Positions 1 through 42,973 of a DNA stretch of 42,973 bases are shown piece after piece. The position numbers were made by a program, and so were the translations under genes. Under the pieces are notes generated by a model. It was not told where the DNA came from. It did no database searches and worked only from the letters and a program-made list of their open reading frames with translations. Numbering within the stretch: position 1 is the first letter of the stretch; each line of letters starts with the position of its first letter. Origin of the DNA: an uncultured Gemmatimonadota bacterium. Lineage in GTDB: Bacteria > SM23-81 > DAOVCL01. Where the stretch lies: NCBI GenBank assembly GCA_964626665.1, contig CAZVGK010000029.1, forward strand, positions 1 to 42,973, written 5' to 3'.

Positions 1-87
1 CTTAAGTCATTGATAAAAATGATATTTATCGGCCCACGGACAGACACTAAATAGAACTGGCTACATCACCAAAAGGAGGCGAAAGAT

Positions 88-336
88 ATGGCCGCAGTAG
101 AAGTAAAAAATATATTGCTGCTTGTACCAGAGTTGTTGAAAGTCCCATATTCAAGGATTTGGACATCCTACGATGAAGGAGCCGATGTTTTATATATTAA
201 CTGCAAGAAGCCAAGCCATGCAGATGATTCTGAGCTCACGGACGATGACGTGATAATCAGATATGAGAAAGGAGAAGTTATAGGGATTACTATACTCAAT
301 GCAAGTAAGGGGACGGGATATGGGCATAGCATATAG
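88..336 (+). CDS. DUF2283-family small protein (often in toxin-antitoxin-like pairs)
   Basis: YDEGADVLYI motif and C-terminal GEVIGITILNAS typical of DUF2283; AGGAGG RBS upstream. Confidence 0.75.
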   Translation: MAAVEVKNILLLVPELLKVPYSRIWTSYDEGADVLYINCKKPSHADDSELTDDDVIIRYEKGEVIGITILNASKGTGYGHSI

Positions 337-691
337 CGGGTGGCGAGTAAACGAGCCTGCTAGATTTTAGGTCGTTTTTGACGCTTATGGCATCAACCCT
401 CAGTTGCGCCGAGGGCTAGCGCCGTTTAGCTTATCAGCGGTTGATAGATATATTCCGGATTATGCGTTAGGAAACCACGAGATTTCATAAGGTTATCACA
501 AGATATTCAAAATAAAGAACTCACAAAAATTAAATTTAGCCCCCTCATTCACCCAAAAGGAGAAAATCCATATTCTTGAAGATTCATATATTCTGTACTA
601 CAATCTTGCAAGATCTTGTTTTTTTGACAAAGTTTTTTAAGTAACCTCGGTGAGGGACCCTTTTCCTTTCCCGTTTTGGTGGCAGTAGCAG

Positions 692-778
692 CTTCTACCG
701 CACTTTAGTGCAGGTTGGGTATTTGAATCCAATAAGCGGGTTAAAGCTCTATCTACCCTCGGCCAAAGCCGGGTAGAA
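692..778. repeat. REP-like imperfect hairpins with (T/C)AAAG loop ending GGTAGAA
   Basis: cttctaccgcactttagtgcaggtt (692-716) and taccctcggccaaagccgggtagaa (754-778); related copy at 28530-28554. Confidence 0.5.
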
Positions 779-797
779 AAACCGAAAACAAAGGGAG

Positions 798-825
798 GGT
801 GGCAGAATTGGGGTTCTGCCACCTC
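798..825 (-). repeat. GAG-hairpin REP-like repeat, type A
   Basis: ggtggcagaattggggttctgccacctc; one loop substitution versus consensus. Confidence 0.85.
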
Positions 826-836
826 GGTAATTTTTA

Positions 837-929
837 TTCGTGTCATTCGTGTTCTATCAGTGTAATCCTTGGTTGTTGTTTGGTTGCGGCTTTGCCGCAC
901 GGTGAAAATCCGTGCCCATCTGTGGTTTT
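837..929. repeat. Intergenic repeat arm (GGTTGCGGCTTTGCC / ATCCGTG family)
   Basis: 857-896 is the reverse complement of 6343-6382 (34/40); related to 31493-31528. Confidence 0.7.
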
Positions 930-968
930 GCATATTTTGGGGTCATTTGAACCTGAGCTCGTATCGAG

Positions 969-3167
969 ATGTCCAAGAAGAGACATAAAAAGAAGAAGAA
1001 GCACAAGTCACCTCTCTCCTCCGGAGGGCAGGCCAACGGCTACGAGATCGGGTTGAAGCATTTTCAAAAGGGCAATTACCGCGATGCCGTTAAGGCATGG
1101 CGGATCATGCCTCCAGGGGTGGAAATTGCGCCCAAGTTAGCCGAAGCCTACTTCAGGTATGGGTTGTCCTTCTACAACAGTGGGCAGGTTATCCAGGTTC
1201 TCTCTGAGCTTCACCAGGCCATCAAGTTTAACCCAGAAAAAGCTATCTACCGTTTTCACTTGGGGTTAGCTTATCATCGAAAGGGCAATTTAGAGAAGGC
1301 TATCATCTGGTATGAAAAGGCCTCAGAGGCTGCCCCGGAAAATAGCCGCTTCAAATACCATCTGGGGTTGGCCTGCATCGAGGCTGGAGCCGTTGGGCAG
1401 GCTATGGAACATTTCCACTCCATCAAAGGAGGATCAAACGGAGATGAAGCTGTCTGGAAGTTGGGTTTGATCTCCGCCTTCCTGAAAGACCAACAGTGGG
1501 ACAGAACATTAGCTCTCCTCCAGGATGGAGAAGAGGACGATGGGGGGGCTCCCCACTTCCTATCCCTCAAGGGTCTAACCTTACTGATGATCGGTAAAAG
1601 AAAGGAGGCCAAGGTCGCCCTGCACAGAGCCATAAAGGCAGGGGTGAACGATCCGATGGTGAGATACTACCTTGGCCTTGCTTGTGCTGTAGATGGAAAT
1701 CTTTCCAGTGCTGCAAAGACTTGGGAACAATCCCTGAGAGACGGGCTTAGCCCACGCTTGGTCGAGGCTGATCTTGTGGCAATCTACCATCGACTTGCCA
1801 TCCAGAAAGTGAGAAAAGGCGCTTTGGCTAAAGCCACGGGCTTCTGGGAGAAGGTCTTGGAGCTTCGGCCTCAGGATGAGGTCGCCCGAGACAACTTAGT
1901 GCATACCTGCTTCTTAATTGGCAACCAATATTCTAAGGGAGATCAGCTCCAGAAGGCCATAAGGTGGTGGGAAAGGGTGGTGGCGTTAGATCCTAAAAAC
2001 ATAGGTGTCCTGCACAACTTGGCATTGGCCTATGACCAGTTGGGGGAGACCTATATGGCTAATCGCTATTGGACGAAGGTGATTAGTAGCTGGGGGAAAC
2101 TGCAGCGTTCTGATGAGGCGCTTAGGGGCTCCCTCTATGTCGCTCATAAACATTTAGCAAACAACTACTTGAAAATGGACAAGCCGGGCAAGGCAGCAAA
2201 CGAATACCGCAAGGCCATGCGGTATAAGCCCGATGATGTAGAGACATCGATCCAGTTGGCCCAGCTTTGGCTCGAGCAGAACAACCCCTTAGCGGCGATG
2301 CGGGAGTTGGACCGTGTCCAAGGGATTGACCCGGAAAACGCCGACCTCCTCGGCACCCTGGCAATGGCCTATTGTGAACACAGGGATTGCCAGAGGGCAC
2401 TGGCCTGTTGGAAGAAGATAATCCAGATAGATCCTGCAAACGAGGCGGCCGCAGAGCAGCTAACCGATTGTGTTCTCCACCAAGCATATGAGCAATGGGA
2501 TCGGGGTCACCCTGATCAGGCCACCTCTCAACTGAAGGAAGCAATCGGCTTGTGTCCGGATCGTATCCCCCTCTACCTTTTGATGGGTGATATCCTTTTG
2601 GATGCAGAAGAGCTGGACGCAGCCGAGAAGGCCTTTGATCAGGCCATCGCCGCCCAACCGGGGAAGCCGGATGCCCATTTAGGGGTGGGCCATACCTATC
2701 TTATGCACCAGCTAGCAAAGGAGGCGGAGAGACACTTCCAGGAGGCCCTCGCTTGTGCGCCGGAGGATTATAACCTGCTCATCGCTATTGGGGACTCATA
2801 TTCCCACACCGACCACCTCAAAACCTCAAAGAAGTACTTCCAAAAGGCACTTAATTCCGATCCCCAGAACCCCTTTATTCCACTGGAAATTGGAAATAGG
2901 CTCTTGAAAAATGGCTTTGCAGATCGTTCTATCCCTTACTTCAAAAGGGCTCTGCAACTTTCCCCGGATATAACCGATGCCCACTTTTTATTGGGGTTTG
3001 CCCATTTTCGGAATAGGGACTATCCACGCGCCGGTAAGGCCCTTGACCGGGCGAAGAGGTTAGCCAAGAGGGAAAAGGACGAGGAGTTATTGGAAGCTAT
3101 AGAACATCTCCAGCTCAATATAGAGCTTGCCCGCACTCCATTAGAAAAGTGGGGCTATCATGAATGA
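969..3167 (+). CDS. Large tetratricopeptide repeat protein (732 aa)
   Basis: Many TPR motifs (e.g. YRFHLGLAYHRKGNLEKAIIWYEKA); basic N-terminus, no signal peptide; overlaps next gene. Confidence 0.9.
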   Translation: MSKKRHKKKKKHKSPLSSGGQANGYEIGLKHFQKGNYRDAVKAWRIMPPGVEIAPKLAEAYFRYGLSFYNSGQVIQVLSELHQAIKFNPEKAIYRFHLGLAYHRKGNLEKAIIWYEKASEAAPENSRFKYHLGLACIEAGAVGQAMEHFHSIKGGSNGDEAVWKLGLISAFLKDQQWDRTLALLQDGEEDDGGAPHFLSLKGLTLLMIGKRKEAKVALHRAIKAGVNDPMVRYYLGLACAVDGNLSSAAKTWEQSLRDGLSPRLVEADLVAIYHRLAIQKVRKGALAKATGFWEKVLELRPQDEVARDNLVHTCFLIGNQYSKGDQLQKAIRWWERVVALDPKNIGVLHNLALAYDQLGETYMANRYWTKVISSWGKLQRSDEALRGSLYVAHKHLANNYLKMDKPGKAANEYRKAMRYKPDDVETSIQLAQLWLEQNNPLAAMRELDRVQGIDPENADLLGTLAMAYCEHRDCQRALACWKKIIQIDPANEAAAEQLTDCVLHQAYEQWDRGHPDQATSQLKEAIGLCPDRIPLYLLMGDILLDAEELDAAEKAFDQAIAAQPGKPDAHLGVGHTYLMHQLAKEAERHFQEALACAPEDYNLLIAIGDSYSHTDHLKTSKKYFQKALNSDPQNPFIPLEIGNRLLKNGFADRSIPYFKRALQLSPDITDAHFLLGFAHFRNRDYPRAGKALDRAKRLAKREKDEELLEAIEHLQLNIELARTPLEKWGYHE

Positions 3168-3507
3168 AGATCCTTATGAGGTCTTAGGCATCGATAGGCG
3201 GGCTTCCACCGCCGAGGTAAAGAAGGCCTATTTCAATCTGGTCAAGCGATATTCGCCAGAGACGCACGCCGCGCGCTTCAAGGAGGTGCGCAGCGCATAC
3301 GATCGGTTGAAGACAAGGGAAAGGCGACAGGAGACCGATATTTTCCTTTACAACGATCCATACGGAGAATTTAAGCCAACTGCTGAGCAGTACAGTTTTA
3401 AAGTCAAAGTTGACATCGACAAAGCTGTGGACTTTATCCTGCGTTCGTCTTCGGATCTGGATCGGATGAATTTCAGTGAGGATTTTACCTCCATTGACTT
3501 AGACTGA
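3160..3507 (+). CDS. Small J-domain (DnaJ-like) protein with non-canonical HPD motif (YSPE)
   Basis: DPYEVLGI...EVKKAYFNLVKRYSPE...FKEVRSAYDRL J-domain pattern. Confidence 0.85.
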   Translation: MNEDPYEVLGIDRRASTAEVKKAYFNLVKRYSPETHAARFKEVRSAYDRLKTRERRQETDIFLYNDPYGEFKPTAEQYSFKVKVDIDKAVDFILRSSSDLDRMNFSEDFTSIDLD

Positions 3508-3549
3508 TAACTGTGGTTTTTAAGAAAATGTTTTTTGGGAAAAAGGTCC

Positions 3550-3713
3550 AATTACGAAATCCGAAACAATTTCAAATGACCAAAACATATGACCTGGGAG
3601 ATTTTACCTTCATTCGCAACAAATACCTCCCGCTTAAGGCTGAATAAAGTTTTGAAAATTTGGTATTTGAATTTCAGATTTGTTTCGAGTTTCGATATTC
3701 GTATTTCGGACTT
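3550..3713. repeat. Imperfect inverted-repeat element with short periodic arms
   Basis: aattacgaaatccgaaacaatttcaaatgaccaaa (3550-3584) versus tttggtatttgaatttcagatttgtttcgagtttcgatattcgtatttcgga (3659-3710). Confidence 0.6.
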
Positions 3714-3786
3714 ATTTAATTTCTGAAAGTGTATAACCCCATCTATTCATAAGTTCTTGCTCAGATTCTCCGAGCCACCAATGCTT

Positions 3787-3884
3787 GAGCGGTCAGATGC
3801 CCTCATCTGACCGCCCCCGGCGAGCCATAAGCTCCCTTACCTGACCGCACGGGGAAGGTGGCAGAATCGGGGTTCTGCCACCTC
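3787..3884. repeat. GAG-hairpin cluster: type B, degenerate B and inverted type A
   Basis: gag-cggtcagat-gccctc-atctgaccg (3787-3813) and ggtggcagaatcggggttctgccacctc (3857-3884). Confidence 0.85.
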
Positions 3885-3941
3885 ATAGTTGGGATGAATT
3901 GTTCGGGAGAGATAGATCTTTATGACTAATTCGGGATAACT

Positions 3942-4637
3942 ATGCGCCTGAGACGATTATACAAGACTATAAGGTTTTGGGATCGGGCGGCTATGTTAAA
4001 GGATCAGCCGTTGTTTGCTATCCGCGAAGAGCCTGAGCCTCTACAAAAGGGAGGTTCTTTCAATGAGCCAACGGACTTGAGGAGAGAACTGGCCAAATTG
4101 GGGAAGGTTCAGCTCCGGGCCCAGGCTGTGACCGAGTCGGCCTTGGAGGAAATCAAAAAAATGGTGGAAGGGCCGAGAGCCGCTTTTGAGCAATTTTCGG
4201 GGGCACCGAATGACGGTTTCATAAAGGATTTGCTCATAGTGGCCGACGGCCTTGAGGAAGCCATCCATGCTGGAGAGGCGATGATGAAGGCTAAACACTT
4301 TGAGGAGTTGGCCGGAAACGGGCCCCAAAGTCCATTACCAGGTTCAGAGAACGGTTGGATAGAGGGCATACGCATCATCCACCATCGAGTCTACCAGATA
4401 CTGGAAAAAGAGGGCATCCGGCCAATTCCTTCGGTGGGGGAAATCTTTGATCCCCGGGTGCACTTAGCCGTAGGGGTAGAGCATACATCCGAGGTGCTGG
4501 AAAACACTGTCATAGAGGAAGAGCGCAAAGGTTACAAACGCGGCAACAAGGTCATCCGATATGCCGAGGTGGCGGTGGCCAAGCCATTGTCATCGGGAGA
4601 AGGGAAAGAGAAAGATGAGCAAGATCATTGGCATTGA
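3942..4637 (+). CDS. grpE: Nucleotide exchange factor GrpE (start could be 3993)
   Basis: DLLIVADGLE, GEIFDPRVHLAV, KGYKRGNKVIRYAEVAV motifs; directly upstream of Hsp70. Confidence 0.88.
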   Translation: MRLRRLYKTIRFWDRAAMLKDQPLFAIREEPEPLQKGGSFNEPTDLRRELAKLGKVQLRAQAVTESALEEIKKMVEGPRAAFEQFSGAPNDGFIKDLLIVADGLEEAIHAGEAMMKAKHFEELAGNGPQSPLPGSENGWIEGIRIIHHRVYQILEKEGIRPIPSVGEIFDPRVHLAVGVEHTSEVLENTVIEEERKGYKRGNKVIRYAEVAVAKPLSSGEGKEKDEQDHWH

Positions 4638-6333
4638 TCTGGGCACCACCAATTCAGAGGTTGCCCTCATAGAGAATGGGAAGCCGATTATCATCCCTGA
4701 TGAGGACGGTCAGACCATCGTCCCCTCCGTCGTGGGCAGCTCCCCCTCGGGGGAGTTGTTGGTGGGCACCTTAGCAAAGAATCAGTTCATAGCTGAGCCA
4801 GAGAACACGGTCAAGTCCATCAAACGGAAGATGGGGACCGAGGCCAAGGTCTCCTTGGGGGGGCGGACCTATACGCCTCAGGAGATTTCGGCTTTTGTCC
4901 TCCGGAAGCTCAAGGAAATGGCAGAACGGTATCTGGGAGAAAGGGTGGAAAAAGCTGTGATCACTGTTCCGGCCTATTTTTCCGATGCCCAGCGGCAAGC
5001 AACGAAGGACGCCGGAGAAATCGCCGGTCTGGAGGTGGTGCGCATCATCAACGAACCGACAGCGGCGGCCTTGGCCTACGGTTTGGAGAAAGAGGAGGAT
5101 CAGTTTCTGCTCGTCTATGATCTGGGCGGTGGCACATTTGATGTCTCGGTCATCGAGATCAACTCCGGCGTGGTTGAGGTCAGAGCCAGCCACGGTAATA
5201 CCCACTTAGGAGGCGATGACTTCGACGAACGAATTGTCAACTATGTGATTGCGGGCTTCCAGAAGAGATACGGTGTTGACTTGCGGGAAGACCGAAAAGC
5301 GTTGGCGCGGATCACCAGATCCGCCGAGGCCGCCAAGATCGTGCTTTCGAATAAACCTTTTACGCAGATCATCGAAGAATTTATCACCGCCTTGAGAGGC
5401 CAACCACTCAATTTGGAGGTCGAGCTAACCCGTCATACCTTCGAGGAGATGATCTCCAACTTAGTCCGTTCCACCGCAGATTCCATCAGGGACGCTCTGA
5501 AGGATGCTGAACAGACCGGCCGGGAAATAGACAAAGTGCTTATGGTAGGGGGATCTACTCGTATCCCCTTGGTAGGCCGAATCGTTGAAGACATTCTCGG
5601 TCTACAACCACACTTAGAGGTCGACCCTGACCTGTGCGTTGCTATGGGTGCGGCTGTCCAGGCGGGCATTATCGGCGGTGAGGCCATCGAGGCTTACTTG
5701 GTGGATGTAGCCCCCCACTCGTTGGGAATAGCAACGGTCAGCTCCAAGTTTGGCGTCTTGTTGGAAAATCAGTTCAGTTGCTTAATCAGAAGGAACACCA
5801 CCATCCCCACATCCAAGTCTGAAGTCTTTACTACGTTTGTGGACAATCAAGAGGCTGTGGAAATCAAGGTCTATCAAGGCGAGAGCTCCACCGCATCTAA
5901 AAACACGCTGCTGGGCAAGTTTCTCCTGGAAGACATTCCCAAGGCACCGGCCGGTGAGCCTCAGATTGTAGTTACTTTTGACTACAATGTGGATGGCATC
6001 GTGCATGTAACCGCCAAAGATAAGAAGGCCGGGAACGAAAGGAGCATAACTGTCTCTGCGTCACCGGAACGGCTCACTGAAACGGAAAAGGAGAAGGCCC
6101 GAATCAAGAGCGAGGAGATGTGGGAAACCCACCCACAGAAAGAGGAGGTTGGCATCTTGATTAAGAGGGCCAAACGGGTGGCTGAGGAAATCAAGGACAA
6201 ACGAGCCTCAAGGGAACTGTCAGATCTCGCGTCACAGCTCCAGGATGCTATCAAGAGAGGCCAAACCGAGGAAATGAAAAGGCTCGAAGAGAAGTTATTG
6301 GATTTGATGTATGAGTTGGCAGATACCACCTAA
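4615..6333 (+). CDS. dnaK: Hsp70/DnaK-family chaperone (secondary paralog, 572 aa)
   Basis: MSKIIGIDLGTTNS, TVPAYF, DLGGGTFD, GGDDFD, VGGSTRIP; start placed at ATG 4615 rather than ORF-track 4561. Confidence 0.95.
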   Translation: MSKIIGIDLGTTNSEVALIENGKPIIIPDEDGQTIVPSVVGSSPSGELLVGTLAKNQFIAEPENTVKSIKRKMGTEAKVSLGGRTYTPQEISAFVLRKLKEMAERYLGERVEKAVITVPAYFSDAQRQATKDAGEIAGLEVVRIINEPTAAALAYGLEKEEDQFLLVYDLGGGTFDVSVIEINSGVVEVRASHGNTHLGGDDFDERIVNYVIAGFQKRYGVDLREDRKALARITRSAEAAKIVLSNKPFTQIIEEFITALRGQPLNLEVELTRHTFEEMISNLVRSTADSIRDALKDAEQTGREIDKVLMVGGSTRIPLVGRIVEDILGLQPHLEVDPDLCVAMGAAVQAGIIGGEAIEAYLVDVAPHSLGIATVSSKFGVLLENQFSCLIRRNTTIPTSKSEVFTTFVDNQEAVEIKVYQGESSTASKNTLLGKFLLEDIPKAPAGEPQIVVTFDYNVDGIVHVTAKDKKAGNERSITVSASPERLTETEKEKARIKSEEMWETHPQKEEVGILIKRAKRVAEEIKDKRASRELSDLASQLQDAIKRGQTEEMKRLEEKLLDLMYELADTT

Positions 6334-6342
6334 AGCCACAGA

Positions 6343-6382
6343 GGCAAAGCTGCAACTAAACAATAGCCACGGATTACACGGA
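6343..6382. repeat. Intergenic repeat arm (GGCAAAGCYGCAAC family)
   Basis: Inverted copy of 857-896 (34/40). Confidence 0.7.
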
Positions 6383-6557
6383 TTTCACTGAGTCTTTGGA
6401 ACACTAATGGATAAATCTACCGCGGAGTTACAAGGTTTACCACAGAAATTCCCGGAATAACACGGGGGGAAAGCTAAGAATTAAAAATGAAGTTTATGCT
6501 GGTTATTCTTGGCCCCCGATCCCTGTAAATTGATTGCTGACCCCCCTTTTTCTGTGT

Positions 6558-6711
6558 TATGAATATAAAGTCAACTCTTCCCATAAGGAGTTAATCCTAT
6601 TATCTTGAAAGGGTTCTGAGACATTGAAGAGCGAAAGCACTTGTAGTCCCTGGAACTCATATAGAATTTAGGAAAAGTGTGTTGAGATTGAGAGTCAACT
6701 TTATATTCATA
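6558..6711. mobile_element. 154-bp MITE with 21-bp terminal inverted repeats and 8-bp target-site duplication
   Basis: TIRs tatgaatataaagtcaactct (6558-6578) and agagtcaactttatattcata (6691-6711), 19/21; direct repeat ttctgtgt at 6550-6557 and 6712-6719. Confidence 0.85.
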
Positions 6712-6951
6712 TTCTGTGTATAGTCCGTGGTGAAATTACCGCTGAATCTCAGAGAAAAAGGCAATTGAGAATTAAGACAGATTTCACTGATATGAAAAAA
6801 GATACTTGCGGTTTCAGGCTTTCATCTGGTATATATTGCAAGCAATTTACATTCAAACCTTTGTAGTCTCTGCGCCTACTTGGCGAGCTTTGCGGTTAAA
6901 AAGGTTTGTCAAAAAAAAAAAATATCTTGCAAAATTGTAGTACAGAGGCAA

Positions 6952-7854
6952 ATGAACGCTATCGAATTATACAACGAAGGGTTGACGAAAACCAAAGACG
7001 GGGCGCTGGATGAAGCCATCGAGCTGCTGGAGAGGTCCATAGAGGAAGACCCCTGGCATGTAAACACTTACAATGTCTTAGGGAAACTACTGATTCGGAA
7101 AGGGGCATTGAAGAGGGCACGGAAATGCTGGGAGAGGGCACTCACTATAGATCCTCTGAACCGCACCGCTTTGGCTTGTCTGAAAGCATCAAAGAGAGGA
7201 AAACTGCTTTCCCGTATAGGATGGCCAATGGCTTTTGCCCTTGCCCTCATCGGTACCGTTTTTGCCTTTAAGGAGGTGGATCACCAGATCAAAACGTTAC
7301 ATGCCGATCTTTCGTCCTTTATTTCTCTGTTGAACAAAGGATCATCCTCTGTAAGCAAACCGGTATCTATTTCAGCAGAACAGATCTCTGCCGAAGGTCC
7401 TTCACAGATCTTTGCTCCGACATCCCCAGGGGCTAAAATGCTCGATAGGGGTAAGATTAGGGAGGCTTACTCCATAGCCATGCAGTACCATAGGAGCGGA
7501 AAATATGAGAAAGCCATCCTGAAGTTTAAAGAAATCCTGGCCTATCCTTTCCCTCATGATTTGAAGGACAACGCCCAATATTGGATCGGGGAATCCTATT
7601 ACGACAAAGGAGACTACAAACGGGCTCTAAAAGAGTATAAAAAGGTAAAGGCCCTTTATCCAAATGGGAACAAGGTCCTCGATGCTCAGATTAAAATAGC
7701 CTATTGCTACCACAAGTTAGGGGAAGATGAGAAGGCTTTGGCTCTGTTGACCCACTTGGCCGATAACTATCCCAAAGAACCTCATGCTGAGCGGGCGGTG
7801 CGAAGCTTAATTCGGAAGATCCAGTCCAAATCCCAAAATCCTCCAAGTCCATGA
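6952..7854 (+). CDS. TPR-TM-TPR membrane-anchored protein, C-terminal domain CpoB/YbgF-like
   Basis: N-terminal TPRs, hydrophobic IGWPMAFALALIGTVFAF, C-terminal DNAQYWIGESYY...YPNGNK; start ATG 6952 with AGAGG RBS. Confidence 0.8.
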   Translation: MNAIELYNEGLTKTKDGALDEAIELLERSIEEDPWHVNTYNVLGKLLIRKGALKRARKCWERALTIDPLNRTALACLKASKRGKLLSRIGWPMAFALALIGTVFAFKEVDHQIKTLHADLSSFISLLNKGSSSVSKPVSISAEQISAEGPSQIFAPTSPGAKMLDRGKIREAYSIAMQYHRSGKYEKAILKFKEILAYPFPHDLKDNAQYWIGESYYDKGDYKRALKEYKKVKALYPNGNKVLDAQIKIAYCYHKLGEDEKALALLTHLADNYPKEPHAERAVRSLIRKIQSKSQNPPSP

Positions 7855-7856
7855 CG

Positions 7857-7976
7857 CGGAGAATAGGGACACTTCCTATTTTTAGGCAATTTTCTTAAAC
7901 TGCTATTTGGTAGGGTTCTTTTGGACCCGCACTGGAGAGAATACCAAGAGAAGATGGAATGTGTCCTTATTCTCCG
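7857..7976. repeat. 120-bp element bounded by ~20-bp inverted repeats (GGGACAC/GTGTCC)
   Basis: cggagaatagggacacttcc (7857-7876) and ggaatgtgtccttattctccg (7956-7976); one mismatch plus one indel. Confidence 0.65.
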
Positions 7977-8013
7977 AAGGCGCCAACCACACCTGCAACT
8001 ATAAAGAATTGGA

Positions 8014-8745
8014 ATGAGTGTAATGGATATTGAGATCCAGGGCCTAACGAAAAGGTATATAACTTTGACAGCCCTGCGGAATATCAGTTTGAATGTGGCA
8101 AAGGGTGAGTCAGTTGGCCTTATCGGGTCTAATGGGGCAGGCAAGACCACCTTATTGCACATCCTGATGGGGTTTATCACCTTTGATGAGGGCAGCGCCA
8201 AGATAGTGGGCAAGTCATCTACCCACCTCGATGCTGCCACAAAGGAGAAGATCGGGTTTGTCGCCGAGGAAACTGGCCTCTTACCTTGGGCCACCCTGCT
8301 GGACATTGCGGGCCTTTACCGACATCTTTACAGCCAATGGGATGAGGGTTTGCTCTCCCATTTCATCGATGATTGGGAGATCCTCACTGATAAACGGATG
8401 CGATCTATGTCCAAAGGTCAAAGGCGATTAGCTGAATTAGCCCTCTGTTTCAGTTGCCATCCCAGCGTATTGCTTCTCGACGAGCCGTTCATCGGACTTG
8501 ACGCGGTAATGAGGCTCAAGGTGTTGCGGGTGATGAAAGAGATGAACTCTCAGCAGGGCACGACGATTTTCCACTCTTCCCACATCCTCTCCGATATAGA
8601 AAAGATCGCTGATCGGGTGATCATCATTCGGGAAGGGGAGATCCAGCTCGATGAGCGGATTAGCAGCCTAAAATCTTCCGTAGAAAAAACATTCGTCCAG
8701 TATTATGGCCTGTCAAAGGAAGAAGTAGCCTGGTCAGAGGAGTGA
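8014..8745 (+). CDS. ABC transporter ATP-binding protein (ABC-2 exporter type)
   Basis: Walker A GSNGAGKT, signature MSKGQ, Walker B LLLDEP, H-loop SSH. Confidence 0.92.
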   Translation: MSVMDIEIQGLTKRYITLTALRNISLNVAKGESVGLIGSNGAGKTTLLHILMGFITFDEGSAKIVGKSSTHLDAATKEKIGFVAEETGLLPWATLLDIAGLYRHLYSQWDEGLLSHFIDDWEILTDKRMRSMSKGQRRLAELALCFSCHPSVLLLDEPFIGLDAVMRLKVLRVMKEMNSQQGTTIFHSSHILSDIEKIADRVIIIREGEIQLDERISSLKSSVEKTFVQYYGLSKEEVAWSEE

Positions 8746-8748
8746 ATT

Positions 8749-9618
8749 ATGGGCCGAAGCCAGGCAAAGAATATGTATGTCTCATTGGTCTGGTTTTTCC
8801 TGAAAACATTCCTCCTTAACCCGCTAAACAATCCCATTTTTGTGATAATTCTCATTTTTCTCATCTTCTTCTCTCTGGAAGGAACCCTAAACAAATATCA
8901 TATTGCCCTGATGCTCTATCTCGTCCTGTTGGGCCACTATTTCATCGGAAATATGTTTAAGGATTCGGGGAGTGCTGCAGAGGAGACCTCGAGAGTGCCG
9001 ATTATGAGGTATTTTCAGGCCCTGCCTATCTCCGGTCGGAGGGTATTTTCTTCCTATCTTTTTTCCTCTATCATCTATATTTTGTCGATCAGCGTTCTGC
9101 TTGGCTTCCTGCTGATGGAATTCCTAAGATTGCCGCATTTACAAAACATACAGTTCATTAAATCCGTGACCTCCGATGGCGACACCGTCACCACCCTGAC
9201 CGGATTTGGGCTTACCCAACGGGGGATACCCCAACTTGTCTCTATTGATTTGAAAAAGTCACTTCTATTCGATCCGATTTCTCATATCCACGGAGGGTAT
9301 ATTTGGCTCTCGCTCTGTTATGTCTTGGCTTTTGTCTACATCTCCATCTTTCATATTTTTAAGCAGTTTAATCCAAAATCTCACTTCCATTTGGTTGCGC
9401 TTTTTCATAAACTGCCTTTGGGGATATACCTTTTCCTGGGATTGGCCTTTGCTACTGAGCTGATCCTCTCCCAGAAGGAAATTGGTGTTTGCACCCACTT
9501 CATAATGCGGCATTTAGACCTTATGATGTTGTTACTCCTTCTCGCTATAATTGCCACATTCGTTTCCATTCTCCTGATGTCTAGATTCATCTTGAACAAG
9601 CTGAAGGTTGTTGATTGA
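8749..9618 (+). CDS. Multi-pass membrane protein, probable ABC-2 permease
   Basis: About 6 hydrophobic segments; YFQALPISGRR motif; follows ATPase by 3 nt. Confidence 0.7.
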   Translation: MGRSQAKNMYVSLVWFFLKTFLLNPLNNPIFVIILIFLIFFSLEGTLNKYHIALMLYLVLLGHYFIGNMFKDSGSAAEETSRVPIMRYFQALPISGRRVFSSYLFSSIIYILSISVLLGFLLMEFLRLPHLQNIQFIKSVTSDGDTVTTLTGFGLTQRGIPQLVSIDLKKSLLFDPISHIHGGYIWLSLCYVLAFVYISIFHIFKQFNPKSHFHLVALFHKLPLGIYLFLGLAFATELILSQKEIGVCTHFIMRHLDLMMLLLLLAIIATFVSILLMSRFILNKLKVVD

Positions 9619-10259
9619 TGGCTCCGTGGTTGGGCAAATATCCTCGGTTCCTTACCCTCCACACCAGGTTGTTTTTGCAGGATTTCAAGCTCGACGGGGG
9701 GATGATCTTAGTCGGTTTGGTGTATGTATTTGGTGCACGGTCAGAGTTCAATTTGACGGTGAGCAAGGGATTATTCCTGCTTGTTGGTTTCCTCTTTGCC
9801 GCCTTGATGGAAACGCAAATAATTAAAGCCAACGCCGCCCAGCTTCCATTTTATCTTAGATTACCCATTGACCGTAAGAGAGGGCTGGCACTGTTCTACC
9901 TTGGCTTAACCTTTCCCCTCCTTGTTGCCTTTACGGGGATTTTTCTCCTGCTGAGGTTACTGTATCTCCACCTGGGTTTATCATTGGGATCCTCTATTTT
10001 AACCCAACATTTTTTTCAGGCGATCTTTGCTTTCCTTTTCATTAAATCGCTGACCGTCAATTGTATGATAGCAATGAGCATTCACTTTGGTTTGATTGCT
10101 GTCTATTTTGTTAGCCTGATTGGCGTTATTTTTCTGCTCTCTATCTTGCAAGAGCTTTTTACGTCACTTTTCGTTATGAGCAACCTCACCTTAGGGTTGC
10201 TTTTTACGCTTGCCACTTACCTGATCAGCTTTATCGCCGTAAGGAGGGTGAGGCTGTAA
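9615..10259 (+). CDS. Multi-pass membrane protein, probable second ABC-2 permease
   Basis: Highly hydrophobic; FYLRLPIDRK motif parallels previous gene; overlapping start/stop. Confidence 0.7.
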   Translation: MMAPWLGKYPRFLTLHTRLFLQDFKLDGGMILVGLVYVFGARSEFNLTVSKGLFLLVGFLFAALMETQIIKANAAQLPFYLRLPIDRKRGLALFYLGLTFPLLVAFTGIFLLLRLLYLHLGLSLGSSILTQHFFQAIFAFLFIKSLTVNCMIAMSIHFGLIAVYFVSLIGVIFLLSILQELFTSLFVMSNLTLGLLFTLATYLISFIAVRRVRL

Positions 10260-10385
10260 GCAATTGGCCCCTCCAGGGGTGGAACTCCGCCGGCAGATCT
10301 GCCCAGTTGAAAAGGGCAGGGGATGGTTAATTTTAATGTAACAATTTAAATTTGAATTGTTATTGTGGTGTGAGTTGGGAAATGG

Positions 10386-11387
10386 TTATCTGTGGAACCC
10401 CGAATAGCAAAGAGAAAGGTTTCGGCCTGAATTCTTGGCCTTGTAGAGGGAAAGATCGGCCTTGTAGATGAGCTCCTCCACCGTCTTGGCCTCATCGGGG
10501 AGGGTCACCCCGCCAACGCTGGCTGTCAGTTTCCCCTTGGGCTGAATCTTCTCCCCAGGAAAGGGATATTCCTCTATGTTGCTTCTTACTTTTTCCATTA
10601 GCTCCTGACAGATCTTTCTATTTGCCTCAGGCATAATGAAGACAAACTCCTCGCCTCCATAGCGGAAGGGAATATCCACCTCGCGTAGGGAACTCCTCAT
10701 TATGGCGGACACCTGTCTTAAGACAAGATCTCCCTTCTTCTCCCCTAAACTCTGGTTATAGAGATCGAAGCTATCCAGATCAAGGATGGCCAGGGAGAGA
10801 TATCTGCCAAACCTCTTGGCCCGTAGGGTCTCTTCCTTGAGCCTCAGGGAAAACGAGCGGTAGTTGTAGAGGCCGGTAAGCTCATCGATATGGGAGATTT
10901 CCTCCAGTTTTTTCCCCTGGTCAATGTTGGAGATGGCCACTGAGATCATATTGGAGAGGATAGTAAGCATCTCCAGGTCTTTGGGGGTGAATTCTCCCTG
11001 TATTTTCCCTCCCACGGCCAATATACCTGAAAGTTTCCCTTTGGGCCCAATAGGGACAAGCACCCTGTAGCTTTTCCCCTGCAGGGGCAGAGGTCCACCC
11101 TGTTGCAGGAGATCGCCAACCAGGGAATCTCCTTCCCTGATGATCCACTCTCTTCCCTCGCGGGCTCCCTTTACATACTTGGCCTGAAACCCACCATTCT
11201 CCTGGGGAAGGAGGACTGCTGCGCTCCTACATCCCAACTGACCTAATATGGTCAGAAGGAAGGAGTTCAGAAGTTCTTCCAAATCCTTGAGAAGCTTAAT
11301 GCTGCCACTTAAAAGATAGAGGTCGTAGAGGCGGTAGGCCTCCCTTTTTAGTTCCCTATCCTTTGGCTTGACCCGTGAGCTTCTCAT
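10386..11387 (-). CDS. GAF-GGDEF diguanylate cyclase
   Basis: DELTGLYNYR, RxxD I-site (REVD), RYGGEEF, ADLSLYKAKNSGRN; N-terminal GAF-like region. Confidence 0.9.
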   Translation of the reverse strand: MRSSRVKPKDRELKREAYRLYDLYLLSGSIKLLKDLEELLNSFLLTILGQLGCRSAAVLLPQENGGFQAKYVKGAREGREWIIREGDSLVGDLLQQGGPLPLQGKSYRVLVPIGPKGKLSGILAVGGKIQGEFTPKDLEMLTILSNMISVAISNIDQGKKLEEISHIDELTGLYNYRSFSLRLKEETLRAKRFGRYLSLAILDLDSFDLYNQSLGEKKGDLVLRQVSAIMRSSLREVDIPFRYGGEEFVFIMPEANRKICQELMEKVRSNIEEYPFPGEKIQPKGKLTASVGGVTLPDEAKTVEELIYKADLSLYKAKNSGRNLSLCYSGFHR

Positions 11388-12061
11388 TAGCCTTTGTATC
11401 TCTGGATAAACCTTTCCTTGCGGCTAAACCTTAAGCGGCTTTTTTTGCTCTTCAACCCCTTTTCCTTCAAAATCCTTCTGGTCCCCCACCATCCCAAGGA
11501 TCTACTCTCATCCAACTCCTTGACCTCCTTTCTGATGCTGGATATGCTCAGAAGGGGGTTTTCCCTGACTACCTGGAGAATGATTTCTTCATCGCTCATC
11601 TCCTTTATTTCCTTAATCTTGGCCTCTTCCTTGACCGATGCCTCTGCTCTCTTTTTTTCAAATTCCTCCTTGATCTCCTCTGCCTCCTCCACTTTGAAGC
11701 TTGGCTCCACCCCAAAGTCCTTTTTCGCTTCCTCTAAACCGTCATAAGCCTTGAGAATGGTGTCAAACTCCAAGAGCTCGAAGACCTCATAAACCTCAGG
11801 TATCATCCTTACCAGCTTGATGTCCCCCTTGTTTAATCTTATCTCCCTTATGTTGGAGATGAAGATCCCCCAACCAGCGCTGCTGATATACTCCACTCCG
11901 GCCAGATCGACTATTATCTGGTGCCTCTTCTGTTCTACCAGGGAATTCATTACCTTCTCCAACTCGGTGGATGTGGTGGTGTCTATCACGCCATCTACCC
12001 TAACTATGGAGACTTCGTTGTTAGGTCCCTCCGCATTTAAAGAAATCCTGATATCTTCCAT
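11387..12061 (-). CDS. STAS anti-sigma-factor antagonist with C-terminal helical (HTH-like) extension
   Basis: IIVDLAGVEYISSAGWG phospho-Ser motif; charged linker; C-terminal ILQVVRENP...RLRF domain; GAGG RBS. Confidence 0.88.
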   Translation of the reverse strand: MEDIRISLNAEGPNNEVSIVRVDGVIDTTTSTELEKVMNSLVEQKRHQIIVDLAGVEYISSAGWGIFISNIREIRLNKGDIKLVRMIPEVYEVFELLEFDTILKAYDGLEEAKKDFGVEPSFKVEEAEEIKEEFEKKRAEASVKEEAKIKEIKEMSDEEIILQVVRENPLLSISSIRKEVKELDESRSLGWWGTRRILKEKGLKSKKSRLRFSRKERFIQRYKG

Positions 12062-12127
12062 CCTTACCTCCGCGGTTTAGGTTTGCTCGTAAAAATTTTT
12101 AAGGGGCAACTTATAATTGTTAAACTG

Positions 12128-12418
12128 TTATGTCTGTTTTTTCACTGGAAAATCAGCAACATAGAGGTTGTTGATGGCAAAGCTGAGTATCTCCGCTTTG
12201 CTATACTCCCCGTAGCCATTATTTCTCAAGCCCTCCTGAAGTTTCCTGATCCTCTCCACATCCTTCCTTTTCAAAAGGACCGTAACCTTCATCCATTCCC
12301 CCTTTCCGGGCTCAGGGTCGAAATCTGACTCCTTTCCCAAGGAGAGAAGCCTTCCCAAACTCTCCTTCTCCCCTTCCTGGGAGAAGATGTCAGTCCCCAC
12401 CCTTTTCTTCCCAGCCAT
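12128..12418 (-). CDS. Small ParA partner protein, probable C-terminal ribbon-helix-helix
   Basis: Overlaps parA 3' end; basic N-terminal peptide; KVTVLL...SKAEILSFAI RHH-like pattern. Confidence 0.6.
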   Translation of the reverse strand: MAGKKRVGTDIFSQEGEKESLGRLLSLGKESDFDPEPGKGEWMKVTVLLKRKDVERIRKLQEGLRNNGYGEYSKAEILSFAINNLYVADFPVKKQT

Positions 12419-13148
12419 AGTTAAACACCTCCTCGGTTAATAGGTAATAGTCCTGAGAGCCATAGGAATAAGGGGCGTATTCGAAAATGACCTTGTGGAA
12501 TCCAGGGGCCTCCTTGAGGGATGTATTTGATCTTATTACCGTATTAAACACCTTTTTCTTAAAGTGTCGCCTTATAGTTTGTAAGACCTCATAGGAGACT
12601 TTGGTCCTGGAATCAAAAAAGGTGGCTAAGATGCCCAATATCCGCAATTGATGGCTTAACCTCTCGTTCACTTCCTCTACAGTTTCTATTGTCTTTTTTA
12701 ACCCAACCATCCCTAAGAAGTCCATACTCACCGGGATGATGGCATAGTCTGCATAGGTGAGGGCGTTTATGCTGATCAGGCTCGTAGAGGGCGGGCAGTC
12801 GCAAATAACCCAGTCTGAGCCCTTCAGGGTGGAGAGCACCTGTCTCAGCCTGAGCTCTCCCTCCTTCCTTTGGGCGAGCAAGGCCTCGGTTTCGGCCAAT
12901 CTTCTCCCCCCGGAGTCGATGAAAAAGAGGTTTTTCCTTACCTGGAGAATGTCAACCTTTCCCCTGAGGAGGAGATCGGGCAGGGTTTGGCTTCCATAGG
13001 TATCAAAGATGGTGGCCAGGTTTCTCTGTGGATCACAATCTATAAGCAGAACCCTCTGGCCAAACATCGCCAATCCATAACTTAAATTGATAGCAGTGGT
13101 GGTCTTTCCTGTTCCTCCCTTAGAGGTGACGACGGCGATTTTCCTCAT
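12390..13148 (-). CDS. parA: ParA/Soj-family ATPase
   Basis: Deviant Walker A KGGTGKTT, LIDCDPQ, DCPPS, C-terminal IRSNTSLKEAP. Confidence 0.92.
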   Translation of the reverse strand: MRKIAVVTSKGGTGKTTTAINLSYGLAMFGQRVLLIDCDPQRNLATIFDTYGSQTLPDLLLRGKVDILQVRKNLFFIDSGGRRLAETEALLAQRKEGELRLRQVLSTLKGSDWVICDCPPSTSLISINALTYADYAIIPVSMDFLGMVGLKKTIETVEEVNERLSHQLRILGILATFFDSRTKVSYEVLQTIRRHFKKKVFNTVIRSNTSLKEAPGFHKVIFEYAPYSYGSQDYYLLTEEVFNYGWEEKGGD

Positions 13149-15925
13149 CTATTCTGTTTGATCTTTCTCTTGAGCCTCTGGGCATATTTAGACCAATCTC
13201 TCTCCTCGGGAGGGGGGTCCTTTGATCCAATCACCCTTAGACTGCCCACCTCCTCTTGCCAATCTCCTTCCAATAAATCCTCTGCCAGCTCTTCCTGCCA
13301 GCTATCCTTTGGTTCACCCTTTTGCTCCTTCTCCTTCCGCTGGAGGAGTTTTCCCTTCAGCTCGTCAACCAGCTTTTTGGCCTTCTCTGGCGGGGCCACT
13401 TTCTTGAGCTCCTCCAAGATGGAGCCATATATCTCAATATCCTCTTGGCTTAGTCTGGCCTCTTCCTTTGCTTGGGAGCTGACCTCTATCGGGGAAACCT
13501 TGACCTCCTCTTCGGGAATTGCTTCAGGCAACCTCTGTTGCCTCTCCTTCTCCTTTTCCAGCTCCCTCTTCAGCCTCTCATCCAAGAATCCCTTGGTTCG
13601 TTTCACAAATTCCAACCTCTTCAGCTTTGTATTTAGTCGGGAGCTCCTTAATTCCTGGTAGATCCTGACCACATCCAAATTGGTAAAGCCGTACTTCTCA
13701 GTATTTAACTCCTGAGCAATCCTCTTTGCCCCAAAATTGGGATGTTCCCTTATTACATCTAAGATCTTGTTCCTGTCCTCTAAGCTTACCCTCTTGATCA
13801 CTTCAGCCGAACGGGAGACCTTGTCCAGAAGTCCGGACTCACCAAACTCGTCCATTCTTTTTTTGTATCTGTAATAGGTAGAAGGAGAAACATTGCTCTT
13901 CTCACAGGCAACTTTAACTGGAACCCCAGACTCTACCATCTCCATTAATCTCTTCCTCTCCTTCAGCAGGATGGTATCGGCCATCTCCTTTTCCTTAATG
14001 ACCACCAAGGTAATATCGTCATTCTGGGGTGCGTTTCCGGTAAAATTGGCCAGTGACTCGTCCAGCTTCTCCACAAAGTTCTGGGGAGAATGGTAACCGT
14101 ATTCCCTGATTAGGTTCAAGAACCTCTCCTCGCCGAACTGCTCCTTCTTCCTGTTCATCGCCTCGGTTATCCCATCGGTATAGACAACCAGCATATCGTC
14201 CCTCTTTAGCTTAATGTTCTCCTTCCTAATTGTCTTCTCGAATGAGTCCTCTTCCATAAGGTTGAGGCCAACAGGTATCCCCTTGGGATTCAAAAAATAG
14301 GTATTTTTCGTCTCCCCCCGATAGAGGATCATTGGGTTATGGCCAGCGCTGGCAAAGTTTATCACCCTCCGTTTGGAATCCAAGATGATATAAAAGATGG
14401 TGACGAACATCCCCTTTTTCACATCATCGGAGACGAAGTTGTTCACCTTGGCTAAAACATCAGCGGCGGACTTGTTCCCCCTGGCCTCCAGCCTTAAGGC
14501 AGTGCGGATCATAGTCATCACCAGGGATCCAGGGACACCCTTGCCGGAGACATCGGCCACCACTATTCCTAAGGTATCTTCATCCACCCAGACGAAGTCA
14601 AAATAATCTCCTCCCACCTCCTTTGCCGCCCGGTAGATGGTGCTGATTTCATAGCCCTCCACTTGAGGAAATTTTGATGGTAAAAGGGTGTGCTGGATCT
14701 CCTGGGCTACCTGCATCTCCTTCTGTAGCCTCTCCTGCTCCAGGACATTCTTCTGTGCCTGCTTGAACTTGAGGGTAATCTCATTGAAGGCTCTGGCTAT
14801 CTCCCCAAACTCATCATTGCTCTCCACGGCTATCCTGGAGTCCAGATCACCATCTCCTATCTCCAAAACCCCCTTGGTAAGCTTCTGAATGGGTTTAACG
14901 AAGAAGTTAGACAGCAGATAAATGGCTACAAACCCTACTATCAATCCTAAGATGGCTATGAGGAAGAGCCCCTTTCTGGCCTCGGCTACCCGGTAGGTGA
15001 TGGCCTCTTGGGGAAGGCCCACATGGATCGCTCCGATCACTTTCCCCTTTAGCTTTATGGGTTGGGCGAGGTCATAGACCGCTCTCCCCTGCTGATCGGT
15101 AAAAAGCTGTGGATCCCCATATCTCTTTGGTTTCACCCCAGGAGGGGGTGTGTGTTTGGTCATTATCTTCCGCACATCGGTATGGGCCCAGATTGTGCCC
15201 TGGTCATCAAGGATCAGGGCATAGACCAGATTTGAACCTCTCCCCACTTTCCCCTTGACTAAGTTAGCCATATCTAAGTCGTAGCCTAAGATCAATAGAT
15301 CTGCGCTGTTTGAGGCCAGATTCCTACATACCCCAAGAGCATCCTGAAAGAGCTTCTGCCGCAAGGAGGTGGCCACCTGGCGGCTAAAGTAGGAATAGAC
15401 TCCAGCCACGATAAGGAACATAACCAGGGAACCCCAGAGGCCAAATTTCACCCTGATGCTCATCCCCCTTCTCTTCCCCTTTAGCCTCTTGGGTTTCTCG
15501 ATATATTTTACCATCTTCAGCTCATTCCCATCCTCGGTGGATTTATATCCCACCTCACTCATTATCTTGCGGATGAGGAAGATGCCCAGTCCCCCCTTCC
15601 TGCCCGTCTTTATATACCTCTGCAGATCAGGAGGGGTATCCAGCTTATCAAAGTCGAAACTGCGTCCTTTATCGATCACCGAAAAGGAGATATCTGTGGG
15701 CTTTATCACCACCTTCAGGCCAATATCGCCTTTGGCATAATGATAGGCATGCCGGATCACATTGGTGCAGGCCTCCTCCACGGCCAGTTGGATTCCGGTG
15801 ATCTCCTTTTGAGGCAGAGGGGTCTCCTCCTTACAGACCTTGCCCACATAGCGGCGGATCTCCTCCAACTTCTCCTCCACCGCCGGAAATGTGATGAATA
15901 TCTCCCTTGTCGGCTTCTTGCCCAT
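13145..15925 (-). CDS. RsbW-like kinase / TM sensor / HAMP / SpoIIE-type PP2C phosphatase / HTH fusion (926 aa)
   Basis: EEACTNVIRHAY, DKG, GGLGIFLI (HATPase); two TMs; HAMP; GGDYFD, ADVSGKG, YTDGITE, DDIT (PP2C); VSPSTYYRY HTH. Confidence 0.9.
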   Translation of the reverse strand: MGKKPTREIFITFPAVEEKLEEIRRYVGKVCKEETPLPQKEITGIQLAVEEACTNVIRHAYHYAKGDIGLKVVIKPTDISFSVIDKGRSFDFDKLDTPPDLQRYIKTGRKGGLGIFLIRKIMSEVGYKSTEDGNELKMVKYIEKPKRLKGKRRGMSIRVKFGLWGSLVMFLIVAGVYSYFSRQVATSLRQKLFQDALGVCRNLASNSADLLILGYDLDMANLVKGKVGRGSNLVYALILDDQGTIWAHTDVRKIMTKHTPPPGVKPKRYGDPQLFTDQQGRAVYDLAQPIKLKGKVIGAIHVGLPQEAITYRVAEARKGLFLIAILGLIVGFVAIYLLSNFFVKPIQKLTKGVLEIGDGDLDSRIAVESNDEFGEIARAFNEITLKFKQAQKNVLEQERLQKEMQVAQEIQHTLLPSKFPQVEGYEISTIYRAAKEVGGDYFDFVWVDEDTLGIVVADVSGKGVPGSLVMTMIRTALRLEARGNKSAADVLAKVNNFVSDDVKKGMFVTIFYIILDSKRRVINFASAGHNPMILYRGETKNTYFLNPKGIPVGLNLMEEDSFEKTIRKENIKLKRDDMLVVYTDGITEAMNRKKEQFGEERFLNLIREYGYHSPQNFVEKLDESLANFTGNAPQNDDITLVVIKEKEMADTILLKERKRLMEMVESGVPVKVACEKSNVSPSTYYRYKKRMDEFGESGLLDKVSRSAEVIKRVSLEDRNKILDVIREHPNFGAKRIAQELNTEKYGFTNLDVVRIYQELRSSRLNTKLKRLEFVKRTKGFLDERLKRELEKEKERQQRLPEAIPEEEVKVSPIEVSSQAKEEARLSQEDIEIYGSILEELKKVAPPEKAKKLVDELKGKLLQRKEKEQKGEPKDSWQEELAEDLLEGDWQEEVGSLRVIGSKDPPPEERDWSKYAQRLKRKIKQNR

Positions 15926-17746
15926 TTATTTCTCCATCCCCTTGAGCCTCACCCTGGCCTCCTCTATATTCCTTAAGGTGTTCTCATTGTTGGGGTAGTA
16001 CTCCAAAACCTTCTCCCAGAGCTTAATGGCCTCCCGATAGTTTCCCTTCTGATACTGGGAAAGTCCATCCAGGTAGAGATTCCATATGGTCGGGTCTTTC
16101 CTCAGTTCGGCGAGGGAAGTTGGCTTGGCCGATTTGCTTATTGCCTTTTGCAGGTAATCTTTGGCCATTTGGTTCCCGGGATCGATCTTCAGGATGGAGT
16201 TGAACTCTAAGATGGCTCCCTTATACTCTCCAGCTTCAAATTTCTCCACCCCCTTGCGGGTATATTCTGAGACCTGCACCCTCTGAGAGGCCAGCTGCAA
16301 GCCTTTCTCTGCCTCTGGGTCACCGGGGAGATAATCCAAAAGGCGGTTATATTCCTCAATTGCCCCCACAAAGTTCTCTAAGGTCATATCCTCCTTAGCC
16401 CTTCTTCGAATGGTCCCTATTTCATCCTGGAGGAGTTTTCTGAGGCTCCCCAGTTGTCTTTTCGCCTCCTCGTTTTGGGGATCGAGTTTTAGTATCCTCT
16501 CAAACTCCTCAATGGCCAGGTTATACTTGCTTCTCTTTCTATACTCTAAACCGGATTTTATATGGGCTTCAATCAAGGTCCTGCTCTTCTCGGCGGCGAT
16601 GTTGGCCACCAACCTCTTATTTATCTCCTGGGTGATGGATTCAATCTTGGCCTGGGCATCTGAGTTCTGGGCATCCCAGGCCAGGACCCTCTGATACTCG
16701 GCCAAGGCTCCGGAGAGATCCCCTTTGCGGTATAACTCTCCACCCTTCTCCGAGTGGAACTTCATCCTCTCCCTCCTGCGGGCTTCGGCCATTCTCCTTT
16801 CCTCCTCCTGTCTTTTCTTCTCCTCGGCGATTCTCCTCTGCTGTAAGGTGGAGCCAAACCTGGTGGTCAGGGAGAGCCTGTGGGTGAGGCCCAGGTCCTG
16901 GTATGACCTGAGGGCATAGTCGAGTTGAAAGCGACGATAGCGCATCCCCCCTCCAAAGGCAATGCGCCCTTCGTCCCAACCTGATCTGAGGCAAAAACCA
17001 TCCCGCGGCTCGAATTGGAAGCCCAGATGGAACTTGGGGGAACAGCCCTTAAGCTTGTCTAAATCGATGGCCAGGGTGCCCCATCTCCTTGCTCCTTTAA
17101 CCAGGGCATAGCTCAGGCCGAGCTTCAGGTTAGGGGGGGTTATATCCGTGCTCTCCTTGAGCTTAAGGGCAGCCCCACCGATGTCCTGCAGATTGAGCCC
17201 TATATTTAAACCTTCCCTGAGGGGACGGAGGAATCCCAGATCGAAGCTAAAGCCTGAGGCCGAGTAGGGGCCTAGCCTATGGGTGAGGAACTTAAAGCTC
17301 AATCCCCCCTTGAAGGAGAGAGGCAGGGAGGTTCCCCAGGAGAGGAGATATTCGGCCTGAACATTCTCCCAATAGTCTAAGATCTGAGGGCTATCCGTGG
17401 TATGGGGGATGTCTCCGGTGGAGATCCAGAGCCCTCCCAGGCCGAAGTTTCCCCATTTGAGGGTGGGATATGCATATCCGATGAAGTTATAGCTTGTCCC
17501 CGCAAAGAGGAAGCAACGCAGGGCAGTGACCTCCTGCTGTCCTAAGTTCTGCAGGCCAGCAGGGTTCCAGTAGATACTGCTGGCATCATCACTTATGGCC
17601 ACAAAGGCTCTACCCATGCCCATTGCCCTGGCCCCGGCCCCAAAGTGGAATATGCTCTCCACTCCCCCTTCTTCGTCGGCAAAGGAAAGAGGGGAAAGCC
17701 CAATCCAGAGGACAAACCAATATAAGATTGTTCTTTTTAAGCTCAT
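15926..17746 (-). CDS. PorV/PorQ-like outer-membrane barrel fused to C-terminal TPR domain
   Basis: Signal peptide from ATG 17746; GARAMGMGRAFVAISDDASSIYWNPAGL; barrel ends DYA...LGLTHRLSL; coiled coil then TPRs. Confidence 0.82.
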   Translation of the reverse strand: MSLKRTILYWFVLWIGLSPLSFADEEGGVESIFHFGAGARAMGMGRAFVAISDDASSIYWNPAGLQNLGQQEVTALRCFLFAGTSYNFIGYAYPTLKWGNFGLGGLWISTGDIPHTTDSPQILDYWENVQAEYLLSWGTSLPLSFKGGLSFKFLTHRLGPYSASGFSFDLGFLRPLREGLNIGLNLQDIGGAALKLKESTDITPPNLKLGLSYALVKGARRWGTLAIDLDKLKGCSPKFHLGFQFEPRDGFCLRSGWDEGRIAFGGGMRYRRFQLDYALRSYQDLGLTHRLSLTTRFGSTLQQRRIAEEKKRQEEERRMAEARRRERMKFHSEKGGELYRKGDLSGALAEYQRVLAWDAQNSDAQAKIESITQEINKRLVANIAAEKSRTLIEAHIKSGLEYRKRSKYNLAIEEFERILKLDPQNEEAKRQLGSLRKLLQDEIGTIRRRAKEDMTLENFVGAIEEYNRLLDYLPGDPEAEKGLQLASQRVQVSEYTRKGVEKFEAGEYKGAILEFNSILKIDPGNQMAKDYLQKAISKSAKPTSLAELRKDPTIWNLYLDGLSQYQKGNYREAIKLWEKVLEYYPNNENTLRNIEEARVRLKGMEK

Positions 17747-17764
17747 CTGTTTGAATAAAGCTTT

Positions 17765-17995
17765 GAACACGAATTTCACGAATGGACGAATCGGCGAGCC
17801 GTCAGGTGCCCTCACCTGACGGTGATGGTGGCAGAATCGGGGTTCTGCCACCTCCTTAGTACATCTTCTCCCTTCGTCATTCGGGATTACCATTTTCTTA
17901 TTTTCCAATTTCTATTTTCCGTCTTCCCGATCTACGATCTACGAAACACGAGTCTCCTATTCGTGTAGATTCGTCCATTCGTGGCATTCGTGTTC
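17765..17995. mobile_element. Composite MITE-like element with 27-bp inverted ends enclosing a GAG-hairpin doublet
   Basis: gaacacgaatttcacgaatggacgaat (17765-17791) and attcgtccattcgtggcattcgtgttc (17969-17995), 25/27; hairpins B 17796-17822 and A 17827-17854. Confidence 0.7.
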
Positions 17996-18001
17996 CGAAG
18001 C

Positions 18002-21000
18002 TTATTTGACCACAGCTATCTTCGTTCTGGCCTTCTGACCTGCGGCCTCCACCTGGCAGATATATACCCCATTTCTCACCATAATTCCCCGGCCATTTTT
18101 TCCATTCCATTCTATGGAATTCACCTTCCCCCCTTTTCCCCCTTCCCCCCCGGCTTGGCAACTGAGCTTCCTCACCAGTTCGCCGGTGAGGGTGTATATC
18201 CTCAAGGCTACATCCGAATTCTTGGGGAGATAGTAAACTATATGAGAGACCTCCCGGTGGGGATCAAAGGGGTTGGGGTAGCTGACCAGGGAACTCAGGT
18301 CTGCCTTCAGGGCCACTATCTTCTTTGACCGCAAAGGGAAATCCTCTGCAGAACCGACATAGACCTGACCAATGGGGACCCCCTCAACCACATCTGAGGC
18401 CTTGATGCCGGTTGAATCCACTATCACCCTGAAGCTCTTTCCCTCAATAGCAGGGGAGATAATTAGGCTGAGGATAAGGGTGTCTCTGTAACCAGGGTCT
18501 AAAAGGAATGGTGAGGACAGAGCTATCCTTACCCCATCATCCATTGGTTCACCCTGGCCGATTACCTGCAAACCATCTTTAAGAGAGACCTCTTTTAGGA
18601 AATTTGGCGAGAGGGGTTTACCCTTCCCATCATCTAATCTGAACCTCAGCTCCCTTATTCCCACCTGATGGCCTCCTGGCAGGTTCCTGTTGGTCACCAC
18701 CAAGCCAAGCACCTCTGCCTCCTCTCCTATACCTATGGAGATGGGAGCTAGATCCTGGGGTGTCACCAGAAGGGATGGGGCCTCCACCCTGATTTCATCC
18801 GCCAGGAAGGAAATCAACCAGGGTGACTCATTGTTCTGAAGTCCAAAAAGCTTCACCTGAGGTCGGTATGTTTTAGGAGAGATAACCTGAGGAACGGAGT
18901 CAGCCTTAAAGGCGATCTCCGTCTCCTCCTCTCCCCATAAATAGGAGGTGGTAGGGTTAAGCCCTGAAATGAACCTTTCTCCGTGAGAATCTCCAAACTG
19001 GATGAAGGAAGAGTCTGGATTGAGTTGAATAAATGAACTTCCATTATTCTTTAACCTAAGGGAGAAAGTTACTTTCTCACCAGGGCTGACCACCCTGGGC
19101 TTTACCGAACCCACAAGATAGGAAACCTTCGCCTCAGTCCTCACAATCACCGTGTCTGTTAACCAGATCGTATCCCCAAATTCCATTCCATTCTCCCTAC
19201 CTAAGAGGGTAAGCGTGAGGTCTGTATATTGAGCTGGATCAAGCCCCACCAACTTCTGCTCGAAGGAGAGAAGGACCGATTTTCCACCAGGGATGTAGGT
19301 GGTCGATTTCAGGAAGGAGGAGTAACCACCAATCTGGAACATCGTTCTTGCTGAATCCAGGCTAACCCCGGCCTCACCGCTGTTCGCTATCTTCGCCAGG
19401 AAGCCAACAATCTCCCTCTGGTATACCTGACGAGGGGATAAGACCCCTCCATAGGAAAGCCGGGCCCTTCTCTGCACAGTTATCTGGGGCAGATTAGGGG
19501 TTGAGGTGGAATCAAAGTAGAGGGAATCGGGGCAACCGTTTTCCTTGCCAACCAGGGATATTATGGGTTTATACTTCCCCGACCTGAGGGATTCATCTGC
19601 TATCCCCTCGAAGGTAAGGAGGGTCTGGGCTTTCCCTGCTTTGGTGCAGCTTAGCTTAATTGCCCCTCTTCTACCGGGATTGGGGGTGGAGGAACCTTCC
19701 CCGGGAATGATCGGGGGATCGGTGGTGAGATGGGCCACCAGGCTGTGCCCCTCCTGGTCAGATATGACAAATTTTGACCTGGTCTTCTCCAATATGAGGG
19801 CTGACTCTCCGGAATTCTCCACCCATATCTTAAATATTCCTGGCTTTCCGCTGGAGACCACCGTATCCTGGCCTACCAGAGAGATGGAAGCCGGGGTCTG
19901 CACCAAGAGGGCCCCAGGAAGGGGGATCTCCTGGGAGAAGTTGGCAGTATTTTGGCTGCCTATAAGCTTGAGGTCCAGATCAATAACCCCAATTGTGTCG
20001 ATAAATTGAGGGAGAAAGGTCAAAATGGTCTCCCTGCTCCCTGAGATGATTGTTCCGCCGGAGCTATCCAGAGAAGTTGAAAACCCTGTGAAGGAGAGGG
20101 TTGTAACCTGAGGGTCAAGTTCTATACCTGCCTGGCCCTCATTCCTCAGCATCAGGGAGAAACTCCTTTCCTGCCCTCTGGAGACGGTATCGGGATCTAA
20201 GTAAATGAAGACCGGATCTGCCGGGGTCTGTACTAAGAGGCTCTCCGGGCTCTGGACCGTAGAATCCGATAAACTCATCCCGCTGTTTATATCCCTCCCC
20301 CAGGCCTGGCTATAAATCATCACCCAACCAGGAGGGGCATTTTCGTCTATTTTCAGTCCAAACTGGTAGTGTTTGCAACTATCCCCCACGATCGTATCGG
20401 GAAGATGGCTGATGAGGCTGTCCCGGATGCCAGATCCTTCCGGCATAACCAGTCTCAGGCTGTCTAAAATAATCTCCGCCCCCCCTCCATTTCTTATCTC
20501 CACCGTGAGGTAAATGTTCTCCTGCCCCTGTGATACCACTGAGGGCTGAGCCAAGAAGCTCTCAATAGTTAATGATGCTTCTCCAATTGTCTCCACCTCA
20601 ATGCTATCACCGGGTTGAGAGGAATAGGAGAACTGATCGGTGTTTTCGTCGAAGGGGAGGCTGTCGATCTCCACAGTTATGATTGATGTGGCTCTGGGGT
20701 AATCGGGTGTGCTAACTTTCCAGATAACTAGCTGATTGATGGTAAATGGTTTAATTAGTGAATCCGTGGCGCATCCCGTTTGGCCAAAATCTATGGAAAG
20801 CCTACCGGAACCGCGAACCCCGGCCTCTCCTGTATTTTCCACTAAGGCCTCTACCGTGAACTCCTGCCCAGTGGAGACTATTCCATCCTGAGCCTCGGGT
20901 GGACTGGTTATGGAGGCGCTAAGTTTAAGGTCTGCCTTGGAGATAGTGAGCACCTCTAAACTATCCTTCCCTTCACTGACAAACGCTGAGTCACCTGAGT

Positions 21001-24000
21001 TGATATCCAAAGGCACTGTTGACAGTTTCACCAGAAGGTAGGAGAGAGAGACGGGGGTTTCCGGGGCGGTGATTTCCCAGCTTACCGAGCAGGTGGGAGA
21101 ATCATCGAGGTTAAAAATCCTGGTGGAATCTGCCGTCCAACAGCCAGAGCCGCCCAAATCCAAGCTAAGCTCTCCGGAGCCGGTTACTTCTGCCCTTCCT
21201 CTATTGGTGACCCGGGCGGTGAGGATAAACTGCTGCTCAGTAGATAAGGTATCGTCAACTGCTCCAGGGGGAGCGGTGATCTCGGCTGAGATCGATAGAT
21301 CAGCCCTATCTACTGTCTCGATCTTGATGGTATCTGACAGAATGCTCACCGAAGCGGTGGAGTCCGTGTTCTCATCATTGGGAATGGAACTCATCCTTAT
21401 TATAAGGTCATTGGCAGGGACAGAACTCTCAGGGGCGGAAAGCATCCAGCTAACCGTATCCCCAGGGAGGAAGCTCCAGGCGGTGTCCGATAGGAGAGTG
21501 CAACCTGTGTTCCCTATCTCAAGAGTCAGCTTGCCCGTGCTGTCTACTCCAGCCTGGCCTCTGTTGATTACCAATGCGCCCACTTTAAAATTCTGATTTG
21601 TGGAGACCACCCCATCGGTTGCCCCCTCTGGTGAGATCACAAATGAGTCAACCGCCAGATCTGCCTTTTCTATGGTTCTAACGATAACTGTATCTGAACT
21701 TCCCACGGGTATTCTGCTGTTCTGGTCAATTCCTCGGGCACCAATGAGGATGAGGGTATCTAAGAGAACTGGTATAGGTGGTGCCCTTAACTTCCAGGTA
21801 ACTGTGTCATTTACAGGTTTTTGAGCAGAGTCGCTGAGTAGAATATAACCTGCAGGGAACCTCTCCAAAAAGGCAAGTGTGTCTATGATGTTAGGGGTAG
21901 CTGAAATCGTTGCTTTAACCCAAAACTCCTGATCGGTGGATAATATCCCATCTTCAGCTCCAGAAGGACTGCTGATCTGAGCAGCCACGGCCACGCTTCC
22001 CGCATAGACGGTGGTAATGGGAATGCTGGCCACCCCTCTTTCTACCCAGGCAGCGCTATTTGTGTTCTCATCCTGGGGCAGGGAGATCAGACTCACCCTA
22101 ATGGTATCCAAGGCCTGACTTGTGTCCGGGGATTTTACCTTGAATTCAATAGTATCGCCAACCTGGAATGGGGAAGGGTCTGAACCTGAGAAGAGGGTAT
22201 ATCCTGAGGGGAGAGTGAGGTCTAACAATCCTTGACCATAGGTTCCGGCCTCACCCAAGTTTTCCACCCAGGACTTCAGGGTGAATATCTGGTTGGTGGA
22301 AACGGTGTCCTGCGGTGCACCTGGAAGTCGGATGATATTCAGATTGGCGGAAAACTCAGCCCTCTTCACCGTAACTACCCAGAGGCTGTCCTCCTCCTTG
22401 CTGACAAATGATGGTTGATGGGTATTGGCATCCAAGGGAGGGGTGATTATCTGGGCCGATAGGAGTTGGATTGGCTGAGACGAATCAGGAGCTGTTAGCT
22501 CCCAGAGAAGGGGTGAGCCAACGGCGAAGTTGACGCTGGTATCATCAACCGAGTAGCCAGAGGGTAAGTTCAGGATGATTGTCCCCGAGTCCTCAACCCC
22601 TGCCTCCCCTCCATTGGTAACTAAGGTTTTCAGAATGAATAACTGCTGAGTGGAGAGAGTATCATCTTTTGCCCCGTTGGGAGAGTCAATCCAGAGAGTT
22701 AAGCTCAAATCAGCTTTGGTCTGCACCTGGAAGGGATGGCCACCCCAGATCTCCTTCTCTATCTTCGCCTGGCTGGTCAAATCCTCTCCCCAGAAGAATC
22801 CCCTGATAGTGGCTGTCCCCAGGGTGGTTCCGGTGGAGTCTATAAGAAAGGCTAAACTGTCCGTAGTCCCCCCGGGGATGATGGTGCTCCCACTTCCCTC
22901 GAATGTGGAAGGTTTCTGGATGATATACTCTCCGGTTACCTCAACCCCGATATAAAACCTCACTCTGCTACTATCCAGCCGCACTGAGGCATCACCAGAG
23001 TTGGAGATTAACATAAAGACCTGCCAGTCAACTCCCTGATCCCGGTTCACCTGGGGTTGGGAGGGCTTTATCGAGAGGATGTGGATGCCCGCAGGAGCCT
23101 CCACCACCCAACTATCCACCAGATCAGCGCCGAGATCATTTACCTGGTAACCGGAATTGGCATCCCTGCCATAGATTCTCCCATCCAAAGTGGTATTTCC
23201 TGTAGGGGCATCTCCTCCCACATCCACCAGAAAACTAAAAACCGTATCCTGAGTTCCTCCGGGGATGCTGTCTGGACCGCTATTCAGTTGAACCTGATAA
23301 TGTGAGCTTACATCCGTAGCCCCCTGCCAGAAGGTCAAAAGGGTACTATCCACGGTAGCGGTTGCCTGACCGGTATTGTCCACTATCATACCAACAGCTA
23401 TCCCCGACTGCCCCTGATTCACGATATCGGGAGCTGTCTCTATTCTGTCAATAGTTAGGTAGGCAGGGGTCTGTACCACCCAACTGTGGGGTTGAGTGGG
23501 CGAATTATCTGAAACCGAGTTGCCGGAGTTGGCATCTGTCCCTGTTACAGTAGCTTTAATGGTGACGGAGCCGGAGTGGGCATTGGATTTTACCTGCACC
23601 TGATAGGAGAAGCTACGGGAGCTCGAACCGGGAATGGAATCGGGGTTACTGCCAGAGGTAACAATATAGTCTGAAGTTCTCTCTGTGGAACCCTGCCAGA
23701 ATGTTAACCCAGCGCTGCTGATGTGGACTATTGTCTCTCCCGTATTGCTTACCGTCATGGTAACCGGAATCCCTGACTGTCCCTTGCTCACCGAGGTGTG
23801 GGTACAGGAGATGGACCCAATGCTCAGGTGAGCAGGGGTCTGGATGGTAATCCAGTTAGAGGAAGAGGAGTTTGAACTCACTGGATTACCGGAATTGGCA
23901 TCCGTGCCCGTGGCATGGCCAGAGAACCTGACGGTTCCGTGGTCACCGGAGGAGGAGGAATATACCCAGACGAAGTCCGCCGATTCACTGCTGTCAAGAT

Positions 24001-27000
24001 TGGTGCTGACCGGAGATGGTCCACTCTGCAGGTGGGCTCCTCCAGTTCCGGAGAGGGTTAAAGCAGATGGAGTCACATCTTCAACAGTGGCCCCACCATT
24101 GTTGGTAACCGTCATCGTGACCGTTATATTCTGTCCCTCGCTGAGCTGATTTGGGTTAGCAGCAATTGTGGAGACCAGATCCGAGGACGATTGCACTGTC
24201 CAGCCATCAGTGGTCTCTGCCGAGTCGTCTGAGGTTATAGCATTGGAGTTGACATCCTGACCGGACACGGATCCATCAATAGTGATGTATTCAGGAGAGG
24301 CGGTGAGGCTGACATCAACCGTAAAAGTGAAGGTTCTTTGAGATAGGCCGGGTATGGAGCTGGGGTTGCCTCCAAAAGGGGTAACCGTATAGTCGCCGTT
24401 TCTGTCTACCGCGCCGGCCCTAAAATTTAGGTTAGAGGAGGTTATTAAAGCCCTTGCTTGGCCCAGATTATCCACGCTCATCGTCACCGTTATCCCTGTT
24501 TGCCCCTGGCTAACCACAGTGGGTGAGGTAGAGATAAGGTTTATGCTCAGGTTTGCTGAGGTTTGCACTACCCAGGTATCAGTTATGGCAGCGCCTTCAT
24601 CGGAAACGGTGTAACCTGAGTTCACATCCCGGCCAGTGGCCTTTCCATCAATACCCACTACTCCAGGGGAGGATGTGCTTTTTACATTCACATTGTAGGA
24701 AAACCTTCCCTTTTCTCCTCCATTTATTGTGCTTGGTCCCGAGTTGCGGGTTATTACATATTGTTCGTTGCCACTGGAGAAGACCGGCCCAGTCTGGCTC
24801 ACATCCCCCTCTATCTGAGCATCTGCCTCCCCCAGGTTCAAGACTGTCATCCACACCGTCAACCCAGTCTGACCTTGAGAGACGGTATCGGTGAGGGTCC
24901 AAACCGAATCCACAGCAAGCTGAGCTGGCCTCTGCACAACCCACCAGTCCGTTTGCTGAGGGCTGTTATCGCCGACCTGCACAGAATTGGATGTTCCATT
25001 TACAAACCCGCTTATGGTGACCGTGTCATCCACGGTTGCCGAACCAGATGTTTGCACCCAGAAGTAGAGGCTTATCGTAGCTCCTGAGGCTATGCTATCC
25101 GGGTTGACTGGGCTTGGGGTAACCGTATATTCGGAGGTCAAATCTCCGCTTAACTTGCCGGTGAAGCTAAGGCCCGCTGTATCTAAATAAGCTGCCCCCG
25201 CTCCCTCATTTTTCATGCTCATACTTACCGTATCGGTCTCCCCCTGGGAGATCAGGCTGCGTCTGGTGAAGATGGTGAGCAGGTCCAGTTTCTCCATCCT
25301 CACTGTAGTTGTCCCATAGGCATTCCCATTTACCGAGTGGGCAGCCACCAGGGCCTCCCCTCCGGTGGTGGATTCAGACTGCAGGATGAAGGTTATCGTT
25401 CCGTTGGGGGCTGTGGCCACCGTAGCTACTTGTTCCCCCGAAATTGACCCCAAGGTGGTGCTCACTGTAATCAGGGTCCCTGTGCTTACCCTATTCCCAT
25501 AGACATCCCCTATCTCGCTGGAACTTATAGTGGAACTACTATCCCCATCCGCAGGGATGACCTGGGGAGTGGGGGTGAGGGTTATGCTTCCTGAAGGAAC
25601 GCCGGGGTTGACGGTGATCACCTCAGTTGAATCCGGGGTGATCCCTGTGCTATCTGCCTTTATGGTTCCGCTGGTGGGGGCTGTGGTGGGTTTGAACTTG
25701 GTGCTTGTCCCCGTGGAGGGAGAGGGAGAGTCCAGGTTCCCTGTCCTTGTCCAGGTAGCATTCACCTGGCGCACCCAGTTGCCATCCCCATCATAACCCA
25801 CTGCATAGAGCACCAGACTATCCCCAGTGGAGATGGTCTGAGCGGGTATCTGGTTGCCCCCACCTCCTGGGGCATCCTCCACCTGAATAGAGGCCAAGGT
25901 CCCCAGATTTACTGTTATCGTTCCGGTGGCATCGGTGTGACCGGAGCCATCGTCTGCGGTTATCGTGCCCGTGCCCACTTTGGTGGCATCAAAGGTTGTG
26001 CTCGTGCCTGAGCCAGGGGAGACATCGCCTATCCCACCTGTCACCCCCCAGGTTACACTTACATCGGAGACATAGTTGCCCGCTGCATCCCGGCCTATAG
26101 CATAGCAGGTCAGTGTCTGATCGGTGGTCAAGGTGTCCTTGTTTATGGGATTGCCTGTACCATTAGCCGCATCCTCTATCTGGATGTAGCTTAAAGACCC
26201 AATGCTCACCGTTATCGTCCCGGTGGAGTCGATATGCCCTGATCCATCATTGGCAAATATCTGCCCACTGGTGCCTCCAGTGCTGGGAGAGAATATCGTG
26301 CTTGTGGCCGGCCCTGAAGGGGTGTTATCCAGGGTGGCGGTGACTCCCCAGGTACAGGTGATATCGGCTATATAATTGCTGTCCGCATCATAACCGGCAG
26401 CCCACAACGGATATGTTTCCTCAGTGGTCATCGTATGGGTGGTGGCCTCAGAACCTGTGCCGTTGACCCCCTTCCTCACTATTATGTAGCTTAGGGCACC
26501 ATCATTGACGGTGATCAAACCTGTGGTGTCGTCCTCTGCCGTGGTATGATGGGCAACTATCCTGCCACTGGTAGGTGAGGTAGAGGGATCAAAGGTAAAA
26601 GTTGTTCCTGTCCCTGGCTGAGAGTCCAGACCATCTATGGTTGACCAACTCACCGACTCATCTGCTCGGTAATTGTTGTCCGCATCATAGCCAGCAGCGT
26701 AGAGGGTAAATGTCTCATCCGTGGTCATAGAATGGGTGGTTACCTCTGAACCTCCCCCACTGGCTGTATCCCTGATCAAGATGTGATCTAAGGTCCCCAG
26801 ATTTACTGTTATCGTTCCGGTGGCATCGGTGTGACCGGAGCCATCGTCTGCGGTTATCGTGCCCGTGCCCACTTTGGTGGCATCAAAGGTTGTGCTCGTG
26901 CCTGAGCCAGGGGAGACATCGCCTATCCCACCTGTCACCCCCCAGGTTACACTTACATCGGAGACATAGTTGCCCGCTGCATCCCGGCCTATAGCATAGC

Positions 27001-27658
27001 AGGTCAGTGTCTGATCGGTGGTCAAGGTGTCCTTGTTTATGGGATTGCCTGTACCATTAGCCGCATCCTCTATAACTATATGGTCCAGACCTCCTGCCAC
27101 TACATCCACATCCCAGGCTCCAGAGGATTTCTCTGAGCATTTTGTATAAGGGTCTGCTATGTTTGTATCATTGTAAAAAGAGGTGAAATGATTGGAAGAG
27201 CTGGTGGTGGTGGGGATACCTTCGGAGAAGGTGACCATCAGGGAATCCATAACGCCGCTGGCTGGGGCGAGGATAACCAGGGAGTCGCTTCCAGATGCGC
27301 TGAAATAATACCAGTAGCAGTGACCTGAATCTGGATGAGTGGAGATGATTACCTTAGAGCTGTCTTCCTGGATCCATTGTGATACCCCAGCGATGAGGAT
27401 CTCCTCAACGGTTATTTCTTCGTCAGTAAAGGGGTTATGGATGACGAATTTGTCCGCACTGGCTGTGGCTGAAGTGTCAACTATGGTGAAGGTATAAGTA
27501 AATTCCTGGGCGGAACCGGCCACAACACTGTGAGGGGAGATTTCCGCTTTCACCGTATCGGCCTGGTTATCTCCTGCAGCTTGTATCCCAGAGAATGGAA
27601 AGAGAATTATGGAACTGAAAAGGATGGCACAGATATTTTTAATAGCTTTTCCTTTCAT
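18002..27658 (-). CDS. Giant (3218 aa) repetitive Ig-like surface protein with T9SS-type/FlgD-like C-terminal domain
   Basis: Signal peptide; many ~100-125 aa S/T/G/D-rich repeats; C-terminus YPNPF...IYTLTGELVRKL...WNGKN...NGVYI...KIAVVK. Confidence 0.88.
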   Translation of the reverse strand: MKGKAIKNICAILFSSIILFPFSGIQAAGDNQADTVKAEISPHSVVAGSAQEFTYTFTIVDTSATASADKFVIHNPFTDEEITVEEILIAGVSQWIQEDSSKVIISTHPDSGHCYWYYFSASGSDSLVILAPASGVMDSLMVTFSEGIPTTTSSSNHFTSFYNDTNIADPYTKCSEKSSGAWDVDVVAGGLDHIVIEDAANGTGNPINKDTLTTDQTLTCYAIGRDAAGNYVSDVSVTWGVTGGIGDVSPGSGTSTTFDATKVGTGTITADDGSGHTDATGTITVNLGTLDHILIRDTASGGGSEVTTHSMTTDETFTLYAAGYDADNNYRADESVSWSTIDGLDSQPGTGTTFTFDPSTSPTSGRIVAHHTTAEDDTTGLITVNDGALSYIIVRKGVNGTGSEATTHTMTTEETYPLWAAGYDADSNYIADITCTWGVTATLDNTPSGPATSTIFSPSTGGTSGQIFANDGSGHIDSTGTITVSIGSLSYIQIEDAANGTGNPINKDTLTTDQTLTCYAIGRDAAGNYVSDVSVTWGVTGGIGDVSPGSGTSTTFDATKVGTGTITADDGSGHTDATGTITVNLGTLASIQVEDAPGGGGNQIPAQTISTGDSLVLYAVGYDGDGNWVRQVNATWTRTGNLDSPSPSTGTSTKFKPTTAPTSGTIKADSTGITPDSTEVITVNPGVPSGSITLTPTPQVIPADGDSSSTISSSEIGDVYGNRVSTGTLITVSTTLGSISGEQVATVATAPNGTITFILQSESTTGGEALVAAHSVNGNAYGTTTVRMEKLDLLTIFTRRSLISQGETDTVSMSMKNEGAGAAYLDTAGLSFTGKLSGDLTSEYTVTPSPVNPDSIASGATISLYFWVQTSGSATVDDTVTISGFVNGTSNSVQVGDNSPQQTDWWVVQRPAQLAVDSVWTLTDTVSQGQTGLTVWMTVLNLGEADAQIEGDVSQTGPVFSSGNEQYVITRNSGPSTINGGEKGRFSYNVNVKSTSSPGVVGIDGKATGRDVNSGYTVSDEGAAITDTWVVQTSANLSINLISTSPTVVSQGQTGITVTMSVDNLGQARALITSSNLNFRAGAVDRNGDYTVTPFGGNPSSIPGLSQRTFTFTVDVSLTASPEYITIDGSVSGQDVNSNAITSDDSAETTDGWTVQSSSDLVSTIAANPNQLSEGQNITVTMTVTNNGGATVEDVTPSALTLSGTGGAHLQSGPSPVSTNLDSSESADFVWVYSSSSGDHGTVRFSGHATGTDANSGNPVSSNSSSSNWITIQTPAHLSIGSISCTHTSVSKGQSGIPVTMTVSNTGETIVHISSAGLTFWQGSTERTSDYIVTSGSNPDSIPGSSSRSFSYQVQVKSNAHSGSVTIKATVTGTDANSGNSVSDNSPTQPHSWVVQTPAYLTIDRIETAPDIVNQGQSGIAVGMIVDNTGQATATVDSTLLTFWQGATDVSSHYQVQLNSGPDSIPGGTQDTVFSFLVDVGGDAPTGNTTLDGRIYGRDANSGYQVNDLGADLVDSWVVEAPAGIHILSIKPSQPQVNRDQGVDWQVFMLISNSGDASVRLDSSRVRFYIGVEVTGEYIIQKPSTFEGSGSTIIPGGTTDSLAFLIDSTGTTLGTATIRGFFWGEDLTSQAKIEKEIWGGHPFQVQTKADLSLTLWIDSPNGAKDDTLSTQQLFILKTLVTNGGEAGVEDSGTIILNLPSGYSVDDTSVNFAVGSPLLWELTAPDSSQPIQLLSAQIITPPLDANTHQPSFVSKEEDSLWVVTVKRAEFSANLNIIRLPGAPQDTVSTNQIFTLKSWVENLGEAGTYGQGLLDLTLPSGYTLFSGSDPSPFQVGDTIEFKVKSPDTSQALDTIRVSLISLPQDENTNSAAWVERGVASIPITTVYAGSVAVAAQISSPSGAEDGILSTDQEFWVKATISATPNIIDTLAFLERFPAGYILLSDSAQKPVNDTVTWKLRAPPIPVLLDTLILIGARGIDQNSRIPVGSSDTVIVRTIEKADLAVDSFVISPEGATDGVVSTNQNFKVGALVINRGQAGVDSTGKLTLEIGNTGCTLLSDTAWSFLPGDTVSWMLSAPESSVPANDLIIRMSSIPNDENTDSTASVSILSDTIKIETVDRADLSISAEITAPPGAVDDTLSTEQQFILTARVTNRGRAEVTGSGELSLDLGGSGCWTADSTRIFNLDDSPTCSVSWEITAPETPVSLSYLLVKLSTVPLDINSGDSAFVSEGKDSLEVLTISKADLKLSASITSPPEAQDGIVSTGQEFTVEALVENTGEAGVRGSGRLSIDFGQTGCATDSLIKPFTINQLVIWKVSTPDYPRATSIITVEIDSLPFDENTDQFSYSSQPGDSIEVETIGEASLTIESFLAQPSVVSQGQENIYLTVEIRNGGGAEIILDSLRLVMPEGSGIRDSLISHLPDTIVGDSCKHYQFGLKIDENAPPGWVMIYSQAWGRDINSGMSLSDSTVQSPESLLVQTPADPVFIYLDPDTVSRGQERSFSLMLRNEGQAGIELDPQVTTLSFTGFSTSLDSSGGTIISGSRETILTFLPQFIDTIGVIDLDLKLIGSQNTANFSQEIPLPGALLVQTPASISLVGQDTVVSSGKPGIFKIWVENSGESALILEKTRSKFVISDQEGHSLVAHLTTDPPIIPGEGSSTPNPGRRGAIKLSCTKAGKAQTLLTFEGIADESLRSGKYKPIISLVGKENGCPDSLYFDSTSTPNLPQITVQRRARLSYGGVLSPRQVYQREIVGFLAKIANSGEAGVSLDSARTMFQIGGYSSFLKSTTYIPGGKSVLLSFEQKLVGLDPAQYTDLTLTLLGRENGMEFGDTIWLTDTVIVRTEAKVSYLVGSVKPRVVSPGEKVTFSLRLKNNGSSFIQLNPDSSFIQFGDSHGERFISGLNPTTSYLWGEEETEIAFKADSVPQVISPKTYRPQVKLFGLQNNESPWLISFLADEIRVEAPSLLVTPQDLAPISIGIGEEAEVLGLVVTNRNLPGGHQVGIRELRFRLDDGKGKPLSPNFLKEVSLKDGLQVIGQGEPMDDGVRIALSSPFLLDPGYRDTLILSLIISPAIEGKSFRVIVDSTGIKASDVVEGVPIGQVYVGSAEDFPLRSKKIVALKADLSSLVSYPNPFDPHREVSHIVYYLPKNSDVALRIYTLTGELVRKLSCQAGGEGGKGGKVNSIEWNGKNGRGIMVRNGVYICQVEAAGQKARTKIAVVK
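25896..26179. repeat. Intragenic 284-bp direct repeat, copy 1
   Basis: Identical by visual comparison to 26790-27073 (offset 894 nt, in frame). Confidence 0.9.
26790..27073. repeat. Intragenic 284-bp direct repeat, copy 2
   Basis: Identical by visual comparison to 25896-26179. Confidence 0.9.
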
Positions 27659-27664
27659 CGATCC

Positions 27665-28192
27665 TTAATCTGAAGCCTTTCTGAAGACCTCATCGGTGAA
27701 TTTGACGGAAGTTCCTTTCTTCCCTTCCTCATAGGTCCGCAAGCTAAACTTAAAGGGTCCTTGGCCGGAAAGTCCCTGAACAGAGAAAGATAGTTTGGCT
27801 TCTCCTTGAAGAGGCAACTTCTGGGAGGTAATCTTTACGGCAAGCACACCCTGATTGGAGTTATAACTCCAGGTGGCATAACCCTCTTCTTGCGGTCGCT
27901 TCTCTGACCTTTTCAACCAGAAATGCTCTTTATCCAAAGCGAATCCTACCAGTATCAATTTCTCACTGGAAGGGGAACCAGAAATCTCAAAGGTATTCTG
28001 GGAACTTCCATCAAAGGGAAAGGTGAAGTCAAAAGTTTGAACCTTCCCATTTGATCTTATGATGTGTGGTGAAATGCCTACTTTGGAGGGTTTTGCAAAT
28101 CCCGAGGAATAAAAAGTAAAAAGGAGAGAAAGGAGCAAAACCATCAGGACAAATGCTGAAGGACATATTTTTCGTTGCCCATTTGTAAACAT
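27665..28192 (-). CDS. Secreted hypothetical protein (175 aa), beta-rich
   Basis: Signal-peptide-like N-terminus; 6 nt from giant gene; resembles the giant protein's first domain (ISPH...FTF). Confidence 0.7.
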   Translation of the reverse strand: MFTNGQRKICPSAFVLMVLLLSLLFTFYSSGFAKPSKVGISPHIIRSNGKVQTFDFTFPFDGSSQNTFEISGSPSSEKLILVGFALDKEHFWLKRSEKRPQEEGYATWSYNSNQGVLAVKITSQKLPLQGEAKLSFSVQGLSGQGPFKFSLRTYEEGKKGTSVKFTDEVFRKASD

Positions 28193-28239
28193 ATATCTTC
28201 CTTTTGAGTTGAAGTTAATTGCTATATGAACTGGCTTTT

Positions 28240-28268
28240 AAATTAACATATCTCTAAGATGTTGTCAA
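28240..28268 (-). promoter_or_regulatory. Putative sigma70-type promoter
   Basis: TTGACA-17 nt-TAATTT with TGn extension on minus strand. Confidence 0.5.
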
Positions 28269-28337
28269 GGCAAACTTTTTCCTTCTCTTATTCTCAGATT
28301 GGAAATTTTTAATTTGCCCGTGGACTATTGTAATTAA

Positions 28338-28353
28338 AGCAAAATTTGTGCCA
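28338..28353 (-). promoter_or_regulatory. Sigma54 -24/-12 promoter
   Basis: TGGCACAAATTTTGCT (GG-N10-GC) on minus strand upstream of the giant-protein operon. Confidence 0.72.
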
Positions 28354-28413
28354 GTTTTATTCAAAAAGACCCTTTTGTTCCCTAAAATATCCAAAGATGT
28401 TGGGATACTAAGG

Positions 28414-28837
28414 GGTGGCAGTGGCAGAACAGGGGTTCTCCACCTCGCTTTTGGAGTGATCCCGGGACGGAAGGGGTTAGGGAGATGGGTAAAAGGGAAC
28501 AGATACCTGTGCTAAAGCCCCGAAGAGGTTACCCCAGCTAAAGCTGGGTAGAAGAATATAGAATGTTTAGCTAAAGCTGAGCAGAAAAAGGGTGGCAGAA
28601 TCGGGGTTCTGCCACCTCGCTTTTGACGGATGAGAGTATGTAGGGGTCGCATTTATGCGACCCAGACCTTGCGGGCTTGATAAATCAAGCCCCTACAAGG
28701 ATCAAAGAAGAAGGAAGACAGTAAGATTCAGTGCCTGAGAAAAAGGATGGATAGACCTCAGGAACTATCCCTACTCCAGGTATTGAAAGAGGCATTACGA
28801 TCTGATGAGGGTGGCAGAATCGGGGTTCTGCCACCTC
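28414..28837. repeat. REP cluster: three type A hairpins, a TAAAG-loop hairpin and a GTAG doublet
   Basis: Type A at 28421-28446 (degenerate), 28591-28618, 28810-28837; cccagctaaagctggg; GTAG pair 28640-28696. Confidence 0.85.
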
Positions 28838-28900
28838 AATTCTAAGAAGGGGAACTTTGGTTGTTGCAGATTCGAAGCTAATTCCAGAGCCGTCGCTCAT

Positions 28901-28935
28901 AAAAAAGGGGGAGAAGATTTTAATCTTCTCCCCCT
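28901..28935 (-). terminator. Rho-independent terminator of PEP-CTERM gene 28966-29703
   Basis: gggggagaagatt/aatcttctccccc stem followed by T run on minus strand. Confidence 0.85.
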
Positions 28936-28965
28936 ATAATGGGCAAATACCTCTATGAACAGAGC

Positions 28966-29703
28966 TTACTTCTTCTTCTTCCCCCAGCGGCGAGTCCGGC
29001 GGAGAAAGCCAAGACCTAAGAGGCCGGAGCCCATTAGGATTAGGGTGCTCGGCTCAGGAACTGGAGCTACGCCATACAGATCCCCCGCATCATTCCCGCA
29101 TTCCATAGTCCAGTGAATATGATATGGGCCAAGCTCATTATTAAGCTGAGATCTGGCGATTTTGGCCTCAATAGAATACCGTCCATCGAAATCACCGTAG
29201 TGGAATCCGTCTATGCCATTGGAATTATCACTTGAAAGGACCCTCCAGGGATTTGATACTCCTCCCCAATAGATAGAAGTGTTCTCCCAGCCAATATTGC
29301 TAGAGTGCAAGTCCCCATTATTGTCAATGTCTATTCCATAATCATAATTCCCATCATTACCGAAATCAATGGCGATGTCACCAGGGTCATATCCCTGTAA
29401 ACCACTAATAGGGAAGCCTGTCACGATGGCAAAATAGGCGTAGGAATTATCGAGGCCGTAATAAACCGCTTCCACATCGAAGTTTTGGCCACCGTAACCA
29501 GGGCCAACTTGGTCATTTGCAGGGTTGCCATTCCAGTCCTCAACATAATAGTTAACATAGTCAAGCCCTTTAGCATTGGCATCTACATCCCAGTTGCCAT
29601 AGCTAACTCCCCAACTGGTTAGAAATGATGTCGCCTGGAGAGATATTGCTCCTAACGAGATCAACCCTATGGTTATCAACAAAGTTAAGATTGTCCTTTT
29701 CAT
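28966..29703 (-). CDS. PEP-CTERM sorting-domain protein
   Basis: Signal peptide; HWTMECGND; VPEPSTLILMGSGLLGLGFLRR plus basic tail; GGAGG RBS. Confidence 0.93.
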   Translation of the reverse strand: MKRTILTLLITIGLISLGAISLQATSFLTSWGVSYGNWDVDANAKGLDYVNYYVEDWNGNPANDQVGPGYGGQNFDVEAVYYGLDNSYAYFAIVTGFPISGLQGYDPGDIAIDFGNDGNYDYGIDIDNNGDLHSSNIGWENTSIYWGGVSNPWRVLSSDNSNGIDGFHYGDFDGRYSIEAKIARSQLNNELGPYHIHWTMECGNDAGDLYGVAPVPEPSTLILMGSGLLGLGFLRRTRRWGKKKK

Positions 29704-29754
29704 TGTCTTGCCTCCTTAACTTTTTAATTAAATGAGTATCTATCCCTTTACATG

Positions 29755-29770
29755 TGCAAAACCTATGCCA
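29755..29770 (-). promoter_or_regulatory. Sigma54 -24/-12 promoter
   Basis: TGGCATAGGTTTTGCA on minus strand. Confidence 0.78.
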
Positions 29771-29862
29771 AAAGAACAATAAAACCAAATTAAGGTAACC
29801 CATTTAAATTACAGGCAGTTACTAATAAGAAATTTTTCGTTCTGCTGTAGAGAAAATGAAAC

Positions 29863-29945
29863 TGTCAAAGAAAGCTACATTAAATCTAATTTTCAACTTT
29901 AAGTTTATGATTTTATTGAAGTTAAGAGTGTAACGAGCTATAACA
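29863..29945. promoter_or_regulatory. Two TGT-N11-ACA enhancer boxes (putative PrsR sites)
   Basis: tgtcaaagaaagctaca (29863-29879) and tgtaacgagctataaca (29929-29945). Confidence 0.65.
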
Positions 29946-29985
29946 AACTATACGAACATTTCTTAACTACTTTGTAATTTACCTA

Positions 29986-30015
29986 ACAAAAAAGGGGCTG
30001 ATAGCCCCTTTTTGT
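29986..30015. terminator. Rho-independent (bidirectional-type) terminator of gene 30038-30709
   Basis: aaaaaaggggct-gat-agcccctttttg. Confidence 0.8.
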
Positions 30016-30037
30016 CCTTACAAACTATGTTTTCCCT

Positions 30038-30709
30038 TTACTTTTTCTTCCTGCGGAATCTGCCGTAAGCGCCCAGACCGATGAGGCCTGTTCCCAGCAA
30101 GAAGAGTGTACTTGGTTCAGGAACGGGGGTTAGAGCAACCGACACATAGGCAGCATCATCGCCACCTTGCACAAAATTGTTATCCGTCCAGATCCACTCA
30201 GCATCGCCAGCTATTCCGGAAATTGGTCCCCCATTGTTATTCCACCAGATTGGATTCCCTTCTGTGCCGGTATTGTTTGCATAGAAAGTTGGAGTATCCA
30301 AATAAGGGAGGTGACTACTTATCCACCAGTAATCCTCATCGCCGCTAAGAATTTGATTCGTCCCTGTTTCAGCGAAATGCGCACCTGGCCTATCCAGTGT
30401 GATCTGGGCCAAAAAACCAGCCGGATTAGTAGGAGAATTGTTGCCTACATTGGTTACATAAAAACTGATATAGTTCGTCTCCAACCAATCAAGTGTAATG
30501 GTATAGGTATCGGTATTTTGCCAGTTGTTATAATTGGATTCAAGAGGGACAATCTGAGTTCTCGTACTAGGGCGATAAACATTGATGTTAAAGATATTAT
30601 CTGCTGTAACCACCAAAGTGGCTGTGACCGAAGTCAAGGCCAGACTGATACTTGCTGATCCGAGGATCAACAATGAAATAGCGATTAAGGTAACTATTAG
30701 CTTTTTCAT
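30038..30709 (-). CDS. PEP-CTERM sorting-domain protein, possibly lectin-like beta-sandwich
   Basis: Signal peptide; TADN...NPAGFLA...AEWIW; VPEPSTLFLLGTGLIGLGAYGRFRRKKK. Confidence 0.93.
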   Translation of the reverse strand: MKKLIVTLIAISLLILGSASISLALTSVTATLVVTADNIFNINVYRPSTRTQIVPLESNYNNWQNTDTYTITLDWLETNYISFYVTNVGNNSPTNPAGFLAQITLDRPGAHFAETGTNQILSGDEDYWWISSHLPYLDTPTFYANNTGTEGNPIWWNNNGGPISGIAGDAEWIWTDNNFVQGGDDAAYVSVALTPVPEPSTLFLLGTGLIGLGAYGRFRRKKK

Positions 30710-30769
30710 TAGGTTTCCCTTTCTTCATTAAAGATTAAAATTCCTATACTATTTTTAATTATTTATATA

Positions 30770-30785
30770 CGCAAAAATCGTGCCA
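30770..30785 (-). promoter_or_regulatory. Sigma54 -24/-12 promoter
   Basis: TGGCACGATTTTTGCG on minus strand, near consensus. Confidence 0.85.
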
Positions 30786-30892
30786 ATTTGAAAATTTGGA
30801 TATCTCACTCCCCTATCTATTTGAAGTATAAGGGATAACAAGGGAAAATTTTTTCAGCCTGTTCTTTTCACAAAGCCTAAAATCTTTAAAAA

Positions 30893-30976
30893 TGTATATT
30901 TACCCGACGATTTGCGGATGAAAAAAATTTAACCTGTTGTTAATCAACGGATTTATGAATGTAAATTTACTTTACA
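30893..30976. promoter_or_regulatory. Two TGT-N11-AC(A/G) enhancer boxes (putative PrsR sites)
   Basis: tgtatatttacccgacg (30893-30909) and tgtaaatttactttaca (30960-30976). Confidence 0.65.
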
Positions 30977-30986
30977 ACAAACCCCT

Positions 30987-31466
30987 TTAACCTAACAGCA
31001 GATAGGTGTTAATGAATTTGAGGAGATTCTCCTTGCCATTTCCTGCCTCTGGGTAGGAGGTGACCATTGCCTTTATCTGGCCATCACTCTCAGGTACCTC
31101 CGATGACAGGAGGGGGAAGAGACCCTCCCTAATCGTGGAGGCTAGGTGTTCTGCCCCCTCCTTAGGGGTGCCGGTCAACATCAAAGCCAATCTACCTTGC
31201 CCCAGAGGGCAGATGGAATCCGTCTCCCTGATGCTTCCCTTTATCCTTTTTCCCATCTCCATAGTCACCTCCACCCTTCCCCTTGGGGATAATGATCGTT
31301 TCCTCATCAAAGGGGAAAAGTCGATGATGAGCAGGGATAGATACTCACAGTATCTTTCTGACCTCTTTATCTCCTGACCCAAGAGCCTTCGGAATTCAGG
31401 AAGGGAAAGAAGGGAGAAGTCAGGGGCCGAGGCCTGGTTATTTGCAGAACCAATTATCCTTTCCAT
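30987..31466 (-). CDS. Stand-alone degenerate GGDEF protein
   Basis: EIKRSERY..YLSLLIID, RxxD (RETD), active site replaced by GQGRL; start ATG 31466 with GAGG RBS. Confidence 0.75.
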   Translation of the reverse strand: MERIIGSANNQASAPDFSLLSLPEFRRLLGQEIKRSERYCEYLSLLIIDFSPLMRKRSLSPRGRVEVTMEMGKRIKGSIRETDSICPLGQGRLALMLTGTPKEGAEHLASTIREGLFPLLSSEVPESDGQIKAMVTSYPEAGNGKENLLKFINTYLLLG

Positions 31467-31492
31467 ACTACCCTCAATTAGTAACAATTTAC

Positions 31493-31790
31493 CACGGAAT
31501 TTCGCAGCGCGGCAAAGCCGCAAGCAAATAATTCACCGCAAAGTCGCAAAGGACGCAAAGTTTAAAGATTATTAGCGTAAAAATTGAATCACTGAGGTGG
31601 CAGAACCCCGATTCTGCCACCACCTCCTGGCCGTCAGATTCGGGGATCTGACGGCTCAGAGTGGGCTATTAGCAATGAACAATTGGCAAGTTAAAATGAG
31701 ATAAAAGAGAAGATGCCATTTTCCATTGATAATTGTTCATTGATCATTGACCATTTTTGGGTCGGTCCGTGGTTATCAGTGGTGAATGAT
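31493..31790. repeat. Composite repeat cluster between prsR and GGDEF gene
   Basis: ggcaaagccgcaagcaaa arm (31511); ccgcaaagtcgcaaaggacgcaaag; type A 31594-31621 plus type B 31630-31657; 12-bp inverted repeat 31673-31684/31731-31742. Confidence 0.8.
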
Positions 31791-31794
31791 TGTC

Positions 31795-33174
31795 TCAAGT
31801 ATTGCCTCGTTTATGGGGTTTACCTTTCTTCTCTATCCCATATTTGGCCATTAGGTCGTAGAGAGAGGGACGGCTAATCTCCAACTCCACTGCTGCCTTG
31901 GAGATGTTCCACCGGTTAACCGCCAGGGCCTCCTTAACGAACTCCTCCTCTACCTTTTCCTTTGCCTCCCTTAAGGAGATTTCTCCCAACCTCGGCCTTG
32001 CCCTGAGATCCAGATCCGGAGATTGAATCACATTCCCATCAGCCATTATGATCGCCCTCTTTACCTTGTTTTCCAATTCCCGCACATTCCCCGGCCAGGG
32101 ATATTCCATCATTGCCCTTATTGCCTCTGGGCTGAACCCCCTGATCTTCTTCCCGTAATCCTGGCTGAATTTGGAGAGGAAGGATTTAGCCAAGAGGATA
32201 ATGTCATCCCCTCTTTCCCGCAGAGGGGGGAGGGAGACCGATATTACCCCCAACCTGTAATAGAGGTCCTGGCGAAAGTTGCCCTTGTCCATCTCCTCCT
32301 CTAAATTCTTATTAGAAGCGGCGATTACCCTTACATCCAACTGAATGGGGACATTTCCTCCCACCCTCTCTATCTCCCTCTCCTGCAGAACCCTGAGGAG
32401 CTTCACCTGGAGGTTGGGACTGAGTTCCCCGATCTCGTCCAAGAAGACCGTTCCCCCATTGGCTATCTCGAATTTGCCCTTTCTCTGGGCGTGGGCTCCA
32501 GTGAAGGAGCCTTTTTCGTGGCCGAAGAGCTCGCTTTCCAAGAGGTTCTCCGGTATGGCCCCACAGTTGATGGTGATAAATGGTTTCCCCTGGCGGAGGC
32601 TACGATAATGGATGGCCCTGGCCACCAGCTCCTTCCCGGTGCCGCTCTCTCCATAAATAAGGGCAGTGGCATCGGTAGCCGATATCCTTTTGATCACCTC
32701 ATAAACATCGAGCATCTGGGGACAGCTTCCGATCAGGTCTTCAAACCTCTTCTCCTCCTCTAAGCGATGGAAAAGGGCCTCATTCTCCCTCTCCAACTTC
32801 TGCACATAGAGGGCTCTTTTGATAATTACCTTTAGATCATCTATGTCTATGGGCTTTTGAAAATAGTCGTGAGCCCCTAACTCAATTGCCTTTAGGGCCA
32901 ATTCCCTTCCCTCCTGTCCCGTGATCATTATCACCTTTAACTTGGGATCGGACTTCACCATCTGCTTGAGAAGCTCCATTCCCTCTTCATCCCCTGCGGA
33001 GGGAGAAAGGGCTATATCCAAAAGGACCAGATCTGGCTCCTGCGCGGTGACCTGCTCCATTGCCTCAGAGGGATGGGAGGCCAACAGAACCTCATAATCT
33101 TCAGAGAGGGCCCATTTTAATTGTTCTCTGATCCCCGCATCGTCATCGACTACCAGGAGAAGGTCCTTAGCCAT
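31795..33174 (-). CDS. prsR: PEP-CTERM-box sigma54-dependent response regulator
   Basis: Receiver (VDDD, LLD), [31 protein letters not shown], Fis [13 protein letters not shown]; next to PrsK-like kinase and PEP-CTERM genes. Confidence 0.85.
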
Positions 33175-35254
33175 TTTTCCCCTCCCAAATACCCAGCTTA
33201 AGGGTAAATGTTGTTCCCTCTCCCTCCTTGCTCGCTACCTCGATTCTGCCCCCGTGGGCCTCCACAATCTCCTTGCTCTGGTAGAGGCCTAATCCCAACC
33301 CCTTTGCTTTGCTGGTTTGGAATGGCTTAAAGAGGGAGTTCCTGATAAAGCCCTTGCTCATCCCTACTCCGGTGTCGGAGACCCGCAACTCCGCCCTTCC
33401 TTCCTGGGGTACCTTTGCTGTGGAAAGCTTTAACCTCCCCCCTTGGGGCATTGCCTCTATTCCGTTGAGCACCAAATTTAAGACGACCTTTTCCAGCAGA
33501 TCGGGGTTGCCTTTGACCAAGGGGATGCCATTGAGATGTTTTTCCACCTCTATCCCCTTCCTTTCCTCTAATTTAAGCTTGGACAATATTCCCTCTACCA
33601 GGGAGTTTAAATCAACAGGCCCCTGGCTTATCTTCCCCTCTTGTGAGACAGTTTTCAGCTTGCCCATAAGGGAGTTCATCTTCTCTACGGCCTGGGTCAC
33701 TGTCCTGAGCATACTCTGCTGAAAATCAGGGTCCTGGAGGTGGAGGTGGGCATTCCTCACTAAAAGGGAGAGGGTAGAGACGGAGTTCTTCAAATCGTGG
33801 ATGATAAAGGAGGAGAGCTTATGGAATGACTCCAGTTGCTTGGTGGCTACCAAGCTCTGGTTTAGCCGGGCATTGAGGATGGCCATTGCGGAGTGGTCGC
33901 CAATGGTCTCCAATATCTCCATATCCTCCCGGGAGTACCCTCCTTTCTTCTCCCCTAAGCTCAGGAGGGCCACCAACTCCCTCTTGCTGATTAGGGGAAC
34001 GAGGAGAGCTGTCCCCAACCCCTGCAGGTTTTCCCGCACATCCTTATATGGATCTTCTATTTGCCTGAGGTTAACCGGTTTCCCGTATCTCCATATCCAA
34101 TCTAAAAATGTGCTCTCTTGCGGTATTTTAGCCTCCTCTTGCCTTAGATTCATCCCCCAAAAGAGCACGAAATCCCCCTCCCTCTGGGGCAGGAGGACGG
34201 CCATCTCCCTTACATCAATAAGCTGAGAGATGGTTTTTCCTATCACCCCTACCAGCTTATTCAAGTCGATGATCGATGACAGCTCCTGACTGAACCTGCT
34301 CCACTCCCGGCGATAGTCATACCTTCCCCGGTAGAAGTTGCGATCCACAAACCCCCTTATCCTCTCCTTCAAGGAGCTGGAGAGGAGAAGGAAAATGAGG
34401 GCAGCGATGAAGGCAAAGGAGGCCAAGATGGAGGTATATATCTTTACACTCCCCCCTAAAGAGTCTACCAGCTTCCCCACAATTCCCGCCCCCACCAGGT
34501 AGAGGCCAACGATAAAGAGCAAAGCGGAGGAGTAGACAAACTGCCTTCCCACATAGATCTTGGCTTGCAAGGCTTTTCGCCGTAAAGAAAAATAGAGAAA
34601 TCCCAAGCCGTTCAGGAGGACCAGGAGGGAGGTGATCAGCAGCGAACCGAGGCTAAGTCGGGAATAGAGCAACATCTCTGAGGAGGACCAGACCAGGAAG
34701 AGGAAACCCATCATCAAGGTTATGAGGGGGAAGGCCATCTTCCCCTGGGAGTCCGGGGTGAGGGATCTGAAGGTATTCTCTAAATTGACCAGGATGACCA
34801 CAGAGGAGAGGAGCAGGAAGATAAGAAAGGATTTGCCTATTCCCCCGAAAAGAAAGAAGAACCCTCCCCCTGGGGTGTAGACCAAGGAGAGAAACCTTTC
34901 CGAGAGGGAGAAGGTTAGGAAGAAGCCACCGGCCAAATAGAGCAGAACTAAATACCAACCCCATCTCCTCAGATATTGGCCATAGTCCTTGCGGGCGAAG
35001 CTAAAGGAGAAGAGGGTCCAACTACCCGGCAGAAAACAGAGGCCTAAAAGGGAGAGCCGAGAGAAGAGGAGCATCTCCCGCGGTTGCGCGGAAGAGGAGA
35101 GCAGGGCTGAACTTAGCTCGATCCAGAATACGGAGAGGGACCCCAGGAGGAAGGACCGACCTAAGGCACCCTTGGGCCCTTTGAGCCAGACCAGTAGCCC
35201 AACCCCGAGGGCAACTAAGCCGGCAAGCAGTGAGCAGAGGGAATAGAGGTTCAT
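33167..35254 (-). CDS. prsK: PEP-CTERM system histidine kinase
   Basis: Multi-TM N-terminus, [12 protein letters not shown]-box [31 protein letters not shown]. Confidence 0.9.
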
Positions 35255-36699
35255 TTTAGCTTCTCCATCTTCTTTTCCACCTTCTCCTTTAAAGGATGGC
35301 GAGGGAAACGGCGGAGGAATTCTTTATAGGCCCTTAGGGCCCCTGAGTTGTCCTGAAGCTGGGATTCATAGATCATCCCCAGGACGAGCAGGCCATCGGC
35401 CACCGGTGAAGAGGGAGGGTAATCTCTCGTCAGGGCCCAGAGGGAAGAGGTGGCCTCCTTCCATCTCTTTTGATGGAGGTAACATTGGGCTATTCTCTCC
35501 TGGGCATAGGCGGCAAAAAGCGACTTAGGATATTTTTCCACCATTCCCTCATAGGTTTTCACCGCCCTCTTATACTCCTGCTCAGCCAGATTATTCATCT
35601 TCTTTTGGGAGTAGTGGTCGGCTAAATAAAGGGGAACCTGCAGGGCGGCCTGGGTGTGAGGATATTTGTCTATTACCCAGCGGTATTCATTGAGTGCCTC
35701 ATCCCATTTTCCCTCTGCCTCATAAGATGAGCCGATGCCAAATTGGGCCTGAGCGGAGGATGATAGATCCTTAGGGAAATCTTTGATCACCTTTTGGAAG
35801 CTCTCCCTGGCCTTCTCTGGTTTCCCCTTTTGCAGGTAGACCTTCCCGATGGAGAGGAGCACCTCTCCGCCCAATTGGTACTGCGGATAACCGTTCAATA
35901 TCCTCTGATAGGTTTGTAAAGCCCGCTCTGGTGAACTCAGCCTTTGGGAATAGATGTTGCCGGCGGTGAAGAGTACCTGGGGGAGAAGGGGACTCTGGGG
36001 ATGTTGCCGGACAATCTGTTCCAACGCATCCGCAGCTTTTTTCCATTCCCCTTGGTCGGCATAGGAGAGGGCGATTTGATTTTGCGCCAAAAGGGCAAGG
36101 GGGCTCTCAGGTTGGTGAGCTACTATTCCCTGATATAGCCCCCGGGCCCAACCATACTTACCCTCGGCCCTCTTCCCCAATCTCCGATATAGGCGGGGCA
36201 CTTTGAGGGGGACTGATAGAAGTTCCTTCTGTGGTTTTTCCCCAGCGGCAAGATAACTTTGCGCCAGCTTGGTATATTCTTTAATTGAGGTCTGCAGGTC
36301 CCCCATCTCCTCATAGGTCTGAGCAATGGAGAGGCCGACTAAGGCCTGGAGGTTAGGATTCCCGGTGTTCTCCTCCCACACCTGCCGATATTCAGCGATG
36401 GCCTGGAGGTAATCCTTCTGGCCTAACCACAATTGAGCTATCTTCAGCCTGGCTCTGGTGGCCAAATCCCGCAACTCCTTTCCCTGGCCCTGAAAGCCAA
36501 TCACCTTACGGTAGGCCTCTATGGTGCGGTTGTAATCATCTTTTTGGGCTAAGGCCGGATTTATCAGTATCCTTTGATAGAGCTTTCCCGCTTTAAAGAA
36601 GGCTTTCTCGGCCTTATAGCGGGGAAGAATTGAGCTTTCCCGGGAACATCCCGCCAGGAGACTAAGGGGGATAAGGATTATAAGAAATATCCTTTTCAA
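35251..36699 (-). CDS. TPR lipoprotein
   Basis: Lipobox LLAGC; tandem TPRs with YP/FP turns. Confidence 0.85.
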   Translation of the reverse strand: MKRIFLIILIPLSLLAGCSRESSILPRYKAEKAFFKAGKLYQRILINPALAQKDDYNRTIEAYRKVIGFQGQGKELRDLATRARLKIAQLWLGQKDYLQAIAEYRQVWEENTGNPNLQALVGLSIAQTYEEMGDLQTSIKEYTKLAQSYLAAGEKPQKELLSVPLKVPRLYRRLGKRAEGKYGWARGLYQGIVAHQPESPLALLAQNQIALSYADQGEWKKAADALEQIVRQHPQSPLLPQVLFTAGNIYSQRLSSPERALQTYQRILNGYPQYQLGGEVLLSIGKVYLQKGKPEKARESFQKVIKDFPKDLSSSAQAQFGIGSSYEAEGKWDEALNEYRWVIDKYPHTQAALQVPLYLADHYSQKKMNNLAEQEYKRAVKTYEGMVEKYPKSLFAAYAQERIAQCYLHQKRWKEATSSLWALTRDYPPSSPVADGLLVLGMIYESQLQDNSGALRAYKEFLRRFPRHPLKEKVEKKMEKLK

Positions 36700-37526
36700 C
36701 TTTTCTCCTTAACCAAAAGGTAAAAACCGGTGATTGGCCCTATGAGGAAGTAGTTGGTAAAGATGGTGAAACCGATATAGAAGATAAGCAACCAGCAGAT
36801 TATCTCCGGGGTAAACTTGCTCACTAAAAAGCTCCCCTTCCCCAAGACCCAGTCCAAGGGAAGGTGGAGGAGAGTGGGAATGGCCACTAAGAAGAAGGAT
36901 GAGAATGTGTTCTGGCCAAAGAGGGAGAAACTTCCCCGCAGGGCTTTTAGCAGTCCCTTCCCTTCCCAGACCACCAGGACAGAGGTGTAGGCAAAGGCTG
37001 CCCCCACAATTATCCCGAAGAGGAGGGAAAGGATGCGCAAAAACCTCCCTCCCAGTGGAGTTGTTCCGGCCAAAAGCCGGGGAAGCTCCACCACAAACCC
37101 GAGGACCAAACCAGTCTCTAAGACCCAGAGCAGAAAGAGGATGCCATAGAGGGGAAGGACTCTTCTGATACCTGTTTTTAGCTGAGGTTTCTCCCCGTTG
37201 AATCTGGTGGCAAACATCTGGGTGGCCACCCCAATCACTCCCACTCCTATTATCCCACTGAGGATGAGGTCTGCCCGATGGAACATTTCGGGCAAGATGA
37301 TCATACTCTGAGGGTAGTGGAGGGCAATGGGGCCGAAGAACCTGCGCAGAAGGGGCACCAAAATGGCCGAAAATGGGGGATAGGCAAGATAGACCAGCAT
37401 AACCAATATGGCCCCCTGCAGAATCCCATAGAGAAGAAAAGGGGTGAATAGCTTAAGGTTCTTGGCCGATTTAGCCGACTGGGTCCAAGCCCAGAAGAAA
37501 AGATTAGCTTTTTCTAAGGCGCCCAT
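36696..37526 (-). CDS. Multi-pass membrane protein of unknown function
   Basis: About 6 hydrophobic segments; translationally coupled in operon. Confidence 0.75.
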   Translation of the reverse strand: MGALEKANLFFWAWTQSAKSAKNLKLFTPFLLYGILQGAILVMLVYLAYPPFSAILVPLLRRFFGPIALHYPQSMIILPEMFHRADLILSGIIGVGVIGVATQMFATRFNGEKPQLKTGIRRVLPLYGILFLLWVLETGLVLGFVVELPRLLAGTTPLGGRFLRILSLLFGIIVGAAFAYTSVLVVWEGKGLLKALRGSFSLFGQNTFSSFFLVAIPTLLHLPLDWVLGKGSFLVSKFTPEIICWLLIFYIGFTIFTNYFLIGPITGFYLLVKEKS

Positions 37527-37529
37527 ATC

Positions 37530-40500
37530 CTACCTCTTCCCCCTACCCGGGGTTCCTCCTACCTCGTTGCTTCCCGCCGAAAGTCCCCCCTGATCATAGA
37601 CAAAGACGCGATAGAAATATTCTTGTCCCGTATTTAGCCTGTTGTCCAGATACTCGGTTGTCTCCCTAAGGTTTATGATGTAGATGGGGGCGACGGTAGT
37701 GTCCACCGGGCTGGAGTCAGAACGGAAGATGCGATAGGTGGCAAAGTCCTCATCCTGATTCTCCGACCAGCTTAGCCTTAAGGTGATGCTGTCCTCAACT
37801 ACCGGTTGCGCTAAGACTACTGGTTGCGGAGGAAGGTTCTCTAAGGTCTTCCCGCTTACCTCGTTGCTCCCAGAGGAGAGACCATCCCGATCCCAAACGA
37901 ATATGCGATAGTAGTAGGTGGAATTTTCTTCAAGGTTGTGATCAACCCAGGAGGTTACCTCCCTATTGGTGATGGTTGTATCCAAGAGCGAAAGGGAGTC
38001 GACCCCAGGGGAGGATGAACGGTAGATCCTATAGGCGGAGAAGTCCTGTTCCTGGGAGGAAGTCCAGCTCAAAGTCAGAGAGCTTTCCGTGGGATGAGAG
38101 GGGGAGAAGAGCTCCACCGGTTCAGGAGGTTGTGGGGGGAGGGTGGTCCCATTCACCTCATTGCTTTCCGAGGCTTTATCCCCCGTGTCTACCACATAAA
38201 CCCGGTAATAATAGGTGGTATTGGAAACAAGGTTAGTATCCTGATAGGTAGTCGATGTCCTCTCTGGAAGCTCCCCAACAAGCTGTGAGCCTGAGCTCAC
38301 TCCAGGGTAAAGGGAACGGTAGAGGTGGTAGGAGGAGAAATCATAGTTAGAGTTCTGGGTCCAGGAGAGAGTGAGGGAATTCTCTTGTTGGTCCTGGGGG
38401 GCAGAGAGGGAAACCTGCTGGGGGGCGCTGTTCTCCGTTGTTCCGCTTTCCTCATTGCTCCCCGCGGAGAGCCCTCCTTGGTCAAAGACATAGACCCGAT
38501 ACCAGTATTCCCTATTGTCCACCAGCCCACTGTCCACTAAGGTTGTATGGGAAGGGTCGGTTATCTCCCCGATGAGCTCGGAGGAGAGGTTCACTCCCGA
38601 GTAGCGCGAACGATACACTTGATAACTCTGAAAATCATCCTCCTCGTTCTTACCCCAGGAGAGGCCTAAGGATGCACTGTCCAGAACGGCGATCTCAGCT
38701 AAAATCACAGCCTCTGGGGAGCTGTTCTCGGTGGTAGCCGATACCTCATTGCTTCCCCTCCCATTTCCTCCCTGATCATAGACGAAGAGGCGGTAGTAAT
38801 AGGTCTTATTCCCATCAAGTCCGGTATCCTGATAGGTTGTTTGGAACTTTTCCCTTATTGTAACAGCCAGCCAGGAAGTCGAATCTACCCCTGAGGATGG
38901 GGAACGGAAGAGCCGGTAGGAGGAAAAATCCCTCTCCTCGCTCTGGCTCCAAGAGAGGTCGATTTGGGTTGCGGAGATGGGATTGGGCGAGTAGAGGACG
39001 ACTGGCTCAGGCGGCTCGTCTTGGTTTGTCCTCCCCTCCTCTTCATTGCTGCGGGCGGCTAGTCCTCCCTTGTCCCAGACATAGATCCGATAGTAATAAC
39101 TGGTGTTCTCATCCAGCCCGGTGTCCTGGTAGGCCGTGGTGGTCTGGCTGGTGATTGAAGTTACCAGTATGGAAGAGGAATCAACCCCAGAGCTTGGGGA
39201 ACGATAGAGGTTATAGGAGGCAAAATCTTCATCAGAGTTCTGGCTCCAGGAGAGGTTGAGCTGGGAGAAGGAACCGACAACGGGCGACGGGGGATAGAGG
39301 GTAACCGGTTCAGGGGGTTCGTCCTGCTTGGTAGTTCCCTTAACCTGGTTGCTGGCCGAGGAAAGTCCACTTTGATCAAAAACGTAGAGCCTATACCAGT
39401 AATCCGTATTCTCTTTAAGCTCTGTATCCTCAAAGGATGTGGTGGTCCTCTCGGTGATGGTGGTTACTAAGGTGGCTGTGGAGTCAACCCCAGGTTCCTC
39501 CGCGCGAAGGAGGATGTAGGAGGCGAAGTCTTCGGCCCCGGATAACGACCAGGAGAGATTTAGGGAAGTGGTGGAGTTTCCCACAGGGGTAGGTGGTCTC
39601 AGCTCCACTGGAGGGGGCGGGCTCTGAATGGTTACCGTCCCCTGCGCATTGATGGGGGTAGCCTGGTTCCCTGCTCGATCGGTGAAGTGACCAATTACCT
39701 TGGCCTGGATGACCTCCAGCCCCCCAGGGATGATGAAATCTGTGGAATAGGTTCCATCTCCCCTATCCTGGAGGATGATCCCTAGCTGCGCGGTCCCTAT
39801 ATCCATCGTTGCCTCCCCATCCGGTTCAGCGGCATCGAGCGTAAAGTGGATTGTATCCCCTGGGGCAAGCATTCTCCCTTGGGAACCTTCACTGACCATT
39901 TTTATGGAAGCCTGGGTATCCAGGGTTATTTTATCCAGGGCCGGTGTTGCTGTCTCCACCCCCTTGGAATCTTTAAACTTGGCGAATACAAATTTCTCCC
40001 CGTCCCCTTTGGTCAGAGTCCATTGCTTTTCCGGGGAGAAGGGCTCCCAGGAGCCATCAGTGAGTGTGGAGTCATTGGCCAGCATCATTAAGGAAGCCCC
40101 CTGAGGTGCCGTGATAATGAGGGAGACCTCTTGCTGGTTGGTGTATTCCTTTCCCCCCTCGATGAGGAGATCGTAGGCAGAGGGGGTGGCCGAGATCACA
40201 GAGGAACACTCCCCCTCGTAGCCCTTGAGGTTGTAAGCGGAGAGCTTGTAGAGATACTCCTGGTTGTTGAGCAAACCCGCATCAACAAAGAAGAGGTTGG
40301 AGGTCGAATCCCTCTTGAAAAACTTTCCCCTGGCCGAGTCCGCTCGATAGATATAGAAACCTCTCACCTCTTCCGTATCGCTCCAGGTCAGGTTTATCTC
40401 CCCATCTCCCACTGAGGCCTTGAGATCTTTGGGGGGAGAGGGAAAACTTACCTCGCTGGGGGTAAAAGCCTTGTGCCTCTTGCTGCACCCCCAGGCTAAG

Positions 40501-40535
40501 AGGGTAATCACTAATAAGGGCAAGATCCTCTTCAT
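37530..40535 (-). CDS. Fibronectin type III repeat lipoprotein (1001 aa)
   Basis: Lipobox LAWGC; ~8 FN3 units, seven tandem of the form LSWSQ...DF.SY..YRS...D..L..N..YYYR..V.D..G...SNE. Confidence 0.9.
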   Translation of the reverse strand: MKRILPLLVITLLAWGCSKRHKAFTPSEVSFPSPPKDLKASVGDGEINLTWSDTEEVRGFYIYRADSARGKFFKRDSTSNLFFVDAGLLNNQEYLYKLSAYNLKGYEGECSSVISATPSAYDLLIEGGKEYTNQQEVSLIITAPQGASLMMLANDSTLTDGSWEPFSPEKQWTLTKGDGEKFVFAKFKDSKGVETATPALDKITLDTQASIKMVSEGSQGRMLAPGDTIHFTLDAAEPDGEATMDIGTAQLGIILQDRGDGTYSTDFIIPGGLEVIQAKVIGHFTDRAGNQATPINAQGTVTIQSPPPPVELRPPTPVGNSTTSLNLSWSLSGAEDFASYILLRAEEPGVDSTATLVTTITERTTTSFEDTELKENTDYWYRLYVFDQSGLSSASNQVKGTTKQDEPPEPVTLYPPSPVVGSFSQLNLSWSQNSDEDFASYNLYRSPSSGVDSSSILVTSITSQTTTAYQDTGLDENTSYYYRIYVWDKGGLAARSNEEEGRTNQDEPPEPVVLYSPNPISATQIDLSWSQSEERDFSSYRLFRSPSSGVDSTSWLAVTIREKFQTTYQDTGLDGNKTYYYRLFVYDQGGNGRGSNEVSATTENSSPEAVILAEIAVLDSASLGLSWGKNEEDDFQSYQVYRSRYSGVNLSSELIGEITDPSHTTLVDSGLVDNREYWYRVYVFDQGGLSAGSNEESGTTENSAPQQVSLSAPQDQQENSLTLSWTQNSNYDFSSYHLYRSLYPGVSSGSQLVGELPERTSTTYQDTNLVSNTTYYYRVYVVDTGDKASESNEVNGTTLPPQPPEPVELFSPSHPTESSLTLSWTSSQEQDFSAYRIYRSSSPGVDSLSLLDTTITNREVTSWVDHNLEENSTYYYRIFVWDRDGLSSGSNEVSGKTLENLPPQPVVLAQPVVEDSITLRLSWSENQDEDFATYRIFRSDSSPVDTTVAPIYIINLRETTEYLDNRLNTGQEYFYRVFVYDQGGLSAGSNEVGGTPGRGKR

Positions 40536-40544
40536 CTCTTCTCC

Positions 40545-41264
40545 TTAGAAATTTATGGTTAGCCGCAACATAGGAACTCCCTTCTTTAAGCCTCCGGAGA
40601 TAACTGGCGTCCCCAGGTCATACTCCCCTTGCTGAAAGGAGGGGAAGAAGATAAGCGCATCTAAGATGTTGTATGCCCAGAGGGCTCCTGTTACCCAGAG
40701 AAGGGTGTTCCTTCGGTTGTAAGCATCATCGGCCTTATCCTCCCTGTCCAGGGCCTTTAGCCTGAGGGCGGATCTCTCCTCCACCCTCTTGGCCGCATCG
40801 TAATCCCTTAAGGTCTGTTTATAGCTGTCCACTGCCCGGTCGTATTGGGCATCTGCCACGATGGAGGAGAGGGTAAGTCCAATCATCGTCAGGCTGATCA
40901 TTCCCCCCTTAAAACTTTTGTTCAGGTAGTGCTGTCCCCATCCGGGGAAGAGGGTGGACCTCAGTGTGGCCTTAAACCTGGTCTTGGGGGATAGCCTAAT
41001 TAAAAGCGGCCCACTTCTCTTCCCCACTAAGTTGACCCTTTGGCTCCAATTCTCATAACCCCTTTTGCTGGCGGTAATCTTGTAGGTGCCCACCAACAGA
41101 TAGGGGACATTAAAAGGGGTCTTGCCCACAAATGTATGTTCCCCTTCCACATATACAGTGGCTCCTGGGGGGATAGAATTTACCGTTATCCCCTGGGGTT
41201 CAGAGGCCAGAGAGAGGGAAAAAAGAAAAGGGAAGATCACAAGGGTAAAGAGAATCTTCCTCAT
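40545..41264 (-). CDS. PEGA-domain protein with C-terminal DUF5683-like region
   Basis: Signal peptide; VNSIPPGATVYV...GKTP...GTYKITASKRGY; LRSTLFPGWGQHY; AGGAGG RBS. Confidence 0.8.
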   Translation of the reverse strand: MRKILFTLVIFPFLFSLSLASEPQGITVNSIPPGATVYVEGEHTFVGKTPFNVPYLLVGTYKITASKRGYENWSQRVNLVGKRSGPLLIRLSPKTRFKATLRSTLFPGWGQHYLNKSFKGGMISLTMIGLTLSSIVADAQYDRAVDSYKQTLRDYDAAKRVEERSALRLKALDREDKADDAYNRRNTLLWVTGALWAYNILDALIFFPSFQQGEYDLGTPVISGGLKKGVPMLRLTINF

Positions 41265-41399
41265 CTGGATTTATCCTCCTTTTTTGGGGTTAAATAGCTT
41301 TGCGGTTAGCCCTTCAAAGGGACCAGGGATAAGTAATTGTGTATTCGTCGGTCGTCAAGGATTTTTTTGGATTCCGGATAATTGCCTCCTGTCAGCCCT

Positions 41400-42317
41400 T
41401 TAATAGGCCCCCTTGCCCGTAATCAGGACCCCCACGGTGGAGAAGATAATCTTTAAATCCTTAATTAGAGAGCCGTTATGCACATAGTCAATGTCCAACT
41501 TGACCTTCTCTCTCACATCCTCTATCGAGGAGTCATACCCGCACTCTATCTGGGCCGGACCGGTTAGGCCGGGTTTGATGAGCAACCTGGCCGGATATTC
41601 GGGGACCTTTTCCCGCAGATCTTTCACAAAATGGGAACGCTCTGGCCGGGGTCCCACCAAGCTCATCTCCCCCTTTAAAACATTTAAAAATTGAGGGATC
41701 TCATCTATTCTCGTCTTCCGCAGGAACCTCCCTACCTTGGTGACCCGGGGGTCATTGGGGATAGCCCAGACGGGTCCACTCTTCTTCTCCGCATTCTCCC
41801 TCATAGTGCGGAATTTGTATAGATAAAAGGGAGATCCCCAAAGGTTTTCCCTCCTCCTTTCCTCCCTTCTCCTCTCTCCTCCATTGTGCACGGGGTTCCT
41901 CCTCCTGCCCCGCTGCCTCCTATTCCTACCTATCCTTTTCTGCTTGTAAAGAATGGGACCCGCAGAGTCTATCTTTATGGCCAGGGGGACAAAGACAAAG
42001 AAGGGAAGGGAGACGATCAAGCCGATTGAGGCGCCGAGCATATCGATCCCCCTCTTAATTAGGTTCCTCAGGGAACCCCTGATGACCAACGGGAATTGGC
42101 TCTTCCAGATCTCGTTAGGGCTGAAGATAAAGACAAAGAGGGAGGAGAAGAGAAAAAAGGGAGAAAACAAAATGGCCTTCGCTATGTGGCGGAATCTTTT
42201 GATGAAGGGGATGAACTTGGGTCTAAGTTCCCAGTAGAGGAACCCGGAGATATCCGCCTCAGCAACCAGGCCAGCTCCCTTTTCTCCCTCAAGTTCAGCT
42301 AACCCGCGGTTTTTCAT
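41400..42317 (-). CDS. Bacterial sugar transferase (initiating polyprenyl-phosphate glycosylphosphotransferase)
   Basis: KRGID, KFRTM, DPRVTKVGRFLRKTRIDEIPQFLNVLKGEMSLVGPRPE, KPGLTG. Confidence 0.92.
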   Translation of the reverse strand: MKNRGLAELEGEKGAGLVAEADISGFLYWELRPKFIPFIKRFRHIAKAILFSPFFLFSSLFVFIFSPNEIWKSQFPLVIRGSLRNLIKRGIDMLGASIGLIVSLPFFVFVPLAIKIDSAGPILYKQKRIGRNRRQRGRRRNPVHNGGERRREERRRENLWGSPFYLYKFRTMRENAEKKSGPVWAIPNDPRVTKVGRFLRKTRIDEIPQFLNVLKGEMSLVGPRPERSHFVKDLREKVPEYPARLLIKPGLTGPAQIECGYDSSIEDVREKVKLDIDYVHNGSLIKDLKIIFSTVGVLITGKGAY

Positions 42318-42360
42318 TGTACGCCTCCTAAAAGTTTTTGGTGGTTTACTCCCTTAGAGT

Positions 42361-42376
42361 TGCAAGGTATATGCCA
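42361..42376 (-). promoter_or_regulatory. Sigma54 -24/-12 promoter
   Basis: TGGCATATACCTTGCA on minus strand, ~45 nt upstream of sugar transferase. Confidence 0.72.
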
Positions 42377-42589
42377 AAGCAGGGGAGGAGAGGGGAAAAA
42401 ATTGAGAAGATGGGAGAAAAGGGGACATTAAGGAAGTGGGGTGAAGGAACTCCCTGTAAAGGTAGGTGGTTAGCTGATCTCATTCTTCAGATAAGCGAAG
42501 GATAATTGTATAAAGGTAAATGATTTGTTCCCTTTCCTTTATGCAACCCCCTGCATAATTTAGGTAGGTCATTGCAAGGGTTGTTTGAA

Positions 42590-42777
42590 GTCCCGACTTA
42601 GGTCGGGATTCAATCTTGACAGCGGAGCAATCCGAGCTATCGGAGGATTGCGGAGCGCCATAGGGCCGGTGAGGACCTCTCTGGAGAAGTTAGCGACCGC
42701 AAGGGAGCTAAGTTCTAAGAAGAGGTGGCAGAACCTCGCTGGGAGGGGAGTGCGTAGAGATCGCATGAATGCGACCC
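42590..42777. repeat. Hairpin cluster including half type A copy and degenerate GTAG REP
   Basis: tcccgacttaggtcggga; gaggtggcagaacc (42722); gtagagatcgcatgaatgcgaccc (42754-42777). Confidence 0.6.
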
Positions 42778-42870
42778 GAACCCTTTGTTCTTTCATTCAC
42801 CATCCTTGATAGGTTTCACCAAAAGGGTAACCTTATGGGTTTCTCCTGTTATTGGCCTAACAAAAATGGT

Positions 42871-42899
42871 TTGACAAAGGGGTTTCCCCTTGTTATTTT
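42871..42899 (+). promoter_or_regulatory. Putative sigma70 promoter for a divergent gene beyond the window
   Basis: TTGACA-17 nt-TATTTT with TGn extension. Confidence 0.45.
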
Positions 42900-42973
42900 G
42901 CTCTTGTTTTAAAATCTATTAAGAGGCTGTTTAAAAATAGAATTTTCGTCCTATGATCAGAGGTTCCCATCCG

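Follow-up and report, generated by a model that had tools for sequence, protein, structure and literature searches.

A conserved gene block of an uncultured Gemmatimonadota bacterium and a possible, so far undescribed route by which the cell surface would control slime and c-di-GMP

The window, i.e. the whole stretch of DNA analysed, comprises the 42,973 nucleotides of contig CAZVGK010000029.1 from an uncultured Gemmatimonadota bacterium. Between positions 10386 and 28353 its minus strand carries eight ORFs (Table 1), encoding in gene order a small exported-type protein, a giant surface protein, an outer-membrane-type barrel fused to TPRs (barrel-TPR), a kinase-Cache-HAMP-PP2C protein (here KP), a ParA, a probable ribbon-helix-helix (RHH) protein, a STAS protein and a cyclase. 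The seven junctions measure 6, 255, 0, -4, -29, 66 and -1 bp. The original prediction of eight co-oriented genes, mostly abutting or overlapping, is thereby confirmed, as all ORFs begin where it had placed them and five of the seven junctions abut or overlap. Its domain annotations likewise agree with Pfam and NCBIfam, except for the RHH protein, which matched no family and is assigned from homologues and an atlas lead, and its statement that no sigma factor is encoded holds, as none of the sigma-factor families in the Pfam and NCBIfam scan was matched within the block. A longer barrel ORF could start at a TTG at 17908; the barrel of a genus-mate begins at the same Met as that in Table 1 and has a signal peptide, which supports the shorter version.

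Table 1. Coordinates of the genes and other features of the block within the window.
Feature	Position	Strand	Remark
175-aa protein ORF	28192-27665	-	
Giant protein ORF, 3218 aa	27658-18002	-	
Barrel-TPR ORF, 606 aa	17746-15926	-	
KP ORF, 926 aa	15925-13145	-	
ParA ORF, 252 aa	13148-12390	-	
Probable RHH ORF, 96 aa	12418-12128	-	
STAS ORF, 224 aa	12061-11387	-	
Cyclase ORF, 333 aa	11387-10386	-	
REP-like palindrome	17827..17852	-	inside the 255-bp gap between giant gene and barrel gene
Sigma-54 -24/-12 consensus promoter	28338..28353	-	146 bp ahead of the first gene

The giant protein is rich in Ser, Thr and Gly and contains tandem repeats of 100-125 aa. It combines a Sec signal peptide (hydrophobic residues 9-27) with a C-terminal TIGR04183 match (26.4, cut-off 23), the features of a T9SS type A cargo, and its type A-like C-terminal domain (CTD) belongs to a subtype ending KIAVVK. 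The SprA translocon and PorU sortase are encoded by the host (TIGR04189 and NF033707 above cut-off), and the GldM profile found no match in the host genome or in the control genomes. The genome holds 129 CTD matches, and the two best of the KIAVVK-type subtype each have a barrel gene directly behind them, a layout that supports the earlier claim of a dedicated barrel; the barrel adjacent to PorU is a separate gene (C5:84676-86940). In the genus-mate (G002) the giant gene looks split, a reading that was dismissed because the break is an assembly gap of N. The barrel-TPR itself passes the cut-off of NF033709 (PorV/PorQ family; 108.4, cut-off 90) and has TPRs, does not reach the PorV equivalog NF033710 (26.4, cut-off 250), and gives a weak, sub-threshold match to UPF0164 (E 0.00037). 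An NCBIfam scan of cargo and barrel returned TIGR04183 and PorV/PorQ families only, with neither TIGR04131 nor PorP/SprF, the marks of type B pairs. The barrel spans approximately residues 28-297 and continues into a long helical/TPR region at the C-terminus, which presumably lies in the periplasm. For the predicted structure (pLDDT 93.5), whose barrel has the PorV/FadL-type fold, the top Foldseek rows were the T9SS translocon entries 8gl6_F and 6h3i_F, chain F of which we take to be PorV.

KP carries HATPase_c_2, sCache_3_2, HAMP, SpoIIE and HTH_28/32 domains, arranged as a cytoplasmic RsbW-type Ser kinase, TM1 (159-177), a periplasmic single Cache, TM2 (320-338), HAMP, PP2C, a two-part IS481-type HTH and a C-terminal tail motif; the best NCBIfam match of its HAMP-PP2C part is SiaA. 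The STAS protein, of the anti-anti-sigma type, has a fused helical domain that shares homology with the second half of the KP HTH. Its predicted phospho-Ser is Ser61 in SSAGW, a position that we presume from the SpoIIAA/RsbV motif, and SSAGW is present in all 81 of 81 STAS genes found behind KP. The kinase and PP2C motifs of KP are invariant in alignment A1 and recur across the loci described below (N-box 77/80, DVSGKG 78/80, TDG 80/80; two stricter PP2C patterns 60/80 and 59/80). The GHKL Ser kinase motifs, the PP2C metal-binding aspartates and the predicted phospho-Ser of STAS, as expected of a partner switch (RsbW/SpoIIE/STAS), are all present. A second STAS-HTH protein of the genome is located within an EPS export gene cluster. 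The cyclase is a soluble GAF-GGDEF protein lacking TM segments, with the active site GGEEF at 244 and an RxxD I-site, and is predicted to be an active diguanylate cyclase; 27 of its 28 homologues in the loci keep both a GGEEF-type site and RxxD. ParA is a ParA/MinD-family ATPase (AAA_31) with an intact KGGTGKTT that does not reach the equivalogs ParA_partition (83.4, cut-off 180) or BcsQ (87.5, cut-off 157.85). All 23 loci that have ParA carry the KP tail motif and none of the 57 that lack ParA does, by a pattern composed after the tails had been inspected. The 96-aa protein, which like the 175-aa protein matched nothing in Pfam or NCBIfam, has a basic N-terminal tail. Its homologues sit behind ParA in another phylum, a profile of five such foreign rows retrieves it as the top match in the genome (E 8e-5), and an atlas lead points to CopG/RHH_1 (score 0.92; family on 15% of members), so it is a probable RHH partner of ParA. 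Within the 80-locus set an RHH gene occurs in five of 12 Latescibacterota-type ParA loci and in none of the Zixibacteria-type ones, and it was also seen in one additional locus (L025).

Features at the front of the block are of narrower distribution. The sigma-54 site is conserved in the genus-mate and rpoN is present in the genome above cut-off; since the consensus matched the genome 24 times against 11.8 expected, the assignment rests on position and on this conservation. A general sigma-54 control of the module was rejected, as the site occurs upstream of the CTD gene in none of 33 loci of other phyla, against three of 435 control genes, with gene starts guessed from the longest ORF. The promoter is a genus-level feature. 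The 175-aa gene is a genus-level accessory: its product, with a hydrophobic, exported-type N-terminus, has five matches among 1.84 billion representatives, one of them strong, and matches the giant protein weakly, at the latter's first, N-terminal domain, with 22% over 138 aa (E 0.002). Sigma-70 and terminator scans gave counts near chance (23 against 16.6 and 22 against 21.8). The palindrome, of which the 255-bp gap holds one copy, was rejected as a part of the system, being a genome-wide repeat element with 139 merged sites, none of them deep within an ORF of at least 200 aa.

In order to define which parts of the block are conserved, 80 loci from four other phyla, hand-picked from match lists (40 of 76, 20 of 41, 13 of 21 and 7 of 9 positive genomes), were compared; as these loci share descent, the counts are not independent. 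Immediately upstream of KP a TPR gene is found in 78 of the 79 loci with upstream DNA (median gap 18 bp), and in 40 of 40 further loci a TPR gene lies ahead of the Cache sensor. A barrel occurs upstream of KP in 72 of the 79 and a CTD gene in 71, where the cognate barrel gene directly follows its cargo gene, as in type B pairs, at a median gap of -4 bp (at most 50 bp in 68 of the 71). STAS is present in 69 of the 80 loci. ParA follows KP in 23/80. The cyclase occurs in 28/80, all of one phylum, as well as in one more lineage; none of the 40 loci from three phyla has it. Alternative versions of the block end in a histidine kinase or in TPR/EPS genes, and Wza-like genes accompany 28 of the 40 Zixibacteria-type loci (Pfam support). 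Judged by sequence, the block combines a conserved core, made up of the CTD protein, the barrel-TPR, KP and STAS, with exchangeable outputs. The original prediction was to stand or fall with synteny elsewhere, and the core indeed keeps its gene order, with tight spacing, in the four other phyla. Of its eight-gene composition the core is retained, while the eight genes as a whole are not the conserved unit, ParA and cyclase being variable and the 175-aa gene confined to the genus level.

The front end is near-core in two phyla, where it was present in 76 of 81 and in 41 of 41 searched genomes. In a set of 80 genomes a TPR profile at E <= 1e-50 matched all 29 KP-positive genomes, 11 of which were outside the profile, and none of the 51 KP-negative ones; nine of nine weaker matches belong to a second subfamily with CTD, barrel-TPR, Cache-PP2C and STAS. 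Among 53 other PP2C loci, many from phyla that may lack a T9SS, such a barrel stood beside one only, a locus that also has this Cache. At one locus (L105) no barrel-TPR neighbours the set of KP, ParA, STAS and cyclase. A barrel-seeded metagenome scan returned mostly barrel-only genes; 11 of its 80 loci were annotated, of which six encode barrel plus TPR, followed in four by kinase-Cache-PP2C and in one by a kinase fragment where the contig ends, the sixth having no downstream DNA.

A classical anti-sigma circuit in trans, in which the KP kinase would hold a sigma factor encoded elsewhere (e.g. FliA-like, C1:160183-160911) until STAS frees it, might be read from such partner-switch parts. The genome has 11 sigma-70-type factors above cut-off, the FliA-like gene lies among flagellar-type genes (sequences read by eye), and partner switches acting on RpoS are said to exist in Pseudomonas (PMC6482189). 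However, the operon contains no cognate sigma gene of the canonical sigma-B/sigma-F kind, and a sigma-factor gene occurs in just one of the 80 loci, 9.5 kb away. The kinase is moreover membrane-tethered and fused to the phosphatase, as in the sigma-free SypE, and the STAS protein bears an extra domain of its own, all of which makes this circuit very improbable.

The conserved block rather points, from gene content and order, to a so far undescribed route by which the cell surface would control slime and c-di-GMP. The genes would be co-transcribed and their products would form a physical chain. The giant protein would leave the cell through the SprA translocon and stay at the surface attached to a PorV-family barrel of its own, in the way that SprF holds SprB, binding being suggested by the genomic pairing. 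The periplasmic TPR tail of the barrel would touch the Cache of KP and report that the carrier is loaded, assembled or pulled, a step proposed from gene history, and via HAMP the Cache state would set the phosphatase/kinase balance of KP on Ser61 of STAS, as may be expected from the conserved catalytic residues and from known partner switches. STAS, rather than a sigma factor, would be the output and act on the cyclase and the exopolysaccharide export machinery, by likeness to HsbA and SiaC on cyclases and to SypA on Syp polysaccharide. ParA and its RHH partner may dock on the KP tail and position the complex, as their co-occurrence suggests. That a SprB/SprF-like dedicated carrier signals in this manner, through a sigma-free switch like those of SypE and SiaABC, to exopolysaccharide and c-di-GMP outputs seems to us evenly balanced.

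The best sign of a link between TPR and Cache comes from six loci in which the barrel and the adhesin have been lost and an exported TPR-only protein still precedes KP. These proteins nest within the barrel-TPR clade, and five of the six loci also lack STAS nearby. A separate all-TPR lineage precedes Cache-PP2C in five more loci. The genes may instead form a co-regulated attachment operon with no physical link, the barrel-TPR acting as an anchor only, its TPR binding some general periplasmic partner, the Cache sensing a small molecule and a shared role keeping the genes together. The Cache fold is consistent with this, resembling CitA/WalK (Z 15.2, rmsd 2.7, 122 aligned) with small-ligand sensors such as CitA as closest matches. 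Forty TPR or barrel-TPR places were hand-picked in the phylum of G114; 22 of these (two at contig ends and one duplicate included) have no Cache sensor within 1.5 kb, which argues that a barrel-TPR works without a neighbouring sensor. Mean-field covariation over 167 TPR/Cache pairs, an underpowered comparison, showed no signal exceeding that of 12 within-clade shuffles (mean top-5 z 4.39, shuffles 4.12-4.95), and 87 pairs, run with no control, gave scattered top pairs only. Two candidate marks of sensor binding were rejected: the last repeat is more conserved than the earlier ones in sensor-less proteins (0.37 vs 0.27) as in the others (0.40 vs 0.31), and sensor-less barrel-TPRs do not miss the last repeat, as they too end in TPR. 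The transport role proposed for barrel-TPR proteins of Treponema pallidum (PMC8407342, available text) points the same way. An operon of this unlinked kind nevertheless leaves unexplained why the TPR is kept beside KP after loss of barrel, adhesin and STAS, and why a second TPR lineage stands next to the same sensor, and we consider it unlikely, if well worth weighing.

The direction of signalling could also be reversed. LapD, LapG and LapA exert inside-out control of an adhesin, and by analogy the KP/STAS/c-di-GMP state would set the Cache, and the grip of the Cache on the TPR tail would decide whether the adhesin is retained or released. The output domain of a LapD orthologue is among the Cache fold matches (4u64_A, Z 11.8, rmsd 2.8, 109 aligned), and at most loci the genes of adhesin and barrel show translational coupling. 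That match is however well below the top rows, the TPR-only forms have no cargo to hold, and the conservation of both KP catalytic centres and of the STAS substrate indicates a cytoplasmic output, so that inside-out control appears decidedly unlikely. Returning to the outside-in line, a broader claim, which we rate somewhat short of even, is that it represents a new class of surface signalling in at least six mostly uncultured phyla, in which the T9SS carrier is the receptor, its TPR arm switches a Ser kinase/phosphatase by loading or engagement of a giant adhesin, and the outputs vary between a cyclase, a histidine kinase, EPS export and a STAS protein that bears a DNA-binding-type domain of its own.

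There are few systems in which it is clear how bacteria sense the display or engagement of a surface adhesin. Should the TPR-Cache contact prove real, a T9SS carrier would act as a signalling receptor, and the contact can be tested with two soluble domains of ~280 and 140 aa, both of which fold confidently in silico. As KP is single-copy and near-universal in the searched Zixibacteria-type and KSB1-type genomes, it is probably a main switch of sessile life in these abundant sediment bacteria, for which genetics is lacking. The type A-like CTDs add, as a genomic pattern, a cognate cargo-barrel pairing outside the Bacteroidota.

A literature search, covering few subscription papers, found no description of the module. 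The FecA-FecR-FecI, YfiB-YfiR-YfiN and LapA-LapG-LapD systems link an outer-membrane or surface protein via periplasmic contact to an inner-membrane regulator; we know of no T9SS carrier, TPR arm or Ser kinase/phosphatase switch in any of them. PorE, the periplasmic partner to which the PorP-type barrel is tied, reportedly carries a TPR domain (PMC12773672), and the barrel with TPR described here is similar. T9SS is treated as a feature of Bacteroidota in the available text of PMC12618676 and PMC9143113, that of PMC11285876 allowing for other FCB phyla, and the former two describe type B CTD substrates with cognate PorP/SprF shuttles (SprB-SprF; PorP-PorE-PG1035). As in these pairs, the gene of a large CTD protein lies directly ahead of its own barrel. 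What sets the present block apart from these pairs is a CTD that scores as type A (TIGR04183), a barrel that belongs to the PorV/PorQ family and is fused to the TPR, and a signalling enzyme encoded by the next gene. The FadL-like TP0548, TP0859 and TP0865 of T. pallidum (UPF0164) are 14-stranded barrels with an NPA-type motif and a C-terminal periplasmic TPR bundle (PMC8407342), a combination like that predicted for the barrel-TPR; their tail is short, hydrophobic nutrient uptake is proposed for them, and the accessible part of that paper mentions no CTD cargo or sensor.

On the cytoplasmic side, Vibrio fischeri SypE has an N-terminal Ser kinase and a C-terminal phosphatase and controls the STAS protein SypA, as far as the text at hand of PMC10120452 and PMC8256260 goes. 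By analogy, a single kinase-phosphatase protein would in both cases control a STAS protein serving as the output and linked to polysaccharide. The middle of SypE is a REC domain, whereas KP gave no Response_reg match and has TM-Cache-TM-HAMP there, followed after the phosphatase by an HTH and tail; a further difference, in this case from SypA, is the extra helical domain of the STAS protein. In Pseudomonas aeruginosa SiaABCD and HsbR/HsbA/HsbD, a diguanylate cyclase is under the control of a partner switch, exerted through protein contact, and thereby so is aggregation or biofilm formation; no outer-membrane carrier or adhesin is named in the portions available (10.1101/674879, PMC8457831, PMC5085249). 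The SiaA and SiaD cut-offs are missed here (92.8 against 700 and 136 against 290), and the kinase that is separate in SiaABCD is fused in KP; common to these systems and the present block is that partner-switch parts and a diguanylate cyclase are found together.

ORF, spacing and domain checks of the window agree with the original prediction of eight minus-strand genes, including their intervals and their domains, and five of the seven junctions in the block are of 6 bp or less. The host genome, G000 (3.17 Mb, 99.65% complete), in which the window is contig C29, belongs to a small phylum. The gap from the gene for the giant protein with a T9SS C-terminal sorting domain (CTD) to the barrel-TPR gene measures 255 bp in the window and includes a 26-bp REP-like palindrome, present at 139 sites across the genome and at none deep inside long ORFs; elsewhere this junction is mostly overlapping (median -4 bp in 71 loci). 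The genus-mate G002 carries a similar palindrome copy in the corresponding gap, preserves the sigma-54 consensus in front of the block, and retains all eight genes together with the upstream PEP-CTERM, PrsR and PrsK genes; within the genus, PrsR is a candidate for activating the operon. A TTGACA element followed by a palindrome, listed in the table, is possibly a second promoter with its operator. In a further genome, G001, the six downstream genes lie on one short contig, and in the four genomes of the other family of the phylum only PP2C-domain matches were found and no match to the TPR profile.

Positions of features in the window and on contig C4 of G000
Contig	Position	Strand	Feature
Window	969-7854	+	Atypical chaperone cluster: TPR protein, small DnaJ-domain protein, GrpE-like, Hsp70 and TPR genes
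Window	17827-17852; also 28833, 28614, 31598, 3880, 821		REP-like palindrome copies
Window	28245-28268	-	Perfect TTGACA, then AACAT-N9-ATGTT palindrome; lies immediately before the 175-aa gene and is conserved in G002
Window	from 28353		Sigma-54 consensus of the block
Window	29770; 42376		Further sigma-54 consensus sites
Window	28966-35254; 41400-42317	-	Upstream genes: two PEP-CTERM proteins, PrsR and PrsK (over cut-off), sugar transferase
Window	30987-31523	-	Degenerate GGDEF-like protein of 178 aa with a sub-threshold Pfam match; present in G002 too
C4	9278-17060		Exopolysaccharide (EPS) export cluster: STAS protein of 387 aa carrying a pair of helical HTH-like domains; divergent 420-aa GAF protein, N-terminal 174 aa 32% identical to the cyclase's
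C4	45517		Sigma-54 consensus ahead of the second giant-protein locus
C4	45660-59684	+	Second giant CTD protein, of 2161 aa; 418-aa barrel of its own with an Ig-like domain at the C-terminus; 996-aa TPR protein; ExbB/ExbD/ExbD-like genes (names read from sequence)
C4	59627-60853		TonB-like gene after the ExbB/ExbD/ExbD-like genes (name read from sequence)

Matches to KP, the 926-aa kinase-Cache-HAMP-PP2C-HTH membrane protein, occur at E <= 1e-75 in 76 of the 81 genomes of one phylum (that of G025), mostly singly and with a few partial or second-subfamily matches included in the count; names on 50%-identity matches suggest that this phylum is Zixibacteria. Such matches were also present in 41/41 genomes around a record titled as KSB1, 21/41 around one titled as Latescibacterota and 9/31 around one titled as Eisenbacteria. 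Eighty loci were hand-chosen from the match lists. Of the 79 with upstream DNA, 78 have a TPR gene before KP (72 a barrel, 71 a CTD gene); in the 80, STAS is found in 69, ParA next to KP in 23 and GGDEF in 28, all of Zixibacteria type, and a TPR gene stands before the Cache sensor in 40/40 further loci. By these counts the block has a conserved core with variable outputs. Output versions comprise a cyclase followed by Wza/Wzz-type EPS genes, three fused STAS with ParA, RHH and a 372-aa TPR protein, and a fused C-terminal TPR region; in the second subfamily (CTD, barrel-TPR, Cache-PP2C and STAS) the kinase is moved or split off and the output is a histidine kinase. A TM-GAF-GGDEF output, recurrent in the phylum of G114, matches the window cyclase at 31% over 339 columns.

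Ser/Thr/Gly-rich repeats of several classes make up the 3218-aa protein, which has a type A-like CTD and in which no catalytic Pfam domain was found. G000 has SprA and PorU over cut-off, 129 CTD matches and 11 strong PorV-like barrels, and one barrel follows PorU; the GldM profile gave no match and was equally silent in control genomes. With a CTD subtype profile built from module members, the best two CTDs in the genome score 129 and 95 bits, against 69 for the third, and belong to the 3218-aa protein and to the 2161-aa protein on C4, each with a barrel directly behind it. The layout is like that of type B substrates, described in two reports as a cargo gene plus its own shuttle (PMC12618676; PMC9143113), but the tail here is type A-like. 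The model of the 606-aa protein is a strand-rich barrel followed by ~300 helical residues, its best structural matches being T9SS translocon chains and FadL; barrel topology places the helical tail presumably in the periplasm, the location also given for Treponema FadL-like proteins (PMC8407342). Binding of the cargo to its barrel is probable. The second giant-protein locus sets a TonB-type motor beside a T9SS cargo in a genome without a GldM profile match, and at L201 and L210 four consecutive genes encode a small CTD protein, a short barrel, a 250-aa product and a GGDEF protein, perhaps a further module of cargo, barrel and cyclase.

The TPR profile, scored on 31 candidates per genome, separates at E 1e-50 29 KP-positive from 51 KP-negative genomes, 11 of the 29 having been absent from the profile, and weaker matches again had a Cache-PP2C gene next (9/9). 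As a control, such a barrel occurs in 1 of 53 other PP2C loci, and that locus carries the same Cache too. In six loci KP is preceded by an exported TPR-only protein with neither barrel nor CTD gene, and five of the six also have no STAS nearby; in the tree these proteins are nested inside the barrel-TPR clade at two places, although the starred branches leave a single loss open. Another five loci have, ahead of the sensor, a protein from a distinct all-TPR lineage. Several points count against a tie between TPR and sensor: 22 of 40 hand-chosen TPR or barrel-TPR places in the phylum of G114 are without an adjacent sensor, some of them ahead of MoxR-type genes, conservation of the last repeat is not specific to sensor-linked TPRs, an underpowered TPR/Cache covariation analysis gave no signal, and L105 has no barrel-TPR at the locus. 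In that phylum barrel-TPRs are multi-copy: a genome can have as many as 12 profile matches, some of them double (L283-L322), and several of the genes stand between a CTD gene and MoxR-type AAA genes. From the counts for and against, the sensor is nearly always with a TPR neighbour, but the barrel-TPR is not always with a sensor, which fits an anchoring device onto which a sensor was added. Contact of the TPR with the Cache is slightly favoured, and co-regulation without physical contact is rather unlikely.

Two TM segments flank a CitA/WalK-like single Cache in KP, so that its kinase, PP2C and HTH are cytoplasmic. The signal would run from outside to inside; inside-out control of the adhesin is quite improbable. 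Both the catalytic motifs of KP and SSAGW in STAS are conserved. The STAS C-terminal domain, homologous to the second half of the KP HTH (pairwise E 0.001; E < 1e-4 in many loci), is in some loci encoded by a small gene of its own. Judging from known families, KP would phosphorylate and dephosphorylate STAS, the relation given for SypE and SypA in PMC10120452 and PMC8256260. Only one of the 80 loci has a sigma-factor gene, and involvement of a distant sigma factor is very unlikely. STAS-type proteins are able to bind cyclases, according to PMC8457831, PMC5085249 and 10.1101/674879, and STAS may act on the window cyclase.

The ParA gene abuts KP in 23/23 cases, and the KP tail motif (W/F)xxYxxxL, a pattern composed after inspection of the tails and contributed by two lineages only, is found in 23/23 loci with ParA versus 0/57 without; the window KP has it. 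Docking of ParA on KP is reasonably likely. Homologues of the 96-aa protein lie behind ParA in Latescibacterota-type loci. The sole other STAS with an HTH-half domain in G000 lies inside the C4 EPS cluster, behind a sigma-54 consensus and between Wza/Wzz-like genes and the 372-aa TPR gene (names taken from homologous, Pfam-labelled neighbours), so that the switch is linked with exopolysaccharide in the host genome as well. The 420-aa GAF protein there is probably a histidine kinase.

The genes, domains, motifs, synteny and co-occurrence of the block are direct observations, and each of its parts falls into a family already known. In the open papers searched, no account of the block as a whole was found, and a new class of trans-envelope signalling is somewhat less likely than not. 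By membership it falls outside PorV proper, type B/SprF pairs, SypE and SiaABCD, yet in each comparison it is predicted to work alike.
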